Sequence record: NC_042116.1
Reading direction: 5' to 3' (one strand)
DNA: 64,000 nucleotides
This document shows positions 1 through 64,000 of this stretch, one piece after another. The first letter of the stretch is position 1; each line of letters begins with the position of its first letter. The notes under the pieces were generated by a model. That model was not told the DNA's origin and ran no database searches. It saw only the letters and a list, made by a program, of their open reading frames with translations. The translations under genes were made by a program, and so were the position numbers.

Positions 1-756
1 ATTGTAACTCGTGACCTATCACGCGATATCCCTTCTTATGAAGATTGTAGATATCCATCACATTTAATTAGTTGGCTACATTTAAATAATTTATTAGTAC
101 TGTTAAGTAGCTACCCAATTGATGATGATGAACGTTATTTTATTGAAATTTTTAAAATTACTGATTTGGGTAGTACTATTACATGGTTTACTGAATTACT
201 TGAACAATACAATAAAGGAATGGATGGGGAACACGAATTTAGATATACAGGAAAATTATTGTATACTATATTACATAACTTCAATGAACTAGAAGTAGAC
301 CCTGTTATTCAATTAATAACTGATGAAGAAAAAGAAGCATATCAACATTTTTACCGTACCCAAGTTTGGGATTCGACCGTTAAAGAAACAAAGACTTATA
401 CACGTGAAGAAGCATTACAAACAATTGAATTTAATAAAGGTTTACTTTCTATGTTTGAAATGTCAGTACTTTTAGGTGCACGTGGTACAGATCCTACCCG
501 TACAAATAATTATGTTTTCAAAAAATGTATGGAAGAATTGGGTGAAATGGCAGTAGAAGATCAAATTGAAAATGGTCTTTCATATAAAGATGCTGGCAGT
601 GATGGTGTTGCTGGTGAAGCTGTAGATCTTGCAATTTGTGCAATGGATATGTTTGCCTTGCAGTATGGACATTTAAATCCAGAAGAAATTCAAGAGAAGT
701 TTATCATTTATATGAATAAAAAATTAAACAAATGGAAAAATACTTTAGGAAAATAA
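1..756 (+). CDS. 5'-truncated protein with C-terminal MazG-like NTP pyrophosphohydrolase domain
   Basis: Frame is open from base 1 (IVTRDLSR...), so the true start lies upstream of the window. The C-terminus has KCMEELGEMA...GEAVDLAICAMD, the acidic helical MazG pattern. Confidence 0.6.
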   Translation: MVTRDLSRDIPSYEDCRYPSHLISWLHLNNLLVLLSSYPIDDDERYFIEIFKITDLGSTITWFTELLEQYNKGMDGEHEFRYTGKLLYTILHNFNELEVDPVIQLITDEEKEAYQHFYRTQVWDSTVKETKTYTREEALQTIEFNKGLLSMFEMSVLLGARGTDPTRTNNYVFKKCMEELGEMAVEDQIENGLSYKDAGSDGVAGEAVDLAICAMDMFALQYGHLNPEEIQEKFIIYMNKKLNKWKNTLGK

Positions 757-757
757 T

Positions 758-1033
758 ATGACGGATCATACAACAACAAAAGCATTAACTGATGTTTTAG
801 CAGAAATGAATTCCCAAGATGAAAAATGGGGGGCTGACAGAAATCAACATCCATTTTTATGGCACGTAATTCTAAGTGAAGAAGTAGGGGAAGTTGCTCA
901 AGCGATTTTACATGATGAATTTGGTGGTGACCATGCTGGTACTGCACGAGAAGAACTTGTTCAAGTCGCTGCTGTGGCCTTGCAAATCATTGAACAGTAT
1001 GATAGACTACAAAAAGAAAATGAGGAAAAATAA
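758..1033 (+). CDS. MazG-like nucleotide pyrophosphohydrolase
   Basis: LSEEVGEVAQA and REELVQVAAVA motifs, 91 aa. Confidence 0.75.
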   Translation: MTDHTTTKALTDVLAEMNSQDEKWGADRNQHPFLWHVILSEEVGEVAQAILHDEFGGDHAGTAREELVQVAAVALQIIEQYDRLQKENEEK

Positions 1034-1302
1034 TGATAATTCGTCCAGTACATAATCATATAATTGCAAAAAAACATATAAATGAACCTAAAAGTGCTGG
1101 CGGGATTTTATTAACTGCAAGTGGTGAAGATGAATCAACCCATGCTGAAGTGTTAGCAATTGGTTCTGCATTTAAAGGTAATGTAAAAGTTGGTGATATT
1201 ATCACATATAGTGATGATAAACGTGTTCATACTGAAAAAATTGAGAATGAATATCTATTAATTATGCCAGAAGATTGTGTACTGGCAGTTATTGAAAAAT
1301 AA
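1033..1302 (+). CDS. groES: GroES/Cpn10-like co-chaperonin
   Basis: IRPVHNHII...KSAGGILL mobile loop...EVLAIG...VKVGDII...LLIMPEDCVLAVIE. Confidence 0.9.
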   Translation: MIIRPVHNHIIAKKHINEPKSAGGILLTASGEDESTHAEVLAIGSAFKGNVKVGDIITYSDDKRVHTEKIENEYLLIMPEDCVLAVIEK

Positions 1303-1311
1303 GGTTATACA

Positions 1312-2577
1312 ATGCATCCAGTACTAGTAGAATTACAAAATCGTGGTCTAATTAATCAAAGTACTGATATTTCAGTACTATCTTCTTTACTTGACAATGG
1401 CTCATCAGTGTATTGTGGATTCGACCCAACTGCTGATTCATTGCATATTGGCAGTCTATTACCACTAATGACTATGAAAGTACTAAAAGAATATGGTGTT
1501 AATGTTATTGCACTAGTTGGTGGAGCAACAGGTCGTATTGGCGATCCAAGTTTTAAAGCTCAAGAAAGAAAATTGCTTGATGAAGCTATGGTAGAACATA
1601 ATATTGCAGGTATTACAACACTAATTCGAAGTTTTCTTGGTTCTGATACAGTTATTGTTAATAATTTTGATTGGACTAAAGATCTTTCAGTACTTGACTT
1701 TTTACGTATCTATGGTAAATGTTTTTCTGTTAATACTATGATTTCAAAAGAATCAGTTCGTTCTCGTATCGAACGACCAGATCAAGGTATTTCTTTTACC
1801 GAATTTACTTATCCAATTTTACAAGGTATGGATTTTGAACATCTATATAATGGTGGATGTGCCATTCAGATTGGTGGGTCAGATCAGTGGGGTAATATGA
1901 TTGCCGGAACAGATCTTATTCACAAAATGCATGGAAATGACAAGCAATGTGGTGTTATAACACTTCCATTATTACTAAAATCTGATGGTACTAAATTTGG
2001 AAAATCTGAAACTGGTACGGTATGGCTAAGTCCTGATAAAACTTCAGCATATCATATGTACCAATTTTGGGTTAATATTAGTGATGATGAAATGTACACA
2101 ATGTATCAGTACTTTAAACCTATGTCATTGACATTAGATGAATTTAAACATGAAATGAGTATTAATGCAGTTGCTATGAAAAAAGAGTTTGCATATTTGA
2201 TGACTTCGTTGATTCATGGTGTTGATAAAGCTGATCAAGCCCATAATATTAGTCAATTTATCTTTGGTGAAAAGGTAGTACTTGATAATGATACTATTGT
2301 TATGATGCAGCAATCTGGAATGGGTCATCGCAGTATAATTACTGATTCTAATAATTTGGTATCTACTTTGGTTGAACTTGGTTTAGCTAAATCAAAAAAA
2401 ATGGCACGTGAATTCATTACTAATGGTGCAGCCAAAGTAAATGGTCGTAAAATTAACGAATTTTTCAATCCAGCAACTAATGAATTTATCGAAGATGTTG
2501 ATATGTTTGATATGAAATACTATGTTATACAATGCGGTAAAACCAATTTCTTTGTTGTAGAAAATAGGAGGATTTAA
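1312..2577 (+). CDS. tyrS: tyrosyl-tRNA synthetase
   Basis: YCGFDPTADSLHIGS (HIGH-like), QIGGSDQWGN, KFGKS (KMSKS-like), C-terminal S4-like domain. Confidence 0.97.
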   Translation: MHPVLVELQNRGLINQSTDISVLSSLLDNGSSVYCGFDPTADSLHIGSLLPLMTMKVLKEYGVNVIALVGGATGRIGDPSFKAQERKLLDEAMVEHNIAGITTLIRSFLGSDTVIVNNFDWTKDLSVLDFLRIYGKCFSVNTMISKESVRSRIERPDQGISFTEFTYPILQGMDFEHLYNGGCAIQIGGSDQWGNMIAGTDLIHKMHGNDKQCGVITLPLLLKSDGTKFGKSETGTVWLSPDKTSAYHMYQFWVNISDDEMYTMYQYFKPMSLTLDEFKHEMSINAVAMKKEFAYLMTSLIHGVDKADQAHNISQFIFGEKVVLDNDTIVMMQQSGMGHRSIITDSNNLVSTLVELGLAKSKKMAREFITNGAAKVNGRKINEFFNPATNEFIEDVDMFDMKYYVIQCGKTNFFVVENRRI

Positions 2578-2579
2578 TT

Positions 2580-2804
2580 ATGTCACAAACATATACAGCA
2601 GTTTTATATCGTCCTAATCATTCAGACTATTGTCGTGGTTGTTTAATGGGACAAACTGATTCTGATTTAAAAATTTTCACAGGTTCATCACAGCAAGATA
2701 TTATTGATAAAATTATTCCAGTACTTGTTTAATCCAAGTTAGATTCTGAAAAAAATTTAGAACTTGCTGAATATGAACGTTTGAAATCAAAATTTGGTGA
2801 ATAA
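2580..2804 (+). pseudogene. small ORF interrupted by an in-frame TAA (50 aa + stop + 23 aa)
   Basis: ATG at 2580, TAA at 2730-2732. The same frame continues SKLDSEKNLELAEYERLKSKFGE to TAA 2802-2804, abutting the next ATG at 2805. Confidence 0.4.
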
Positions 2805-3053
2805 ATGAAAATAGTTTTTGTAATAATGGCAGTCCTTATGCTATCATCATGCCGAGTTGACACCAACGATAAAAATATCCCTGTATTTTCAGGGATTATT
2901 AAACAAGACCCACGTATTATCACTGCTGATTTAACAATGGAAAACAATAATTATCATTGTTTTAGTTTTGATGCAGAAAAAGACAATTTAATTTTTATGT
3001 GTAAGAAGGTTAATAATGAAGAAAATTCTTCTAGCGTTACTAGTACTAACTAG
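2805..3053 (+). CDS. putative lipoprotein
   Basis: MKIVFVIMAVLMLSSC lipobox-type signal peptide. Confidence 0.6.
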   Translation: MKIVFVIMAVLMLSSCRVDTNDKNIPVFSGIIKQDPRIITADLTMENNNYHCFSFDAEKDNLIFMCKKVNNEENSSSVTSTN

Positions 3054-3204
3054 TACTGCCTGTACTAGCTTAGATAATGGTTCATATGAACAATATCGAC
3101 CATTTAGTGATAAAGCTGGTTATAATTGTGCAGTTGAAAGTTCAGACATATATCTCATTAATGGTGTACCATCTTTGAAATATATTTGTAATAAGGTAAA
3201 ATAA
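3016..3204 (+). CDS. putative lipoprotein
   Basis: MKKILLALLVLTSTAC lipobox-type signal peptide. Confidence 0.6.
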   Translation: MKKILLALLVLTSTACTSLDNGSYEQYRPFSDKAGYNCAVESSDIYLINGVPSLKYICNKVK

Positions 3205-3734
3205 TGAAAATAACACGTTCATGGGCGATGCCAAATAAGAATACTTTTTTGATCAAGCCTATAAGGGATTTTATTGAACGCGAACTATCGAAAGTAGAGT
3301 TGATTGAAGATGCAGTATTTGTTGATGCTTTTGCTAATAACAGCATATTCAATCCACGAATGACATATACAAATGATTTAGACCCTGATATGCCAACAAC
3401 TCATCATATGGATGCATTGGAATTTCTTAAATCATTAGAATCTGAATCTGTAGATTTTCTACTATTTGACCCACCATATAGTCCAAGACAAGTTTCTGAA
3501 TGTTATAAAAGTTTAGAAATGACTGTTAACATGCAAACTACTCAATCAAGTTTTTGGGGCAATCTAAAGAAAGAGATTGCCAGAGTTATGAAAACTGGTG
3601 GAGTAGTAATGACATTTGGATGGAATAGTGGTGGTATTGGAAAATCGAATGGATTTGAAATAGATGAGATTTTATTTGTAGCACATGGAGGTTGGCATAC
3701 TGACACTTTTTGTGTCAAAGATATAAAAAAATAA
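3204..3734 (+). CDS. putative adenine DNA methyltransferase-like protein (compact phage family)
   Basis: FVDAFAN SAM-binding-like strand and LLFDPPYSPRQ catalytic DPPY motif. Confidence 0.65.
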   Translation: MKITRSWAMPNKNTFLIKPIRDFIERELSKVELIEDAVFVDAFANNSIFNPRMTYTNDLDPDMPTTHHMDALEFLKSLESESVDFLLFDPPYSPRQVSECYKSLEMTVNMQTTQSSFWGNLKKEIARVMKTGGVVMTFGWNSGGIGKSNGFEIDEILFVAHGGWHTDTFCVKDIKK

Positions 3735-3772
3735 TATAAATATCCCTATAGAAGAAAAATATAGGGATATTT
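3735..3772 (+). promoter_or_regulatory. late promoter TATAAATA overlapping a 13-bp RBS-sequestering hairpin
   Basis: TATAAATA 3735-3742. AAATATCCCTATA (3738-3750) pairs with TATAGGGATATTT (3760-3772), which holds the AGGGA RBS of the 3776 gene. Confidence 0.7.
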
Positions 3773-3775
3773 AAG

Positions 3776-4708
3776 ATGAATACTGATGAATATATTAAAG
3801 AAGTTAAATTAGTACATGGTGACAAATATGATTATTCAAAAACCATTTATAATGGTTCAAAAAAGAAATTATCTATAATTTGTCCAGTACATGGAGAGTT
3901 TTTGCAAACTGCATATCATCATAAAACTGGAAGTAATTGTCCCAAATGTGCAACTGAGAACACTCATAAAAAACAACGAATATCTATTGCTAAATTTTTA
4001 GAAGATGCAAATAAAAAGCACGATAATAAATTTGAATATAATATAGAAGTACTGAATAATATAAATGATAAAATAAAAATAATTTGTCCAGTACATGGAG
4101 AATTTGAACAAATTGCTAGAAATCATCTAAGAGGATTTGGCTGCTCAAATTGTAGCTTTAAAAAACAATTAAGCACTCAAGAATTTATAGATGATTCTAA
4201 TATAATACATAATTATTTTTATGATTATAGTAATGTAGTATATAAAAATAATAAAATAAAAATTAATATTATTTGTCCTATACATGGAGAATTTAGTCAA
4301 AAACCAAATTCACATAAAAATGGTCACGGATGTCCACAGTGTAATACAAATGAATCAAAAAAATTAGAAATAATTGACAATTTTTTTATTAATTTTAAAG
4401 TTTCTAAAGAAAAAAAATTTGAAGAATGTAAAAATGTACTACCGTTACCATTTGATAGATATATTAAAAAACTTAAATTATTAATTGAGTATGATGGTGA
4501 ACAACATTTCCATCCAATATCTATATGGGGTGGAGAAGAAGCATTTTTAAAAACTCAACAACGTGATTTAATCAAAACAAATTTTGCAATTAATAATGGT
4601 TTTAATTTTATTAGAATTAAGTACAATGAAAATATTTTAGATAAATTGAAAGAATTTATGAAAAAATATAATGACAATCCAAATGAACAAATTATAATGA
4701 TATATTAA
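3776..4708 (+). mobile_element. free-standing homing-endonuclease-like gene: three CPxHGEF zinc-binding repeats + C-terminal PD-(D/E)xK/DUF559-like nuclease
   Basis: Three ~50-aa repeats (ICPVHGEF...CPKC type); C-terminal LPFDRY...LIEYDGEQHF...RDLIK. Confidence 0.75.
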
Positions 4709-4714
4709 GAATTG

Positions 4715-4830
4715 AGAAATACAAAGCCGTGCCTCTGGCAAAATCCAGTATAAGTCCGTTTACGCTTTATCGCAAGTACTGAGAGAATATTCCTACTCGA
4801 TAATACCAACTCTTAGGGCGTTGTATTTCT
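4715..4830 (+). ncRNA. candidate ~115-nt structured RNA
   Basis: Closing stem AGAAATACAAAGCC/GGCGTTGTATTTCT (13 of 14 pairs). Inner stems CTGG/CCAG and CTGAGAG/CTCTTAG. No ORF; GC above surroundings. Strand assumed from neighbours. Confidence 0.45.
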
Positions 4831-4857
4831 TTTAAGTTAACTAAAAAGAGACAAAAA

Positions 4858-5490
4858 ATGAATATATGTGAAAAGTACTATTGGATTACAGAACATCCAA
4901 AAATTGTGGAATTTGCTGACTCAGCAATGATAGAAGTTACGCCACACATGGTTTGTCCAGAAACAAATCAAATTGAAACATTGGAAATTTTGAATACCAA
5001 ATTACAATTTTGGGTAGAATTCATGATTCCACATTTTGATGAACAATTCAAAGTATACGGTCATGCACATGATTGGGAACTTGATTGTGGTGGGGATACA
5101 TGGGAAGAAGCAATTGATAACTTATATCAAAAAGTACTAGAAAAGTACGGTAATTATACCCAAGAGGATTTAGATAAACAACGAGATGAAGCCATGAAAG
5201 ATTTCGATTTCGATAAATGGTTTGATGAAGCAACAGTTATGAATCAAACGGAACACCGAGTTATGTTAGAACAATACGAAATTGATGAATTCAACCGTGA
5301 TATCGAACATATAGAACTATTATTACCAGTACTATCAAATTTGTTAAAAGATCCAAATCTAACAATGCAACAGTATTCAGATGTTGAATTAGCAATTATA
5401 TGTGCAGGTCATGATTTGTATGTTGCCAAGAAATCGGTAGAATTTGGTTATAATGTTGAAGTATATGGTATAACGGATGAAAATATCTAA
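4858..5490 (+). CDS. hypothetical protein
   Basis: 210-aa ORF with AAGAG RBS; no motif recognised. Confidence 0.7.
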   Translation: MNICEKYYWITEHPKIVEFADSAMIEVTPHMVCPETNQIETLEILNTKLQFWVEFMIPHFDEQFKVYGHAHDWELDCGGDTWEEAIDNLYQKVLEKYGNYTQEDLDKQRDEAMKDFDFDKWFDEATVMNQTEHRVMLEQYEIDEFNRDIEHIELLLPVLSNLLKDPNLTMQQYSDVELAIICAGHDLYVAKKSVEFGYNVEVYGITDENI

Positions 5491-5845
5491 ATTGGTTGGT
5501 ATATTGAATGATATGCCACGTAAAAATAAATCCAGTGTTTCACGTAAGCATTACACAATTATTGCGTGTGCACTAGATAAAAGAGGACGAGTACTGGCAA
5601 TGCGAACTAATGATTATAATTGTTCACATCCATTACAAAAGTACTATGCAGAGAAAGTTGGAAGACCTGAAGCCATTTTTCTACATGCAGAAGTAGCAAC
5701 ACTTATAGCAGCCCGTAAAGAAGTTTATAAATTGCTTATTGCAAGGGTCGATATGCAAGGTAATCCATTACCTGCTAAGCCATGTTCGATATGTGAAAAA
5801 GCAATTGCAGCATTTGGAGTAAAAGAAATTGAATATACCCAATGA
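5477..5845 (+). CDS. cytidine/dCMP deaminase-fold protein
   Basis: HAE and PCSIC zinc-binding motifs. Confidence 0.75.
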   Translation: MKISKLVGILNDMPRKNKSSVSRKHYTIIACALDKRGRVLAMRTNDYNCSHPLQKYYAEKVGRPEAIFLHAEVATLIAARKEVYKLLIARVDMQGNPLPAKPCSICEKAIAAFGVKEIEYTQ

Positions 5846-6155
5846 AAATTATTTAGGTTCAATCATACATTTATATAATGGATTAAATTTTAAAGTTAAA
5901 TTTTCTCTAAGTACTGAAGAGTATCAATATCTTCGTAAAAAATATAATGTTAAAAAGATAGTTCCTAGAAATCAAAGAATATGTTGGAAATGTGATAAAT
6001 CAACTGTTAGTAAAAATATTAAAAGTACAAATTTGTGTGATGACTGTTATAAAAACAGTGCGAATCAATATTATTATAACTATCATCGTTTAGTATCGAT
6101 TGATTCAGTTCCAATGATTTATAAGATATATACAGGTAAAATTTATGACAATTAA
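5829..6155 (+). CDS. hypothetical zinc-ribbon protein
   Basis: CWKC...CDDC; TTG start preceded by GGAG. Confidence 0.55.
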   Translation: MNIPNENYLGSIIHLYNGLNFKVKFSLSTEEYQYLRKKYNVKKIVPRNQRICWKCDKSTVSKNIKSTNLCDDCYKNSANQYYYNYHRLVSIDSVPMIYKIYTGKIYDN

Positions 6156-6777
6156 TTATAATAAAATTGAAGAAATAATTATAAGATATCCACATGAAAC
6201 TGTTGAATTTATATCAAATCATCTAAAAGTGGATAATAAATTTGTAAGACGGATTGCTAAAAAATTCAATTTAAAACGGGAGCCATTGAAATTGAGAAAT
6301 CCTAGTATAGAATTTTTATCTAATTACTATAACATTAATATTTCAATTTTAAAAGATATTGAGAAGTCTTCAGTATATCGCAAACCATTTCCACCAACTA
6401 TAATTAATACGTTACGAGAAGTTCTAATTAGAAAATTTGGAAAACCAATGTCAACAAAACATTGGGATACTATTTCATCAATTGGAATTGAAAATATAAG
6501 ACATGTGATAATTTATTATCCTGAATTTACCAATTCTGCACTTGCAAAAGATGTTAATTGTGATAAATCAACTATTACACTAATTGGTAATTTGTACAGT
6601 TTAGAAAAAAATGATAGAGAAAGTATGTTTTGTGATAAATGTAGAATCAATCATTTACCACCTAAAACATATAAATCTGGAAATCTATGTAAAAAATGTT
6701 GGACTACTCGTATGTCTGAGTATCAATACATATATTATCCTACCACCCAAATAAAAAAATCAAAAGGTAATAAATGA
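6145..6777 (+). CDS. hypothetical protein with two HTH-like repeats and C-terminal zinc ribbon
   Basis: YPHETVEFISNHLKVD / YPEFTNSALAKDVNCD repeats; CDKC...CKKC. Confidence 0.6.
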   Translation: MTINYNKIEEIIIRYPHETVEFISNHLKVDNKFVRRIAKKFNLKREPLKLRNPSIEFLSNYYNINISILKDIEKSSVYRKPFPPTIINTLREVLIRKFGKPMSTKHWDTISSIGIENIRHVIIYYPEFTNSALAKDVNCDKSTITLIGNLYSLEKNDRESMFCDKCRINHLPPKTYKSGNLCKKCWTTRMSEYQYIYYPTTQIKKSKGNK

Positions 6778-7328
6778 AAAATACAATTATTATTAACTTA
6801 GTAGGTGGTCCTTGCTGTGGTAAAACTACAACCGCTGCTGGATTATTTGCTAAAATGAAATTACATACTAAGCAACAAGTAGAAATTGTAACAGAAGTCA
6901 TTAAAGATTATGTATATGATGAAAACAAAATGGCAATGCAGGATCAAGTACTAATTACTGCTAATCAAAATCACCGCCTATTCCGTTTACAAGGAAAGGT
7001 GGATTTTGTTGTTTCTGATGCTTCTCTTTTGAATGGGATCGTGTATAATGAATTTTATAATGATCAAGAAAATATCAGTTCTATTGTGTCAATTCAGTTA
7101 TATGAACAATACCAAAATATTGTCTTTTTATTGCCACGTAAACCAGAATATGATCAATATGGACGTACACAATCTCTTGAAGAAGCTAAAGTAATTGACC
7201 AACTTTTCGTTGAAAATTTGGATAACCTAAATGTTCCATATATTGATATGAGACAGTATACTCATGAAGAGATGCCAACTCGTATTTTAGAAATACTTAG
7301 CAAACAATATGGATTTAATACATATTAA
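6774..7328 (+). CDS. P-loop nucleotide kinase/ATPase (NadR/AAA_28-like)
   Basis: GGPCCGKTT Walker A; VVSDASLL; YDQYGRTQSLEEAKVID. Confidence 0.75.
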   Translation: MKNTIIINLVGGPCCGKTTTAAGLFAKMKLHTKQQVEIVTEVIKDYVYDENKMAMQDQVLITANQNHRLFRLQGKVDFVVSDASLLNGIVYNEFYNDQENISSIVSIQLYEQYQNIVFLLPRKPEYDQYGRTQSLEEAKVIDQLFVENLDNLNVPYIDMRQYTHEEMPTRILEILSKQYGFNTY

Positions 7329-7339
7329 GGGTATAATAT

Positions 7340-8476
7340 ATGTCAGTAACTATTGAAAAAGAATTTTATATTCCTGAAACTTTTGATATTGTACGTAGAT
7401 TTCAAACAGAATATGACAATAATACTAATGAATACACAGAGTTGAATGAATTAACCGATGAATATTTTACACATTATGTAAATCAAAAAGGTTCTTATGT
7501 TTATTATTTGAATGAACAAACTATTGCAAAAACTGACACATATCAAAATCTACCTATTTCTGGATTAACTATAGATCGGAATACCTATTCAGAAGCTGAT
7601 TATCGTTCATTTGTTGATGGTATTATTATAAAAGATCCACGTGGATTTGAATTTAAAATAAGCATTCGTAATTTTTTATATCTATGTCGTCATCATAATA
7701 TTGAATGTGGTGAAATTAAAGCAGAATGTGTTTTATCATGGTCGGTAAGTGGATACTTAACACTTTTGAGTACTAGTTCTGAATCATATAAAAGTGCAGT
7801 TGTTTATACAAATAAACAATCTATTGTCTTCGATCCTGAAACATTAGAAATTGGTAAAACATATTTCACAAAGAAAAGTACTGATGAATTGGTGTATATT
7901 GGAAAGCATAAGATTAATTCAAAACATGATAATGATGAATTTCCATTTAATTTAAAACCTTCTAAATTAATTAGACCGGTATTTTATAATAAGAAAACAG
8001 ATGAATTTATTACTTTAATTATTTCCAAAAACATTGCAGGAGAAGTTAATTCTGAAATACACGATGTATTTGATCTTATTAATGAATTCAAAAATTCAGT
8101 TCAAGGACGTACCATAACATCCATAACATTTTCTGATTTTACCAAACAACATATTACTGAAAATAAAGATGGTCATTGGAGCGGGAAGGTATTTGTTCAT
8201 AAAGGAAATAATGAATATATCATGATAAATTATTGGACAAATACATGGAGGAAGAATATAAACTTACATGGTAAAATTATATCAAATGCAAGTATTATGT
8301 ATCTTATCGATGGTACATTGGTGAATCCTGAAAACTACTGTGACCGTTGTGCAAGGTTTGATACGGAAATTGAACATGATAAATGGATTGAATTATTGAT
8401 TTCAAAGTCTGCAAAAGTAGCTCATGCTAATTTTGAAGATGAATTAAGTACTTCATTAACATTGTCCAAACGTTAA
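7340..8476 (+). CDS. hypothetical protein
   Basis: 378-aa ORF with AAGGG RBS. Confidence 0.75.
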   Translation: MSVTIEKEFYIPETFDIVRRFQTEYDNNTNEYTELNELTDEYFTHYVNQKGSYVYYLNEQTIAKTDTYQNLPISGLTIDRNTYSEADYRSFVDGIIIKDPRGFEFKISIRNFLYLCRHHNIECGEIKAECVLSWSVSGYLTLLSTSSESYKSAVVYTNKQSIVFDPETLEIGKTYFTKKSTDELVYIGKHKINSKHDNDEFPFNLKPSKLIRPVFYNKKTDEFITLIISKNIAGEVNSEIHDVFDLINEFKNSVQGRTITSITFSDFTKQHITENKDGHWSGKVFVHKGNNEYIMINYWTNTWRKNINLHGKIISNASIMYLIDGTLVNPENYCDRCARFDTEIEHDKWIELLISKSAKVAHANFEDELSTSLTLSKR

Positions 8477-8510
8477 CCAATTACTCACAAACTTGATCTA
8501 GATCAACGAT

Positions 8511-8533
8511 TTAACCCCTTTATATGGGGTTGA
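8511..8533 (+). terminator. hairpin, possible terminator
   Basis: AACCCC-TTTATAT-GGGGTT stem between genes; weak U-tract. Confidence 0.45.
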
Positions 8534-8587
8534 ATCTATTTTAAGTACGTAAATAATTCACCTTAAACAAGACATGGAGAGTCAAAG

Positions 8588-10408
8588 ATGAATAATGATA
8601 GATTGTATAGTGACATTAATGAATTTTTAAATCAAAGTAATAAAGATCTTCTTAATGAAAATGCTAACAAAGATTCAAAGATGGTGAATACTCATAGGGA
8701 TTTGTTGGCTGGGATTCTGTCGAAGCATTGGGCTGAAGATGAATTATCAGAAGATTTAATACAATGGCATAAAAATGGATATGGTCACATACATGATCTT
8801 GATTATTTTATTAGTCCTTTAACAAATTGTTGTTTAGTAAATTACAGAGATATGTTAGAGAATGGATTTAAGATCGGTAATGCACAAGTGGGGACTCCTA
8901 ATAGTATTGGAGTAGCAAGTACAGTACTAACACAAATAGTACTAGCAGTATCAGCAAGTCAGTACGGTGGTCAAACATTGGCACACATTGATTATGGCTT
9001 AGAACCATATGTTCAGAAGTCCTATGAGAAGCTACAGCAGCTTCAAAAAGAATTTGGGCTATCAGATGAATATGTGGAGAAAACACTTCAGAAAGAGGTA
9101 TATGATGCAATGCAAGCACTTTTGTATCAGGTTAATACTATCACTTCAAGTAATGGACAAACGCCATTTGTCACAATAACTCTTGGTTTAAATCAATCAA
9201 AATTTGGACAAATGATAACTGATTCATATTTAAAAGTCCATGAAAAAGGATTAGGTGTTGATGGGAACACTCCAGTATTTCCTAAAGTGGTTTTCTTTTT
9301 AGAAGATGGTGTTAATTTAAAACCTGAAGATCCTAATTATTTTCTTAAAGAACAAGCAATGAAAACTGCTTCAAAAAGAATTTATCCTGATTTTGTTTCA
9401 GTTCCTTTGAATAAAAAAGTTACTGGTTCAAAAACAATAGCTGTTTCACCAATGGGGTGTAGATCGTTTTTAGGCCAATGGAAAAATGAAGATGATATTG
9501 AACAATATGATGGAAGATTTAATCTTGGAGTAGTATCTATTAATTTACCATTACTTGCTCTTGAATCCGAATCAGATGGTGACTTTTTTGGTAAGATAGA
9601 TCATCACATGAATATGGCATATAGAGCACAGATGAACCGTGTAGAACGTCTTAAAAAGATGAAAGCACGTCAGAATCCAACTATGTTTATGGAAGGTGCC
9701 ATAGCACGTTTAGGAGCAGATGAGACTATTGATAAATTATTTTATGATGGGTATGCAAGTATTAGTATTGGATTTGTTGGGTTAGCAGAATGTTCTGAAA
9801 TCATTAAAGGACACTTGAATAAAGATTATTGTAAATCAATTTTACATTATATGAAGTATAAATGTGAACAATTTAAAAAGGATAGTACTATATCATTTAG
9901 TTTATATGGAACACCAGCAGAAAGTTTATGTTATAAATTTGCAAAATGTATAGAATTAAAATATCCTAATGTACTTAAACGCGACTTCATTACAAATTCA
10001 TTTCACCAACCAGTATGGATTGAAAGCTCACCATTTAGTAAATGGGATTATGAAGAAAGTTTTGCATATCTAAGTAATGGTGGTAATATAAGTTATGTAG
10101 AAACTCCAAATCTTGCAAATAACATTAAAGCGTTAGAAACTTTAATTGATTATGCATATGATAGAATTCCATATTTTGGTATTAACCAACCAGTTGATAA
10201 ATGTTATAAATGCGGTTTTGAAGGTGAATTTGCTGTAGATAAAATTGGTTTCCATTGTCCTGAATGTGATAATAGAGAAGAAGGTACTATGTCAGTAATT
10301 AGACGAGTATCAGGTTATCTAAGTGCACCTAATAGTAGAGCGTTCAATACTGGAAAACAACAAGAAGTTATTCAGAGAGTAAAACATGAAAGACAATCGA
10401 AAGAATGA
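8588..10408 (+). CDS. nrdD: anaerobic ribonucleoside-triphosphate reductase, class III large subunit
   Basis: HIHDLDY, TNCCL, MGCRSFL, C-terminal CYKC/CPEC zinc site and RRVSGYL glycyl-radical loop. Confidence 0.97.
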   Translation: MNNDRLYSDINEFLNQSNKDLLNENANKDSKMVNTHRDLLAGILSKHWAEDELSEDLIQWHKNGYGHIHDLDYFISPLTNCCLVNYRDMLENGFKIGNAQVGTPNSIGVASTVLTQIVLAVSASQYGGQTLAHIDYGLEPYVQKSYEKLQQLQKEFGLSDEYVEKTLQKEVYDAMQALLYQVNTITSSNGQTPFVTITLGLNQSKFGQMITDSYLKVHEKGLGVDGNTPVFPKVVFFLEDGVNLKPEDPNYFLKEQAMKTASKRIYPDFVSVPLNKKVTGSKTIAVSPMGCRSFLGQWKNEDDIEQYDGRFNLGVVSINLPLLALESESDGDFFGKIDHHMNMAYRAQMNRVERLKKMKARQNPTMFMEGAIARLGADETIDKLFYDGYASISIGFVGLAECSEIIKGHLNKDYCKSILHYMKYKCEQFKKDSTISFSLYGTPAESLCYKFAKCIELKYPNVLKRDFITNSFHQPVWIESSPFSKWDYEESFAYLSNGGNISYVETPNLANNIKALETLIDYAYDRIPYFGINQPVDKCYKCGFEGEFAVDKIGFHCPECDNREEGTMSVIRRVSGYLSAPNSRAFNTGKQQEVIQRVKHERQSKE

Positions 10409-10802
10409 AACTTGTTATCGTAGATGGGTGTTCGATAAGCCTAAAAACGGTAAGAAAAGAGAAAAAACATATTTTCCAAAGGGCAAGAAAATGCCCTTAA
10501 AAAAAGCATTTGATATTGTAGTGCAAGGATTACTTGCAGGAAAAGGTTTACATCCATCCGTTGATTATATCTGGTACGCAGAGAAAATTTCAGCAGAATG
10601 TAATGTTCATGTTGATTTAGTTCGTCAAGTACTACATAAATTAAATCTAGAGGGATGTTGCTCTAAAAGAATACTGTGGGATGCTAGAGGTGGAATGTTC
10701 GCTATGCATACACGGTTAGATTGGGGTGACGCAGTAGTTCTGTGGGAAGCTAAACAATATAGTGTTTATATGAATAAATTACAAGAAAAATATGGAGAAT
10801 AA
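10386..10802 (+). CDS. hypothetical protein (possible winged helix)
   Basis: 138-aa ORF overlapping the nrdD stop. Confidence 0.6.
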
Positions 10803-10803
10803 A

Positions 10804-11166
10804 ATGACAATTAAATCAATTCAAATTATGAGTGGTGAACATGAAGGTACTATTATTATTCATAATGAAAGTACCGCACGTATTATTGTATCAAAAACAT
10901 TAGAAGAAGATTCTGAGGTTTCAATGGAACAATTTTTGAATGAATCATCTCGTGAAGTACTAATTGAATCACCTGCTGCTATTGAGGGTGGTCAACATTT
11001 AAACGTTAATGTATTAACACGTGAGCAATTGGAAGATGCACAAGCTAATCCAGAAAAATATCCACAATTAACAATTCGTGTTTCGGGATACGCTGTAAGA
11101 TTTAATTCATTAACAAAAGAACAACAAGATGATGTAATTTCAAGAACTTTTACTACTAAGGTATAA
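10804..11166 (+). CDS. grcA: autonomous glycyl radical cofactor
   Basis: [10 protein letters not shown]...[32 protein letters not shown]. Start moved to ATG 10804, after GGAG. Confidence 0.93.
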
Positions 11167-11170
11167 TTAT

Positions 11171-11617
11171 ATGATTCACGATAAGGTTAATACGTTATGG
11201 GGTCTTCGTTTTAATGATTCAGAATTACTTGGGTATCTTCCAGTATTCGATGAAGATCATAAAGCTATTTCTTATTATTCATGTGAGAATATGCATCCTG
11301 AATATGAATATCGTCGAGTAGTGCCATGCTATCAGTACAAAGTATCTGAAGATTGGACTGCTGCTGAAGAAGATTTCTTTATGCAAGAGCACTTACCCAA
11401 AAAGTCTCGTGGATATTTAGTACTTCAACATGAAATTTATCGTGATGATTATATTAAGAACTTTCAAGATAACAAATATGTTGTAATTTTTGTTGGTTGT
11501 GATGATGGTGATAAGGTAATGCGTTTCAAAGATAGAGATTCTGCAATCAATTTTTTGGAAAGCATTACTTATTATGATGAAATCTTTGATGATATGCGAC
11601 TAATGAGTAATAACTAA
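11171..11617 (+). CDS. hypothetical protein
   Basis: 148-aa ORF. Confidence 0.65.
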   Translation: MIHDKVNTLWGLRFNDSELLGYLPVFDEDHKAISYYSCENMHPEYEYRRVVPCYQYKVSEDWTAAEEDFFMQEHLPKKSRGYLVLQHEIYRDDYIKNFQDNKYVVIFVGCDDGDKVMRFKDRDSAINFLESITYYDEIFDDMRLMSNN

Positions 11618-11638
11618 TATATTGTTCAAGGATGAAAA

Positions 11639-12382
11639 ATGGCAAAATTAACAAAGCAAGAAATTGCTGACCATAATAAAATATTAGATTTAATTAATTC
11701 GGATAAACCATTAACCTTTGAAGAAAAATGGTTTATTCTTGAGAATTATCACGAAGGGGCTACTAATATAAATTCTGCGGCTGGGGCATTTTTTACACCA
11801 ATTTATTACTCCAGAGATTTTTGTTTAGAAGTATGGGGAAATACAGTAATTGATATGTGTGCAGGTATAGGTTCATTGTCATTCATGGTAGCTAACAAAT
11901 ACTGTCCTGATGATATACCAAAACAAATTGTATGTGTAGAATTAAATCCAGAATATGCAGCAATTGGAAAACGAATTGTACCAGAAGCTGATTGGATTAT
12001 TGGTGATGTACTATCGTATAATTCTCCTATTATATTCGACCAAAGTATAAGCAATCCGCCATTTGGTAAAATTAAAACATCTGATGTTTCCAATCTTCTA
12101 TACAAAGGTGCAGAATTTGAATTTAAAGTAGTATCTAAAGCATCGACACTTTCAAAATATGGTACTTTCATTTTACCACAAATGAGTGCTGGATTTAAAT
12201 ATTCAGGGAATCGTTATTATGAACGTTCAGAAAGTACTAAGTATTCTAAATTCAAAGAACAAACTGGAATTGAATTACAACCAGGTATTGGAATAGATTC
12301 ATCAATGTTCAAAAATGATTGGAAAGGTGTGAATATAATTACTGAAGTATGTATTGCAGATTTTTGTGGTGTATTATTATGA
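11639..12382 (+). CDS. N6-adenine DNA methyltransferase (gamma-type motif order)
   Basis: GAFFTP, VIDMCAGIGSL (motif I) preceding ISNPPFG (motif IV). Confidence 0.8.
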   Translation: MAKLTKQEIADHNKILDLINSDKPLTFEEKWFILENYHEGATNINSAAGAFFTPIYYSRDFCLEVWGNTVIDMCAGIGSLSFMVANKYCPDDIPKQIVCVELNPEYAAIGKRIVPEADWIIGDVLSYNSPIIFDQSISNPPFGKIKTSDVSNLLYKGAEFEFKVVSKASTLSKYGTFILPQMSAGFKYSGNRYYERSESTKYSKFKEQTGIELQPGIGIDSSMFKNDWKGVNIITEVCIADFCGVLL

Positions 12383-12852
12383 ATTATCAAACTATAGTTA
12401 AAGATGACTTAATTAATGGAACTGGAGTTCGTGTTAGTTTATATGTAAGTGGTTGTTCACATGGATGCGTTGGATGTTTTAATGAATCTGCATGGGATTA
12501 TAGGTCTGGAACAGTATTTGGTTCAGAACAAATAGAAACAATACGTACTGAATTATCAAAATCATATATTGAAGGATTAACTTTATTAGGTGGTGATCCG
12601 TTGATGCCAAAAAATATCGATACAGTACTGGATTTGTGTAAATTGATGAAAGAAGAATTTCCAGATAAAAATATTTGGTGCTGGACAGGTTATACATTAG
12701 AAGAAGTTAAAAATAATCATGCAAATGATATTTTGAAATATATAGATGTATTAGTTGATGGTAAATTTGTAGAAGAATTAAAGAATCTTAAATTACCATT
12801 TCGTGGTTCTGAAAATCAAAGAATACTTATTAAAGGTAAAGATTATGAGTAA
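12379..12852 (+). CDS. nrdG: anaerobic RNR activating radical SAM enzyme
   Basis: MNYQTIVKDDLINGTGVR, CSHGCVGC cluster motif, LPFRGSENQR. Start moved to 12379. Confidence 0.95.
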   Translation: MNYQTIVKDDLINGTGVRVSLYVSGCSHGCVGCFNESAWDYRSGTVFGSEQIETIRTELSKSYIEGLTLLGGDPLMPKNIDTVLDLCKLMKEEFPDKNIWCWTGYTLEEVKNNHANDILKYIDVLVDGKFVEELKNLKLPFRGSENQRILIKGKDYE

Positions 12853-13018
12853 TATTATATTTGAAAAGAGCTATGTTGGAAATACAATTGAATCATTTGA
12901 TTCATTTGATATTTTAAATAATGATGATATTATCACTGATATATTTGGTGATGCACATGGTACATTTATTGTTACAGTAACATATATACCACCTGACTAT
13001 GATCCAAATGATGAATAA
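12845..13018 (+). CDS. small acidic hypothetical protein
   Basis: 57 aa from ATG 12845 overlapping the nrdG stop. Confidence 0.55.
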   Translation: MSNIIFEKSYVGNTIESFDSFDILNNDDIITDIFGDAHGTFIVTVTYIPPDYDPNDE

Positions 13019-13040
13019 GCACCCTATGGGTGCTTTTTTT
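13017..13040 (+). terminator. rho-independent terminator
   Basis: AAGCACCC-TAT-GGGTGCTT followed by T-tract. Confidence 0.85.
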
Positions 13041-13042
13041 GT

Positions 13043-13096
13043 TTATACCCTTAATAAATACAACAATGAATATCTTAAATTTATAAGGGTTTATAA
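13043..13096 (+). promoter_or_regulatory. late promoter (ATAAATA) in the loop of an RBS-occluding stem
   Basis: TTATACCCTTA (13043-53) pairs with TAAGGG-TT-TATAA (13084-96); ATAAATA at 13054-60. Confidence 0.55.
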
Positions 13097-15882
13097 TGAG
13101 CAAGAAAGTTATAGGAAATTTAAACATAGCAGGAACTAAATTAACTGCTGGAAATAAAAATGTAGTTCGTTCTATTGACGGAACACATTTAGCTGATTCC
13201 AATGGGAATATTGAAATTGATTTTTATACCAAAGATGAATTGGACGAACGTTTAAGTATTCTTCCAATTTCAAGATATGGTTCATTAAATTATCTACCTG
13301 TTGGAACTAATGGTGGTGCTGAAGGTGCAAATGGTGGTTCATTTCAAGGTGCATCTGATGTGGGTCTATTTAGATATAGAGCATTAATGCTTGAAAATAA
13401 TGGCACTTTAGTACTGTTAAGAAATGGAACTAATGGTGCAAAACGTGGTGTTTATTACAGCTATTTGCTGAATGGTAATACTACAACTGATTTTAGTAAT
13501 ACAATAAACACAATTAAACAATATAAACCAAGTTACTTTGGTTCCACGTATGAAAGTTATAATATTTTTGGGTCAGATAATAAAGTACTATTCGGAACTT
13601 TGAATAGAATTTCAGATTCAAATAAGTCAAATTATTTTTTAAGTATTACTAATAGTACTTTTGATGATACTAAACACGTAGGTGTTGTAATACCATCAAC
13701 TTCTTTTACAACTACACCAATTCATACTTTTATGGGTAATAGTAAAATTTATTTCATGGTTGATGAATATGCTGCTCAAACTGGTTTAGGTCGTATTCAA
13801 TATTCAATATATAGCATATTGATAAGTGATGTTAGAACTGGAAGCATTGCATCATTATCAAAAATTAATACATGGAATAGTACTGGATTTTATAATAAAG
13901 CGTTTTCAAATAATTCAATAACAATGTATTCTGAAAATTCGTTGACAAGTACAAATCCTGCTAGTAATCCGTTTACTGTTCTTGCAAACAATATTACACG
14001 GTTTTATCCCGCACAGGGTGGCCCAGCAGATGTTATTGCTTATCAAGATCAAAGTACTGGATTAATTAGAATTCAATTAAATTTTGATGCATGGGGATAT
14101 GGAACATATAATGGAGATATAATGTACTGTAGACCACAGTTATCATTTAGTTTTGTTATAAATGAAACTGCAAAAACCGCCGTTTTAGATTCTGATTTTA
14201 GAACTGGACCTGCATGTACTGTTAATAATAATTTAACATATAGTGGTAATGCTGTAATATTTGATCCTACATATACATTAAAATCAACTCCTACTAGCGA
14301 AAGACGTGGTAACTTAAGAGCTTCATATTTTATAAATTCAATTGGTGAAGTGTATGGAATTTTTACACAAAATACTGGTGGAGCTGCACAAACAATAGTT
14401 AGAGGAAAATATAGTACTACCAATATATATGAAGCATTAAATCCTAGAAAATATAATACTAGTGATGTAGTAGCTGGAATATATAATGGTTCATATGGCT
14501 CAGCAGTTGGTTCTAGTTTAATTGGATTTGAATTATATCCAAATAATCATTTCAAAGTTAATACTTTGAATAAGGGACCAAAATATGATGTTGCATATTG
14601 CAAATATACTCCATCACCAACCTATAATTATCTTTCTATTTCTAGAGGGACAGTTTTAGGATTAGGACCAACACCAGATCGTGTATTGATTACGGATCGT
14701 ACAGAAATTAAAAATATATCAAATGTGAATTCATATATTGATTCTAGTGGAAATGTTACAACCTATGGTGGTATTTTAATTGAAGATATAAAAACTGATA
14801 CATATTTTCAATTTAACCAAAATGCTGAAGGTACTGGTACAATATCAGTAGATAATAATATATTGAAAGTATTATCTACCGCTATGTATAATTATCATAA
14901 TACAAATACTACTCCATTAAATCCAAATCCTATACACAGAAAAACTGTATTATGTGTTTCACAAAAAGCAGATATTCCTTCATTTATAATGACAACCATG
15001 ATTGCAACTGATATGAATGCATTTGTTGGTATTTCTGAAGTGTCTGTTAATACTACAAATGGTACAATAACTAATGTAACTATTACAAAAAATGTAAGCT
15101 ATTGGAAATCCCAAGGTGGTGATATTATCAACGTAATGGGGATGGATTATCCAAGTACTTCTGGTGGATTTACATTTTATGAAGGTTCTGATTTTTGGTT
15201 TATTGGTTGTCAACATCCGTTATTTTGGGGTACAATTGGTTCGGCATATGGAATTGGAATGAGAATGATAGTACCGAAAAGTACTAAAACATTAACATCA
15301 ATTGTTTATACAACAACATCACCATTCCCTGAAGGATATGTTAATGTTTATTACTATACAGCTATACCCAATGTTGGATTTGGACAAATTAATGCAACAT
15401 ACAACTATAATGATGATAATTGTAGAATATTTTTCCAAAATGTAGGGACAACTTTAGCACAATATAATGATTGGACTCCTAATAGTACTCCAATATTAAT
15501 AGCATCACAAGATGTAGCTGAAGGATATATATTATATTTTACAGAAAAAACTCCAGTACTAATAGCAGGCAAGGTATATAATTTACCAATTACAACTATT
15601 GATTTACATGATATTAAAGCAAACCCAGCCAGTACTACATTTTATGTATATGTAACATTGGATGAGGGATTGATATCATATAATGTAAGTACGAGTCAAA
15701 TTGCTGAATCTTTGACAAATATGTATATAGGAACTTGTACTACAAATAACATACAAATATCATCTATTAATATTATTAAGAGATCAAGATTAGATACTTA
15801 TTCACCTGAGTTGAATGCTAAAGGATCTGCAATACCAGTAAGTTCTGGTCTACCAACACAAAATGGAACTATTACGTGGTAA
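13096..15882 (+). CDS. large virion structural protein, paralog 1 (tail fibre/appendage-like)
   Basis: 928 aa, N/T/S/G-rich. N-terminal VRSIDG...DSNGNI fibre-type motif. Conserved N- and C-termini shared with the next two genes. Late promoter upstream. Confidence 0.65.
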   Translation: MSKKVIGNLNIAGTKLTAGNKNVVRSIDGTHLADSNGNIEIDFYTKDELDERLSILPISRYGSLNYLPVGTNGGAEGANGGSFQGASDVGLFRYRALMLENNGTLVLLRNGTNGAKRGVYYSYLLNGNTTTDFSNTINTIKQYKPSYFGSTYESYNIFGSDNKVLFGTLNRISDSNKSNYFLSITNSTFDDTKHVGVVIPSTSFTTTPIHTFMGNSKIYFMVDEYAAQTGLGRIQYSIYSILISDVRTGSIASLSKINTWNSTGFYNKAFSNNSITMYSENSLTSTNPASNPFTVLANNITRFYPAQGGPADVIAYQDQSTGLIRIQLNFDAWGYGTYNGDIMYCRPQLSFSFVINETAKTAVLDSDFRTGPACTVNNNLTYSGNAVIFDPTYTLKSTPTSERRGNLRASYFINSIGEVYGIFTQNTGGAAQTIVRGKYSTTNIYEALNPRKYNTSDVVAGIYNGSYGSAVGSSLIGFELYPNNHFKVNTLNKGPKYDVAYCKYTPSPTYNYLSISRGTVLGLGPTPDRVLITDRTEIKNISNVNSYIDSSGNVTTYGGILIEDIKTDTYFQFNQNAEGTGTISVDNNILKVLSTAMYNYHNTNTTPLNPNPIHRKTVLCVSQKADIPSFIMTTMIATDMNAFVGISEVSVNTTNGTITNVTITKNVSYWKSQGGDIINVMGMDYPSTSGGFTFYEGSDFWFIGCQHPLFWGTIGSAYGIGMRMIVPKSTKTLTSIVYTTTSPFPEGYVNVYYYTAIPNVGFGQINATYNYNDDNCRIFFQNVGTTLAQYNDWTPNSTPILIASQDVAEGYILYFTEKTPVLIAGKVYNLPITTIDLHDIKANPASTTFYVYVTLDEGLISYNVSTSQIAESLTNMYIGTCTTNNIQISSINIIKRSRLDTYSPELNAKGSAIPVSSGLPTQNGTITW

Positions 15883-15900
15883 TAAAAAGGAATTTAAAAA

Positions 15901-18588
15901 ATGGCACATAAAATAATCGGTAATTTAGAAGTTACCTCTGGTTTAACAGTTAATAATAAAAACGCACTACAATCTGTTAATAGTACTATAAAAAGTAATA
16001 TTAATGGCAATTTGATTATAGATGGCAATATTAAAGATGAAGTTCTTGACATGTTTAGCCAATTTCCAGTATCTAATGTAGGAGACTTAGGTTTCCTACC
16101 ATTGGGAGTTTCTGGATCATATGAAGGGGCAACAAACAACTACGAACAATATATGTACCCAATGCAGTTAGAAGATGATGGTACTCTTACATTTCTTCGT
16201 CCAGGAACAAATGGAAGCTCACAAGGTTTTTATTATGCGTACATAAACAATGCTTTAACAACACAAGACATGACTCCAATAACAACAACAATAAAATACC
16301 ATCCTTCTTTTGTGCCACAAGATAGATATATAAAGTCGTTTGCAACTTCAGATAATTCTATATTCATGGGAAGACTTGATAATAACCAAACATTCTTTTC
16401 TTTCCCAAATGGAACAATGGATCAATCAAAACATACTGGATTCATTACTTCAACAATTGAAGTTCCAGATTACGTGTTTATGGGTAAAACTTATGTGTAC
16501 TTTTTATTAGGTTTAAATTCAGCCGATGGCGATTTAAATGATACATCCCCATTTTCATTTAAATTATCTAGGGTGTTGATTAGTGATTTGAGAGCGGGTA
16601 ATGTAAACTCGTACACCACATTAACAAACTGGACAAGTACTGGAATATATGGAACAACATCAACAAATACCAATATTGTTATGGCTAAAAAATTAGCAGA
16701 TCCAAATTTAGCGAATGAACCATTCTGTCAATATATTGGGAATTTTCGTCGGGTATTAATATTCCATCAATATCGCAGAGGTTCATTTTGGGGAGTCGAG
16801 GATGAAAGTACTGGTAAAATTAGAGTATTTTGTCAGAACTTTATTTTTTCAGAAGTTACTTTTACAAGTAAATCGGAAAGGTGGGCATTTAATTTTGTAA
16901 TAGATGTAGCAAATAAAACGGCAATAGCCGATAGTGATAGTAGGGGATATGTAACAGTAACTAGTCCAGATCAACAAACTGTTGTTTATAATAATCCGAA
17001 CTTATCATTTAGTATGGCAAACATAACTGGTACAAATGAGACATATAGAGGGGCATATAATCAATTGACACTACCATCAGGAATTATATTTGCTACAGAC
17101 TCAACCCACTTTATAAATCAAACGTTTAGTATAGGTCGTGGACAAATATCAAACTTCACGACTGTGTATAATTCATTTATGCGAAGTACTAGAACAATTG
17201 TTAACCGTCTATCACTTTTCGTGCAACCAACGTATGGTTCGGCAATTGGTCAGAATATGGTTGGTGTTCAACCTTTTCCAAACAATAGTTTAGTAGTTAA
17301 TGCTAGGGGTGAAAATAATGGCGTGTCATCTAGTGGTTATGTATTTTCTAAATATGGTTCTGCTGGATACATATACCCATCAATTTCATCAGGAACTATT
17401 TCAGGTTTTGCCCCTCGTCCAGAGCGTAAATTTGTTGGTAATAATCTTCGTCAACTAATTAGTATAGTTGATGCTGCTAAAAATGTTTCCGTTTATGGGT
17501 CATCTTTTTGGGAAGATGGTCGTATATCCAATGCATTGAATTTTTCAGATACAAACCTTGTCGGAACTGGAACACAGTCAATAGAACTTTCAACATTGAT
17601 TGGTTTAAAAACACAAATATTGACAAGTGCTTATGGTAGTATTTGGAATAATACAATAAGTAGCTCAAAAATTATATTATATAGTATTCCAAACACCATT
17701 AATTATTCGTATGCAGTAGTTATGTTTAAGATGACTAATCTGGAATTTCGTTTTATACTAGCAGAAGTTTCACTTTCAATAAGCAACAATGTTATCACAG
17801 CGGCTTCTTTGGGAAGGATTACAAACAATACAATATTGGATACGGATACAAACGTTGAAGTTACTACCAATAATCAACAAGCACAAGGTGGATTAATTAT
17901 ATACGAAGCAGAAGATTTTTATTATATTAATATAGGGATACCATTCAGTTGTGGTGTTGTTGGAACTTCGTTAGAATACGTTGTCCAATGTGCAGTAGAT
18001 AAAACATCCAAAAAGATAATGGAAGCTAGAACCAGAGCCACAAGAACATATGCAGTTTTGGATATAAATTTGAGGCCATATGGTGTAATACCATCACTAG
18101 GTTTCGGATTCTACAAGTACAGTTTATCTGATTATCAAACTAAGTTAGTTTTTGTTCCAGTTGGTAATAATTTAAATGCATATGATTTATGGAATCTTAA
18201 TGGGGTAAATAATGTCATTTTGTCACAAGACGTTTATACTGGATTTATTGTGTACTTTACACAAAATACTCCAGTGTTTATCTCAGGAAAATATAAATTG
18301 TTACCAATTCAATCAATACTTCTCAATGATATAAAATCTAATCCAGCAAATACTACTTTTTATTTGTATGTAAACATGTTAAATGGAAATGCACAATATC
18401 AAATAAGTACTACTGAATTGGCTGAATCATATGAGTGTATATATTTGGGTACTATTGTTACTGACGGAACAAAAATTGCAACAATAAATGTTAGTAAAGT
18501 TTCTCGTATCGATACATATAGACCTTCACGAACTCAAATAGGCTCTGCATTCCCTGTTTCTGATAACTCTGCAACTACTAATTGGTAA
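15901..18588 (+). CDS. large virion structural protein, paralog 2
   Basis: 895 aa; shares KIIGNL, LPLGVSGSYEGA, FLRPGTNG, YGSAIG, SRIDTYRP motifs. Confidence 0.65.
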   Translation: MAHKIIGNLEVTSGLTVNNKNALQSVNSTIKSNINGNLIIDGNIKDEVLDMFSQFPVSNVGDLGFLPLGVSGSYEGATNNYEQYMYPMQLEDDGTLTFLRPGTNGSSQGFYYAYINNALTTQDMTPITTTIKYHPSFVPQDRYIKSFATSDNSIFMGRLDNNQTFFSFPNGTMDQSKHTGFITSTIEVPDYVFMGKTYVYFLLGLNSADGDLNDTSPFSFKLSRVLISDLRAGNVNSYTTLTNWTSTGIYGTTSTNTNIVMAKKLADPNLANEPFCQYIGNFRRVLIFHQYRRGSFWGVEDESTGKIRVFCQNFIFSEVTFTSKSERWAFNFVIDVANKTAIADSDSRGYVTVTSPDQQTVVYNNPNLSFSMANITGTNETYRGAYNQLTLPSGIIFATDSTHFINQTFSIGRGQISNFTTVYNSFMRSTRTIVNRLSLFVQPTYGSAIGQNMVGVQPFPNNSLVVNARGENNGVSSSGYVFSKYGSAGYIYPSISSGTISGFAPRPERKFVGNNLRQLISIVDAAKNVSVYGSSFWEDGRISNALNFSDTNLVGTGTQSIELSTLIGLKTQILTSAYGSIWNNTISSSKIILYSIPNTINYSYAVVMFKMTNLEFRFILAEVSLSISNNVITAASLGRITNNTILDTDTNVEVTTNNQQAQGGLIIYEAEDFYYINIGIPFSCGVVGTSLEYVVQCAVDKTSKKIMEARTRATRTYAVLDINLRPYGVIPSLGFGFYKYSLSDYQTKLVFVPVGNNLNAYDLWNLNGVNNVILSQDVYTGFIVYFTQNTPVFISGKYKLLPIQSILLNDIKSNPANTTFYLYVNMLNGNAQYQISTTELAESYECIYLGTIVTDGTKIATINVSKVSRIDTYRPSRTQIGSAFPVSDNSATTNW

Positions 18589-18601
18589 AAAGGATTTAAC
18601 C

Positions 18602-21442
18602 ATGACTAAAAAAATAATTGGTAATTTAGATGTTACTAATAATATAAAAGTGAAGGGCAATAACATTGCCCGTTCAATAAATGATATACAAGCTGATGTT
18701 GATGGTAATGTCGATATTAATATGTTCACTAAATTTGAAGTGGATAGTATTATTGGAGCATTACCCCTAACACGATTAGGAACGTTAGATTACTTACCAC
18801 TTAGTGTTTCTGGTTCATATGAAGGAGCAACTAATAATCATAATTATAAAATATACCCATCTGTTATGGAAAGTAACGGTACATTGGTATTTTTAAGACC
18901 AGGAACTGATGGTGGTACAAAAGGATATTACTATTCATATTGGTCAAATGCACGTGAAAGTACTAATGTTAATATAGTTAATACTACATGGAAATATAAT
19001 CCATCTATATTAGGTTCAGCAGCGGCAAATGAATTTATTCGGTCTGACCAAAATGTATTATTTGCTAAATTAACTGATGGGGTTAATAATCCATATATGC
19101 TAATTTTAACAAATGGTACTATGAATCAAGCACAACATAATGGGGTTAAAATACCAACATCTTCATTTAGAGGGACACCATTATATGCATTTATGGGTAA
19201 TACAAAAATATATATAGTTTGTTTATCTAATATGGGTGGAAATTTATTATACAATGGTGCACTTGAATTTTATTTGTACAGTATTAATACCTCTGATGTT
19301 AACGCTGGGGTTACTACTTCATTGGTTGACTTGACAGCAACTAATTGGTCAACTACTACTATTTTTGATCCATTTTGGACAGGTGCTACACAAACATTTA
19401 CTAGTACTGGTATTCAAGTTGCACCTACTACTATTGAATATGTTAACAATGGAGTTCCAAACGATAATCCAGCTTTTATATATTGTGATAGCTCTATTGA
19501 TAGATTACATTCTCCATTTTTAAATGGTGAAATACAAGGTTCAATATCTGCGACAGAAGACCCATTAAATGATGGTAAAATAAGAATATCAATGTTTGGA
19601 GATGCACGGTTTTCCAGTACTAGAATAAGTGCGATATCTTATGATTGGGCATTCAGTGTTGATTGTAATGTTAATACCAAAACTGCTAAAACTGATCAAG
19701 GTGCTACCTCAACATTAGATGGTGCATTCCCAATAGCAGTACATGAAACGTCAACTGCTATTACCGCTACATCAATGACTGGTTTAAGTAGAAATAAAGT
19801 TACAGGATTAACTCCACGTATTTCTCTTGAATCATTAACCCAAATAGTACTTAAAGATGGGATGTGTTTTTCAGTAGGTTCATCATCAATTCAACACACT
19901 TATTATAGAATATCAAGATCATCTATACAAAATTATACTAACAAATATAATGATGAAATTATTAGAAATAGAAATACAGCCACTCCATTAATTAATTTAA
20001 ATGTAAAAGTTATTAACCCAACATATGGTTCAGCCGTTGGTCAAAATATACTAGCCCCACAACCATTAACAAGAACGAAAATGTTAGTTGATTGTGCAGG
20101 TACTAATAATGGAACATATTTTGGAAAAAGTAAAGTTGCATCTACGTTTGGTACTGATGGATATGTATATAAATCATTAACAGCAGGTACTATTTCAGGC
20201 TTTGCACCTACTACAAATAGAGACTATGTTGGTAGTGATGATAAATTTATATGTCCTATAAGTTATGTTCCTACGTTAGCTTCTGGAAATCCAGTACAAG
20301 TATTAGGAACATCATTTGTAGAAGATTATAAATTATCAGGATTTAGTACGATGAATACAACAAATTATTCAACTACTGGAACTATAACTATTGAAAATTC
20401 ATTATTGGTTAGTATTAAGAATGCAGCAATTACATTAGCACTTGGTAGTACTGTTGGTGCAACTATTGTTCGTTCTAAAATAGTTTTATATCAAGTACCT
20501 TCAGCAATATTTCAGTCCATCGCATTCATATATGCATGTTCAAATACAACTGTGTACTCAATACCAGTAACAGTAGATTTAACTACCACTGGTTCTGCAA
20601 TAACTGCTGCAACAAATATAAAATTAATTGACACGTTTAATGGGGGATATTTCACAACAGTACAAAACATTTTATCTATATCAAATATAAACTGGAATAC
20701 TCAACCAGGGTTGACAATATATGATGCTGATGATTTTGTGTACATAAGTATAGGTGTTCCGTTAGGATTATCTGATTCCAGCTTTACATTTTTTAATATG
20801 ATGACAATATGTGGTAATATTAATACTAGGCAAGTGATGACCGCATCGGTAACAAATGACTATGTTAAAATGGTTAGAAGTACTACATTATCAGATCAAG
20901 GTTCTGGCAAACAATTTGGAGTAGTCCCTGGTGTTGGTTTTGGTTTATATGATTTCAATACTAATACTGATGTTCAAACTAAATTAATTTTCACACCAAC
21001 TGGAACCAATTTAAATCACTATCTTGGTAATACTCCATATGTAGTTGCACCAAAAGTTGTGTTGTCACAGCAAGTTGCACAAAATTGGAATGTTTATTTT
21101 ACACAAGAAGTTCCATTAATGATGAGTGGTAAATATTTTAAAATGGCACCAACTATTATTGATTTAACATCAGTTGTAGCAAATCCTAGTAATAAAACAT
21201 TTTACATAAGTGTGATTATGAAGTTAGGAGTTCCACAATATGTTATTTCATTATCATTAACGGAGGACTCTAATACTCAACTAGCGTTTGGAAATATAAC
21301 AACAAATGCTACCGGAATCGCTACTATAAGCACCGCTAAGGTATCTAGATTGGGAACTTATAGACCAGCTACCACCAATTACCAACACGCAATACCAGTC
21401 AGTACAGGGCTTCCTACAGGAAGTGGTACACGCTGGCAATAA
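18602..21442 (+). CDS. large virion structural protein, paralog 3
   Basis: 946 aa; same conserved blocks, ends AIPVSTGLPTGSGTRW. Confidence 0.65.
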   Translation: MTKKIIGNLDVTNNIKVKGNNIARSINDIQADVDGNVDINMFTKFEVDSIIGALPLTRLGTLDYLPLSVSGSYEGATNNHNYKIYPSVMESNGTLVFLRPGTDGGTKGYYYSYWSNARESTNVNIVNTTWKYNPSILGSAAANEFIRSDQNVLFAKLTDGVNNPYMLILTNGTMNQAQHNGVKIPTSSFRGTPLYAFMGNTKIYIVCLSNMGGNLLYNGALEFYLYSINTSDVNAGVTTSLVDLTATNWSTTTIFDPFWTGATQTFTSTGIQVAPTTIEYVNNGVPNDNPAFIYCDSSIDRLHSPFLNGEIQGSISATEDPLNDGKIRISMFGDARFSSTRISAISYDWAFSVDCNVNTKTAKTDQGATSTLDGAFPIAVHETSTAITATSMTGLSRNKVTGLTPRISLESLTQIVLKDGMCFSVGSSSIQHTYYRISRSSIQNYTNKYNDEIIRNRNTATPLINLNVKVINPTYGSAVGQNILAPQPLTRTKMLVDCAGTNNGTYFGKSKVASTFGTDGYVYKSLTAGTISGFAPTTNRDYVGSDDKFICPISYVPTLASGNPVQVLGTSFVEDYKLSGFSTMNTTNYSTTGTITIENSLLVSIKNAAITLALGSTVGATIVRSKIVLYQVPSAIFQSIAFIYACSNTTVYSIPVTVDLTTTGSAITAATNIKLIDTFNGGYFTTVQNILSISNINWNTQPGLTIYDADDFVYISIGVPLGLSDSSFTFFNMMTICGNINTRQVMTASVTNDYVKMVRSTTLSDQGSGKQFGVVPGVGFGLYDFNTNTDVQTKLIFTPTGTNLNHYLGNTPYVVAPKVVLSQQVAQNWNVYFTQEVPLMMSGKYFKMAPTIIDLTSVVANPSNKTFYISVIMKLGVPQYVISLSLTEDSNTQLAFGNITTNATGIATISTAKVSRLGTYRPATTNYQHAIPVSTGLPTGSGTRWQ

Positions 21443-21446
21443 CAAG

Positions 21447-21470
21447 AAGCCCCTTGACAGGGGCTTTTTT
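21447..21470 (+). terminator. rho-independent terminator whose loop is a -35 box
   Basis: AAGCCCC-TTGACA-GGGGCTT + T-tract. Confidence 0.85.
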
Positions 21471-21482
21471 TGTGCGTATAAT
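21454..21482 (+). promoter_or_regulatory. sigma70-type promoter
   Basis: TTGACA-N17-TATAAT, exact consensus. Confidence 0.8.
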
Positions 21483-21506
21483 CTTCAAATCAATTGAAAA
21501 AAAGAT

Positions 21507-21535
21507 TTGACAAAATACGTTAGATCAGATACAAT
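21507..21535 (+). promoter_or_regulatory. sigma70-type promoter (tandem)
   Basis: TTGACA-N17-TACAAT. Confidence 0.75.
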
Positions 21536-21549
21536 ATGGGGAATTTGAT

Positions 21550-22098
21550 ATGGGATACACGCCAAAATCACAATCAACAAAAAAAGATAATGAAAATATT
21601 ATAAATTTAGCTACAATGCAAGATATTCATCAGCATTTATATATTTTAGTACTAAGAAAAAGTGCAGGTAAGCTGATTGAATATATTATGCAATTTAAAA
21701 ACAGAAAAGAAGCTACTAATGCAATTATTTCAGTCAAATATGAGTTAAGTAAGTGTCGTCCTGAAGTACTTAATATACTTCTTGCTATGGCTAAAGATCC
21801 TAAACGATTTGAATTTTCAACATTATCAACTAATGATCGTATGTTTTTTGTTGATAATGTTAATGGTACTAATTTTAGAATTTACGATTTTAGTTCAAAT
21901 CCTAAGAAGATTATTCCTAATGTTACTATTAATAATGACGATTTTTTAACATCAAATGAGGAATTGGTTATGTACAAAATTGCCAAATCCATGATTATTA
22001 TGCGGAACAATCAGTATAAATTACAAGAAGAATTGCGAAAATTAGAGGAACAAAATAATGTTTTCAAAATATATCAAAATGAAAAACTGCTACCCTGA
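21550..22098 (+). CDS. hypothetical protein, paralog family A member 1
   Basis: LRKSAGKLIEY...KYELSK...DPKRFE pattern and C-terminal coiled coil shared with 23072, 23882, 24337. Confidence 0.7.
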   Translation: MGYTPKSQSTKKDNENIINLATMQDIHQHLYILVLRKSAGKLIEYIMQFKNRKEATNAIISVKYELSKCRPEVLNILLAMAKDPKRFEFSTLSTNDRMFFVDNVNGTNFRIYDFSSNPKKIIPNVTINNDDFLTSNEELVMYKIAKSMIIMRNNQYKLQEELRKLEEQNNVFKIYQNEKLLP

Positions 22099-22324
22099 TA
22101 AATTGTATAATATACTTTTGAAACGATTCTTCATTGAAACGTATCCAACTGCAACAAATGTTATTTTACATCATTCAAGTACTTATAGTGATGGAAAAAT
22201 CGTTACATCAGTTGAATTTTGGTTCCCTAATAAATTGGTATTTGTAAATGCTCATGTTTACATTGACGACAAATATCAATCAATTAACGTTTTTAACACA
22301 GATAAACTTTTGGAGTTCATGTAA
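22058..22324 (+). CDS. hypothetical protein
   Basis: 88-aa ORF whose stop overlaps the Thg1 start. Confidence 0.55.
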   Translation: MFSKYIKMKNCYPDKLYNILLKRFFIETYPTATNVILHHSSTYSDGKIVTSVEFWFPNKLVFVNAHVYIDDKYQSINVFNTDKLLEFM

Positions 22325-23079
22325 TGAAACTTGGTGACCGTATTAAATTGTATGAAAAAATGGAAACATCAAATAAATTTATGCCAGGACTACCAATTTA
22401 CGCACGTATTGATGGTCGGTCATTCAGTAAATTTACTAATAAAATGATTAAACCCTATGACCAAAATCTTAGTCGACTCATGCAAGAAGTTACTAAGTAC
22501 CTTGTAAAAGAAACAAGTGCATGTATTGGTTATACACAATCTGATGAGATTAGTCTGGTATTCATGCAGAAGTCACCAGAAAGTGATATTTTCTTTAGTG
22601 GTAAAAAACAAAAAATGGTTTCAGTACTAGCTGCTCTTGCAACAGCTAAATTTATTGAACTAGCATTAAAATTCTATCCTGAAGAATGTTCTAACAGGCT
22701 TCCAGTTTTCGATTGTCGTGTATTTCAAGTTCCTAATAAATCCGAAGCAGCGAATTGTTTGATCTGGCGTTCACAAGATGCAATTCGTAATAGTATTCAA
22801 ATGGCTGGACGAGCGGTGTTTTCACATAAAGAACTTGATCGTAAGAATCAAAATGATATTCTTGATATGCTTATTAACGAAAAAGGTATCAATTGGAATG
22901 ATTATCCAAAATTCTTTAAAGAAGGTTCATTCTTTCAGCGAGTAACTTATGAAAAAGATGGACAAAATGGTGAAGTAGTTATTCGGTCTAAAGTAGATGA
23001 GATTATTCCTGAATTAAAGTTTGAAAATTTAAGCACTGAAGAAAAGGTTAAACTTATTTTTGGAGTTGATAATGATTAA
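22324..23079 (+). CDS. tRNA(His) guanylyltransferase Thg1-like (3'-5' polymerase)
   Basis: YARIDGRSFSKFT, GYTQSDEISL, FDCRVF, WRSQDAIRNSI. Confidence 0.92.
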   Translation: MKLGDRIKLYEKMETSNKFMPGLPIYARIDGRSFSKFTNKMIKPYDQNLSRLMQEVTKYLVKETSACIGYTQSDEISLVFMQKSPESDIFFSGKKQKMVSVLAALATAKFIELALKFYPEECSNRLPVFDCRVFQVPNKSEAANCLIWRSQDAIRNSIQMAGRAVFSHKELDRKNQNDILDMLINEKGINWNDYPKFFKEGSFFQRVTYEKDGQNGEVVIRSKVDEIIPELKFENLSTEEKVKLIFGVDND

Positions 23080-23572
23080 AAAACGAAAAAATAATAAAAG
23101 TTCTCGTGACGAACCATATTTGATTGCATATATTTTGCGGGGAAGTACTAGCTCCCTTTTAAATTATATAACATCACATCCAGGAGGTATGGATGCTGCA
23201 CGTAAGGATATTATTAAAATCAAATATTTGTTTTCTAAATGTCATTTAGTAATACAAAATCTTGTACGTAAAATGGTTACTAAATTTGAAAGTTTTGAAA
23301 TTAAACAAAACACTTGGTGTTTTGATGACGTTCTGATTGAATACACAATTAAAGATAATGATACTGGTTATTGGTTTTTTTGTGAAGATATTAAAGGAAA
23401 TGCTGAAATAAAGATTGCCGAAAATGGCATTCTTTCAAATAATAAAATTGAACATACTATGTTTGTTTATGCAATTAAATCAGTGGAATATATCAAAAAT
23501 AATATTGTACAAATTATAAAAGATCAAAAAACTGAACAAATGAAACAGCAATATATCGAAGTGTATAAATGA
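23072..23572 (+). CDS. hypothetical protein, paralog family A member 2
   Basis: ILRGSTSSLLNY...KIKYLFSK; start moved to ATG 23072 after GGAG. Confidence 0.65.
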   Translation: MIKKRKNNKSSRDEPYLIAYILRGSTSSLLNYITSHPGGMDAARKDIIKIKYLFSKCHLVIQNLVRKMVTKFESFEIKQNTWCFDDVLIEYTIKDNDTGYWFFCEDIKGNAEIKIAENGILSNNKIEHTMFVYAIKSVEYIKNNIVQIIKDQKTEQMKQQYIEVYK

Positions 23573-23874
23573 TGTATATAACACCAGTACTTGTTAATCG
23601 CCACAAAGGAACCTTTGACATTTACATTGGACGTGGTACAATTTGGGGAAATCCTTATCCTATTGATAAAGGAGCAGGGATTTCTCGACAAGTTTCTATA
23701 GAAATGTACAGAGAGCACTTGTATTTTTCAATAGAAAATGGTAATATTTCTATTGAAGATATTTTAAGACTTTCAGGTAAGCGGCTTGGATGTTCTTGTT
23801 CTCCACAACCATGTCACGGTGATGTGATCATTGAAGTATTCAATGAAATAATTGAAATGCTTTCAGATAATTGA
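23569..23874 (+). CDS. DUF4326-family protein
   Basis: DIYIGRGTIWGNPY...LSGKRLGCSCSPQPCHGDVI. Confidence 0.85.
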   Translation: MMYITPVLVNRHKGTFDIYIGRGTIWGNPYPIDKGAGISRQVSIEMYREHLYFSIENGNISIEDILRLSGKRLGCSCSPQPCHGDVIIEVFNEIIEMLSDN

Positions 23875-23881
23875 GGTTCAA

Positions 23882-24328
23882 ATGAAACATTCTGAGATTT
23901 TATTTGCAATTTTACGGAAAAGTAAAAATACTTTATTAGATTATGTATCGTCTGATTATGACCGGAATTTCATTATTGAAATGAAATATAATTATTCAAA
24001 ATTAGAATCAACATTACGCAATTTAATGCGATTAGTTGCTACTGATATTGAAAGATTTTCAGTACTGAATGAAAATAACCTAAGTAATATTATATATAAA
24101 GAAGATGTTACAAGTCCAGTACTTATCGATACGTTAGACAATACCGTATTCATCATAAAGCAAGATACGATTGATATTGATGATATTGTTGTTTTTAAAG
24201 AGAATGAACGCTTAGCATTTATTGTTTTATATAATTGTTTAATACTAGCCAAAGAACGCCAAGAAGAAATTATTAAAATTCGAGATGAAGAAAATAATCG
24301 AATTTCAATTTTATCAAATTATTTGTAA
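23882..24328 (+). CDS. hypothetical protein, paralog family A member 3
   Basis: ILRKSKNTLLDY...MKYNYSKL...DIERFS; start at ATG 23882 after GAGG. Confidence 0.65.
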   Translation: MKHSEILFAILRKSKNTLLDYVSSDYDRNFIIEMKYNYSKLESTLRNLMRLVATDIERFSVLNENNLSNIIYKEDVTSPVLIDTLDNTVFIIKQDTIDIDDIVVFKENERLAFIVLYNCLILAKERQEEIIKIRDEENNRISILSNYL

Positions 24329-24336
24329 GGATTTAT

Positions 24337-24897
24337 ATGAACGAAATTATTTTAATATTTTTAATGTTCAGGCAAAATGCAAAATTGCTTAAAGAACATG
24401 TAATAAATGATAGTGTTTTATCATGTAAATTAAAAAGAAAAGAATTATTATATTTGAAATATAAACTTTCATCTATTAGTACTGAAAATTATAATATTAT
24501 AAAATCCATATGTACTGATTTTGACCGTTTTGATGTATTTCGCATGAACACCAACCGACCATCTGGGTTTAATTCTGGTGCGGGTACTAGGTTTTTAATG
24601 CATCCAACTACAGGTGAATATTATAAAACTATTGATATTCGCTATGGTGATTTCTTTTATCCAACTGTATTACATGATACAAAGATGGATATATTTTTTA
24701 TACTTGATGAATATTATACAATAGTTGATGATGTTATTATTTTTAAGGATGAAGATCATGAGTTCTTTTTTGGTATCGTACAAGAATTAAAAAATGCAAA
24801 AGACAAAGAAGCACAAATACTAAAGCAACAATTATTACAAAAAGAAGAACTTAAAAAAGAAAGAAAGAAATTAGATATATTATCAAAATATTCATAA
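24337..24897 (+). CDS. hypothetical protein, paralog family A member 4
   Basis: FRQNAKLLKEH...LKYKLSSI...DFDRFD; ends ILSKYS like ILSNYL of member 3. Confidence 0.65.
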   Translation: MNEIILIFLMFRQNAKLLKEHVINDSVLSCKLKRKELLYLKYKLSSISTENYNIIKSICTDFDRFDVFRMNTNRPSGFNSGAGTRFLMHPTTGEYYKTIDIRYGDFFYPTVLHDTKMDIFFILDEYYTIVDDVIIFKDEDHEFFFGIVQELKNAKDKEAQILKQQLLQKEELKKERKKLDILSKYS

Positions 24898-24905
24898 GGA
24901 ATTAA

Positions 24906-25766
24906 ATGGAATACAATGGAAAATTTCCTCACCAAAAAATAGATTTCAACTCAAGTACAGTCATCGTTATAAATGGTGACTGTACTTCTGTATTAAAAGA
25001 GTTATACGAACTTGGATTTAAATTTAACACCACAATAACATCTCCACCATATGCAGAACAACGTAAAGACGTATACGATAGTATTACACCTACCGATTTT
25101 CCATTATGGTATAAAAATATCAGTACTGATATCATGAATGTTACACATGATGATGGTTCTTATTTCTTTAATATAAAAGAGCATGTTGATAAAGGTAAAC
25201 GTGATATTTACGTATACAAGACCATCATTGATATTTCTGATGATTATAATTGGAGTGATGAATATATTTGGAATAAAACAAATCCATTCCCTACTGGTGC
25301 TAAAACTCGATTGAAAGATGGATTTGAAAGAATATATCAATTTAACCATACAACAAAATATAAATTCTTTCCAGATGAAGTAAAAGTACAAAGTACTTCA
25401 AAGTACTTAGAAAGTGAAAAGAAAAGAAAAAACAAAGGTGAGCACAATGTCAATAATGGGTCTTCAATGAACATGACTAAACGTGTTGCTGAAGATATGG
25501 TTAGACCAAGTAATGTGATTACGTGTAGTACTAGTAATTTAAATATTGGTCATCCAGCAGTATTTCCTATTGATATACCAAACTTCTACATAAAGCTAAC
25601 AACTGAAGAAAATGATTGGATACTTGATCCATTTGGTGGTTCAGGGACAACTGCATTAAGTGCAATTCAATTAGGTAGAAATTGTGTTCTAATAGAAAAA
25701 TCTGAACAGTACTATCAATTAATAATCGAAAGACTAAATCAATTTGGTCGGGAGAATTATCTATGA
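24906..25766 (+). CDS. beta-class N4-cytosine/N6-adenine DNA methyltransferase
   Basis: INGDC, ITSPPY (motif IV) before HPAVFP and ILDPFGGSGTT (motif I). Confidence 0.9.
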   Translation: MEYNGKFPHQKIDFNSSTVIVINGDCTSVLKELYELGFKFNTTITSPPYAEQRKDVYDSITPTDFPLWYKNISTDIMNVTHDDGSYFFNIKEHVDKGKRDIYVYKTIIDISDDYNWSDEYIWNKTNPFPTGAKTRLKDGFERIYQFNHTTKYKFFPDEVKVQSTSKYLESEKKRKNKGEHNVNNGSSMNMTKRVAEDMVRPSNVITCSTSNLNIGHPAVFPIDIPNFYIKLTTEENDWILDPFGGSGTTALSAIQLGRNCVLIEKSEQYYQLIIERLNQFGRENYL

Positions 25767-26104
25767 AACCAAAAATTACTCGTGAAGATATAATTCAGGA
25801 AATACGTCAACAGCGGGAAGATTTTTCTAAACGAATGATTGATGAAGCAAATGGCGTTCAAGTTTATGATTTAACCACACCAGAAGGACGGCAAAGATTT
25901 TTAGTGGATAATTCATATATTTTATTACCAACACCATTCGAACCAGTACTTGCTAAAATTCACCACAATGGGGAAAATGGCGTGACAGAATGGTATGAAG
26001 TAGTTTATTACAATGGTGCTGAATGGTGCTGCTATGCAGGTTCTGAAACTTTTAAGGATGGTGAACGTATCTTAAAATGGAAGTATTGCAATGAAATTTT
26101 ATAA
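25763..26104 (+). CDS. hypothetical protein
   Basis: 113-aa ORF, start overlaps the previous stop. Confidence 0.65.
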   Translation: MKPKITREDIIQEIRQQREDFSKRMIDEANGVQVYDLTTPEGRQRFLVDNSYILLPTPFEPVLAKIHHNGENGVTEWYEVVYYNGAEWCCYAGSETFKDGERILKWKYCNEIL

Positions 26105-26113
26105 GGAAAAAAT

Positions 26114-27355
26114 ATGAAAAATAATCACTTAGACAATCTAATTGTCAGACACCTAGCTGGTTCGCAAGCATATGGTACAAGTACTCCAACATCTGATACT
26201 GATTATAGAGGTATTTTTGTTGCTGATAAAGAATTCATTATTACACCATTCTTTAAAGTTAATGAAGTTAATGATGTGTCAGAAGAAGATACCAAGTACT
26301 ATGAACTAAACAATTATATGCAACTTTATTTGACCGCTAATCCAAATATTTTAGAATCTCTTTGGGTAGATGAGTCTGATATTGTTTATAAAAATGAAAT
26401 GTACGATCATCTTCGTGGTGCTCGTTCAGATTTATTATCAACAAAAATGGCATTTACTTATACTGGTTATGCTCACAATCAAGCTAAACGTATGAAGAAT
26501 CACCACACGTGGATGGAAAAAGAACGCACTGGTGTTCGTATTTTACAAGAATTAATTGACCAATATCCATGTGAACAAATGGTTCAATGGGTTGGTGATT
26601 CGTTTCCACCTTACATTATGAATCTAGTTAACCTAGATAAAGCACGTGGTGTTTTGATTAAAGGTATTATTGATTTTGAAAAATTTATGAGAAATGCTTC
26701 ATTACAAATGTTAAGTACTAATACATTAAAACAATATCACTTTGTTAAATTAGTACATAATTATTTTGATCATCAAGTACTTGACCGTGATTTTAACATC
26801 TTAAAATACAATAATGGTTATCAATTAGTTCCTTACGGTGATAATATTTTTGGTTTAGTAGAAAGAAGTGGTGGAAAAACTATTAATTATGATGGTAGTA
26901 TTCATCGTATTGATAGTTCAAATCTTACAATTGAAGAAGTAAAAGAAACTCCTAAATTGATCGTTAAATTCAATAAAGATGAATATGAAAAAAGTAATGA
27001 CAATCGTCATAACTATCATGAATGGAAACAAAACCGAAATGAAGCTCGTTCTGAGTTAGAACAGTTAAATGGTTATGATACAAAACATGCAATGCATGTA
27101 GTAAGATTACTACGTACTGCGGAGGAAGCATTAGAAACTGGTGAAATTCATGTTAAACGTTCAGATGCAGCAGAATTATTAGCTATTAGAAATGGTGCGT
27201 GGAGTTATAATGAAATGATGGAATACTGGAATGAAAAAGATCAGTATATTAGAGAAGTACTATATAAACAATCGGAATTACCAAAGGCACCGGATATTCA
27301 TAAAGCAGCTAAGCTACTAATTGAACTTCGTGAAATCCAATGGTACGGAAAATAA
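26114..27355 (+). CDS. DNA pol-beta superfamily nucleotidyltransferase (RlaP-like)
   Basis: AGSQAYGTSTPTSDTDYRGIF (GS...DxD), NPNILESL, YDTKHAMHVVRLL. Confidence 0.85.
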   Translation: MKNNHLDNLIVRHLAGSQAYGTSTPTSDTDYRGIFVADKEFIITPFFKVNEVNDVSEEDTKYYELNNYMQLYLTANPNILESLWVDESDIVYKNEMYDHLRGARSDLLSTKMAFTYTGYAHNQAKRMKNHHTWMEKERTGVRILQELIDQYPCEQMVQWVGDSFPPYIMNLVNLDKARGVLIKGIIDFEKFMRNASLQMLSTNTLKQYHFVKLVHNYFDHQVLDRDFNILKYNNGYQLVPYGDNIFGLVERSGGKTINYDGSIHRIDSSNLTIEEVKETPKLIVKFNKDEYEKSNDNRHNYHEWKQNRNEARSELEQLNGYDTKHAMHVVRLLRTAEEALETGEIHVKRSDAAELLAIRNGAWSYNEMMEYWNEKDQYIREVLYKQSELPKAPDIHKAAKLLIELREIQWYGK

Positions 27356-27357
27356 TT

Positions 27358-27786
27358 ATGAATTTACTTGAACAATTTAAAACTGCACAAGCAGTTTATC
27401 TAGGACTAATCAACGGATACGGATCTGATATTATTGTAGAGCTACTTAATGATATTCAATCTCGATATCCAACATTTAATGCGACAACAATAGTTGGATA
27501 TACCCCTGAATGGAATGATGGCGAAACATGTGAACACAGTTCTGATATTTGTGTAGCATATCTAACCGATGAAGTACTAGACCAACTTGATGATATTCTT
27601 CGTAAACTTGGTGAAGAATTTGAATTTAATGATATGTCACGTGAAGATGCACGTGCTATTGAAAAAGAATTAAATCTTGCTGATGTTATTTTGCAAGAAA
27701 TTTATGGTACTAATTATCAACTTGGGGCAATCTTTGTTGATGGTACTTTCCATGTTAGTCACACTGAATATGAATGTGGGTACTAA
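27358..27786 (+). CDS. conserved phage hypothetical protein (TPxWNDG motif), paralog B1
   Basis: GYTPEWNDGETCEHS; ends EYECGY. Confidence 0.7.
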   Translation: MNLLEQFKTAQAVYLGLINGYGSDIIVELLNDIQSRYPTFNATTIVGYTPEWNDGETCEHSSDICVAYLTDEVLDQLDDILRKLGEEFEFNDMSREDARAIEKELNLADVILQEIYGTNYQLGAIFVDGTFHVSHTEYECGY

Positions 27787-27788
27787 TT

Positions 27789-28262
27789 ATGTTTGATAAA
27801 ATTAAAATTGCATCAACCGAATATGAAGAATCTATTAAACAGATTAAGATAACATTACGTAATGAATTCAACGAAAAATTGAAATCTGATAGTACTGAAT
27901 TAAAAGAAACATATCCAAATTTGGATCGTATTTTCTTTCTTGGTAGTACTCCACATTGGAATGATGGTGAAGAATGTTCACATAAATCATATGTATACAT
28001 TGAAAATGGTTCTGGTTATAGTGATTGTTGTGAATATTTTGAATGTGTATATGGATGGGATAACCCTGAAATTCCAGATCATTTAATCAAATCTAACAAA
28101 AATCTTAATGATAATGAAATTCATGCTATTAAAAATATTATTCGAAATAGTGGTTTAGAAAAAATTCTAGAAGTTATTTTTGAAACTAATTTCAATGTAA
28201 TAATTGATTTTACTGGTGATGAAGTACAAATAACGGTAGCAGACTATGATTGTGGATATTAA
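27789..28262 (+). CDS. conserved phage hypothetical protein (TPxWNDG motif), paralog B2
   Basis: GSTPHWNDGEECSH; ends DYDCGY. Confidence 0.7.
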   Translation: MFDKIKIASTEYEESIKQIKITLRNEFNEKLKSDSTELKETYPNLDRIFFLGSTPHWNDGEECSHKSYVYIENGSGYSDCCEYFECVYGWDNPEIPDHLIKSNKNLNDNEIHAIKNIIRNSGLEKILEVIFETNFNVIIDFTGDEVQITVADYDCGY

Positions 28263-28815
28263 TACATTAAATCCTATTGGAAGTATTGAATTAAACTTAT
28301 TTTCATGGGAGGTTCCAGAAAATCTCCCTGAGCAAGAATTCAAATACGAAAAACCACAAAAAGTACTTGACAATATTCCATCAGAAATGGTAGAATTGGT
28401 TCAGAAAATGATTGATGAAGTTAAAAAATATGATTCTCGTAGTGTAGTTGTTGATTATAAGGTTCGTAACCTTAAAGCTGGGAATACTGGATCTACATTA
28501 TACGGCTACCATTTGGATTGTTGTAATGATATCCATGATGATTTTGAACCTGAGACTCATATTTTATTTGGGACTGTACAAGGAACAAGTTTCATTATGA
28601 ATCCAATTAACGTTTCTATATATGATACTATTCCTGATATTTTGAAAAATGAAGTACTTATAGAATCAATTTGTTCCACAAATACTGCTCACAAATACAC
28701 AAGTAAAGTACTCCATAATTGTCCTATTATTGAACATGACTGTCAGCGAGTATTGATTCGTGTTACTGCTGGGTTTAAAGAGAGAATCAAAAATGCCAAG
28801 TCAAAAACAAATTAA
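28246..28815 (+). CDS. putative 2-oxoglutarate/Fe(II) dioxygenase-fold protein
   Basis: YHLD (HxD), distal LHNCP histidine, RVLIR strand, in the order expected for the DSBH fold. Confidence 0.55.
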   Translation: MIVDINTLNPIGSIELNLFSWEVPENLPEQEFKYEKPQKVLDNIPSEMVELVQKMIDEVKKYDSRSVVVDYKVRNLKAGNTGSTLYGYHLDCCNDIHDDFEPETHILFGTVQGTSFIMNPINVSIYDTIPDILKNEVLIESICSTNTAHKYTSKVLHNCPIIEHDCQRVLIRVTAGFKERIKNAKSKTN

Positions 28816-29209
28816 AGACGATATTACTGAAATTTATACAAATTTAAATACTACAATTGATCGATATAATTTCATCAATAATATTGAACAGCATATTATA
28901 GATATGAAAAACCAATATATTAATTCAATTTCATATGAAACTAAAAACACAACGCTCAATAAAATAATTAAAATTATTTCTGAACAATCAGGATGTATGT
29001 ATACTATTTTACATGTAGCAGCAGTTGTTCCAGATGAAGACATTTTAATTCGAAAAATTATTTCTGAATTGGAACTGGACTCATTGGATGAAATTGAAAT
29101 TGTAATGGCTATTGAAGAAGAATTTAATATTGAAATTCCAGATTATGAAATTGAAAATTTTAAAACTATTAGGGATTTAATTAATTTTATTAATTCTGGT
29201 TCTTTTTAA
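28793..29209 (+). CDS. acyl carrier protein homolog with N-terminal extension
   Basis: LNKIIKIISEQSG...LELDSLDEIEIVMAIEEEFNIEIPDYEIENFKTIRDLINFI aligns to AcpP, including the DSL phosphopantetheine serine. Confidence 0.85.
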   Translation: MPSQKQIKDDITEIYTNLNTTIDRYNFINNIEQHIIDMKNQYINSISYETKNTTLNKIIKIISEQSGCMYTILHVAAVVPDEDILIRKIISELELDSLDEIEIVMAIEEEFNIEIPDYEIENFKTIRDLINFINSGSF

Positions 29210-29213
29210 TTAT

Positions 29214-29242
29214 AAAACCCACCAGATATGGTGGGTTTTTTT
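29214..29242 (+). terminator. rho-independent terminator
   Basis: AAAACCCACCA-GATA-TGGTGGGTTTT + T-tract. Confidence 0.85.
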
Positions 29243-29284
29243 GTAAATATGATATTATACCCAATAAACATTGAGGTGAACATC

Positions 29285-29647
29285 ATGTTTAATTTTATTA
29301 AGTTATACAAATTACCAATAGTAATAGTAGCTTTTATACTGTATACAGTACTAATGTTATTTTCAGGTTGGCAAGTTAGAACATATTATGATGGTTATCA
29401 ACAAAACATCGTAGAAAAAGTTCAAAAAGTAGTAGATACTGGTGTAAGTACTATGCAACGAAATCAGGCTCAAGGTTTTGAAAATATAAAAGTAAATCTT
29501 AAAGAAGCCAATAACAAAACAATAATTAAAGAACCAACAATAGTTAATAGAATAATTTATGCACAACAATGTATAGATCAGGATGGTGTGGATCTTCTTC
29601 AGCAATATAAACAAGAATCCATTAATATCAGGGAAGGTAAAAAATGA
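29285..29647 (+). CDS. putative inner-membrane spanin (Rz-like)
   Basis: N-terminal TM helix, periplasmic coiled coil, late CIDQDGV motif; overlaps a downstream lipoprotein. Start moved to ATG 29285 after GAGGTG. Confidence 0.7.
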   Translation: MFNFIKLYKLPIVIVAFILYTVLMLFSGWQVRTYYDGYQQNIVEKVQKVVDTGVSTMQRNQAQGFENIKVNLKEANNKTIIKEPTIVNRIIYAQQCIDQDGVDLLQQYKQESINIREGKK

Positions 29648-29958
29648 GAATATTTAAATTATTTTTAATTGCGATATTCGTTACATTAATGTTAATGATA
29701 ACAGGTTGTAGTACTGTTCCTATTCAAAATAAGCCAATAATAGAACAGCAATCGTTATTACAAAAATGCACAACGGATACCCCAATTCCAACAAATTTTG
29801 TGCTTGACAGCAATGGTAACCAAGTATATAATGGTAAGGAAGTATTCAGAGTACTACGTGAATGGCAAACAGTTTATAATGATTGTGCAGCCCAGCACGA
29901 TGCTCTAGTAGATACTATACTGAAGTTAAATTCAATGAAAGAAGTTACTAAAAATTAA
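29644..29958 (+). CDS. putative outer-membrane spanin lipoprotein (Rz1-like)
   Basis: Lipobox LMITGC, proline-rich segment, YNDCAAQHDAL. Confidence 0.7.
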   Translation: MRIFKLFLIAIFVTLMLMITGCSTVPIQNKPIIEQQSLLQKCTTDTPIPTNFVLDSNGNQVYNGKEVFRVLREWQTVYNDCAAQHDALVDTILKLNSMKEVTKN

Positions 29959-29968
29959 GGTTAATGCG

Positions 29969-30502
29969 ATGGGTTCAACCTATATAGTACTTAAAGAATA
30001 TCCAGTTCAAACTATTATCAACTTAATTGATGATACTAATAAAATTGAAATTGACGGAATGATAATACCAGTTGATAAAGAAAAAATGCTAGCATTTAAA
30101 AATAGTACTAAATGTTTAACATGTGACATTGAAGCAACTCATTTCTCATTAGAGAAGATAGCTAATTGTACACATGGTTTATATGGTAATTATCATTTTA
30201 ATTTATACGGTTCACGAAATAATAATAAAATATTATTAACAGTAGACCATGCTATATTAGCAAAAAATAATGGTGAACATCATCATACAAATTTTAATAC
30301 TATGTGTGTATCATGTAATAATCGTCGAGGTTCTAAGTTTGAAAATATAGATGACTTTATTACATTTAGTAAACTTAATCCAATTTCAAAGCATATATCT
30401 GATACAATTGCGTATAAAAAGAAGAAAGAACTTTTTGAAAAAACGGTACAAAAATCTCATGTACAATTATATTACAAAAATCGCAATAAAAATCTTGCAT
30501 AA
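29969..30502 (+). CDS. HNH-domain protein
   Basis: CLTC...LTVDH...NFNTMCVSCNNRRG. Confidence 0.75.
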   Translation: MGSTYIVLKEYPVQTIINLIDDTNKIEIDGMIIPVDKEKMLAFKNSTKCLTCDIEATHFSLEKIANCTHGLYGNYHFNLYGSRNNNKILLTVDHAILAKNNGEHHHTNFNTMCVSCNNRRGSKFENIDDFITFSKLNPISKHISDTIAYKKKKELFEKTVQKSHVQLYYKNRNKNLA

Positions 30503-30524
30503 TTTTTAAAAATTTGATATTATT

Positions 30525-30550
30525 AAGGAAATCTTAGGATTTCCTTTTTT
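30525..30550 (+). terminator. hairpin/terminator
   Basis: AAGGAAATC-TTAG-GATTTCCTT + T-tract. Confidence 0.7.
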
Positions 30551-30958
30551 GTGAATGGAATAATTAAAATGTTAAAAGATTTGGAATTTTCAGGTTTAGA
30601 AATTATTAGTGCTACAAAAAATATCAATGATTATGGATCAGATAAAGATTTTATTATTGCAATTACTATGGTTAGTGATGAAGATTCATATTCACATTTA
30701 ACTGGAATTGAAAAATTAATTCACGAAACTAATTTACAAAATGATTCAAAATATATTAAATTAAGTTGTTCTTATCGAACAAACGAGAAGGGTCAAATTA
30801 TCCTTCCTATAAAAATTGCATATAATGGAAGTACTGAAAAGTACTCTAAACGTGCATATTATGAACGTGATTTAACCCCTGATTTGTTCGAAGATATTAC
30901 ATTTATTGATGAATTCTTTGAACGCACTCCTACTGAAATTAAACGTTTATACATGTGA
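30551..30958 (+). CDS. hypothetical protein
   Basis: 135-aa ORF with GTG start. Confidence 0.55.
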   Translation: MNGIIKMLKDLEFSGLEIISATKNINDYGSDKDFIIAITMVSDEDSYSHLTGIEKLIHETNLQNDSKYIKLSCSYRTNEKGQIILPIKIAYNGSTEKYSKRAYYERDLTPDLFEDITFIDEFFERTPTEIKRLYM

Positions 30959-30965
30959 GGGTTAT

Positions 30966-31232
30966 ATGGCTTGGTCAGAAAGTGATGTTTATTATCGTAT
31001 CATTCGTATGTCGGATGATCCACAACTATTAACTATAGTAACTATGCAAGACTTCGATGAAGTTGATTATGACCATAATCGTTTTTTGTGTGCAAAAGGA
31101 ACAAATGAACGTTTATATTTTAGTACTGAAGAAAAAGCAATTAAATTCTTAAATGAAAATATAAAATTTGAAAATATCGATCCTGATTATTTAAATAAAC
31201 ACCAAAGGTTAAATGATATTTTTTACAAATAA
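30966..31232 (+). CDS. hypothetical protein
   Basis: Start moved to ATG 30966 after GAGGG. Confidence 0.65.
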   Translation: MAWSESDVYYRIIRMSDDPQLLTIVTMQDFDEVDYDHNRFLCAKGTNERLYFSTEEKAIKFLNENIKFENIDPDYLNKHQRLNDIFYK

Positions 31233-31233
31233 A

Positions 31234-31262
31234 TGAAACACATTAAAAAAATATGGTATAAT
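31234..31262 (+). promoter_or_regulatory. TGAAAC-N17-TATAAT extended -10 promoter (phage class)
   Basis: TGAAAC ACATTAAAAAAATATGG TATAAT; same layout at 39665, 45859, 61926. Confidence 0.7.
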
Positions 31263-31267
31263 AAGTA

Positions 31268-31735
31268 TGAAGAACCTAAAAATGGTTCTTTATACAATTC
31301 TGATTGATCCGTAATACGGAATAGTTTAATCCTGATCCTATCGAAAAGTAGATGGCAGATGAGTAGTTCAATCAGTACGAGTGCAGAAGAAACCCGTTAG
31401 GAGATGGCATAGTTAGTACCACCCACGGCAATGCGGCACTATAAATACGCCCTTGATATGAGCGTACTAGATAGACATATGAGATGCATACTCACCTATT
31501 AAAAGGGAGATATTCTAAGGAATATCAATAGTATTTGTTGCTGAATTAGCAAGTACTATATGCGAAGGAATGAGAAATCTTCGACCGTTGTATGCGACTG
31601 TAGTAACTGGAAACCGGACAACCCGCCAGTGTTTACTACAAATTTTAGACAATAAAGATCCGTCCAAAATTTGAGTGAAATCTACAAATTCAGAGGTAAG
31701 ACTACCACCGTCAGATATTATTCTGACTTTTTTTT
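31268..31735 (+). ncRNA. candidate large structured non-coding RNA (~470 nt)
   Basis: Bounded by promoter and terminator; no ORF of 60 aa or more apart from a doubtful GTG ORF at the 3' edge; ~38% GC by hand count versus roughly 25% in flanking genes; ten or more stems. Confidence 0.7.
31710..31735 (+). terminator. rho-independent terminator
   Basis: GTCAGA-TATTAT-TCTGAC + T8. Confidence 0.75.
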
Positions 31736-31889
31736 CGTTCCCCTTTTGTGGGGGGATGCAAATGGATCAACAAACCCCGTCAGTATTACTAACTAAAAAG
31801 TACTTAAATATAATAATAACTGAATGGAAATTGTTCGAGTTCTTTAGAACGAGAAGAATTGAACATTCTTGACTAACGGAGTTAGGCAA

Positions 31890-32264
31890 ATGGAATTATC
31901 AGAAAATAAGTATTTTGAAAATGTAATGAGTAAGTACTTTTTAATTTTAATTGAGCAAGACCTGTATCAGTACAGGGGAAATACAATATTCATAGATAAA
32001 TCATCTAATGATGATAGAACTCTTGGCATTTATAATGCCATGTGTGATATGGCATATATTGGTGAAAATATTGTATGTGTTAATTTTGATAAAGAATTTC
32101 CAATTAAACACTTGGATAAATTGCACTTTTTTATTGGAAAAAATGCATATTACTTAAATCCAGTACCATGTGATTTTTTGTTTATTTTTGACTCAGTAAA
32201 AAATCATGAAGAATTAAATAAAATCATTAATTTTTACAATCCTAAATTTATATTTTATTGCTAG
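31890..32264 (+). CDS. hypothetical protein (possible degenerate P-loop fold)
   Basis: Start at ATG 31890 after GGAG; GNTIFID...CDFLFIFD strand pattern. Confidence 0.6.
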   Translation: MELSENKYFENVMSKYFLILIEQDLYQYRGNTIFIDKSSNDDRTLGIYNAMCDMAYIGENIVCVNFDKEFPIKHLDKLHFFIGKNAYYLNPVPCDFLFIFDSVKNHEELNKIINFYNPKFIFYC

Positions 32265-32302
32265 TAAATAACAATATCAATAATTAAAAAGGATGATAAA
32301 TT

Positions 32303-32746
32303 ATGAGTGAACATTTTGATCCTAATGACATACGTAGTATGATGGATTATGTAGAAACTACTGGTGAAGATACTCACGAAGATGTATTAATTAAATTCGT
32401 AGAAAATAGTCTATTTTTGGAATCACAAGCACACCATTGGCATCTACAATGTAAATATTATTCAAAACATATGGAATTGGATGAATTTTATAAAGACCTT
32501 CCAGAATTTGTAGATTCATTTATAGAAGGTATGATGGCAGAACGAGGTCCAATATTCAGTACTGGCACTTCTTATGTTTTTCAACCCCTTGAAGCAGCAA
32601 TTCCAATTTTAGAAGAATATGTACAACATTGTAATAAAATACATGAAATATTAGATTCACTAAATGAAATTGGTTCAGTGAATACACTTGAGGATATTAT
32701 TAGTTTTATTAATAGTATACTTTATAAATTAAAAGTACTACAATAA
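32303..32746 (+). CDS. ferritin/Dps-like four-helix protein (DUF5856-type)
   Basis: ESQAHHWHLQ...HMELDEFYKDL...DSFIEGMM...EDIISFINSILYKL. Confidence 0.75.
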   Translation: MSEHFDPNDIRSMMDYVETTGEDTHEDVLIKFVENSLFLESQAHHWHLQCKYYSKHMELDEFYKDLPEFVDSFIEGMMAERGPIFSTGTSYVFQPLEAAIPILEEYVQHCNKIHEILDSLNEIGSVNTLEDIISFINSILYKLKVLQ

Positions 32747-32751
32747 TCAAT

Positions 32752-32780
32752 AAGGACACATTTTTGTGTCCTTTCTTTTT
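32752..32780 (+). terminator. rho-independent terminator
   Basis: AAGGACACA-TTTT-TGTGTCCTT + TCTTTTT. Confidence 0.8.
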
Positions 32781-32813
32781 ATTGGTATAATGATAACGAC
32801 ATAGAGGAAGAAC

Positions 32814-33218
32814 ATGAATAAATTATATGAATTTTGTTTAGATTGTGGTAGAATGGGTGACTTAACCGGATTGTTTATAGCAACTGAAGATGAACTAAGA
32901 GCACTACAAGGTATGACTATATATTTTGGAGAAGCTCTTGGTAAGCATTCTGAAGTATCGATTGATGATTTTAAATTTGAAGATCATTGCACTGTAAAAT
33001 CAGATGATTCGGAAAAAATTGATTGGTTGATTGGTTTGTTGGGATATACATTATCTGGTTATAACCCATTAGACTATTTTTATATTGAAGAACAAGATGA
33101 ATACAACGAAGGAAAAAATTCCGAAGAAGGTGAAGAAAATCCATATGATGCAACCGAAGAACAAGGAGCACATATTCGTTGGAAATTAGGTTCAGAAGAT
33201 AAAAAAAATGAAGATTAA
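32814..33218 (+). CDS. conserved phage hypothetical protein
   Basis: DCGRMGDLTGLF...YFGEALGKHSEV; acidic C-terminal NPY...W tail. Confidence 0.7.
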   Translation: MNKLYEFCLDCGRMGDLTGLFIATEDELRALQGMTIYFGEALGKHSEVSIDDFKFEDHCTVKSDDSEKIDWLIGLLGYTLSGYNPLDYFYIEEQDEYNEGKNSEEGEENPYDATEEQGAHIRWKLGSEDKKNED

Positions 33219-33696
33219 AGATGGATATTTCTTTTTTTGGGGAAATGAAGATTACATGTCAAATTGGCATAAAGCTTCATTTGAGCTAAATGGAATCACT
33301 TTCAACTGTACTGAACAGTACATGATGTATGCTAAAGCAATTGTATTTGATGATATAATTATTGCAAATAAAGTACTTGAAACTAATTCACAATCTAAAC
33401 AAAAAGCATTGGGGAGACAAGTTAGTAACTACGATGATGAAATTTGGAATGAGATTAGATTCGAAATTGTGTATGATGCATGTTTGGCTAAATTTTCACA
33501 GAATGAAAAACTCAAAGAACAACTTCTAAGTACTGGTAATCTACATTTAGTAGAAGCATCACCATACGATAAGATTTGGGGTATTGGTATGAAAGATGAT
33601 CATCCTGATGCAACTAATCCTGAAAAATGGGATGGTTTAAATTTACTTGGGGAAGTACTAATGGTAGTACGTGAACATTTAAGAAAAGAACAATAA
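33208..33696 (+). CDS. NADAR (YbiA-like) family protein
   Basis: SNWH, TEQYMMYAKA, KALGRQV, LVEASPYDKIWGIG, GLNLLGEVLMVVRE. Confidence 0.93.
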   Translation: MKIKDGYFFFWGNEDYMSNWHKASFELNGITFNCTEQYMMYAKAIVFDDIIIANKVLETNSQSKQKALGRQVSNYDDEIWNEIRFEIVYDACLAKFSQNEKLKEQLLSTGNLHLVEASPYDKIWGIGMKDDHPDATNPEKWDGLNLLGEVLMVVREHLRKEQ

Positions 33697-33700
33697 TTTT

Positions 33701-33760
33701 TGTATTTTGTCTTTAAAAATATAAATATAATTATATTTATGTTATTGGAGACAAAATATG
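33701..33760 (+). promoter_or_regulatory. late promoter + 20-bp palindrome inside an RBS/ATG-sequestering stem
   Basis: TATTTTGTCT (33703-12) pairs with AGACAAAATA (33749-58); TATAAATA 33720-27; perfect palindrome ATAAATATAATTATATTTAT 33721-40. Confidence 0.65.
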
Positions 33761-34795
33761 ATTAAAATTGGTGATAAATTTAATACAAATAAGTGTGGTA
33801 TAGTTGAAGTTATTGATTATAAAGATCATAAAAATATCACTGTTAAATTCTTAGATACTGGACACATTGATACTTATAGTTCTCAGACAATAAAAAAAGG
33901 CGTTGCTTATGATAATTCACTATATGAAATCAATAAACTTGTTATTGGTAATGTTTATGAATCTAAATCTAGTGGACATTACAAAATTATTTCTATAGAT
34001 GAATGGATTAATGTTAAATTTTTAAGTACTGGTAATATTAAAAAATATGACAAAAAATCTATTAAATCTATATTGTTTGGAAATATAAAAGATAATATTA
34101 ATTATGTTGGTAAAATATTTAAAACCAACAATTGTGGAAATGTTGAAATAACTTCATATATATCATCATCAGAAGTATATGTAAAATTTATCAATACTGG
34201 AACGATAGTAAAATGCACTTTGCAAAATTTGAAAAACGGTCAAGTTAGAGATAACACTTCTGACATTAAACCTAATCAAATATTTGAAACTACTTGTTGT
34301 GGATTTATTAAAATACTAAATTATTATAATTACAATGACGTTATTGTTGAATTTATTAATACTGGAACTATAAAAAGAACCGATGTAAAATCGATAAGAA
34401 ACGGTAATATTTTTGATGTAAATTCTGGTTTATCGAGTCATGGCTATAGAAGTGAACAAGTTGGTTATTTGTATATTCATAAAATAAATGATATGTGGTA
34501 TAAGGTTGGTATAACCAATAATTATGAACAACGTTTTAATACCCAGCATTGTAATATTTTAAAACCAATATCTTATAAATGTTTTTCAAGTTCTGGTGAA
34601 GAAATTAGAAATATCGAAACTCGTATTTTAAATTCTATTAAACTAGTTTATGAAGATGATATAATGGAAGTTGAAAAATATTTTAATTTGGGTAAAACTG
34701 AGGTATTTTATTCTTCTGATCTTGATATGGTACTTTCAATAATACAAGAATACAATTTAACAGAACATATTGTAAAAGAAGGAAAGATTATATAA
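33758..34795 (+). mobile_element. free-standing homing-endonuclease-like gene: four N-terminal repeats + GIY-YIG (T5orf172-like) domain
   Basis: Four ~40-aa repeats ending VKF(L/I)xTG; C-terminal GYLYI...YKVGITNNYEQRF. Confidence 0.7.
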
Positions 34796-35367
34796 TGGGA
34801 AATGGACTTTATTATTATTATGGAAGTATGTCGTCAGGTAAAAGTACTTCACTACTTCAAACTGCATTTAATTACAAAGAAAAAGGATATGAAGTACTTA
34901 TATATACATCAGCTCTTGATGATCGTTATGGGGTTGGTAAAGTAACTTCACGAATTGGAATAGATGCTGATGCAATTATAATTCCTAAAGATAATATTAC
35001 AGTACTCAATGATGCTAAAATTTCAATGATATCCAATCAAATAAAAGCAATATTTGTGGATGAATGTCAATTTTTGAGTGCTGAACAAGTTGATATTTTA
35101 GGTTCAATAGTTGATGAATATGATATTTCTGTATTTTGTTATGGAATTAGAACTGATTTTGAATCTAATTTGTTTAGTGGTTCAAAGCGACTATTTGAAA
35201 TTTCTGATAAAATTGAAGAACTACGAAACATATGCCAATGTGGTAAAAAAGCTATAATGAATGCACGATTAGTTGATAGTACTGAACAGGTATTAATTGG
35301 TGGCAATGATGTCTATCAGAGTATGTGTAGAAAATGTTACCGTAATTATTTGAATAAAAAAGCTTGA
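34795..35367 (+). CDS. tdk: thymidine kinase
   Basis: YGSMSSGKST, IFVDECQFL, YGIRTDF, CQCG...YQSMCRKC. Confidence 0.96.
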   Translation: MGNGLYYYYGSMSSGKSTSLLQTAFNYKEKGYEVLIYTSALDDRYGVGKVTSRIGIDADAIIIPKDNITVLNDAKISMISNQIKAIFVDECQFLSAEQVDILGSIVDEYDISVFCYGIRTDFESNLFSGSKRLFEISDKIEELRNICQCGKKAIMNARLVDSTEQVLIGGNDVYQSMCRKCYRNYLNKKA

Positions 35368-35392
35368 CACTGAAAAGATAATACAGTAGAAT
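35364..35392 (+). promoter_or_regulatory. sigma70-type promoter
   Basis: TTGACA-N17-TAGAAT. Confidence 0.7.
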
Positions 35393-35418
35393 GTGAACAT
35401 TGAATTTAAGGGGTTTTT

Positions 35419-35922
35419 ATGAAAATTGCATTATTTGTAGCCATGATTATATCTGCTATTTGGTTCTTATATTATTCAGCACGTGCTGGATGGTATGGTG
35501 TTCACATTAAACGCAGGTTATCTTATGGAATTGACAAAGATGAATCTGAAAAATTAATGAGAATTATCACACGTTATCGTATTGGTGAATTTAATGTTAA
35601 AAAAAAGTATTATGGTGGATTGAATTTATTATTTACAAAACCTGCTAATTCAGTAGTTCGATATAATGAGAGTATGTATTATGTTAATATTGAAAATGCA
35701 TTATCTCGTTCATTTGGTTGGATTTCTACTGAACCTCATATAACTTCATTGTATGGTGATCCTGATGACGAAATTGACAAAAGTAAAAATGGCATTTCTA
35801 ATGAAGCATTTGATGAATTGATTAAATTACTTGAAGAATTATCCCCTGATACGACAAAATTAGAAACAAAAAAAACACGTAGTTTTAATAAGTCTAAAAA
35901 TGAGGAAGTTCATTTATCATGA
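35419..35922 (+). CDS. membrane-anchored hypothetical protein
   Basis: N-terminal hydrophobic helix. Confidence 0.65.
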   Translation: MKIALFVAMIISAIWFLYYSARAGWYGVHIKRRLSYGIDKDESEKLMRIITRYRIGEFNVKKKYYGGLNLLFTKPANSVVRYNESMYYVNIENALSRSFGWISTEPHITSLYGDPDDEIDKSKNGISNEAFDELIKLLEELSPDTTKLETKKTRSFNKSKNEEVHLS

Positions 35923-36506
35923 TTATAGATGCAGGTATTATAATTGGTTTAATTGCAACTGGTGTTGTTATTGCAACAATTCCAATGGTTATACTTAGTC
36001 AGATACGTATGGCTAAAAATGGTATTAAATTACCGGAACTAGCAAAACAGCAAGCTTTATTAGCTGATATTCGTAAACCCTCCAATGAAGTAGGGCTGGT
36101 AACTGAAGATATTGAAATTACTTTTATGACTGAAGATGAGCATTTAACTCATCTTAAAGTTGCATACCCTAATGCATGGAAAGACTATGAATCACGGCAT
36201 ATAAGTAGAGCAATTAATTCTCGTGGAGATCGTTATATTTCTAGACTATTACTTGCATATGAACGTGGAGAGGTTAAAGCAGAAATAAAAACTGAACACA
36301 CTATTGATTTTGCTAATGGTGATTCAATTTGGATTTCAAACAAATATTATGGTTATGGACGTCTGTATCGTTCAGTACATGCACCTCATTGTATATTTGA
36401 TTCGGATTTCACTGTAACTCCTTATACTTTCATGCGTATTGTAGATTTAGAAGAACGTCTATCTGATCCAATACTAAATTTAACTCCTATTAAGGTTGAA
36501 CATTAA
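35919..36506 (+). CDS. membrane-anchored hypothetical protein
   Basis: N-terminal TM; RLLLAYERGE resembles RIITRYRIGE of the upstream gene. Confidence 0.65.
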   Translation: MIIDAGIIIGLIATGVVIATIPMVILSQIRMAKNGIKLPELAKQQALLADIRKPSNEVGLVTEDIEITFMTEDEHLTHLKVAYPNAWKDYESRHISRAINSRGDRYISRLLLAYERGEVKAEIKTEHTIDFANGDSIWISNKYYGYGRLYRSVHAPHCIFDSDFTVTPYTFMRIVDLEERLSDPILNLTPIKVEH

Positions 36507-36508
36507 TT

Positions 36509-37039
36509 ATGTCATTAAAACAAGAATTTGAAAAAATTTACCAAGATTGTGAAACAATTGAAGAATGGTACAAACGTAGTACACCACTTCTGATTGAAGC
36601 ACAAAGTACTTTATCTGAAATTCAACTAGATGAACTATCTATGTGGTTCAACGTTATGTATCAACGTTTATCATTAAAACAACCAGTACAACACGAATTT
36701 TATAAAGAAGCTGGCTCTGTAAAGACTTTTTATTGTACTATTCATATGGCTGGTGATTATTCGGTAGCAGTTCAACATGCATCTGAATTTACTTTTGATC
36801 ATGGTGCATGTTTCCAAATTGCATCGTGTGATTATGTTTATACTGGTGGAAAAGAATCTGGAATTACTGCTCGTGTATTATGTTATCCACGTTTTCCTAA
36901 AACAGATAAAGAATTATTAGATGAAGCGAAATTGTTTGCTTTTGGATTAGCTAAAAAACTTTGTCAAAAAAGCTTTACAATCGAAACCAGTACTGATACA
37001 ATTTACTTTCAAAGTAATAAACAATTACATGGGAAATAA
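36509..37039 (+). CDS. conserved phage hypothetical protein
   Basis: YVYTGGKESG...YPRFP motif. Confidence 0.7.
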   Translation: MSLKQEFEKIYQDCETIEEWYKRSTPLLIEAQSTLSEIQLDELSMWFNVMYQRLSLKQPVQHEFYKEAGSVKTFYCTIHMAGDYSVAVQHASEFTFDHGACFQIASCDYVYTGGKESGITARVLCYPRFPKTDKELLDEAKLFAFGLAKKLCQKSFTIETSTDTIYFQSNKQLHGK

Positions 37040-37040
37040 A

Positions 37041-37175
37041 ATGAAATCTATTTTTATAGTACTAGCGGGTACAGCACTATGTGGTATTGGTGCATATGGG
37101 TTTGCAAATAATGTGGATTTATGGGGTGTATGGGTCTTTGTTGGTGGATTGCTAATTTTTACACAGGTAGATTAA
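37041..37175 (+). CDS. small two-TM membrane protein (44 aa, below the ORF-track cutoff)
   Basis: MKSIFIVLAGTALCGIGAYGFANNVDLWGVWVFVGGLLIFTQVD fills the gap exactly. Confidence 0.6.
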   Translation: MKSIFIVLAGTALCGIGAYGFANNVDLWGVWVFVGGLLIFTQVD

Positions 37176-37176
37176 T

Positions 37177-37572
37177 ATGAAACGTAAAATTATAAAACTA
37201 AATAAATCTAAAATGACTTTTTGGGTTAAAAATATATTTTGGTATAAAGTAGTTCATCAAAATCGGATTTTTACTCAACAATCAAAATTACGACACAAAT
37301 ATGTTGAAGTACTTGATTATGACAATGCATTCCGTATGTTTGAAGGCTGTAATGTTATTTTCGTTCCTATTATTGTTAGCTCTAAAGTCAAGCGTTCACG
37401 AGTTAAAAATAAAGTTAATGCTTATCTTCATGTAAACAATATTACAAAATTTAATGAAATGTCAGGATTAAATAAATCCATTGATGACATTAATGTAGGT
37501 GAATTAGATAAAACTACCGGATTAAATCAATCCATTGATGACATTAATGTAGGTAAAAATGAGTCGCTATGA
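37177..37572 (+). CDS. hypothetical basic protein with C-terminal duplication
   Basis: GLN(K/Q)SIDDINVG repeated twice. Confidence 0.6.
   Translation: MKRKIIKLNKSKMTFWVKNIFWYKVVHQNRIFTQQSKLRHKYVEVLDYDNAFRMFEGCNVIFVPIIVSSKVKRSRVKNKVNAYLHVNNITKFNEMSGLNKSIDDINVGELDKTTGLNQSIDDINVGKNESL
37465..37554 (+). repeat. 36-bp direct repeat x2 (period 54)
   Basis: GGATTAAAT(A/C)AATCCATTGATGACATTAATGTAGGT at 37465 and 37519. Confidence 0.9.
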
Positions 37573-37882
37573 TGGTGAAATAAAGGCATGTCCATTCTGT
37601 GGACATGCCCCTTATAGAAGTAACTTGATTGATAGTTTACATCCTACTACTTTAAGTTGGATTAAATCACCATTTCTTGATATTAAAAATTTTGGTGAAG
37701 ACCAAAACTATACATATTCAATTATTTCTCCACTTCAATTTTTAACTGAAGAACAAATAACTGAACAGGGAAAATATTGGGAATTTAGTTGTCTTGAATC
37801 CGAGGGAGGTTGTGGTGTTGTTATGTGTGGCTTATCAGAATTAGATGTAATGAACAAGTGGAATAACAGAGTAGATAATTAA
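37559..37882 (+). CDS. Lar-like (restriction alleviation) zinc-ribbon protein
   Basis: IKACPFCG...C...GGCG...VMNKWNNR. Confidence 0.6.
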   Translation: MSRYDGEIKACPFCGHAPYRSNLIDSLHPTTLSWIKSPFLDIKNFGEDQNYTYSIISPLQFLTEEQITEQGKYWEFSCLESEGGCGVVMCGLSELDVMNKWNNRVDN

Positions 37883-37883
37883 T

Positions 37884-38087
37884 ATGAAACGAAAGTTGAT
37901 TTATAAAAATAAAAATAAAATATCATCCAAATTAAAATCTTCTAAAAAAGAAATTGTTATAATTTTTGATATAAATCGCATGAATGATGCTTTAACTTCA
38001 GATGTAATTCATATGAATAAAGAATTGTCACGTGATGAAAAGCGTAAATTTATAATTTCACATGGTAGTGATGAATTATCAACTTGA
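37884..38087 (+). CDS. small basic hypothetical protein
   Basis: 67-aa ORF. Confidence 0.5.
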   Translation: MKRKLIYKNKNKISSKLKSSKKEIVIIFDINRMNDALTSDVIHMNKELSRDEKRKFIISHGSDELST

Positions 38088-38112
38088 CATGTGAAAATTT
38101 ATATTATATAAT
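38084..38112 (+). promoter_or_regulatory. sigma70-type promoter for the RNA ligase
   Basis: TTGACA-N17-TATAAT, exact consensus. Confidence 0.8.
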
Positions 38113-38147
38113 TTCTCCCACATTAAATTGACTAAGAGAATAAAACC

Positions 38148-39401
38148 ATGCCAGAATTAATTAAAGATGGACGTAAATTAGTAACTATCCGTAAAATTAA
38201 TGCAATCAACCCGATTCCTGATGCTGATGTAATTGAGGTTGCAGCAGTTGATGGATGGAACGTTGTTGTTAAAAAAGGCGAATTCAATGTTGGTGATTAT
38301 TGTATTTTTTTCGAAATTGATTCATTTTTACCAGCAAGTGATACCCGTTTTGGATTTTTAGCTAAAAATGGAACCAAAACAGATGAGTTGGGTGTTGAAC
38401 GTATTCGCTTACGTACCATCAAGCTTCGTAAACAACTGTCACAAGGGTTAGCATTACCGTTAGATTCATTTATTAATGAGTTACAATTGATTGGTAATTT
38501 TGATCTAATTAGCACTGCAAATCAATATAATGCTGTGATGTATTCTCTTTTTGCAGAACTTGAAGAATCACGTGATGGAATTGAGCAGTACTTAAATGTT
38601 ACTAAGTATGAGCGGCCTGATGAGCGGCAAAATGGTGGAGCAAACCGTGTAAAAACTGCGGGTAACTTCCCATTTGTAATTCCAAAAACAGATGAAGACC
38701 GAATTCAAAACGTATTTGGAAAATTCAGTCAGACTATGAAAGGCGTACCGTTCCGTAAATCTCTCAAACTTGACGGTTCAAGCCAAACTATTGCGTACTT
38801 CAATAATCCAGATTTCTTTGTTGAAAAAGTAGATGAAGAAATTTGTGAATGGAATGAAGAAACACAAGAACTAACTGTGGTTGAAGTTAAACCATATCCG
38901 TTCCAATGGGAAAGTTCACAAGTGGTAGTATGTTCTCGTAATCTGGCGTTGAAGTTTGATGAAACCGCAGCATTTTGGAAAGCTGCATTGAAGGATGATA
39001 TTCCAGCACGTCTTAAAAAGTACTGTGAAGATCATGATCGTCAACTTGCCCTTCAGGGTGAATGTATGGGTCAGGGTATTCAAGGAAACCGTGAAGGGTT
39101 AACTGAACACGAATTCTTCTGTTTCCGAATTTGGGATGTAGATGCACAGAACTTTTTGGATGATGCAGAATTCTTTAACGTAACTAAAATTCTTGGAATC
39201 AGTGTTGTTCCTCAAGGTGATATTGTATACTTCTTTGATGTATACAGTACTATTCAGGAAGCACTTGATAGTGCAGAACATGCAAGTATTGTTCATCCAA
39301 TTGCGGAAGGTGATGTATATAAAAGTACTGAAAAAGTTGATGGTCAGACTATCCACTTTAAAGTAATTAATAATAAGTTTCTAATGAAATGTGAGGATTA
39401 A
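38148..39401 (+). CDS. ATP-dependent RNA ligase (DRB0094-type, N-terminal OB domain)
   Basis: RKLVTIRKI...IPDADVIE N-domain; KLDGSS (motif I), QGECMG, FRIWD, EGDVYK, FKVINNKFL. Confidence 0.9.
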   Translation: MPELIKDGRKLVTIRKINAINPIPDADVIEVAAVDGWNVVVKKGEFNVGDYCIFFEIDSFLPASDTRFGFLAKNGTKTDELGVERIRLRTIKLRKQLSQGLALPLDSFINELQLIGNFDLISTANQYNAVMYSLFAELEESRDGIEQYLNVTKYERPDERQNGGANRVKTAGNFPFVIPKTDEDRIQNVFGKFSQTMKGVPFRKSLKLDGSSQTIAYFNNPDFFVEKVDEEICEWNEETQELTVVEVKPYPFQWESSQVVVCSRNLALKFDETAAFWKAALKDDIPARLKKYCEDHDRQLALQGECMGQGIQGNREGLTEHEFFCFRIWDVDAQNFLDDAEFFNVTKILGISVVPQGDIVYFFDVYSTIQEALDSAEHASIVHPIAEGDVYKSTEKVDGQTIHFKVINNKFLMKCED

Positions 39402-39618
39402 TATGCCATCTTGTGCAACAATTATGGATGTATATAGTAGTGGTTATCCAAATTACTTTACTTATGGTATTTGTGTAGACAGTGCGTATTATGAAACAGG
39501 TGATACGTTCACCCTATTAAATAATAACGTTTGGATGAAATGTAGCACAAATATTGATAGTACTAAATTGGAAGAAATGATTATATTAGAACGTAGGATG
39601 TTTTCTATCCAATTTTAA
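39391..39618 (+). CDS. hypothetical protein
   Basis: 75-aa ORF after the ligase. Confidence 0.45.
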   Translation: MRINMPSCATIMDVYSSGYPNYFTYGICVDSAYYETGDTFTLLNNNVWMKCSTNIDSTKLEEMIILERRMFSIQF

Positions 39619-39628
39619 ACATTTGCAC

Positions 39629-39652
39629 AGCAGCTTTTTTAAGCTGCTTTTT
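39629..39652 (+). terminator. rho-independent terminator
   Basis: AGCAGCTT-TTTT-AAGCTGCT + T-tract. Confidence 0.75.
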
Positions 39653-39664
39653 AAGTAAAAAACT

Positions 39665-39693
39665 TGAAACGCCGCAAAAAATTGTGGTATAAT
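39665..39693 (+). promoter_or_regulatory. TGAAAC-N17-TATAAT extended -10 promoter
   Basis: TGAAAC GCCGCAAAAAATTGTGG TATAAT. Confidence 0.7.
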
Positions 39694-39853
39694 ATACGAC
39701 ATGGATAAGGTGCATATGTTAGCCTTACTGGAAAACAAACATAATCAACGTTTGGTTTTTTAATCCATTGAATTACCTAATTGGGAAGTACCTGATTAAT
39801 AAGAGTTAAGAAGTGAGTCAACAACAATTTAATCCATTTCTGAGGAAAATAAT

Positions 39854-41380
39854 ATGTCAGCATTTAAAAACGCAGTACAAAATAACAATACTACAGTTCA
39901 AAACAATCGTTCAAATACTGCTAATGGTGGTGCTTCATTGAAGAGTTCACTAAATCCATTGGTGGATCTATTCTTTATGATTGGTTCTTTGCGTAATAAA
40001 GATCTTGGTCAGTATAAAGCACAGTTCGACGCTGCTTATGCTGCAAACCCAACTTTAGCATTGCAAATGGTTCTTTGGGCACGAGATATTCGTGGTGGTG
40101 CTGGTGAACGTAATACCCCACGTGAACTATTGAAGTATTTGGAAGTTAAACATCCAGAAGATGTTTTGCGTGTAATTCCAGTACTTGCAGAGTTTGGTCG
40201 TTGGGATGATTTACTAATCTTTAAAACCAAAGCAGCAAAAGCTATTGCATATGAAAAGATTGATGAAGCGTTAAAATCTGGTAATGGTCTTTGTGCAAAA
40301 TGGATGCCACGCATCTATAAATTCAAAAAGAATGCACAGGGTGTTGTTAATATGAGTACTGTTTCTAACCAAAACCGTGCTGCTAATAACAAAATTGCAC
40401 GTGAACTAATGTCTGTAATGGAAATTAATGAACGCCAATACCGTAAATTACTTTCATCTATGAGCAACACCGTTGAACAAATGATGTGTGCAAATGAATG
40501 GGATGCGATTGATTATAACAAACTACCTTCAGTGGCTAGTTCTCGTTATCTACCAGCATTCATGAAACATGATGAAGGTCGTTACCGTGATTATTTAACT
40601 TCTCTTGAAAAAGGTGAAGGTAAGGTAAATGCAGCAACATTATTCCCATATGATGTATTGAAGAATCTAGTAACACGTTATGGTAGTCCAACTACTGAAC
40701 ATGTTCGTTTAGGTATTTCACAATGGGATGCATTGACTAATCTAATGGGTGATAATCGTATTCTACCAATGGTAGATACTTCTGGCTCAATGGGTGTTGG
40801 TATTGCTGGTAGTAATTTAACCGTACAAGACGTTGCAGTATCTCTTGGCTTGTATGTTAGTACTAAACAAACTGGTGCTTTCAAGGATATGTGGTTAAAT
40901 TTCAGTACTCGTCCTAAGTTAAAAGTACTACCACGTGGTGATATTAGTGTAAAAGCTTATGATTTGTATTGTAACCACAGTTCAGATTGGGATGGTAGTA
41001 CCAATGTTGAAGCTGCATTTGATCTAGTATTGAGTACAGCAGTGAAACAACAAGTTCCACAAGATGAGATGCCAAAAGTTCTAATGATCTTTAGTGATAT
41101 GGAATTTGATTCATCAGGTGGTCGTAATTGGAATAAAACTGCATTCCAAACGGCTAAAGAAAAGTTTGAACGTGCTGGTTATGAGTTACCAATGGTAGTA
41201 TTTTGGAACTTAAACGCACGTGCTAATAACAATCCAGTTCGTTTCGACCAAGCTGGAACAGCATTAATTAGTGGTTTCAGTCCTAACGTAATTCCTGCGA
41301 TTCTTAGTGGCAACGCTGTAGATCCAGTAAGTATTATGTTAGCTGCAATTGATTCACCACGTTATCGCGTATTGGGTTAA
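39854..41380 (+). CDS. TROVE/Ro60-related vWA protein (DUF2828-type)
   Basis: LVDLFF, WARDIRGGAGER, GRWDDL, AKWMPR, MVDTSGSM (MIDAS DxSxS), STNV, IFSDMEFD, VFWNL. Confidence 0.88.
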   Translation: MSAFKNAVQNNNTTVQNNRSNTANGGASLKSSLNPLVDLFFMIGSLRNKDLGQYKAQFDAAYAANPTLALQMVLWARDIRGGAGERNTPRELLKYLEVKHPEDVLRVIPVLAEFGRWDDLLIFKTKAAKAIAYEKIDEALKSGNGLCAKWMPRIYKFKKNAQGVVNMSTVSNQNRAANNKIARELMSVMEINERQYRKLLSSMSNTVEQMMCANEWDAIDYNKLPSVASSRYLPAFMKHDEGRYRDYLTSLEKGEGKVNAATLFPYDVLKNLVTRYGSPTTEHVRLGISQWDALTNLMGDNRILPMVDTSGSMGVGIAGSNLTVQDVAVSLGLYVSTKQTGAFKDMWLNFSTRPKLKVLPRGDISVKAYDLYCNHSSDWDGSTNVEAAFDLVLSTAVKQQVPQDEMPKVLMIFSDMEFDSSGGRNWNKTAFQTAKEKFERAGYELPMVVFWNLNARANNNPVRFDQAGTALISGFSPNVIPAILSGNAVDPVSIMLAAIDSPRYRVLG

Positions 41381-41388
41381 CCCCAAAC

Positions 41389-41416
41389 AAAAGCCTCACT
41401 TCGGTGAGGCTTTTTT
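41389..41416 (+). terminator. rho-independent terminator, UUCG loop
   Basis: AAAAGCCTCAC-TTCG-GTGAGGCTTTT. Confidence 0.92.
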
Positions 41417-41434
41417 ATTATAAGGATATAATTT

Positions 41435-41650
41435 ATGAACACGTTTGAAGAATGGAAAATGCATTTTACCTATCATTTTATTAAATTTCTTATTAGTATT
41501 GATACACCAGAAAAACACTGGTTCAGTACTATTCAAGGTGAAATTTCACCTTGGGAAGATGAAAAGGATTTAGAAAACCCAATGTTAGATTGGAAAACTA
41601 CTTCACCACAAGAAGCTGTTAGAGAAGCTTTTAGTTATTGGGAAGAATAA
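41435..41650 (+). CDS. hypothetical protein
   Basis: 71-aa ORF with AAGGA RBS. Confidence 0.6.
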   Translation: MNTFEEWKMHFTYHFIKFLISIDTPEKHWFSTIQGEISPWEDEKDLENPMLDWKTTSPQEAVREAFSYWEE

Positions 41651-41651
41651 T

Positions 41652-41792
41652 ATGAAATCTATTAGAAATAACTTATTTTGTTTTTTACTTATGTATAAAA
41701 CTTCTTTTGATTTAAATCCAATTTTAACATCAGCATCTACTGCAATTGTTATTTTATTTTTGTATTCAGTCGCAAAAATCTTCGGTTGGTAA
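41652..41792 (+). CDS. small membrane protein (46 aa)
   Basis: MKSIRNNLFCFLLM...AIVILFLYSVAKIFGW fills the gap. Confidence 0.5.
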   Translation: MKSIRNNLFCFLLMYKTSFDLNPILTSASTAIVILFLYSVAKIFGW

Positions 41793-41797
41793 AAACA

Positions 41798-41833
41798 TTG
41801 ACAACAGTGTAGTCGTATGCTACACTGTTGTCA
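41798..41833 (+). promoter_or_regulatory. sigma70 promoter covered by a perfect 14-bp inverted repeat
   Basis: TTGACA-N17-TACACT; TGACAACAGTGTAG (41799-812) / CTACACTGTTGTCA (41820-833). Confidence 0.75.
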
Positions 41834-41852
41834 TTATTAAATGAGGTGTATT

Positions 41853-42275
41853 ATGACTGAATATATTGAAATTCGAGGTTATTTGGATTATGATCCTGAC
41901 CGACAAAATATGAAAAATCGTACACAGTACTGGTGTGTATTGCAATTACCTAATGATTTAGTTCGATATTATCAATATTTTGTACGTAAAGAACACCATG
42001 TTGATATGCAAATGCCAGCATGGGGTGCACATGTAAGTATTATTCGTGGTGAAAAACCAGATGATAATCATATTCATTTATGGAAAAAATATCACAAACA
42101 AAAATTCACCATACGGTTTAATCCTTATATTGATCAAGTTAAAGATAAAAAACAAAGTGGTAGTTTTTATATTATAAATTTCGAGTCTCCTGAATTGATG
42201 AAAATTCGAGAAGAATTGGGATTATCTGTTCATAATGACTTTCACCTAACAATAGGAAGAACTTATTATGACTGA
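41853..42275 (+). CDS. 2H phosphoesterase superfamily protein
   Basis: Two Hx(S/T) motifs, AHVSII and FHLTIG, about 70 aa apart; start moved to ATG 41853 after GAGGTG. Confidence 0.8.
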   Translation: MTEYIEIRGYLDYDPDRQNMKNRTQYWCVLQLPNDLVRYYQYFVRKEHHVDMQMPAWGAHVSIIRGEKPDDNHIHLWKKYHKQKFTIRFNPYIDQVKDKKQSGSFYIINFESPELMKIREELGLSVHNDFHLTIGRTYYD

Positions 42276-42846
42276 TATAAAATATAAAATTAGAAATAAA
42301 TTCACTGGTCAATACATACATACTATTGTATTGACTGGTGATGTGCCATCTAATATTGGTGATGTGTCATCTAATATTGGTAAAGTGTTTGATTCGTATA
42401 TAGATGCTTATAATTTTTTACATGAATGCCAGAATTTATTTTTTGAAGTAGATAGATACCTTGATATTTCTGATTATAGTATTGATGAATTTCATTTTAT
42501 ATTATACAATTTTAGAAATGTTGAAAATAACATTGAAAATATCATTATGAATGAACCTGATAATTCTGATAATGTTAAAAAATTAAGGGCTATTTTAAAT
42601 CAATGTGTTAATAATGGATTTTTTTGTATAACCAAAAGGTTTTTAGATTTTATCTTGACATATGATAAATATCAGCCTATACTTATAGAAATAGTACCTA
42701 ATCATATACTTTACAGTGTTGATGATTTCATTAATGTTGGTATTAAAACATGTGATCTTAATATTTTAGGTTCAATTTCCTTGACAGCGACGACCGAACA
42801 GCTTAAAATGCACAATATAGAACAAATTTTTAAAGATCGGTCATAA
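42268..42846 (+). CDS. hypothetical protein
   Basis: 192 aa; contains a 21-bp tandem duplication (GDVPSNI/GDVSSNI). Confidence 0.6.
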   Translation: MTDIKYKIRNKFTGQYIHTIVLTGDVPSNIGDVSSNIGKVFDSYIDAYNFLHECQNLFFEVDRYLDISDYSIDEFHFILYNFRNVENNIENIIMNEPDNSDNVKKLRAILNQCVNNGFFCITKRFLDFILTYDKYQPILIEIVPNHILYSVDDFINVGIKTCDLNILGSISLTATTEQLKMHNIEQIFKDRS

Positions 42847-42850
42847 CAAG

Positions 42851-42960
42851 TTTTCTAAGTAGTACTTGTACTATTGTAGAAAGTCCAAAGCGACTTTGTG
42901 CAGATAAGGCGTTGGACACCCAAAATGTTTCCTTATTATGCATGAGTCGTACAAAATGTA
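42851..42960 (+). promoter_or_regulatory. structured 5' leader with potential pseudoknot upstream of the lysin
   Basis: GTCCAA/TTGGAC crosses CGACT/AGTCG, TGCA/TGCA and ATAAGG/CCTTAT stems. Confidence 0.4.
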
Positions 42961-42975
42961 TATTAAGGAGGAATT

Positions 42976-43911
42976 TTGTATAAAGCGATACAAGAACTCA
43001 AGACTCGTGCTGGACATATTAAATATGTTTTAGTAGGTTTTATGTTGCTTGCCGCTGCATTTGGATTTATTGGTTTTAACTCACATGATCGTACTACATC
43101 ATTAGTTTCGGAAGAAGCAGTAGTGCAACAATATGAACCACAAGTTACAATTCAAAAGCAACCGCCAGTTATTATTCAAATTGAAGAACCAACTGCAAGC
43201 AGAGAGCAATACAAAGTACTAAATGGTGATAGTTTATGGACTATCTCATCAAAGATTAAGCCACAAAATGTAGAACTTAACGACTATGTTACAGTACTTA
43301 AGAGGATTAATTCGGATGTAACCTTACATCCTGGTACAATGTTTGAAATCCCAACAGCAGATGATTTAAGGGATGTAGAACTTCCTGAAATTGAAGTAAA
43401 ATTCAATACACAGGACGATTTAATTATTACGCACCTTAAAAAATCTGAAGGAACAAGTGAATCCCAAGCTGTATTAAAGCGGCGTTTACTTGGCGGTAAA
43501 GTTGGACCATCTTTTAAAAATGGTAAATTCTATCCATACCGTGATAGTACTGGTCATTTTACGATTGGTTATGGTCATTATCTTGGAAAGAGTGATAGTG
43601 CTGCAATGAAGTACAAAAATGGCATCACTAAGCGTCAAGCTCACGATATGTTAATAATGGATATGGAAAGAACTATGGATGATTTCGTCCTGTTATTACA
43701 ACGTAAACGTGCAGTAGATTTAACTGTTGAGCAACAACGTATACTTTATGAAATGGCATATACTATGGGATGCGATAAATTAGCACGTTTTAATAAAATG
43801 TGGAAAAGTGTAGAACATAGTAATCCTCATAAATTCAAAAAAGAAATTAAAAGCTCACTATGGTATAGTCAGGTCGGAAATCGGGCTGAAATATTATTGA
43901 GTAGCATTTAA
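42976..43911 (+). CDS. membrane-anchored LysM + T4-lysozyme-like muramidase
   Basis: TTG start after AAGGAGG; N-terminal TM; YKVLNGDSLWTIS LysM; SEG...YPYRDSTGHFTIGYGH; WYSQVGNRA. Confidence 0.85.
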   Translation: MYKAIQELKTRAGHIKYVLVGFMLLAAAFGFIGFNSHDRTTSLVSEEAVVQQYEPQVTIQKQPPVIIQIEEPTASREQYKVLNGDSLWTISSKIKPQNVELNDYVTVLKRINSDVTLHPGTMFEIPTADDLRDVELPEIEVKFNTQDDLIITHLKKSEGTSESQAVLKRRLLGGKVGPSFKNGKFYPYRDSTGHFTIGYGHYLGKSDSAAMKYKNGITKRQAHDMLIMDMERTMDDFVLLLQRKRAVDLTVEQQRILYEMAYTMGCDKLARFNKMWKSVEHSNPHKFKKEIKSSLWYSQVGNRAEILLSSI

Positions 43912-43930
43912 TATAAAAAGGAGTACTTTT

Positions 43931-44278
43931 ATGATTAATCATACAATAGCATATAATGATCGTATTGGAGTATCTGAAGAACTTGAATTCCATACTTTTG
44001 ATGAATTTGAAAAATTGGAAAAATTTATTGGGGAAACACCAGTAGATTTCCGAACTTCATATTCAAAAGACGGTTCACAGTTTAAAGTACATTCTCATGG
44101 TCATTATGATGGGGTTGATTATACTGCAACTGCTTCAAGTGATGATATGTATAAAAGTATTGATCTTTTAGTTGAAAAACTAGAAGCCCAACTACGGAAA
44201 GAAAAAGGTAAGCGAACTAATATTGATCGCGATACTTCAGTACTAGAATCAGTTAATGATGAAGAAATTGAAGAATAA
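43931..44278 (+). CDS. ribosome hibernation promoting factor (HPF/RaiA)-like protein
   Basis: FKVHSHGH...YTATASSDDMYKSIDLLVEKLEAQLRKEKGK. Confidence 0.8.
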   Translation: MINHTIAYNDRIGVSEELEFHTFDEFEKLEKFIGETPVDFRTSYSKDGSQFKVHSHGHYDGVDYTATASSDDMYKSIDLLVEKLEAQLRKEKGKRTNIDRDTSVLESVNDEEIEE

Positions 44279-44282
44279 TACC

Positions 44283-44311
44283 TTGACGGCACAGTGTTAG
44301 TGTGTTACATT
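44283..44311 (+). promoter_or_regulatory. sigma70-type promoter
   Basis: TTGACG-N17-TACATT. Confidence 0.6.
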
Positions 44312-44313
44312 AT

Positions 44314-44341
44314 AGGACAGGCAGAGATGCTTGTCCTTTTT
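44314..44341 (+). terminator. rho-independent terminator
   Basis: AGGACAGGCA-GAGA-TGCTTGTCCT + T-tract. Confidence 0.75.
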
Positions 44342-44360
44342 AATTTTAAATGAGGTTATT

Positions 44361-44741
44361 ATGAGTGAATCTATTCGTTTTATTGATATGATAGTTTTTA
44401 AAGATTTGCATTCTAATAAAGAATATGTTGAACGTAATTCATATGTTGCAGAATTACATGTTCCATTTTCTCAATTAAGATCCAATTTTAGTGGTGATAT
44501 TGAATTATATACTGTTCTTTCTAATATTCTGAAAAGATGTGGTAAGCAATCAAATCAACTATCAAAAAATTTGGCAATGTTTGATGAATATATGGGTTGG
44601 GATGACAATTCTCAACGGTGGTCACATAACGGTAACCACTTATCTAGTATTTTAAAAAAGAACATGAATAAACGCCGTGAATTAAAAAACAGTTTTTGGG
44701 GCAATTTAATTGCGAATGATATCTTAGAAGGTACAAAATGA
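44361..44741 (+). CDS. hypothetical protein
   Basis: Start moved to ATG 44361 after GAGG. Confidence 0.65.
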   Translation: MSESIRFIDMIVFKDLHSNKEYVERNSYVAELHVPFSQLRSNFSGDIELYTVLSNILKRCGKQSNQLSKNLAMFDEYMGWDDNSQRWSHNGNHLSSILKKNMNKRRELKNSFWGNLIANDILEGTK

Positions 44742-45850
44742 AAAAATATATTGTTGGTGGATTTGTTCGTGACAAGCTTCTTGGTCTTCAACCAAAAGAT
44801 AAAGATTATGTTCTTGTTGGTGCTAAACCAAAAGACATTGAATATTTAACTGGAATTGGATATAAACAAGTAGGTGCAGATTTTCCTGTATTCTTGTCAC
44901 CAGATGGTGATGAATATGCACTGGCACGAATTGAGCGTAAAACTGGTACTGGATATGATGGTTTCACCGTACAAACACAAGGTGTAACTCTTGAACAAGA
45001 CTTATACCGCCGCGACCTTACTATTAATGCTATTGCATGGGACCCAATTACTAAAACTCATGTTGACCCATATAATGGTAAAGTTGATTTACAAAATAAA
45101 GTACTTAAACATGTATCAGAAGCCTTTAAAGAAGATCCTTTGCGTGTTTTACGTTTAGCACGATTTGCTGCACGATACTCAACCTTTACTATTCATGCTG
45201 ATACTAATTCTATGGTAAAGGAAATGGTTAAAAATGGTGAAATTAACCATTTGACCAAAGAACGAGTTTATATTGAATTTGAAAAGGCATTTTCTGAAGA
45301 TAAGCCAAGCATTTTTTTAAAATATTTAAAAGATATTGGGGCATTGAAAGTTTTACTTCCTACATTTGAAGCAACAAATAAGGAATTGGAGCTTATTGAT
45401 AGTATTGCTAATAGCAGTACTAAATCTTATCGCGAAGAGTTCATTTGGTCTATTATTTTGACTAAAGCTACTCCAACTAAGGATTATGTTGTTGATGGAA
45501 TTAAACTTCCAGCACGATTTGTAAAATTTAGTAATTTTGTTAAATTGCATTCTGAAAATTTAATTAAATTCAGGAAGAAAAAGCCAGAAGGTATGGTTGA
45601 ACTCTTCAGTGCAATGAATGTCAAAAACAATGGCGGTGAAGAATTTTTGTATAAAGTTGTTGAGTACTTTATTATTCGTCGGGAAATTGATATTGAATTA
45701 GAAGAATTAATCATGAAAGTATATGATAAGTTTTATGACGCACCAGTTGGTAACATTGAAGAAATGGTAAAATCTGGTGAACTTGAAGCTTCTAAAATTC
45801 GTGAGCATATTAAGACAATTCAAGTTTCAGAAATTAAAAAAATGTTCTAA
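44738..45850 (+). CDS. cca: tRNA nucleotidyltransferase (CCA-adding enzyme, class II)
   Basis: VGGFVRDKLLG..KDKDY, EYALARIERK, DLYRRDLTINA, EDPLRVLRLARFAAR. Confidence 0.95.
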   Translation: MKKYIVGGFVRDKLLGLQPKDKDYVLVGAKPKDIEYLTGIGYKQVGADFPVFLSPDGDEYALARIERKTGTGYDGFTVQTQGVTLEQDLYRRDLTINAIAWDPITKTHVDPYNGKVDLQNKVLKHVSEAFKEDPLRVLRLARFAARYSTFTIHADTNSMVKEMVKNGEINHLTKERVYIEFEKAFSEDKPSIFLKYLKDIGALKVLLPTFEATNKELELIDSIANSSTKSYREEFIWSIILTKATPTKDYVVDGIKLPARFVKFSNFVKLHSENLIKFRKKKPEGMVELFSAMNVKNNGGEEFLYKVVEYFIIRREIDIELEELIMKVYDKFYDAPVGNIEEMVKSGELEASKIREHIKTIQVSEIKKMF

Positions 45851-45858
45851 CAAAAAAT

Positions 45859-45887
45859 TGGAACGATTGAAAAAAATATGGTATATT
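45859..45887 (+). promoter_or_regulatory. TGGAAC-N17-TATATT extended -10 promoter
   Basis: TGGAAC GATTGAAAAAAATATGG TATATT; variant of the phage class. Confidence 0.65.
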
Positions 45888-45920
45888 ATAAGTATCTGAT
45901 AATTTTAGTGAGAAGTTATT

Positions 45921-46346
45921 ATGCGATATACGTGTGGAATAATTTTTTATCGTGATGGTCAGATACTTATAGGTCATACTACTGGTCAGGAACATTGGGA
46001 TTTACCAAAAGGTAAAGCCGAAGATGGTGAAAGCTTTAAAGAAGCGGCTGTGCGTGAATGTTATGAAGAAACCGGATATGAAGTCTCTGAAGATGAATTA
46101 CTTTTAATTGGAGAAGTTTCATATCGAAAAGGTAAGAGATTAGTTTTATTTTTTTATACATCACGAGATAAACCAGATTCTGAACAGATGGAATGCATTA
46201 GTACATATACAAATCGATATGGTCAAGAAAAACCAGAACTTGATAAATTTATGTATATTGACGTAGAAGATTGTCAATTATACTTAACAGAACGTATGTG
46301 TAATAGTATAATTAAGGCTGTCACGAAATTTGTAGAACAAAGTTAA
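45921..46346 (+). CDS. Nudix hydrolase
   Basis: GKAEDGESFKEAAVRECYEETG Nudix box. Confidence 0.92.
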   Translation: MRYTCGIIFYRDGQILIGHTTGQEHWDLPKGKAEDGESFKEAAVRECYEETGYEVSEDELLLIGEVSYRKGKRLVLFFYTSRDKPDSEQMECISTYTNRYGQEKPELDKFMYIDVEDCQLYLTERMCNSIIKAVTKFVEQS

Positions 46347-46366
46347 AAACATAATAAGGGAATATT

Positions 46367-46603
46367 ATGAATGTAAAAATGTATGGTCGAAGCCAAGGAT
46401 GTAAGTTTTGTGATCGTGCAAAACTCATTTGTGAAATTAATGGGTTTGTATTAGATTTTATTGATATTGAAGCACAAGGTCTAAGTGCTGATGATTTAGC
46501 GGAGATTGTGGGAACTACAGTAAGAACTGTACCTCAAATTTTTGTAGATGAACAGTATATTGGAGGATGTGATAAGTTTGAAGCTTTTCTAAAAGGAGAA
46601 TAA
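46367..46603 (+). CDS. glutaredoxin
   Basis: CKFC active site, RTVPQIF, IGG. Confidence 0.92.
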   Translation: MNVKMYGRSQGCKFCDRAKLICEINGFVLDFIDIEAQGLSADDLAEIVGTTVRTVPQIFVDEQYIGGCDKFEAFLKGE

Positions 46604-46604
46604 A

Positions 46605-47012
46605 ATGAGTCTACTAACGACCATTCAAACAGATCGACAAGCAGCTTTAGGTAAAGACAGAGTAAAATATAGCTTATATGGTGTAATTATTGCTGAAGTA
46701 CAGCGTAAAACTACTGCGAACGATGTTGATGACAGTATAGTACTGCAATCAATTAAAAAATTACTTGAAAGTGTTAATGAATCATTGAAGTATAGTATTA
46801 CTGATGTATTAGAATCAGAAAAAACTCTTCTAGAAAATCTTCTACCAAAACAATTATCTAATGATGAATTGCTTAGTATTATGAAAGATATTATTTCTAA
46901 AGATCCTAATATGAAAGAAAAGAAAAACATGTTCCCTTATCTAAAAGCAAACTTTGATGGTATGTATAATGGTAAAGATGCAAGTACTCTTTTTGGTCAG
47001 TTAGGAGTTTAA
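46605..47012 (+). CDS. GatB/YqeY-domain protein
   Basis: ESEKTLLENLLPKQLSNDEL, MFPYLKANFDGMYNGK. Confidence 0.75.
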   Translation: MSLLTTIQTDRQAALGKDRVKYSLYGVIIAEVQRKTTANDVDDSIVLQSIKKLLESVNESLKYSITDVLESEKTLLENLLPKQLSNDELLSIMKDIISKDPNMKEKKNMFPYLKANFDGMYNGKDASTLFGQLGV

Positions 47013-47013
47013 T

Positions 47014-47358
47014 ATGGTCAGGAAAGATTCGTCTGAAATTAATCCTTATATCTTGGATGAGGATACAAGATATAAAGTGAATATGACACATTTCACTTTA
47101 GGTGAAGGTGGTCTTAGAAATATGCAACAACGCCATCACGATAGACTTGCTAAAGTTAAAGAATTGGCTGAAAGTTTAGGAGTTGAATATAACCCTTCTC
47201 TACCTTCACCTGATGATATAATTAAGCGGGTTGAAATGATGCAAGTATATCATGAAAATAAAGAATTATATGATTCTATTATCAGTAAAGTACTAACTAT
47301 ATGTTCTCATGAGGAAGTTTTAGAGTTTTTAGAGAAGCAAATTAATAGCCCTAAATAA
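47014..47358 (+). CDS. hypothetical protein
   Basis: 114-aa ORF. Confidence 0.6.
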   Translation: MVRKDSSEINPYILDEDTRYKVNMTHFTLGEGGLRNMQQRHHDRLAKVKELAESLGVEYNPSLPSPDDIIKRVEMMQVYHENKELYDSIISKVLTICSHEEVLEFLEKQINSPK

Positions 47359-47360
47359 AA

Positions 47361-47645
47361 GTGAAGGAACAATCCTTCAAATTACAATTTGGGAGAAAAT
47401 TTATGCTTAGTTTTCGTGATCAATTAGCAAAAGGTATTTTTGAAAATACAAAATCAAATGTTAATATTCCAAAGAAATCAGCATTCTTAGGAAAGATTAC
47501 CGACGATGGATTCTGTGACTATGATGTTCCAGAAGATACTTGGTATCTAACGCGAGATTTAAAACGAGGCTCTAGACTTCACCAAAGTAATATAGCGAGA
47601 CAGCATCGCAAAGAGACAAAGCGAATCCGTACTGGATTAAATTAA
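47361..47645 (+). CDS. hypothetical basic protein
   Basis: 94-aa ORF; start uncertain. Confidence 0.5.
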   Translation: MKEQSFKLQFGRKFMLSFRDQLAKGIFENTKSNVNIPKKSAFLGKITDDGFCDYDVPEDTWYLTRDLKRGSRLHQSNIARQHRKETKRIRTGLN

Positions 47646-47648
47646 TTT

Positions 47649-47675
47649 AAAGGACTTCTTAGGAAGTCCTTTTTT
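47649..47675 (+). terminator. rho-independent terminator
   Basis: AAAGGACTTC-TTAG-GAAGTCCTTT + T-tract. Confidence 0.85.
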
Positions 47676-47688
47676 CAATTGGACATTT

Positions 47689-48186
47689 ATGATAAATTAT
47701 TATTATGGTAATTTGTTTGAATTCGTGAACGAATTATTAACTGGAGATGAAAGTACTATACATTTTATAATTCATGGTTGTAATGCACAGGGTAGAATGC
47801 GTTCAGGTTTTGCAAAAGAACTTCGGGAACGATATCCATTAGCATATGATGAATATATTAAACAATATATTAAAAATAACAATAGTCTTCGGGTTGGAAG
47901 TGTAATAAATTATACACATAGTACTGAATTAATTATAAGTAACGCCATAACCCAAGATTTCTATGGTTATGATGGTGGTAAATATGTTAGTTATGATGCA
48001 ATTGATACTGCATTCGCAGAATTAGATTGTTCAGCACGAACATTAAAAAATCTTGGTGGGATTGAAAATATTCATTTTCATTTTCCTAAGATTGGTTCTG
48101 ATCTAGGTGGTGGTTATTGGGATGTTATTGAATCCATTATTGATAATCGTGTTCAGAACGCAACAAAAAATTTATATGAACTATAA
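47689..48186 (+). CDS. macro domain (ADP-ribose binding/hydrolase) protein
   Basis: YYYGNLF, IIHGCNAQGRMRSGFAKEL, NAITQ, FPKIGSDLGGGYW. Confidence 0.88.
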   Translation: MINYYYGNLFEFVNELLTGDESTIHFIIHGCNAQGRMRSGFAKELRERYPLAYDEYIKQYIKNNNSLRVGSVINYTHSTELIISNAITQDFYGYDGGKYVSYDAIDTAFAELDCSARTLKNLGGIENIHFHFPKIGSDLGGGYWDVIESIIDNRVQNATKNLYEL

Positions 48187-48201
48187 AACAAGGAATGTTA
48201 T

Positions 48202-48522
48202 ATGTCAAGCAATGTAAAACTAATTTTTATTAATGGTATTGGGCCACTTATCGGAACTATTCAAGATGATGTATCTGATGCGATTGTGGTACGTAATCCA
48301 TGTCAATTTGGATTAGATGATAAGGGTGAATTTGTTATTCGTGATTATCTTGAAGGAATTACCAATCCTAATGAAAATGTAATTTTTATGAAATATAATA
48401 TTGTTTCCGTCAATGTACCTGATGCATCAATTGCAGCAGCATATGTAGAAGCAATCGAAGCGTTAGAAGCAAGTGAAGAAAAATCACGACTAATCGTTCC
48501 TGATAACAAAATTATCATCTAA
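48202..48522 (+). CDS. hypothetical protein
   Basis: 106-aa ORF with AAGGA RBS. Confidence 0.7.
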   Translation: MSSNVKLIFINGIGPLIGTIQDDVSDAIVVRNPCQFGLDDKGEFVIRDYLEGITNPNENVIFMKYNIVSVNVPDASIAAAYVEAIEALEASEEKSRLIVPDNKIII

Positions 48523-48535
48523 CTGGTAGCCAAAT

Positions 48536-48898
48536 ATGAGTGTACATCAAGCAATTATTATAGTAAAAGATTTAGATTCAATCGAACTTGCTAGAGTTGC
48601 AGTTCGAGCTGGTATGGAAATTATGAACCAATATGATCCAACTCGTTCATCATATGCAGGTTCATATGAACATAAGTTGTTTAATGTATGGTATGATGAA
48701 TGGATTAACACTGGTGCTGAACAACGTTTATACATTTGCGATGAATCACATGGATTAGATGAAGTTGAATTTCATGCTAACTTAGAAGCTGCACCAACCA
48801 ACTTTATTCAACAAGGAACTAATTCTACTATATTAGTAGTTGGTCCTTTTGATTCAAATCGTTTGAATTTTTTCACTCAGAATTGTAAACAAGTATAA
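48536..48898 (+). CDS. peptidyl-tRNA hydrolase 2 (Pth2)-like protein, degenerate
   Basis: HQAIIIVKDL...EWINTG...TILVVGP...FTQNCK follows the Pth2 layout; the DAGxT motif is not conserved. Confidence 0.5.
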   Translation: MSVHQAIIIVKDLDSIELARVAVRAGMEIMNQYDPTRSSYAGSYEHKLFNVWYDEWINTGAEQRLYICDESHGLDEVEFHANLEAAPTNFIQQGTNSTILVVGPFDSNRLNFFTQNCKQV

Positions 48899-48900
48899 CT

Positions 48901-48952
48901 AATACCCCTAAATATGTGTAATATACACAAACATGTTTAGGGGTATTTTTTT
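48901..48952 (+). promoter_or_regulatory. 17-bp hairpin holding a late promoter and the RBS, also terminator-like
   Basis: AATACCCCTAAATATGT (48901-17) / ACATGTTTAGGGGTATT (48931-47), then T-tract and ATG 48953; CTAAATA at 48908-14. Confidence 0.7.
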
Positions 48953-49735
48953 ATGTACAATTATGCTGGAAATCCAGAATCTCCACAATACGATCATCGT
49001 GAAGAGTTGAAACGTGTAATTACAGTTATGTTAGGTGCAGGTGCAGTAAATGTTGAGCTAACTGATGAACAATTGGAAGTTTCTATTGATAACGCAGTAG
49101 CAAACTATCGAGCTTGGTCTGCTGCTTCAAAAGAAGAAGCCTTTTTACATATGAAATTTTATGAATCAGAATCAGTTTATGAACTTCCTACTGAAGTTGA
49201 AATAGTTCGAAGAATTTATCGACGTGGTAATGGTGTGGTATCAGGTTCTGGTGCAACAGTAGATCCATTTTCATTAGCCTATAGTAATACTTATTTGTTA
49301 AGTGCTGTTCGTGGAAGTACTGGTGGTGGTCTTTTAACTTATGATTTATATCATCAATTTGACAGTACTGTAGGTAGATTATTCGGACGTGAGATAATGT
49401 TCTTATGGAACTCGGTTAATAAAAAACTAACAATAGAACGTGATATTCGTGGTGAAGAAGAAGTTCTTCTACATGTTTATCATAATAAACCAGAGCCAAT
49501 GCTTTTCAGAACTCAAATGTCATATCCTTGGATACGTGATTGGGCTTTATCTGAAGCTATGATGATTCTAGGAAGAAACCGTGTTAAGTTTGCTACTCTA
49601 CCTGGTCCACAAGGAACATTTTCAATGGATGGTGCAGACTTAATTCAAAATGCAATAAGAATGCAGGAAGATTTGAAACAAAGATTACACAACCATGAAG
49701 ATGGTAGTGACCCATTATCATTCATTATTGGATAA
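48953..49735 (+). CDS. neck protein (T4 gp13-like)
   Basis: MLGAGAVNVELTDEQL, WIRDWALSEAMMILGRNRVKF, FSMDG, PLSFIIG. Confidence 0.8.
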   Translation: MYNYAGNPESPQYDHREELKRVITVMLGAGAVNVELTDEQLEVSIDNAVANYRAWSAASKEEAFLHMKFYESESVYELPTEVEIVRRIYRRGNGVVSGSGATVDPFSLAYSNTYLLSAVRGSTGGGLLTYDLYHQFDSTVGRLFGREIMFLWNSVNKKLTIERDIRGEEEVLLHVYHNKPEPMLFRTQMSYPWIRDWALSEAMMILGRNRVKFATLPGPQGTFSMDGADLIQNAIRMQEDLKQRLHNHEDGSDPLSFIIG

Positions 49736-49773
49736 TATAAATACACCATAATTGGAAACAATATGGTGATATT

Positions 49774-50031
49774 ATGCGTTATAAAGCTTATTTGGGATCT
49801 GATGAATTTACGTATAGTGATGAAGTACATGAATTGTATAAAAAAGTTGATTCATTTATGATTAATATTGCAGATTCTGATGGTAGTACTGGAACATTTG
49901 AAATAATTCAAGAAACATTGTGTGGTTGTCCATACTTTACTGCTTTAGTGGAATTCCCAACATGGGCTGAGGCATTATTTTTGATACAATTTTATGAATA
50001 TAGTTGGGACATCGTGGAAGAATCCGTATAG
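49774..50031 (+). CDS. hypothetical protein
   Basis: 85 aa; preceded by TATAAATA (49736-43) and a GAAA-capped hairpin covering the RBS. Confidence 0.6.
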   Translation: MRYKAYLGSDEFTYSDEVHELYKKVDSFMINIADSDGSTGTFEIIQETLCGCPYFTALVEFPTWAEALFLIQFYEYSWDIVEESV

Positions 50032-50065
50032 ATTCTTCCATTTTTCGTATATAAAGGATAATAAC

Positions 50066-50707
50066 ATGGAACGTAAAATAGTAGCAATAAATGGTATAAT
50101 TGGATCTGGAAAAGATTCTTTTTCACAAGTATTTGTAGATAATGGATTTTATAGAGTTTCTTTTGCAGAATCATTAAAAGATGCAGTAAGTTCTATTTTT
50201 GGTTGGGATCGTGAAATGCTAGAAGGTAATACACCAGAATCAAGAATTATAAGAGAACGACCAGATGAATACTGGAGTACAGTACTGGATCGTGAAATAA
50301 CCCCACGATGGGTATTACAAAACTTTGGCACAGATGTATGTAGACGATTCTTTCATGATAATATTTGGGTATTCAGTTTAGAACATCGAATTAGTAAATT
50401 GGAACATAGTAAAATTATTATTACTGATTGTAGATTTCCTAATGAATTAAAAATGGTTCGTAATAATAATGGTATTATTATTGAAGTTCAACGTAATTTA
50501 CCTGATTGGTACTATGATGCTTTTAAATATAATATAAATTCTGAATATGATTCTAGTATAGAAAAACCTGAATCTTTAACTGACATACATTCATCAGAAT
50601 ATGGATGGATTGGTATCAATCAACCTGACTATATTGTTGAAAATACATCAACTTTGAATAGTTTACATGCTCAAGCATACACAATTTTAGCTCAAATCAC
50701 CAACTAA
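50066..50707 (+). CDS. deoxynucleoside monophosphate kinase (T4 gp1-like)
   Basis: INGIIGSGKD, FAESLKDAVSSIFGWDREMLEG, RWVLQNFGTD, ITDCRFPNE, HSSE. Confidence 0.9.
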   Translation: MERKIVAINGIIGSGKDSFSQVFVDNGFYRVSFAESLKDAVSSIFGWDREMLEGNTPESRIIRERPDEYWSTVLDREITPRWVLQNFGTDVCRRFFHDNIWVFSLEHRISKLEHSKIIITDCRFPNELKMVRNNNGIIIEVQRNLPDWYYDAFKYNINSEYDSSIEKPESLTDIHSSEYGWIGINQPDYIVENTSTLNSLHAQAYTILAQITN

Positions 50708-50730
50708 ATTACTTTTCATACATAACTTTA

Positions 50731-50790
50731 AATCCTCCAATAAATAACAGTATAAGAATATTCGAATAAACCCAAAATTTTTGGAGGATT
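50731..50790 (+). promoter_or_regulatory. late promoter in the loop of an RBS-sequestering stem (tail sheath)
   Basis: AATCCTCCAA (50731-40) is the exact complement of TTGGAGGATT (50781-90, GGAGG RBS); ATAAATA at 50740-46. Confidence 0.7.
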
Positions 50791-50792
50791 AA

Positions 50793-53444
50793 ATGGCTGA
50801 TTTACTATCACCTGGTGTAAATGTAACAGTTACCGATGAAACTATTAGTTCTACTAGCGGTGCAGGAACTGTGCCTTTGTTTATCATTGCGACGGCACAA
50901 GATAAACTAGTTACAGGAAGTACTTCTGTTGCTGCGGGAACAACTAAAGCTAACGCAGGAAAACTACAACTAATTACATCGCAACGAAATGCTCTTGAAA
51001 TGTACGGATCACCAATATTTCAAAAAAGTAATGGATCTGTCGTTCAAGGCGATGAACTTAATGAATATGGCCTACACGCTGTATATAGCTACATGGGTAT
51101 TGCAAACCGTGCATATGTAGTTCGTGCTGATGTTGATATGGCACAACTAGAACCAACAGGAACTGAACCAACAGGACCAGTATCTAATGGTACTTTGTGG
51201 TTAGATACATCTGCCACACAAATTGAAGCATATGTCGCTAGAGTTAATAACCCAACCAGTTTCTTTGACTGGCAACTAAAACCTGTAACCATTGTCAGTT
51301 ATGAAGATATTGATGATGTTCCTACTAATACATTAAATGTAGATGATTTAGTACTACGTCATATTCCTAGTACTGGACAAATGCTAATGTATAAATTCGA
51401 AGCAATTGGTTTAGTTCAGGTTGAAACTTATCTATCACCAATTAACAAAGTCCCAACAGGATCAGCTATTATCAGAGGTAATATCTGGATTCGTGATGGT
51501 TACACTAAAAATGGTTCAAACTATTTTGGTACACGTTTTGTACTAAAACGTTTTGCTTCTCTAACTGCCGTTTGGAATGAAGTAAATGTTTGGACTGGTA
51601 ACAGTTTTTATGAAATTGAATCTAAATCTGGTACATTTGATAACACTTATTTCGGATCACTTTTTGATGAAGACAGTAAGAGTTTTTCATTATATACTAA
51701 AGCTGGAAATATTGCAGCAATTTCTGCACCAGCAACCCCTATTGGTCAATCTTCTAGCCAAGTAGCTACAAGTATTGGTAATTTAACAATTAAGTACTTA
51801 AACAAATCAGTAACAGTTGCCGCTGTATTACAATCTCAAATTATTAATACTGCAACATTAATTGCAAACCTTAATCAAAGTTCTGACTTAATTAATGCTG
51901 GGTTTACCTTTACTGGTACTAACGCATTGATTGTAACAAATAGAAATGGTTATAGTTTTGAAACTACTTCTACTGGTCAACAAATATTCAGTACTCCAGA
52001 ATTAGCGAAATTGACAGTTGATAGTAATAACTATTCATTGGTTAATGTTAATAACTTACGTGTTAGCTCAATAACACCAACAGCAAAAGCACCAAACGGT
52101 ACTTATTGGTATGATTTCAGTAATTCTGATTCATTAAAGGTTACTATGTATGTTGCTAATGTTAGTACTGAAGATTGGGATTTAATAATTGAATCTAATC
52201 AATATGTGCAATTAGATGAACCAGCAGCAGACCGTGATTTTTGGGCTAAGCCTTTATCACAAGGTGTTGAAGGATATGAATTCTATCGTAATGTAAGCGG
52301 TACTTGGGTTAAATTAGACTCAACAGATCAAAGTACTTTAAATGGTATGGTATTTGAAGATTTTAATTCAGGCGAAGTTCCTAGTGCAGCATTATATCAG
52401 AATGGTATGTTGGCAATTGATTTAGGTAATACTGAAGGTGTTGTTAAAGTCATGACTAATGGTATATGGGCTATCGCAAGTGGTGTAGCATTAAATGGTG
52501 CTGGATTATTTGGTCGTGCTGCTCAACGTCAAATCATAGTTGAGGCATTAGCTGCTGTTGTTATTGGAAATGAAGAAATTCGTGCTGAAAGTATTGATTA
52601 TAACTTAGTGTGTGTCCCTGGTTATGTTGAACTTTTAGATGAATTAGTAACACTTAACACAGATCGTAAAGAAACTGCATTTATCGTAACTGATGTTCCT
52701 GCACGTTTAGCACCAAATAGTACTGCGGTACAAGCATGGGCTTCTAATGCAAATAATGCTCCTAGTAATGGTGACATTGGTAGAACAACTGGTTACTCTT
52801 ATGCTGCTCAATACATGGGATGGTGCTTAAGTACTAACGTTGATGGTTCAGAAGTTGCTGTACCTGGTAGTACTATTGCAATGCGTACCTATGCTTACAG
52901 TGATAGCGTAAGTTATGTATGGTATCCACCTGCTGGTACACAACGTGGTGTTGTAACAAATGCTGCATCTGTTGGTTTCATTAATGGTGAAGGTGAATAT
53001 GCTCCAGTAGTATATAACCAAGGCCAACGTGATACAATGTATGTTAATAAAATCAACCCAATTGCAATGCGTCCTAATCGTGGATTATTAGTATATGGAG
53101 ATAAGACTTTAGCACCAGATGATGGTTCTGCATTAAGTCGTGTTAACGTTGCACGTTTAGTAGTTTATATTCGTCGTCAATTGGAAATTCTTGCTGAACC
53201 ATTCTTATTCCGCTTGAATACTCCAAGTACTCGCCAAGAATTCACATCTGTAGTTAATAATTTCTTAGCTGAAATTGTTCAATTAAATGGATTATATGAT
53301 TTCTTAGTAGTATGTGATGAATCAAATAACACTACTACACGTATTGGTAGAAATGAATTGTGGATGGATATTGCACTTGTACCAACTCGTTCAATCAACT
53401 TCATCTATATTCCAATCCGTTTGGAAAATAGTTTAACACAATAA
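50793..53444 (+). CDS. contractile tail sheath protein
   Basis: LSPGVNVTVTDE; C-terminal WYPPAGTQRG, YVNKINPI, GDKT, RVNVARL, INFIYIPI. Confidence 0.95.
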   Translation: MADLLSPGVNVTVTDETISSTSGAGTVPLFIIATAQDKLVTGSTSVAAGTTKANAGKLQLITSQRNALEMYGSPIFQKSNGSVVQGDELNEYGLHAVYSYMGIANRAYVVRADVDMAQLEPTGTEPTGPVSNGTLWLDTSATQIEAYVARVNNPTSFFDWQLKPVTIVSYEDIDDVPTNTLNVDDLVLRHIPSTGQMLMYKFEAIGLVQVETYLSPINKVPTGSAIIRGNIWIRDGYTKNGSNYFGTRFVLKRFASLTAVWNEVNVWTGNSFYEIESKSGTFDNTYFGSLFDEDSKSFSLYTKAGNIAAISAPATPIGQSSSQVATSIGNLTIKYLNKSVTVAAVLQSQIINTATLIANLNQSSDLINAGFTFTGTNALIVTNRNGYSFETTSTGQQIFSTPELAKLTVDSNNYSLVNVNNLRVSSITPTAKAPNGTYWYDFSNSDSLKVTMYVANVSTEDWDLIIESNQYVQLDEPAADRDFWAKPLSQGVEGYEFYRNVSGTWVKLDSTDQSTLNGMVFEDFNSGEVPSAALYQNGMLAIDLGNTEGVVKVMTNGIWAIASGVALNGAGLFGRAAQRQIIVEALAAVVIGNEEIRAESIDYNLVCVPGYVELLDELVTLNTDRKETAFIVTDVPARLAPNSTAVQAWASNANNAPSNGDIGRTTGYSYAAQYMGWCLSTNVDGSEVAVPGSTIAMRTYAYSDSVSYVWYPPAGTQRGVVTNAASVGFINGEGEYAPVVYNQGQRDTMYVNKINPIAMRPNRGLLVYGDKTLAPDDGSALSRVNVARLVVYIRRQLEILAEPFLFRLNTPSTRQEFTSVVNNFLAEIVQLNGLYDFLVVCDESNNTTTRIGRNELWMDIALVPTRSINFIYIPIRLENSLTQ

Positions 53445-53449
53445 ACACT

Positions 53450-53475
53450 AAGGGAGCCTAATGGCTCCCTTTTTT
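53450..53475 (+). terminator. rho-independent terminator
   Basis: AAGGGAGCC-TAAT-GGCTCCCTT + T-tract. Confidence 0.9.
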
Positions 53476-53524
53476 ATTTTATTTTTTTAATAGCTAAATA
53501 ATGAAAACAACATTGGAGAATAAA

Positions 53525-53929
53525 ATGGGTTTATTAGATAAGTATGGTATTGAATTAAAATCAATGGAAGAAATTGTAGAACCTCAAGTATCATATCGAT
53601 TTATATGTATGGTATCTAATTTAGATATTAGTTTATATGTAAATAAAATTGATATTAAGTTTATTAATGGAAAAACACATATTACAATTGTTCTTCGAGA
53701 AATAGATAAAGATTCTAATTTTAATAAGATTTTAAAATATTCTAAAAATACCAAAGGTGAAGTTATAACAATACAAATGTTAGATAAAAATAATGAACTT
53801 TCAAATGAATGTATTATTAATAATTTTAAAATAACAGAAATTTCTCTGACAGATTTAGACTATAGTAAAGCTACGTCTGTATCTGTATCATTTACCTGTG
53901 TTGGAGATTATCATAATATTACTGAGTAA
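53525..53929 (+). CDS. divergent tail-tube-like protein
   Basis: MGLLDKYGI...PQVSYRF...LDYS mirrors the tube paralogs; CTAAATA upstream. Confidence 0.55.
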   Translation: MGLLDKYGIELKSMEEIVEPQVSYRFICMVSNLDISLYVNKIDIKFINGKTHITIVLREIDKDSNFNKILKYSKNTKGEVITIQMLDKNNELSNECIINNFKITEISLTDLDYSKATSVSVSFTCVGDYHNITE

Positions 53930-53981
53930 ACTTTATAAATACATTAAAGATTATTCCTTAAATTATTAGGAGAAGATAATA

Positions 53982-54671
53982 ATGGCAAATTTACTGGATA
54001 AATATGGTGTTCCAATTCCAGGTGGTAGTCGTGCTCCAATGAAGCAACCAAAGCCTAAGTACCGCTACCGAATTCTATTTTTCGGTTTTGGTAATGCTGA
54101 TGATGGTAACTACATTGCGTTAGACACTAACACTGTGGGTGCACCTCATGTAGAACATGAAAACGTAACTGTTCACAGTTACAACAGTAGTGCTCACTAT
54201 AAAGGCAAATACACATGGAGTCCTATTGAAGTTGCATTTCGTGACTCGGTAGGTAACATGTCATTAAAAGCCCTTTATAACCAAATGCGTAAAGAATTCA
54301 ACTACTATTCACAAGAATCACGTATTACTGGTTCTCAATATAAGTTCGAAATGTGGATTCAAACACTTGATGGTTCTAATAGTGAAGATACTACTAACCT
54401 ATATCAAGGGACTCTTACAACTTGGATCTGTCAAGGTTGTTTCATCACAGAAAGTAATTTCGGTGATTGGGACTACTCAAGTTCAGAACCACAAGTTATT
54501 ACCATGACATTACAGCCAGATGGATGTGTGTTAGTTGGTCCAGAAGGTCAAGCTCTTGGTGATGAAGTTACTGGTAACGGTACTCCTGAAAACTCTGTGG
54601 CTATTACCTCTAGTCCAACAGCAGTTAATGCGGATACATTACCTGATACAAACTTCTACAAAGGACAGTAA
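53982..54671 (+). CDS. tail tube protein
   Basis: QPKPKYRYR, GKYTWSPIEVAFRD, WICQGCFI, DWDYSSSE; TATAAATA at 53934. Confidence 0.85.
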   Translation: MANLLDKYGVPIPGGSRAPMKQPKPKYRYRILFFGFGNADDGNYIALDTNTVGAPHVEHENVTVHSYNSSAHYKGKYTWSPIEVAFRDSVGNMSLKALYNQMRKEFNYYSQESRITGSQYKFEMWIQTLDGSNSEDTTNLYQGTLTTWICQGCFITESNFGDWDYSSSEPQVITMTLQPDGCVLVGPEGQALGDEVTGNGTPENSVAITSSPTAVNADTLPDTNFYKGQ

Positions 54672-54680
54672 CAATATCCT

Positions 54681-54708
54681 AAAAGCCCTGACTATTCAGG
54701 GCTTTTTT
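54681..54708 (+). terminator. rho-independent terminator
   Basis: AAAAGCCCTGA-CTAT-TCAGGGCTTTT. Confidence 0.9.
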
Positions 54709-54757
54709 ATTGCTAAATAATAATATAAATTCCAAATTTAAATAGGGGAAAGTATAA

Positions 54758-55531
54758 ATGGCAAATATGATGGATAAGTATGGTGTTCCTCTACCAAGTG
54801 GTCGCAATAAAACCATGAGCCAACCAAAAATTAAACATAAGTTCAGAGTTGTTGTATCAAACTTTGGTACTGCGATTGATGAAAAAGATTTTGTTGCATT
54901 GGAAGTATCTGAAGTAGATCGTCCTGGTATTTCGTTCGAAACTCATCAACTATATCAATTTGCTACAAATACTTCTTATGTTGGTCGTTGGGATTGGAAA
55001 CCAATCACACTTACAATACGTGATGCAGTTGATAATAAAGTAGCTAAATCTATTATTCGTCAACTACAAAAACAATTAGATTTCCAGCGTAGAATCTCTG
55101 CGAAATCAGAACAAGAATTTGCGGGATATAAATTCCGTATGATGATTGAAACTACTGGCGGGGCAAACCCTGATGATTCACTAACTAACCTAATACGTGA
55201 TACCGCTGTTGATTCAGCTACTGCTATTACTAATAATGAAGGTTTAGTTAATGCAATAGATGATTTTGTCGGCGGGAATGGTTTCAACGCATTAAGTACT
55301 TTAGATCGATGGGTATGTTATGGATGTATAATAACTGACATTGAATGGGATTCATTAGATTATGGGTCATCTCAGTACTTAACTATTAAGTTAACTATTA
55401 AACCTGATAATTGTGTACAGTACGATATGATTGAAGAAATGTATTCTGATAGAATAAGTTCATTACTTCCAGATAATGTTGATAATGCATTAGATATTGT
55501 AGACAGAATATTTGGTTCAGCGAGAATTTAA
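54758..55531 (+). CDS. tail tube protein paralog
   Basis: QPKIKHKFR, GRWDWKPITLTIRD, WVCYGCII, LDYGSS. Confidence 0.8.
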   Translation: MANMMDKYGVPLPSGRNKTMSQPKIKHKFRVVVSNFGTAIDEKDFVALEVSEVDRPGISFETHQLYQFATNTSYVGRWDWKPITLTIRDAVDNKVAKSIIRQLQKQLDFQRRISAKSEQEFAGYKFRMMIETTGGANPDDSLTNLIRDTAVDSATAITNNEGLVNAIDDFVGGNGFNALSTLDRWVCYGCIITDIEWDSLDYGSSQYLTIKLTIKPDNCVQYDMIEEMYSDRISSLLPDNVDNALDIVDRIFGSARI

Positions 55532-55542
55532 GAGGAATAATT

Positions 55543-57095
<1,553 letters not shown>

Positions 57096-57096
57096 T

Positions 57097-57660
57097 ATGA
57101 AAGCAAAACGTGGTGTAGAAGAAGCTTTAGGTCTTCCATCATCAGAAGATTTAAAACGTATTCTTGGAAATAATTACAATGAAGACGAGTTATATTCTGA
57201 CGAGGAAGATGATGAAGATGATAGTACTGAAATAACTGGTATTGAAATTGATGAAGCAAGAAAAACAATGAAACAATTAAAAGAGTATCGTGAACAATTG
57301 AAAGATATTCCTGATATTACAAATAGAAAACAACATTTAGATAGATTAGCAAAATTGGCTGAAGATAAATTTGAAGATATTTTTGATAGAGGTTTTAATT
57401 GCGAAGATAGATTTATGGCTGAGATTATAAATGCAGCTAACGTAATGCTAAAAATTGCTCTTGATGCACATTCAAAAGTTATTGATTCAGATATAAAATT
57501 AATTGATATGCAAATTAAGAAAGATAAAATAGAAATTGAGTTAAATCTTAAGCCTAAACAAGCATTATCCAACAATACTGATCCTAATTCAATTGAAGGT
57601 GAGAAGGTTGTAGTTAAATCTCGTAATGAACTACTCGCTTCGCTGAATCGGAATAAATAA
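57097..57660 (+). CDS. hypothetical morphogenesis-cluster protein
   Basis: Start moved to ATG 57097 after AGGA; acidic N-terminus, helical. Confidence 0.65.
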   Translation: MKAKRGVEEALGLPSSEDLKRILGNNYNEDELYSDEEDDEDDSTEITGIEIDEARKTMKQLKEYREQLKDIPDITNRKQHLDRLAKLAEDKFEDIFDRGFNCEDRFMAEIINAANVMLKIALDAHSKVIDSDIKLIDMQIKKDKIEIELNLKPKQALSNNTDPNSIEGEKVVVKSRNELLASLNRNK

Positions 57661-57687
57661 ATTAAAATACTGTGACTCGGAGTTAAC

Positions 57688-58233
57688 ATGAATAATTTAC
57701 AGAAATTTTTAATAGATCTCACTCCAGAATATTCATATCGTGTTAAATTTGCATGTGAGCCAAGCTCAGAAGATTTACACAAAGTGGTAACTAGACTTAC
57801 CGATAGATATGATGCATTTGAAGTTGGTCCATTAAAGAAAACAATTTTCCAAGACCGCCCATTAGATTTTTACAATCTTGACTGTGGTGAAATTTGGATG
57901 TTCGATTTTAAATGTAATCGTGGCATTCAACCTCAAGTACTTCTATTTGAAATTGGAAGTTTATTGAAATGGCCTGAAACTTTCATTCATATTAGAAATA
58001 ATTTAGAACCATATCAAGAAGAACTTGCTAATTCTGAAGATGATATTGATTTTGATGAATATGTGCCTCGTCTTTTAGATCCTGAACATAACGAAGTTCC
58101 AAAAGTTAATGCTGAAGAACTTGGTGGTCAAGGTCGTGCTGATACAGCAGTAAAAGATGCTATTGAAAATTATAAAAAAGATAAAACACCATATGCAGAA
58201 TATATGTCTGCTGGTTTCGGTAAAAAGGAGTAA
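57688..58233 (+). CDS. hypothetical late protein
   Basis: ATAAATA upstream; GGAG RBS. Confidence 0.7.
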   Translation: MNNLQKFLIDLTPEYSYRVKFACEPSSEDLHKVVTRLTDRYDAFEVGPLKKTIFQDRPLDFYNLDCGEIWMFDFKCNRGIQPQVLLFEIGSLLKWPETFIHIRNNLEPYQEELANSEDDIDFDEYVPRLLDPEHNEVPKVNAEELGGQGRADTAVKDAIENYKKDKTPYAEYMSAGFGKKE

Positions 58234-58236
58234 TCA

Positions 58237-58791
58237 ATGAGTCTTTTAGAAGAAATGTTTGATGGTTCTCAAGAACAATTGAACGAACGTCCTTATAGTC
58301 GTACACAATCAGCGATTGATTCGGTTAAAGGTAAAGCAAAAGGTATGTTTGGTTCTGGTCAAGTTGAACAGGGTGCACAACAATCTGGACAACAAGCTAA
58401 TCAGTTATGGAATGACTTTAAACGTTATGTTGGTAAAAAATACGGAGAGCACCCACAAGCAGTATCATATGCTGATGTTGCTGCCTTTTTTAAAGGTAAT
58501 AATTTAGATATTAAATTTTTAGGCCAAAATGAACGACGTTCATTTACACCAAAAGATGTGGGAACTGCAATACTTTCAGCAGCAAGAGAAATGGCTGATG
58601 ATTATGCAAATGATGAAGAATCTCCACAAGAACAAAATAAACCTGAACAATCTCAAGGTAATCAACCTCAACCTCAAACACAAGGTCAAGGTAATAATGC
58701 ACCACAAGCTGGGTCGAGTTCTGATTTTGCTGGTAAATTATCATCACTTTCTGCATCTGATCGTGCAAAGCTAATGAGACTAATTTCGTAA
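58237..58791 (+). CDS. hypothetical late protein with Q/N-rich linker
   Basis: AAGGAG RBS; ends LSASDRAKLMRLI. Confidence 0.7.
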   Translation: MSLLEEMFDGSQEQLNERPYSRTQSAIDSVKGKAKGMFGSGQVEQGAQQSGQQANQLWNDFKRYVGKKYGEHPQAVSYADVAAFFKGNNLDIKFLGQNERRSFTPKDVGTAILSAAREMADDYANDEESPQEQNKPEQSQGNQPQPQTQGQGNNAPQAGSSSDFAGKLSSLSASDRAKLMRLIS

Positions 58792-58805
58792 TAGGAGAAG
58801 TAAAA

Positions 58806-60161
58806 ATGACAATACTCGGTAATATTAAAGTTCCGAATAATTATGTTTATACTTCTCACAAAGGTACAGAATATGTGTATCTTGATGGATCATGGTTAAA
58901 CTGTGAAACAATGAACGAAGTATCAAATGTTCATAATTTTAAAATGAATCAATCTGCTATTAAACAAATAGCAGAACATAATAATTCAAATGAATTAAAA
59001 ATAGGTAAAAAGTACTTGATCAATGAATCTGAATATGTTTATGTTGGACGTAACCAAGTAACAAAGAATGATTCGTTGCTACATGAAAGTATTAATAAAA
59101 ATATCGTTTCATTGATGGAAGCTGGAAATAGTGACTTTAGTAATTTTGTTCGTGGTAATACTACGGAATTGGAAATTCCTAATAAATTTCAAAGTCAGGG
59201 ATATACTTATAATAAAAGTAAAAACACATGGAGCGGTGATAATGGTGAAATCACCGATACCCAAGATAATAAAGATTTAAATTCTATGGCTATTAAAGAC
59301 ATTCAAAACTATAATTCAAAAGATGACTTTCCAGTTAATAGTACTATTGATTGGCAAGGGAAAACATTAACATGGAATGGTAATAATTGGGTTAATCCAG
59401 ACGGGAGAATTATTGGTAATAAATTTAATTCAAAAGTTTATGATTACCTAGACGAATTTCCTAGTAATAATAAATCATCTGAAAGTGAAGCTGATAATAG
59501 TTCAAAGGATTCAAGTTCAGATGTTTCCGATGTTCCAAATGGATATATATATACCTCAGCTAAACAGAAACGTTATATTAAAAAGAATGGTCAGTGGATT
59601 TCATTAGAAACTAAAAAGCCTATAAATTCATCTACTGCTGCTCCTTTAGAACGTGCTGCAATTGAAGCAATTAAAAAGCAAAATACTTCATCAAAAATTA
59701 AAATTGGTCAAGAATTAAAAAATAATTATGGTCAAATGTATAGATATGTTGGTGGGTTACGTTTCATTTCAGATGAAGGTAAATCATTACCTGAAGATGT
59801 AGCTAGAGAGATTATATCCTCTATAGATGATACAAAACAAAGTAATGAAGAACAACCAGTACAAGGTAATAAAGAACAACCAGCACAATCAGTACAAGGT
59901 AATGAAGAACCTAATAATGCACCAAATGCCCCTATTCAACCAGCACAAAATAACAGTACTGGACAGTCAAATAAACCTGATAGTAATAGTGATCCATTAC
60001 AAGCATTAGCTGATGAAATTAAATCTAATTCATCAGCAACTAGAATTATCGTACTATTAAGCCGTGGTGATAAACTTTCATTAATGGCTGCTGATATTTT
60101 ACTATCTGGTAAAAAGAATGAAGCATTACAGATTCTAAATTCATTAAATAATACAGATTAA
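58806..60161 (+). CDS. hypothetical late protein with three internal ~85-aa repeats
   Basis: VPNNYVYTSHK.., IPNKFQ.., VPNGYIYTSAK.. modules followed by a Q/N/P-rich linker. Confidence 0.75.
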   Translation: MTILGNIKVPNNYVYTSHKGTEYVYLDGSWLNCETMNEVSNVHNFKMNQSAIKQIAEHNNSNELKIGKKYLINESEYVYVGRNQVTKNDSLLHESINKNIVSLMEAGNSDFSNFVRGNTTELEIPNKFQSQGYTYNKSKNTWSGDNGEITDTQDNKDLNSMAIKDIQNYNSKDDFPVNSTIDWQGKTLTWNGNNWVNPDGRIIGNKFNSKVYDYLDEFPSNNKSSESEADNSSKDSSSDVSDVPNGYIYTSAKQKRYIKKNGQWISLETKKPINSSTAAPLERAAIEAIKKQNTSSKIKIGQELKNNYGQMYRYVGGLRFISDEGKSLPEDVAREIISSIDDTKQSNEEQPVQGNKEQPAQSVQGNEEPNNAPNAPIQPAQNNSTGQSNKPDSNSDPLQALADEIKSNSSATRIIVLLSRGDKLSLMAADILLSGKKNEALQILNSLNNTD

Positions 60162-60182
60162 TTAGAAAAGGAATTGATTAAT

Positions 60183-61160
60183 ATGAAAAAACAAGTTAAT
60201 GAAGCATCAGTTCGTATTGATGTTCAAGGTTTAGAATCTAATGATCTTGAAACTCTTTCACGTATGCTTGCTTTAGCTGGACAAGCTGAGAATAAAGGAC
60301 CACAATTTGGTGGTATGTCTTCTATTCCACGCATTATGCCATTAGACATGGATAGCATAGGTGGAGACGAAACTCAACCTATCATGAATCCACTAGACGC
60401 TGTAAGTACCGATGACATGTCAGGAGCAGGTAGTGCTGAATTGGGTGCTGCTGCGGGGGATTTGGCAGGTTCCATCACTGATTTTGGTGATGAAGGGCTT
60501 GACAGTGGGATAGATTCTGGTGTAGAATCTTTCGATGAAGTTCAAGATGAGTCAAGTGCTCCATTTGGTCAAGATGATATCAGTGCTGAAGTTGATTCAG
60601 TTTATACTGGTGATGATGATTTTGACATGGGACGCATGTCTTCCCTAGCTGGAATTCATGAAAGTCAAGATGTTGATGAAGCTGATGACGTACCATTCGA
60701 TTCTGCAAGTGAAGCAAATCCTGATGATGAATCCGTAGATGAAGAAACTATAGGTGAAAGTCTACTTCCAGATTTATCATTGGATGAAGATTCTATTTCT
60801 TCTAATGCTGACTCACAAATAAATCAAGAATTTGGTCCATTTAGAACCGAATTTGAATGTGTTAATGATGGTCAATCAAAAACCAATGGTGTTGAAGGTG
60901 ATAATTTCATCGTCGTACCTAAAGGAAATGCGTTTTATTGGAAACGTACAGTACAGGAAGATGCTGATAATCGTCCAGAACCAGAATTTTATGACGATGA
61001 AGGAATTCGTAACTCACGTCATGATTATCGTCACAAACGCACTGCTCTTGGTGACAATCCTATTCTTTCCGTTGATGAATCCGAAGATGAAGATGAATCT
61101 GTAGATTCAATCTTTGAATCAATCAATGAAAAATATAAGAAATTTATGGAGGGTCTATAA
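60183..61160 (+). CDS. highly acidic low-complexity protein
   Basis: D/E/S/G-rich, in the morphogenesis block. Confidence 0.7.
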   Translation: MKKQVNEASVRIDVQGLESNDLETLSRMLALAGQAENKGPQFGGMSSIPRIMPLDMDSIGGDETQPIMNPLDAVSTDDMSGAGSAELGAAAGDLAGSITDFGDEGLDSGIDSGVESFDEVQDESSAPFGQDDISAEVDSVYTGDDDFDMGRMSSLAGIHESQDVDEADDVPFDSASEANPDDESVDEETIGESLLPDLSLDEDSISSNADSQINQEFGPFRTEFECVNDGQSKTNGVEGDNFIVVPKGNAFYWKRTVQEDADNRPEPEFYDDEGIRNSRHDYRHKRTALGDNPILSVDESEDEDESVDSIFESINEKYKKFMEGL

Positions 61161-61552
61161 TGAGTATGATACGTAATTTAATGGAATCAATTGATGACAT
61201 TTATGAAGCTGATGATGAATCAATGGAACAAGATTCAGAAGTAACACCACAAGAACTACTAAAAGATATTATTGGTTCTCTAAAAGAACTTTCTGAACAA
61301 TTAGCTACCGATTCAGTTCAAGATATGAAAACATTAACATCCGATCTTCAAAATATTTCATCATCTTTGAAAGAATTAGTTTCACCTGAAGCTGATGATG
61401 AATATTCAACTGAATTTGATTCTGAAGAAGAATTAGAAGAAGAATATGGTGCAGAAGATATGGGACCATCTGTAAGTAAGGATGGTATGCAGAATTATGA
61501 AAACCCATGTGGTTCTTCATACCCTGAGAAAAAAGGTTTTGTGGGAATTTAA
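61160..61552 (+). CDS. highly acidic protein
   Basis: D/E-rich with a central helical segment. Confidence 0.7.
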   Translation: MSMIRNLMESIDDIYEADDESMEQDSEVTPQELLKDIIGSLKELSEQLATDSVQDMKTLTSDLQNISSSLKELVSPEADDEYSTEFDSEEELEEEYGAEDMGPSVSKDGMQNYENPCGSSYPEKKGFVGI

Positions 61553-61553
61553 T

Positions 61554-61928
61554 ATGATACCAAAAACCAACAGTACTGAAATTCAAGTAGATGTATTAAT
61601 AAAAATACGGGAAGTTTATGAATTTGATTCTGAACTTTCTGATAGAATGATATTGATATCTATTTTTGATAATTACAGAACTGGTGGTGGTCTTAGGTTG
61701 AGTAAGTTGGGGTATAATATTTGTACTGAATATGATTTGTATGAGTTTACCCCTATTCCTATAAAAAAGGAAGACCGTAATTCTATGGTTTACACTTCTT
61801 TAGATCGTATTTGCACTAGCCCCTATTATATAAAAGGGGATGTTTTGTACTTATCTGATGAACTTGTTATGGCACAACTAACTTTTTGTAGAGATAATTT
61901 TGTAAAATTATTTTTAGCATTTATGTGA
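61554..61928 (+). CDS. hypothetical protein
   Basis: Start moved to ATG 61554. Confidence 0.65.
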   Translation: MIPKTNSTEIQVDVLIKIREVYEFDSELSDRMILISIFDNYRTGGGLRLSKLGYNICTEYDLYEFTPIPIKKEDRNSMVYTSLDRICTSPYYIKGDVLYLSDELVMAQLTFCRDNFVKLFLAFM

Positions 61929-61954
61929 AACATTAAAAAAAATTCTGGTATAAT
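61926..61954 (+). promoter_or_regulatory. TGAAAC-N17-TATAAT extended -10 promoter
   Basis: TGAAAC ATTAAAAAAAATTCTGG TATAAT. Confidence 0.7.
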
Positions 61955-61986
61955 ATGTTTATTAAGACAGATTAAGGATTAACTTA

Positions 61987-62019
61987 AAGGCACTGATGTG
62001 AATCAGTGCCTTCTCTTTT
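61987..62019 (+). terminator. 11-bp hairpin terminator just downstream of the promoter
   Basis: AAGGCACTGAT-GTGA-ATCAGTGCCTT + CTCTTTT. Confidence 0.75.
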
Positions 62020-62074
62020 GACAAATGGATTTGTAAATTTTATTACAGTAAACAACAACAAAGGTAGAAGACGT

Positions 62075-63406
62075 ATGAGCGAAAACATTAAAACTGATAG
62101 TCTAAATTATAACTTAAAACCATCTCAAGTTTTTGAAGCAATGCAAGTTGCAGATATAGTTGGTGATAGTTTAATGATTTGGGGTTCTCCTGGTATTGGT
62201 AAATCTGCAATTGCCCGTCAATATGCGAAAGAAATGTATCCATTGTATAAAGACAACGTTGGTCAGTTAGAATTTTTGCTACAACGTGCACAAAATGAAG
62301 ATGATACGTTAGTTACTATGAATGATTATTTGGATTTTAAAAATTCATTACTAGATCAAGAAACCAATTTTATTGATTTTCGTTTATCACAGATTGAGCC
62401 ATCGGATCTTCGTGGTATTCCAATTCCAGTAAAAATGTATTATGATTTAGCAGGAAATCAGATTCTAGAATCTGAATTAGATAAACATCCAATTTATCAA
62501 ACTGATACTTCAGTTGTATGGGCTGCTCCAGATATTCTTAAATTGAATCCTAGCTGGAAAGGTGTAATCTTATTTGATGAAATTAACTCTGCAATGCCAA
62601 TTGTTCAAGCTGCTTCATATCAGTTAATTTTAGACCGTTGTGTCGGAGAACTAATACTTCCATCAACTGCATTGATTCTTGCAGCAGGAAACCGTGAAAC
62701 TGATGGTGGTGTAACATTTAGTTTAGCAACTCCATTGCGTGACCGAATGACTCACGTAGAAATGATTCCAGACTATATGGATTGGATTGAAAATTATGCA
62801 ATTCCTAATCGGCTAAATGCTGGTACTATTGCTTATATTAAAGAAACTGGTTCTAAAAACTTTAATACATTAAGCCCTAAAGATACTAGTCATTCTGGCG
62901 GTTCTTCACCACGTTCATGGACTCGTGTATCAGAAATCGAAACAGTACGTAAACAATTAGGTACTTCTTCTCAAGTTTACAAAGCATTAATTGCTGGTCG
63001 AGTTGGTAATATAGCTGCAATTGATTATGTAACTTATATTGAAAATATGGCAGGTCTTCCAGATGTAATGGATATTATGAATGGATTAGTAACTGATTTT
63101 AGTGAACATGTTGAAGAAATATCAAAAAATTATTTCATTGTATTAAATTTAGTATATAAAATTATTGAATTTTTCAGTAAAAAAGTTGAAGGTTCTATTA
63201 CATTAGAACAATGGCGTTCTTATTGTACAAATTTCTTAACGTTTATCGATACTAATTTTGCTTCAACACAAACTGAATTAATTGTTCATGCAGTTCGAAC
63301 TTTCACTGACGCAAATGTTAATATTTCATATGCAGAAGTTCCAGTGTTTAAATCGTTTGTTACCAAATATGGTCCATTACTACGTAAGTGCCGAACAATA
63401 AAATAA
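62075..63406 (+). CDS. MoxR-like AAA+ ATPase
   Basis: WGSPGIGKS, DLRGIP, LFDEINSA, LAAGNRETD, LRDRM, SPRSW; start moved to ATG 62075. Confidence 0.88.
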   Translation: MSENIKTDSLNYNLKPSQVFEAMQVADIVGDSLMIWGSPGIGKSAIARQYAKEMYPLYKDNVGQLEFLLQRAQNEDDTLVTMNDYLDFKNSLLDQETNFIDFRLSQIEPSDLRGIPIPVKMYYDLAGNQILESELDKHPIYQTDTSVVWAAPDILKLNPSWKGVILFDEINSAMPIVQAASYQLILDRCVGELILPSTALILAAGNRETDGGVTFSLATPLRDRMTHVEMIPDYMDWIENYAIPNRLNAGTIAYIKETGSKNFNTLSPKDTSHSGGSSPRSWTRVSEIETVRKQLGTSSQVYKALIAGRVGNIAAIDYVTYIENMAGLPDVMDIMNGLVTDFSEHVEEISKNYFIVLNLVYKIIEFFSKKVEGSITLEQWRSYCTNFLTFIDTNFASTQTELIVHAVRTFTDANVNISYAEVPVFKSFVTKYGPLLRKCRTIK

Positions 63407-63413
63407 TTATAAT

Positions 63414-63436
63414 AAGGGACATTTTATATGTCCCTT
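63414..63436 (+). terminator. hairpin
   Basis: AAGGGACA-TTTTATA-TGTCCCTT. Confidence 0.6.
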
Positions 63437-63455
63437 TAATTGTATGAGAGGTTAT

Positions 63456-64000
63456 ATGAATACACCATATGTTGTATCAAAAGAATATGCTGATGAATGT
63501 CATGATAGAATTATAGTTGCTCGAACTTCAATGATAATGGGATGTCCATTTTTTGGAATACTTGCAGCTAGATTAAAATTAGTACCAAATAATACATGGT
63601 GCCGTACTTTAGCGGTTGATGGAAAACATTTATATTATAATGTTGAATTTATCATGGGTATTGAAGATCCATTACGCCGACAAGAATATGAAGATAAACT
63701 TAAAACTACAATTGATGATTTAACTACCGAACAAATTAAAGATGCATTGGATGGATTGAGTCATCAGAATTTAGTTGCAGCTATATGTCATGAAATTCTT
63801 CATTGTGCATATAATCATTTTTTACGCCGTGGATCTCGTAATCCAAAAAAATGGAATAAAGCTGCTGATTATGCAATTAATCAAATTATCAATCGCGATA
63901 AGAAAATGGGATTAATTAAAAAATCATGGCTATATAATTCTGATTATGAAGGTAAAGCTGCGGAAGAAATTTATAATATTTTAGAAGAACTAGGTGATAG
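63456..64000 (+). CDS. 3'-truncated metallopeptidase-like protein (DUF2201 N-terminal type), MoxR partner
   Basis: Translated by hand: PFFGILAARL, TLAVDG, CHEILH (HExxH), WNKAADYAIN; open to the window end. Confidence 0.8.
   Translation, partial: MNTPYVVSKEYADECHDRIIVARTSMIMGCPFFGILAARLKLVPNNTWCRTLAVDGKHLYYNVEFIMGIEDPLRRQEYEDKLKTTIDDLTTEQIKDALDGLSHQNLVAAICHEILHCAYNHFLRRGSRNPKKWNKAADYAINQIINRDKKMGLIKKSWLYNSDYEGKAAEEIYNILEELGD

Follow-up and report, generated by a model that had tools for sequence, protein, structure and literature searches.

The palindrome AGTACT is enriched throughout RaK2-like jumbo phages and may act as a dispersed self-address on phage DNA

Introduction

Phages normally avoid restriction targets. 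The window analyzed here, a 64-kb stretch of Yersinia phage fHe-Yen9-04 (record bases 62001-126000), a giant enterobacterial phage of the RaK2-like jumbo type, raises the question of why AGTACT, the hexamer of the ScaI-type target (AGT/ACT), is instead scattered through the DNA in large excess. Genome-wide address words are known in bacteria, namely Chi, KOPS and uptake sequences. We know of no phage genomes saturated in a comparable way by a palindromic word, and full-text literature searches combining AGTACT or ScaI with these phages gave no earlier account of AGTACT saturation. A preliminary description of the window had proposed that selection at the DNA level maintains the motif, for example as a methylation mark set by a methyltransferase encoded in the window, or as a packaging, DNA-organisation or Chi/parS-like signal.

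Results

AGTACT is an outlier hexamer across the window

Exact AGTACT was counted 158 times in the 64 kb, against 12.9 ± 3.5 (maximum 21) in dinucleotide-preserving shuffles, which confirmed the roughly 10-fold excess reported in the preliminary description. Markov models of order 0, 1, 2 and 3 predicted 21, 13.6, 24.7 and 57.4 copies, respectively. In this observed/expected comparison the highest hexamer z-scores at orders 1 and 3 were those of AGTACT (z = 39 and z = 13, respectively), and by raw count it was second of all 4096 hexamers in the window. It occurred at 11.6 times expectation. Of the other palindromic hexamers expected at least 3 times, 11 were missing from the window.

By our ORF calls, 147 sites lay in plus-strand genes, two in a minus-strand ORF call, and nine in intergenic DNA or at gene boundaries (Table 1). 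Counts per gene were consistent with the same density throughout (chi-square 71 on 86 df). Counts made by hand earlier (21 sites in bases 1-6000, 17 in 38-44 kb and 22 in 13.1-21.4 kb) agreed with the site list, and the tail sheath gene was motif-rich as described, with one site more than the 10 given before. The low load claimed for homing-endonuclease genes, about one site per kb, held for g123, an annotated endonuclease gene of 933 bp with a single site, but not for the HNH gene g156, whose 2 sites in 534 bp are the average density.

Table 1. Positions of AGTACT sites and related features in the window
Feature	Position	Strand	Remarks
Dispersed AGTACT palindromes	96..61577	.	158 sites, first at 96 and last at 61577; mean spacing about 390 bp
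AGTACT pair	3042..3057	.	Exactly 10 bp apart; AGTACTAACTAGTACT
g122, annotated DNA methyltransferase	3204..3734	+	Orthologues only in Eneladusvirus phages; 0 AGTACT sites
g134, annotated methyltransferase	11639..12382	+	Common to Yen9-03, GAP32 and RB43-like phages; missing at the syntenic position in BF
g147, beta-class N6/N4 DNA methyltransferase	24906..25766	+	TSPPY and C-terminal FGGSGTT motifs; Pfam N6_N4_Mtase, 1e-35
AGTACT pair	25392..25407	.	10 bp apart (starts 25392 and 25402); inside g147
AGTACT pair	30830..30845	.	10 bp apart (starts 30830 and 30840); third such pair in the window
Tail sheath gene	50793..53444	+	11 AGTACT sites; example of a conserved structural gene rich in the motif

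The excess lies at the DNA level

As noted before, the sites were found in all three codon phases: 77 were read as AGT-ACT, 54 as nnA-GTA-CTn and 16 as nAG-TAC-Tnn. When synonymous codons were shuffled within genes, which preserves protein sequence, dipeptides and codon usage gene by gene, 32.7 ± 5.3 sites (maximum 49) were obtained against 147 observed, and shuffling of codon order gave 19.6 ± 4.5. In 106 kb of fHe-Yen9-04 coding sequence, 308 sites were observed against 66.7 ± 6.7 in the protein- and codon-preserving shuffle. The preliminary description had held that amino-acid and codon bias do not explain the motif and had set a codon- and dipeptide-preserving shuffle as the refutation test; the excess was left standing by it. 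Non-coding DNA pooled from nine stretches contained 60 AGTACT against 6.4 expected, an enrichment of about 9-fold that was similar to that of coding DNA. Protein composition was itself bent by the motif: with 91 occurrences expected of each, the Ser-Thr dipeptide was found 137 times and Val-Leu 133 times, and the reversed dipeptides showed no excess.

Flanking preferences are two-fold symmetric

In phase-controlled comparisons of seven genomes, C at -1 and G at +1 were favoured about 2-fold, and G at -1 and C at +1 were disfavoured 2-3-fold. The preferred form was cAGTACTg and the disfavoured form gAGTACTc, with two-fold symmetric preferences. In the window, G was found at -1 in 6 of 158 sites and C at +1 in 10 of 158. 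No T/G preference was seen at -2 or -3 among the 158 window sites. A longer hidden motif was rejected, as information was present at -1 and +1 only and the two flanks combined independently.

Spacing was slightly more even than random. The coefficient of variation (CV) of gaps was 0.91 in bases 12-126 kb of fHe-Yen9-04, against 0.995 in simulation, and 0.81-0.95 in all seven genomes, a small effect in genomes that are not independent. Pairs of sites 10 bp apart numbered three in the window and eight over the seven genomes, some of them homologous, and gave a weak signal. Helical-phase clustering was rejected, since the small excess of such pairs came with no periodicity other than 3 bp and with an overall deficit of close pairs.

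Sites turn over while density is kept

In comparisons with BF, CBB, GAP32 and XbC2, AGTACT was kept at 48-58% and phase-matched hexamers at 22-36%. The motif was conserved about twice as often, so its loss rate is about half the background. In comparison with PBECO4, AGTACT positions were conserved at 12% against 17% expected, yet the density was kept. Positional conservation of AGTACT was moderate only. From neighbour counts, a hand-worked gain/loss balance put the scaled selection coefficient of a site near 1-2. The turnover of sites is consistent with weak selection acting on their density.

Against BF, the commonest losses of AGTACT were G>A and C>T. Conservation of G2 was 0.87 (0.88 for background G) and that of C5 was 0.77 (0.82 for background C), and the over-conserved part of the motif was its four A/T positions. 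Among the one-mismatch neighbours in the window none was clearly depleted; AGTATT and AATACT stood at 1.45 times expectation, and AGGACT (4 against 9.8 expected) was the sole one below expectation.

Enrichment marks one jumbo clade and one prophage lineage

All sampled RaK2-like jumbo lineages were enriched 8-14-fold, with AGTACT at raw rank 1-5; the enriched genomes were BF, Yen9-03, CBB, GAP32, XbC2, PBECO4, RaK2, Kaldavass and Hallingskeid. A stretch of a Munch-like contig carried 7 AGTACT per kb. In the PA5oct-like phage Ettore, the nearest outgroup, with similar GC, a single AGTACT was found against 16.2 expected, which is avoidance, and the contrast between the enriched clade and its sister group is on/off. 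Phage densities of 2.5-3.4 sites per kb compare with about 0.06 per kb in a single E. coli K-12 sample (3 sites in 50 kb). AGTACT was sparse in a T4-like stretch and in another siphovirus module, both from E. coli phages. A viral-contig collection was scanned twice for motif clusters, and among the matches listed there were essentially two lineages with dispersed enrichment, the other matches listed being local repeats and one unplaced 8-kb contig.

The second lineage consisted of siphovirus prophages of about 32 kb in Leclercia, Phytobacter and Enterobacter, unrelated to the jumbo phages. Their AGTACT density was 1.4-6 per kb (3-6 in most loci), the hexamer ranked first or second, and CAGTACTG was about 100-fold enriched in the closest members. 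The host DNA past the prophage end contained no AGTACT. Escherichia phage DCP80, the closest isolate by the prophage tail protein, was rejected as an enriched relative because it showed no AGTACT enrichment.

The prophage lineage does exchange genes with RaK2-like phages: a tail protein of the prophages was 52% identical over 940 residues to PBECO4 gp063. In a tblastn comparison of all prophage ORFs with about 560 kb of jumbo phage sequence, the shared proteins were only a lysozyme, an HNH endonuclease and a tail protein, and the HNH family is a generic mobile homing endonuclease that recurs in over 1,400 records. Among 50,697 phage records, no RaK2-like homologue turned up for twelve prophage proteins that were early or unassigned. 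Since only these three proteins were common to both enriched lineages, a shared phage-encoded reader was not evident from the comparison.

Enrichment is independent of the methyltransferases

The beta-class TSPPY methyltransferase at 24906, to which the preliminary description had linked the motif, is present (g147), and the solved protein closest to it (1e-16) is M.PvuII, which methylates cytosine at N4. Only the enzyme class of g147, not its target, can be inferred from the protein sequence. Close orthologues were found in 18 records only; that of Kaldavass is CDS0509. PBECO4 has no annotated methyltransferase at the position syntenic to g147, and AGTACT is still 8-fold enriched there. At least five methyltransferases are annotated in fHe-Yen9-04, and a search among them for one conserved clade-wide found none. 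Orthologues of g050, g080, g122 and g134, two of which lie outside the window, were patchy in the clade. Despite this patchiness, AGTACT was enriched in PBECO4, RaK2, Hallingskeid and the prophage lineage, and no methyltransferase domain was found in the proteins tested from a 32.5-kb AGTACT-rich prophage genome. In 50-kb samples of Kaldavass (147 sites) and Hallingskeid (169 sites), AGTACT outnumbered every other hexamer. Native-versus-amplified nanopore sequencing, however, reported only GATC, CCWGG and TGCAT as modified in Kaldavass and only GATC and CCWGG in Hallingskeid (PMC11780129). The enrichment is thus independent of the methyltransferases, and the methylation mark proposed in the preliminary description was not borne out.

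Discussion

The AGTACT enrichment is real, lies at the DNA level with symmetric flanks, and covers the whole clade. Protein-preserving shuffles, the non-coding excess, flank symmetry, conservation and a density kept across genera all support the earlier inference that the motif is kept by selection on DNA rather than by coding bias. The reading that we favour, to which we give a probability of about 0.4, is that AGTACT, with cAGTACTg as a weaker outer layer, is a positively selected dispersed self-address on double-stranded phage DNA, read by a two-fold-symmetric factor. Many weakly selected copies, evenly spread genome-wide at 2-7 per kb, would make up this address, and their density would separate phage from host DNA. 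The density contrast on which the address idea rests, roughly 40 times more AGTACT per kb in phage DNA, comes from one 50-kb stretch of a host-family chromosome. Reading during infection would most likely be by a dimeric, two-fold-symmetric DNA-binding factor, presumably a protein encoded by the phage; against this, the prophage-jumbo comparison found no reader protein. Such a reader could spare phage DNA from a nuclease, switch a nuclease to recombination, or serve recruitment for replication, transcription or compartmentalisation. It is also conceivable, but doubtful at present, that RaK2-like phages mark their own DNA by this sequence code (dense, evenly spread cAGTACTg and a phage reader by which DNA rich in sites is spared or recruited) and not by base modification, and that temperate prophages of the same hosts copied the code and pass as self during jumbo phage takeover.

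Other explanations were weighed against the self-address. Almost half of the sites are AGT-ACT, made of two frequent codons, and the excess could in principle follow from the usage of amino acids, codons or codon pairs, such as Ser-Thr written as AGT-ACT. Protein- and codon-preserving shuffles, however, yielded 4.5 times fewer sites, every phase was enriched (phase 1 about 11-fold), non-coding DNA was enriched 9-fold, and the flank preferences were centred on the site rather than on the reading frame; the synonymous and codon-order shuffles and the non-coding enrichment rule out a coding or codon artefact, and its probability is practically nil. Biased mutation, repair or gene conversion could also build up functionless sites, for example by very-short-patch-like repair back to the site or by methylated C escaping deamination. 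Recombination is heavy in these phages, their genomes hold several methyltransferase genes and many for endonucleases, and weak biased conversion would be indistinguishable from weak selection in its population signature. Yet G2 and C5 were no better kept than background and the A/T positions were over-conserved, the reverse of what cytosine protection or T:G repair would give, and one-mismatch neighbours were not clearly depleted; neighbour counts and per-position conservation together rule out a drive of these two kinds. AGTACT methylation was also not reported in two relatives. We know of no repair bias that covers all six positions together with symmetric flanks. We consider such a process quite improbable.

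The earlier reading, in which a phage methyltransferase (g147, an N4-cytosine enzyme with a ScaI-like target) methylates AGTACT and the methylated sites form an epigenetic self-mark, draws on the genuine beta-class TSPPY enzyme with N4-cytosine M.PvuII as its closest solved relative, on the methyltransferases annotated in fHe-Yen9-04, and on the use of N4-methylcytosine by ScaI-type systems. The distribution of g147 does not follow the enrichment (18 records, PBECO4, the prophage), none of the fHe-Yen9-04 methyltransferases is conserved clade-wide, and AGTACT modification was reported neither in orthologue-bearing Kaldavass nor in Hallingskeid (PMC11780129). Phyletic distribution and these methylomes led us to reject g147 or another methyltransferase as the cause, and the self-mark by methylation is very improbable. 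The reader could also be a host factor of Enterobacterales rather than a phage protein, with site-rich mobile DNA benefiting, for example by escape from a host nuclease or by titrating or activating a DNA-binding protein of the host. Two unrelated phage lineages of one bacterial family carry the same extended motif with no candidate reader gene common to the small prophage and the jumbo phages, the Pseudomonas-infecting sister group lacks the trait, and the SlmA nucleoid-occlusion site GTGAGTACTCAC has an AGTACT core. On the other hand, only essentially two lineages with dispersed enrichment were among the viral-contig matches listed; the site-poor T4-like stretch and siphovirus module indicate that such a factor goes unused by most enteric phages; the flank preference runs opposite to that of the SlmA site, with GAGTACTC absent from the window; and we know of no host protein that recognises cAGTACTg. 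We regard a host reader as rather unlikely.

The self-address can be compared with known dispersed words. Chi, read by RecBCD/AddAB, is asymmetric, read on one strand, skewed with replication direction, about 5-fold over-represented and present at about 0.2 per kb. Like AGTACT, it is a short oligomer over-represented genome-wide, lies in coding DNA in several frames and consists of weakly selected copies; AGTACT shares the genome-wide excess in coding and non-coding DNA and the far lower density in the E. coli sample. Chi is a density-based self-DNA mark that spares DNA from a nuclease, a role that AGTACT would share under the self-address reading. In contrast to asymmetric Chi, AGTACT is palindromic and reaches 2-7 per kb in phage genomes. 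As AGTACT is its own reverse complement and its flanks are symmetric too, no strand or orientation skew of the kind that identified Chi and KOPS is possible. RaK2 has annotated gp46/gp47-type recombination nuclease genes, without a link to AGTACT. The uptake sequences of competent bacteria (USS of Pasteurellaceae, DUS of Neisseria) are 9-12-bp non-palindromes at about 1 per kb, maintained by biased uptake and recombination. Like AGTACT they are dispersed roughly evenly, lie inside genes in all frames, leave a peptide imprint and turn over; AGTACT shows this pattern in its gap CV of 0.81-0.95, its presence in all phases and its Ser-Thr and Val-Leu excess. The resemblance of a 6-8-bp phage palindrome to these sequences is in pattern only, and to our knowledge the phage life cycle has no uptake step.

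SlmA sites of E. coli nucleoid occlusion number about 50 per chromosome, require GTG/CAC arms, and share with the phage motif a palindromic form, the central six bases and an Enterobacterales host range. The phage core, however, is flanked by C/G in the opposite sense, and G at -1 is depleted 2-3-fold. SlmA sites were rejected on the missing arms, the rare G at -1 and C at +1 in the window, the zero count of GAGTACTC, and a depletion that was phase-controlled in seven genomes. Also rejected were parS/Noc-type centromere or nucleoid sites, which are 14-16-bp palindromes, from a few to tens in number and frequently in clusters; AGTACT forms hundreds of 6-8-bp sites, evenly dispersed and unclustered. 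ScaI-type targets share the hexamer, and the phage also encodes an N4/N6 beta-class methyltransferase, but no modification of AGTACT is reported in relatives, and the site follows no methyltransferase. Nor does it show the usual avoidance of restriction palindromes: it is enriched where 11 others are absent, and it is the sister phage Ettore that avoids it. The nick motifs of T5-like and some Pseudomonas phages are likewise lineage-specific words enriched across related phages. That of Rembedalsseter, WACTRTGAC, has about 13 asymmetric sites per genome at single-strand breaks in virion DNA, and no nick signal was reported for two sequenced RaK2-like phages (PMC11780129). AGTACT, in contrast, forms hundreds of palindromic sites.

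Digestion with ScaI would break these genomes into hundreds of fragments, and host or taxon predictors based on k-mers will be skewed by AGTACT. A hexamer at rank 1-5 in one clade, almost absent in the sister clade and shared as a code by prophages, is a natural experiment, and the sharing by prophages is possible molecular mimicry between phages. If the self-address is true, it would explain how T4-related phages that lack modified bases can tell their own DNA from that of the host, and it would provide a handle for finding the reader, be it a nuclease, a switch for recombination or a factor that targets DNA to a compartment.

Enrichment of AGTACT in the window

The window was identical to positions 62001-126000 of Yersinia phage fHe-Yen9-04 (Yen9-04; NC_042116.1; genus Eneladusvirus; genome 354,378 bp). 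This phage is a jumbo myovirus of the RaK2-like group and a distant relative of T4; almost all genes of the window were on the + strand. AGTACT occurred 158 times, against 12.9 ± 3.5 (maximum 21) in dinucleotide-preserving shuffles. At 31% GC, it ranked second by frequency among all 4096 hexamers and was the top outlier with both first-order (z = 39) and third-order (z = 13) Markov models. The hand counts of the preliminary description were accurate when checked against the full site list.

Nearly half of the GTAC tetramers in the window (158/345) lay inside AGTACT, and GGTACC and CGTACG did not occur there. AGTACT was the only strongly enriched hexamer palindrome; CACGTG was the second most enriched (17 versus 4.6 expected). 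Eleven hexamer palindromes for which 3 or more copies were expected had none in the window (CCATGG, TGGCCA, GCATGC, GGATCC, CAGCTG, CTGCAG, GGTACC, TGCGCA, AGGCCT, CCTAGG and TCCGGA), and GCGC was absent as well. Missing palindromes are the usual pattern in phages, in which restriction sites are commonly avoided, whereas the enrichment of AGTACT is the opposite.

Features discussed in the text
Feature	Sequence	Coordinates	Description
g123	window	3776-4708	endonuclease gene; treble-clef zinc-finger domains (DUF4379, DUF723); directly after methyltransferase g122
g147	window	24906-25766 (+)	beta-class methyltransferase gene
Other window genes	window		NrdD/NrdG; tyrosyl-tRNA synthetase; three large tail proteins; RNA repair enzymes; tail sheath and tube; annotated methyltransferases g122, g134 and g147; several homing-endonuclease-like genes
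g080	Yen9-04 (L010)	27746-28591	annotated as 'type II DNA modification enzyme'
Ettore sample	L011, OR805294.1	237000-286999	outgroup
Kaldavass sample	L133	270001-320000	sample for TGCAT and ATGCA counts
gp063	PBECO4 (L007)	31227-34016	match of the prophage tail protein
Tail protein	prophage (L187)	16458-19316	match of gp063
Prophage lineage	L134-L195, L066, L035		IMG/VR contigs, e.g. IMGVR_UViG_3300011531_000024; GTDB Leclercia, Phytobacter and Enterobacter genomes
Prophage module	prophage lineage		small and large terminase subunits, portal, fused protease-capsid protein, tape measure, J-like fibre
DCP80 sample	L131, PQ671644.1	1-50000	Escherichia phage classified as T4-like Gaprivervirus
rIIA, two inverted genes	DCP80 (L131)	38143-40377 (-); 43541-45775 (+)

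The excess arises at the DNA level

Synonymous codons were shuffled gene by gene, with protein, dipeptides and codon usage all preserved. The shuffle gave 32.7 ± 5.3 AGTACT, and a shuffle of codon order gave 19.6 ± 4.5, while 147 were observed in genes. The observed number was above the synonymous null in every phase: 77 versus 21.5 for AGT-ACT, 16 versus 1.4 for nAG-TAC-Tnn, and 54 versus 9.5 for nnA-GTA-CTn. The dipeptides Ser-Thr (137) and Val-Leu (133) each exceeded an expectation of 91, with no enrichment of the reversed Thr-Ser (89) and Leu-Val (75), and AGT-ACT encoded 56% of Ser-Thr. The pressure for AGTACT is strong enough to distort protein composition. Non-coding DNA pooled from nine stretches of the clade contained 60 sites against 6.4 expected, an excess of about 9-fold that is the same as within genes, and density was even along gene length and from gene to gene (chi-square 71, 86 df). 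The codon shuffles, the excess in all phases and the non-coding enrichment together excluded a coding effect as its source.

Outside the core, only the immediate flanks were informative. When codon phase and neighbouring base were controlled, C at -1 and G at +1 were favoured about 2-fold, and G at -1 and C at +1 were disfavoured 2-3-fold, symmetrically in 7/7 genomes tested. The full word is therefore cAGTACTg. Its two-fold symmetry and indifference to reading frame point to a symmetric reader that recognizes duplex DNA, and argue against a signal at the RNA or translation level. Spacing was slightly more regular than random (CV of gaps 0.81-0.95 versus about 0.99), with fewer close pairs overall, although pairs exactly 10 bp apart were in slight excess.

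Turnover of sites is consistent with weak selection on their number

In alignments to BF, CBB, GAP32 and XbC2, 48-58% of the window sites were intact, compared with 22-36% of phase-matched hexamers. Against PBECO4, 12% were intact versus 17% expected; nevertheless, the density was kept in PBECO4. These figures indicated that a single site disappears at roughly half the rate of the background; sites turn over, but their number is maintained. A hand-calculated balance of gain and loss, with the counts of one-mismatch neighbours as input, put the scaled selection coefficient for each site at about 1-2, the same regime as codon bias, Chi and uptake sequences. The preliminary description had proposed that the motif is selected, and this was supported by the codon shuffles, the non-coding excess, the symmetric flanks and the conservation above phase-matched hexamers.

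Per-position analysis showed over-conservation of the four A/T positions, but not of G2 and C5, and the most frequent losses were G>A and C>T. Neighbours such as AGTATT were not depleted in the one-mismatch counts. These two results ruled out two possible causes: escape of a methylated cytosine from deamination, and short-patch repair of the T:G type.

AGTACT characterizes the RaK2-like group and is avoided in its sister clade

In 50-kb samples of BF, Yen9-03, CBB, GAP32, XbC2, PBECO4, RaK2, Kaldavass and Hallingskeid, AGTACT was enriched 8-14-fold with hexamer ranks of 1-5. In Yen9-04, density was 3.4 per kb over the region of the early genes (12-62 kb), and it reached 7 per kb in a Munch-like contig stretch. 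The excess is thus a trait of the whole RaK2-like group. Pseudomonas phage Ettore (PA5oct-like), the nearest outgroup as judged by tail sheath and of similar GC, had 1 site in 50 kb versus 16 expected, and one 50-kb sample of E. coli K-12 had 3. The word is strongly avoided in the sister clade and rare in the host-family sample, yet it is among the commonest hexamers in the RaK2-like clade.

A second lineage of small prophages

The viral-contig collection was scanned twice for AGTACT clusters. Among the matches listed, there were jumbo phages and one unrelated group; the others were local tandem repeats and one 8-kb contig. Contig L224 (IMGVR_UViG_3300027782_006434, 8127 bp), with dispersed AGTACT (22 versus 3 expected, rank 1), was placed in neither lineage.

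The unrelated group consisted of contigs of about 31-35 kb that encode a large serine recombinase together with a head and tail module of lambda-like type. They are temperate siphoviruses of about 32 kb and 41% GC, found in Leclercia, Phytobacter and Enterobacter within host DNA of 51-63% GC. In 55 loci, including two more distant members, AGTACT ranked 1-2 at 1.4-6 per kb (3-6 in most), and CAGTACTG was enriched about 100-fold in the closest members. Relatives that were further removed, with 38-40% terminase identity, had 0-2 sites. In one degenerate copy, the density ended at the junction with host DNA.

A prophage tail protein was 52% identical to PBECO4 gp063 over 940 residues, and the lineage also has in common with RaK2-like phages a lysozyme of T4 type and a mobile endonuclease of the HNH family. 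These matches indicate that the two lineages exchange genes, and the tail-protein match is evidence that jumbo phages and small temperate phages have exchanged a receptor-binding gene. The prophages also carry T4-type homing endonucleases (AP2-HNH, SegE-like GIY-YIG and an RB49ORF239c-like endonuclease), an unusual cargo for a temperate phage of this size. In the DCP80 sample, the first 24 kb was a siphovirus-type terminase and tail module; the record looks chimeric or misassembled.

Methyltransferases

The preliminary description suggested that AGTACT might be methylated by the TSPPY methyltransferase of the window, g147. This is a true beta-class N4/N6 enzyme (Pfam match 1e-35, TSPPY motif, M.PvuII as best solved relative). 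Its close orthologues were, however, in only 18 records, every one Eneladusvirus or Mimasvirus, and the syntenic position in PBECO4 had no annotated methyltransferase. The other four annotated methyltransferases of Yen9-04, two of them outside the window, were each limited to parts of the clade. A published nanopore comparison of native and amplified DNA (PMC11780129) found GATC, CCWGG and TGCAT modified in Kaldavass; in Hallingskeid, it found GATC and CCWGG. The g147 orthologue of Kaldavass is CDS0509. In the 50 kb sampled of each, AGTACT was at least as frequent as GATC (147 versus 146 in Kaldavass, 169 versus 141 in Hallingskeid), so its modification would be hard to miss. Because the methyltransferases are patchily distributed and AGTACT is not among the motifs of these two relatives of Yen9-04, methylation is unlikely, and the proposed link to g147 was not borne out.

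TGCAT and ATGCA, the modified and so far unassigned motif reported for Kaldavass, were about 2-4-fold under-represented in the sample of that phage at 270001-320000 (32 versus 67 and 16 versus 62). Among the best 60 records, the sole close match of g080 was Yen9-04 itself, and Yen9-03 (97% identical) showed only three of four queried methyltransferases. The methyltransferase content of the clade appears to change quickly. At the place of g123, the gene was absent in Serratia phage BF and a fragment in Yen9-03; therefore, it is probably a mobile homing endonuclease.

A possible address for phage DNA

The enrichment of AGTACT is genuine and strong, and it extends further than first described; full-text literature searches found no earlier description of it. 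The signal lies at the DNA level, is symmetric, weakly selected, evenly dispersed and independent of methyltransferases, and is specific, among the matches listed, to two phage lineages of Enterobacterales. It resembles Chi and uptake sequences as a dispersed, weakly selected self word, but unlike them it is palindromic, far denser and located in phage genomes. It is neither a SlmA site, for which the flanks do not fit, nor a parS-type site.

A dimeric protein may read AGTACT, whose density would serve as an address for phage DNA. The address could be a palindromic Chi-like attenuator of a nuclease, could give protection while host DNA is broken down, or could target DNA to a replication or transcription compartment. 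The reader might be a general host factor; however, among the matches listed, the trait is present in only two lineages, which meet in the same cells, and on that ground the jumbo phages are the likelier source of the reader. No homologue of any jumbo-phage candidate reader was detectable when prophage ORFs were compared with about 560 kb of jumbo sequence, and 12 early or unassigned prophage proteins had no RaK2-like relatives among 50,697 phage records. We speculate that the jumbo phages supply the reader and that the prophage has copied their code.

Follow-up and report, generated by a model that had tools for sequence, protein, structure and literature searches.

A previously undescribed pseudoknotted RNA of about 0.5-0.6 kb in jumbo phages and bacterial islands, possibly a cis-acting leader cassette

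What kind of element follows the promoter at position 31234 of the window, the 64,000-nucleotide stretch of record NC_042116.1 that was analysed here? The window derives from the Yersinia jumbo phage fHe-Yen9-04, and window coordinates are converted to record coordinates by adding 62000. An earlier note on this DNA, made from the letters alone, had described a stand-alone, highly structured RNA gene of about 470 nt and had suggested a relationship to large phage RNAs such as GOLLD and ROOL. The observation of a structured non-coding RNA gene is confirmed by the analysis and the interpretation is partly supported. The locus specifies a real, previously undescribed pseudoknotted RNA of ~0.5-0.6 kb. 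Counted from its transcription start, it measures ~520 nt up to the second of two direct repeats and ~620 nt up to the last hairpin.

The RNA has its own promoter, as had been proposed; TGAAAC and the extended -10 element TGGTATAAT are separated by a 14-nt spacer, and transcription would start near 31268-70. The same architecture (TGAAAC, then TGnTATAAT) lies upstream of every copy of the RNA, and two further promoters of this class are found inside the window, at 39665-93 and 61926-54. The class, with a -35 of TGAAACG and a classic -10, is known from phages CBB and GAP32 (PMC5259590). The enrichment in GC that had been counted by hand is also real, the content being 0.40-0.425 over 31300-31600 compared to ~0.20-0.34 in the flanks. 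Folding yields -127 kcal/mol (z = -4.9 relative to shuffles); since the minus strand also gives z = -4.1, the strand is not decidable from folding energy alone.

Conserved base-pair covariation among homologues, which the earlier note had named as the check on its proposal, was found. Across 20 collinear homologues, 90.9% of cells were paired at the 101 proposed pairs, compared to 37-42% for control pairs that had been slid, and double changes were seen at 49 pairs as against 10-19 in the controls, a value reached by none of 500 shuffles. When the 5' domain was aligned with a covariance model (65 distinct sequences), 97.2% were paired, as against 25-47% after sliding. G-U exceeded A-C by 93:24 and 37:13, and it is therefore the + strand that folds. 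The covariance model of the 5' domain, R1, has a sole match in the window, at 31298-31447 (154 bits, E 1e-30). The elements of the structure are collected in Table 1.

Table 1. Features of the RNA and its promoter in window coordinates, listed 5' to 3'
Feature	Position	Strand	Remarks
Promoter	31234..31262	+	TGAAAC (-35-like) 31234-39, 14-nt spacer, extended -10 TGGTATAAT 31254-62
5'-terminal hairpin GTATGAAGAACC / GGTTCTTTATAC	31265..31295	+	sequence variable, stem compensated between copies
5' domain (P1-P5, PK1)	31300..31447	+	covariance model R1; invariant junction CACGGCAAUGCGGC
P1	31300-06 / 31369-75	+	5' domain
P2	31308-12 / 31316-20	+	5' domain
P3	31332-34 / 31356-58 and 31338-42 / 31351-55	+	5' domain; loop GAAAAGUA
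PK1 (pseudoknot), GUA/UAC	31363-65 / 31376-78	+	5' domain
P4	31381-84 / 31437-40	+	5' domain
P5	31394-97 / 31425-28	+	5' domain; arm swappable
Central hairpins and junctions (P6-P10)	31446..31586	+	
P6	31446-50 / 31462-66	+	central region, with invariant GAUAGACAUAU
P7	31481-83 / 31491-93	+	central region
AAGGGAG	31503-09	+	central junction, invariant
P8	31509-15 / 31520-26	+	central region
P9	31528-33 / 31554-59	+	apical part holds PK2 5' strand, CUGAAUU 31541-47
P10	31563-67 / 31579-83	+	central region
3' core (PK3, P13, P12, P14, PK2 3' strand)	31587..31693	+	
PK3, GUUGU/ACAAC	31587-91 / 31618-22	+	ACAAC inside P13 loop, CAACCCGC invariant
P12, UGUAG/CUACA	31599-603 / 31682-86	+	3' core, long range
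P13	31606-10 / 31626-30	+	3' core
P14 module	31641-50 / 31662-71	+	conserved loop AAUAAAGAUCC
PK2, CUGAAUU/AAUUCAG	31541-47 / 31687-93	+	3' strand in 3' core
Direct repeat 1, CUACCACCGUCAGAU	31702..31716	+	
Terminator-like hairpin, GUCAGA-UAUUAU-UCUGAC + U8	31710..31735	+	optional; absent in sister types C, D, 121Q
Conserved 3' module	31740..31786	+	C-run/G-run hairpin, GGGGGG-AUG, AUCAACAAACC, repeat 2
C-run/G-run hairpin	31741-45 / 31751-55	+	over G6-AUG in all copies
GGGGGG-AUG	31750-58	+	start of short ORF, peptide not conserved
Direct repeat 2, AACCCCGUCAGUAU	31773-86	+	
Domain 3 hairpins	31834-53, 31854-70, 31873-85	+	
Terminal hairpin, CUAAC-GGA-GUUAG	31873-85	+	g161 start codon 5 nt on, at 31891

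Pseudoknots and long-range helices are borne out by the alignments. PK1 is 100% paired in 65 sequences (UA 45, AU 13, CG 6), PK2 has canonical pairs in 460 of 462 cells and three to four pair types at five positions (66 sequences), and P12, P13 and PK3 are paired in 66/66 at every pair. The P14 stems were read from the sequence and the conserved module, an initial registration of this hairpin having been dropped at 52% paired; the position of the module differs in sister types C, D and 121Q. Most of the stems that had been read by eye survive: the analysis upholds the 5' hairpin, CTGATTG/CAATCAG, TCCGT/ACGGA, GTGC/GCAC, TACGC/GCGTA, GATATTC/GAATATC, ATAGTA/TACTAT, CGAAG/CTTCG, ACTGG/CCAGT and AATTTTAGAC/GTCCAAAATT. 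Of the proposed TGAG/CTCA stem the inner three pairs covary, but the outer pair is canonical in only 23/64. The long local arm drawn at 31599-31640 is likewise retained in its ACTGG/CCAGT part but not in the outer TGTAGTAA/TTACTACA, canonical in 20-32 of ~60; the TGTAG strand of that outer arm pairs instead over a long range, with the CTACA of P12. The supposed GCAA-tetraloop hairpin is not supported, CACGGCAAUGCGGC being a near-invariant single-stranded junction. Nor is the internal TATAAATA, which had been offered as a promoter for a late isoform, conserved as such; most copies have AAUAAAG at that place.

The 3' boundary is not where it had been drawn. A single 470-nt unit ending at 31735 had been envisaged, but conserved and covarying sequence extends to 31885. 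The terminator is present as a hairpin with U8; it is an optional insert that several sister types lack, and the element does not end there, since both conservation and covariation can be followed as far as the hairpin at 31873-85, just before g161. Beyond it lie the C-run/G-run hairpin, the short ORF that starts at GGGGGG-AUG and three more hairpins, up to the next gene. The C-run/G-run hairpin changes only from C to U opposite an invariant G, which points to pairing at the RNA level on the + strand. The terminal hairpin is canonical in 46/52 sequences (outer pair) to 52/52, with swaps among UA, AU, GC and CG. Direct repeats 1 and 2 co-vary by identity in 64 copies, and a mutual-information scan of all columns gave no complementary association that would provide a cis pairing partner for both; the coupling hints at competing pairings.

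Could the region instead encode small proteins, or be a repeated DNA element, such as a site for recombination or protein binding, whose palindromes resemble stems? The record annotates two tiny CDSs within it, g159 and g160, changes in one direct repeat are matched by identical changes in the other, as would be expected of crossover or recognition sites, and the minus strand, too, folds better than its shuffles. Against coding, GAP32, XbC2 and CBB each have a stop as the second codon of g159. From copy to copy the reading frame of g160 is displaced although the nucleotide sequence is conserved, so that its peptide is not, and the longest ORF of the core, 36 codons in the median, has no fixed position. 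A conserved peptide from the GGGGGG-AUG ORF was considered and rejected, as its frame also moves by one nucleotide between copies with the nucleotides kept. The earlier claim that the unit holds no credible ORF is thus borne out, and in all likelihood neither g159 nor g160, nor any of their counterparts in related genomes, is a gene. Furthermore, the long-range and pseudoknot pairings are compensated and G-U is 3-4 fold more frequent than A-C on the + strand, a pattern that double-stranded DNA sites would not give. An origin of these signals in protein coding or in DNA sites is therefore very improbable.

The RNA has the size, the covarying helices and pseudoknots and the absence of coding capacity that define the informal class of large ornate bacterial or phage ncRNAs. 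No family in Rfam 15 matched the whole window in gathering mode; at E <= 10, the segment 31100-31950 and 12 loci with other copies gave only scattered sub-threshold matches, on either strand. The families against which novelty was to be judged (GOLLD, ROOL, RNase P, tmRNA and introns) are included in this result: RNase P RNA and group I and group II introns had no matches in the window, the locus or the loci of the other copies, ARAGORN found neither a tRNA nor a tmRNA in the window, and Rfam gave no tmRNA match. An intron was rejected on the further ground that each copy starts from a promoter of its own and is flanked by ORFs that are complete and unrelated. Resemblances noticed by eye to RNase P conserved regions, the sarcin-ricin loop, group II domain 5, the 16S 3' end and the ColE1 origin sequence were dropped for want of support from a model or covariation. 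With a conserved structured non-coding RNA, a promoter of its own and no match to a curated family, the label of candidate novel large phage ncRNA was right.

The suggestion that it might be a diverged member of GOLLD or ROOL fails, as neither model matches even at E <= 10 (six copies / 12 loci). GOLLD and ROOL resemble this RNA in being phage-borne and several hundred nucleotides long, with many conserved helices and pseudoknots. They occur once per genome, whereas this RNA is present in three to five diverged copies and extends without a break to the start of the next gene. GOLLD and ROOL often adjoin tRNA genes; the window here has no tRNA gene. Another phage parallel is found in ncRNA001-004 of PA5oct, a jumbo phage described as related to the RaK2/121Q/GAP32 group, which were defined by RNA-seq and of which ncRNA001 and ncRNA002 each account for 1-5% of phage reads (PMC7318152). 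They too are ORF-free regions of a few hundred nucleotides. Neither ncRNA001 nor ncRNA002 was significantly similar in a profile search (nhmmer), and the covariance model had no match, so the PA5oct RNAs are not homologous and provide no expression evidence for this family.

Five diverged sister copies are found in the fHe-Yen9-04 genome, every one on the + strand; they are spaced by 69, 81, 86 and 74 kb with a wrap-around gap of 44 kb, and one related genome has them at 13, 70, 150, 233 and 312 kb. This spacing is even; a gap spread as low arose in 0.2-0.4% of random simulations. Relatives of the Eneladus, Mimas, Asterius and RaK2 types have 3-5 copies each, the Asteriusviruses 121Q, PBECO4 and G17 having four. 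Sister copies are ~60-70% alike, show no homogenisation and are each syntenic across genera, and judged by their sequences they are old. The core is 88-95% identical across genera in which the proteins encoded on either side share only about half of their residues. Among the sister types, two alternative P5 arms have been shuffled. A paralogous protein partner was sought and rejected, as the genes up- and downstream of the copies are mutually unrelated, those downstream even between orthologous copies. Several other copies keep a GGCAA-AUG junction despite unrelated downstream genes. The pattern GACCGTTG-N-CAACCCGC gives mostly chance matches and was used only after profile filtering.

Intact copies with the phage-type promoter are also carried as cargo by chromosomal islands of Serratia and E. 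coli, and are found at the edge of an Enterobacteriaceae element as well; no match was found in the plasmids searched. The Serratia islands hold known defence genes (Hachiman-type HamA with a helicase, AbiGi and reverse transcriptases). At least two of the RNA-bearing islands are unrelated, and these have recombinases and lack replication genes of their own. The RNA is not part of the large-serine-recombinase backbone, since relatives of the recombinase in Yersinia, Pectobacterium, Pantoea and Franconibacter occupy the same dapE-arsC site without a copy. A further recombinase relative lies on a 353-kb contig that proved to be bacterial and not from a jumbo phage.

Our preferred explanation, which we hold tentatively and at well below even confidence, is that the RNA acts in cis as a leader cassette and controls read-through into the gene that follows. 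It would be a very large 5' leader, made up of a conserved folded core (31300-31693) and an expression platform ending at the next start codon; in this copy the platform would comprise the intrinsic terminator, the C-run/G-run hairpin, an AUG with a short ORF of ~10 codons and three further hairpins. The C-run/G-run hairpin could hide the strong Shine-Dalgarno-like G6 run, and, depending on the state of the folded core, RNA polymerase and ribosomes would or would not proceed into the downstream gene, here g161. By copying the cassette in full, bacterial islands may then have made their cargo respond to infection, either by being switched on or by being treated as phage genes are. The RNA, its structure and extent, the number of copies and the genes beside each of them are established here; the cis-regulatory action and any signal that the core might answer to we infer.

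Several observations lead to this reading. Since covariation of the structural type runs past the terminator to within 5 nt of the g161 start, and several other copies retain the GGCAA-AUG junction before unrelated genes, read-through transcripts should matter. In all five fHe-Yen9-04 copies the element lies 5' of the next gene, is co-directional with it and adjoins it, the gene starting close to the element's end; copy 3 and the methyltransferase gene g241 stand together on the + strand, alone amid minus-strand neighbours. Of the possible platform, the terminator is optional, the AUG is invariant and the hairpin over G6-AUG is common to all copies. The sister copies, each evolving independently with its own locus, behave as cis elements do, and in the island at locus L251 and the E. 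coli island the RNA directly precedes co-directional cargo genes and keeps its phage-type promoter. Riboswitch and T-box leaders share many of these properties: they are promoter-proximal and co-directional with the next gene, have an intrinsic terminator and/or a hairpin hiding a Shine-Dalgarno-like run together with a short leader ORF, and can be present as many sister copies per genome that each evolve with their own locus. They differ in that the downstream genes here are mutually unrelated and some sister types have no terminator, and the sensor part is, to our knowledge, two to three times larger than that of any known leader. The put RNAs of HK022, ~70 nt long with two stem-loops, and other processive-antitermination RNAs also lie between promoter and terminator and would likewise act in cis on polymerase, but there is no resemblance in sequence or structure.

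Some features of the family count against a leader. Genes downstream of sister copies, and even of orthologous copies, are unrelated, and in the Serratia island of locus L252 the gene after the RNA is on the opposite strand. A core of >450 nt with at least three pseudoknots is far above the size of any known riboswitch or leader, the relocating peripheral module and swapped arms are more typical of free-standing three-dimensional RNAs, and the even genome spacing is left unexplained.

Alternatively, the RNA could be a free-standing, trans-acting ornate RNA of ~0.45-0.55 kb, ended at the terminator or processed, that works away from its gene; this we regard as possible but doubtful. It might be, for example, a ribozyme, a decoy for some factor of host or phage, or part of an assembly, made of RNA alone or of RNA with protein; the island copies would then turn against the phage, as decoys or as poison subunits, or serve as counter-defence cargo. 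The earlier note had read the RNA in this way, and the role that it suggested, of a scaffold, decoy or sponge for host RNA-targeting defences, is purely speculative. The dense pseudoknotted architecture, with peripheral stems that vary and are compensated, would suit such a molecule, as would the near-invariant purine-rich junctions GAAAAGUA, AGAUGAGUAG, UACGA, GAUAGACAUAU, AAGGGAG and CAACCCGC, the variable insertion point of P14 and shuffled P5 arms (as in large ribozymes and ornate RNAs), the strong conservation of the core relative to the flanking proteins, and the possession of its own promoter and a 5' protective hairpin, with a canonical terminator in many copies. It is harder to reconcile with the lack of a consistent 3' end signal, since several sister types lack the terminator and the covariation reaches as far as the next gene; moreover, five long-diverged, individually conserved, evenly spaced copies on one strand would be unusual for a trans-acting RNA, and a conserved partner protein gene was not found nearby. 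A further reading, that promoter and structured transcript serve phage DNA replication, as a mark or as a primer, by way of an R-loop or a pre-primer, is unlikely on our estimate. Five evenly spaced copies would be five origins, and islands in infected cells would be amplified and perhaps packaged. The pre-primer of ColE1, RNA II, is a structured transcript of roughly 550 nt and, like this RNA, has a G-run; the G6 run here is invariant. Phage T4 has at least five early origins, and its oriF and oriG have a phage-specific promoter with a sigma-70-type -10 and a transcript that stays annealed (PMC3016281). The RNA studied here likewise has several sites per genome, with even spacing on the + strand, and a phage-specific promoter with a sigma-70-type -10 (TGAAAC-N14-TGGTATAAT), and many promoters of the TGAAACG class in CBB precede a region rich in DNA-synthesis genes (PMC5259590). 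By analogy with T4 and ColE1 it might be a cis-acting element that other replicons can borrow, which would explain both the independent evolution of the sisters and the capture by at least two unrelated islands. The T4 origins, however, have no common motif, need an A+T-rich unwinding element right after the promoter and form R-loops independently of sequence (PMC3016281), whereas the element here is conserved and the 450 nt after its promoter are locally the most self-structured and the most GC-rich. Furthermore, the surroundings of the repeats are C-rich rather than G-rich (GC skew -0.09), the terminator precedes the G-run in this copy, cumulative GC skew does not turn at the locus, RNA-type covariation over 620 nt exceeds what a primer needs, and the island-recombinase relatives persist at the same chromosomal site without the RNA.

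It is also conceivable, but rather improbable, that the element is an undescribed cis-acting "infection cassette" that, from its five evenly spaced sites, primes or marks replication starts, or licenses polymerase and ribosomes for the infected state, and that defence islands have captured it. If so, defence islands, which would have taken it up at least twice, would be amplified or switched on by the very phage that they oppose, and the identity-coupled direct repeats would be working parts of a switch or of primer transfer. The island copies raise a testable question, namely whether a phage's own cis-acting RNA has been borrowed to sense or exploit infection; the mobile islands carrying the RNA belong to the same host group as the phages.

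This is a new RNA class without an Rfam family, and large structured RNAs without an assigned function are rare, each such class having opened new biology. Its retention as 3-5 old, evenly spaced copies per genome across the RaK2/121Q/GAP32/Eneladusvirus clade is unusual. With ~66 distinct sequences and several well-supported pseudoknots there is ample material for structure work. In about 70 jumbo-phage genomes of GenBank the RNA either lacks an annotation or is misannotated as tiny ORFs, and the entries for g159, g160 and their counterparts can be corrected accordingly.

The RNA locus fills the gap from the end of g158 (31232) to the start of g161 (31891), and adding 62000 converts window coordinates to those of the record, Yersinia phage fHe-Yen9-04 (Eneladusvirus, 354 kb). 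GC content reaches 0.40-0.425 in the locus against 0.20-0.34 in the flanks. The predicted folding energy of the plus strand is -127 kcal/mol (z = -4.9); because the minus strand folds well too (z = -4.1), energy alone cannot pick the strand. Neither a tRNA nor a tmRNA was found, and a search of the literature library returned no description of the RNA family. Features of the locus and of related loci are collected in the table.

Positions of features (window coordinates unless another record is named)
Feature	Position	Strand	Remark
Promoter	TGAAAC 31234-39; extended -10 TGGTATAAT 31254-62	+	14-nt spacer; read from sequence
Hairpin 3' of promoter	31265-95	+	read from sequence
Terminator	31710-35	+	hairpin and U8; read from sequence
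Direct repeats	31702-16; 31773-86		
Annotated tiny CDSs inside the RNA	g159 31571-31674; g160 31757-31872		
Further promoters of the same class	39665-39693; 61926-61954	+	TGAAAC-N14/15-TGGTATAAT
Perfect 9-bp hairpin	32752-32773		AAGGACACA-TTTT-TGTGTCCTT; T-runs both sides; after g162
Five copies in fHe-Yen9-04 (record coordinates)	24461-25149; 93235-93895 (window copy); 174228-174920; 260348-261029; 334670-335218	all +	profile search
Decayed copy, Serratia sp. L9 chromosome (NZ_CP192591)	L209:3380-4000	minus	5'-truncated; without 5' domain
PA5oct ncRNA001; ncRNA002 (L205, MK797984)	8263-8498; 21951-22401		abundant, GC-rich, ORF-free

BLASTN matched the stretch to 62-71 jumbo-phage records, with identities of 92-95% in Eneladusvirus, 82-90% in Mimasvirus (GAP32, CBB, XbC2), ~75% in Salmonella 7t3/Munch and ~77% over the core in Asteriusvirus (121Q, PBECO4), and weak matches in RaK2/K64-1. 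The better-matched genomes have 3-5 such places each and the RaK2 group one; an IMG/VR scan with a conserved 21-mer also gave several loci per genome. The matched stretches almost never carry an annotated feature, and in every inspected genome the stretch takes up a gap of 0.6-0.75 kb, syntenic and “empty”. Each of the five fHe-Yen9-04 copies likewise occupies an otherwise empty intergenic gap, and a related genome has copies at 13, 70, 150, 233 and 312 kb; a spread of gaps as low as that observed arose at random in 0.2-0.4% of simulations. The copies form old clades, syntenic across genera, with a mutual likeness of only about 60-70%. Common to all are the promoter and the near-invariant blocks GAAAA.GUA, AGAUGAGUAG, CAGUACGA, AACCCGU, CACGGCAAUGCGGC, GAUAGACAUAU, AAGGGAG, CGACCGUUG, CAACCCGC and GGGGGGAUG, together with two YCGUCAG repeats.

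It is clear that the helices covary. Across 20 collinear sequences the 101 proposed pairs were 90.9% paired, against 37-42% in slid controls, and 49 of them showed changes on both sides (10-19 in controls); the covariation score was 0.347, compared with 0.06-0.08 for controls, and was reached by 0 of 500 shuffles. A covariance model of 171 positions, covering the 5' domain only, found exactly one match in the window (31298-31447, 154 bits), recovered all five genome copies and gave 74 matches in 0.8 Mb of fetched loci; PA5oct and about 25 control loci with chance matches gave none. When 65 distinct sequences were aligned to this model 97.2% of cells were paired (25-47% in controls), counts that lean toward the structure since the alignment follows the helices built into the model. 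A GUA/UAC pseudoknot flanking the 3' strand of helix P1 is absent from the model, yet its pairing is 100%, through U-A, A-U and C-G variants. Among 66 sequences the long-range helices 31541-47/31687-93, 31599-603/31682-86, 31587-91/31618-22 and 31606-10/31626-30 pair canonically in practically all cells, using several types of pair; the local arm TGTAGTAA/TTACTACA proposed in the earlier note found no support in this comparison. G-U pairs are in three- to four-fold excess over A-C, which identifies the plus strand as the one that folds. As a working model, the secondary structure offers two candidate pairings for helix P7.

The earlier note's candidate novel large phage ncRNA is borne out by these helices and by the Rfam search, in which no Rfam 15 family reached threshold across the whole window and only unrelated sub-threshold matches appeared at E <= 10. 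The existence of a genuine and new family of large structured RNAs is highly likely.

The peripheral parts are modular. A hairpin with the loop AAUAnAGAUCC differs in its insertion point between sister types, and the arm of helix P5 (31398-31423) has two alternatives, a short form GGAGAUGGCAUAGUUAGUACCACC and a long form AGAGUACUAGCAGUCAUACAAAGAGACAUAAGACUACGAAUC, whose mosaic distribution among sister clades suggests module exchange between copies. The window copy has the terminator hairpin; sister types C, D and 121Q lack it. All copies have a 3' block consisting of a C-run/G-run hairpin, GGGGGG-AUG, AUCAACAAAYC and the second repeat, and a terminal hairpin (31873-85), 5 nt upstream of the g161 AUG, is canonical in 46/52 to 52/52 sequences, with swaps. 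Since this block and hairpin are conserved beyond the optional terminator, the RNA extends over ~620 nt (about 31269-31885); a short form ending at 31735 is possible. In 64 copies the two direct repeats covary by identity, joint changes having arisen independently on several branches (C:C 30, U:U 34; at a second position C:C 56, U:U 8), and no complementary partner was detected elsewhere in the RNA.

The short ORF from the invariant AUG lacks peptide conservation because the frame shifts between copies, and codon 2 of g159 is a stop in three orthologues. Neither g159 nor g160 is conserved as a reading frame, and both very probably result from mis-annotation. Related records contain tiny hypothetical ORFs of a similar kind on one strand or the other.

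The RNA is also found in bacteria. Genomes and metagenomes were scanned with a single exact 19-base pattern, so the spread found is a lower bound: intact copies in Serratia chromosomes (representative genomes), a copy in 2 of 5426 complete E. coli genomes, one in an Enterobacteriaceae MAG, flanked by thiM and a CI-like repressor gene, and none on plasmids. Each Serratia island has a large serine recombinase at dapE-arsC and, about 320 nt beyond it, the RNA in the same orientation; variable defence cargo comes next (an AEP-reverse-transcriptase protein and a second reverse transcriptase in one, HamA, helicase and AbiGi in the other), with a small resolvase gene at the end. The one inspected E. 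coli copy lies in an island adjoining ffs, whose tyrosine integrase is broken and which also has DUF4326/DUF488/dual-OB genes and a small recombinase. The phage-type promoter (TTTGAAACG ... TGTGCTATACT) is retained in both Serratia island copies for which the upstream sequence was read, and these have only about 70% identity to any phage copy; in the tree, island copies from Serratia and from E. coli fall at two different places. Island copies have GACAA for GUCAG in both direct repeats.

The dapE-arsC locus (L251, L252, L256-L262) was compared in Serratia, Yersinia, Pectobacterium, Pantoea and Franconibacter. Its large serine recombinases share 48-54% mutual identity, use the same site and overlap the end of the arsC-family gene, and the cargo varies (Hachiman-type HamA and helicase, AbiGi, AEP-RT and RT proteins, CI-like repressors); defence islands have a conserved integration hotspot at this locus. 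The RNA is absent beside the recombinase relatives in four other genera and is therefore cargo, which rules it out as part of the recombinase backbone. The decayed copy of Serratia sp. L9, with CAACCCGC changed to CAACUCGC and the 3' repeats lost, follows, as a direct fusion, a 200-codon ORF taken on its sequence alone as a recombinase fragment; it has the look of what remains of an older island beside the current integration site.

Three models were ranked, a cis-acting leader cassette ahead of a trans-acting ornate RNA and that ahead of an origin-type primer RNA. The leader cassette, put first only tentatively, would account for a structure that continues as far as the following start codon, for a 3' module resembling a platform, for a next gene that constantly lies in the same orientation (as it does in the isolated unit of copy 3 and the methyltransferase gene g241), for the independent evolution of sister copies and for the placement ahead of island cargo; it leaves the unrelated downstream genes, the size and the even spacing unaccounted for. 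That the RNA acts in trans is a doubtful reading, with which the dense pseudoknotted fold and movable modules agree, but the 3' end signal is missing and the copies are long-diverged.

An origin-type primer RNA borrowed by islands is unlikely, although it would agree with the promoter type, with capture by islands and with the even spacing of five copies on one strand. T4 has at least five early origins, and its oriF and oriG combine a phage-specific promoter with an A+T-rich unwinding element bearing a persistent R-loop, with no common motif (PMC3016281); here, in contrast, a GC-rich structured region lies at the position of the unwinding element, and no skew signal was seen. A reading as coding sequence, or as something acting purely at the DNA level, is very improbable.

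Promoters of this class, which combine a -35 TGAAACG with a classic -10, were predicted in the CBB genome paper, which reports 18 in CBB and the motif also in GAP32 (PMC5259590). In several copies the spacer is palindromic (XbC2, CAGAAC-TAAAA-GTTCTG) and might be an operator. An HNH endonuclease gene (g156, 29969-30502) lies 1-2 genes upstream of the type-A copy in several phages, and in XaC1 it is the immediate upstream neighbour; nothing resembling an intron arrangement was found. The PA5oct ncRNAs, defined by RNA-seq (PMC7318152), show no detectable homology to the RNA family, and ncRNA001 and ncRNA002 may form a separate jumbo-phage RNA class. The hairpin after g162 reads as a putative two-way intrinsic terminator.
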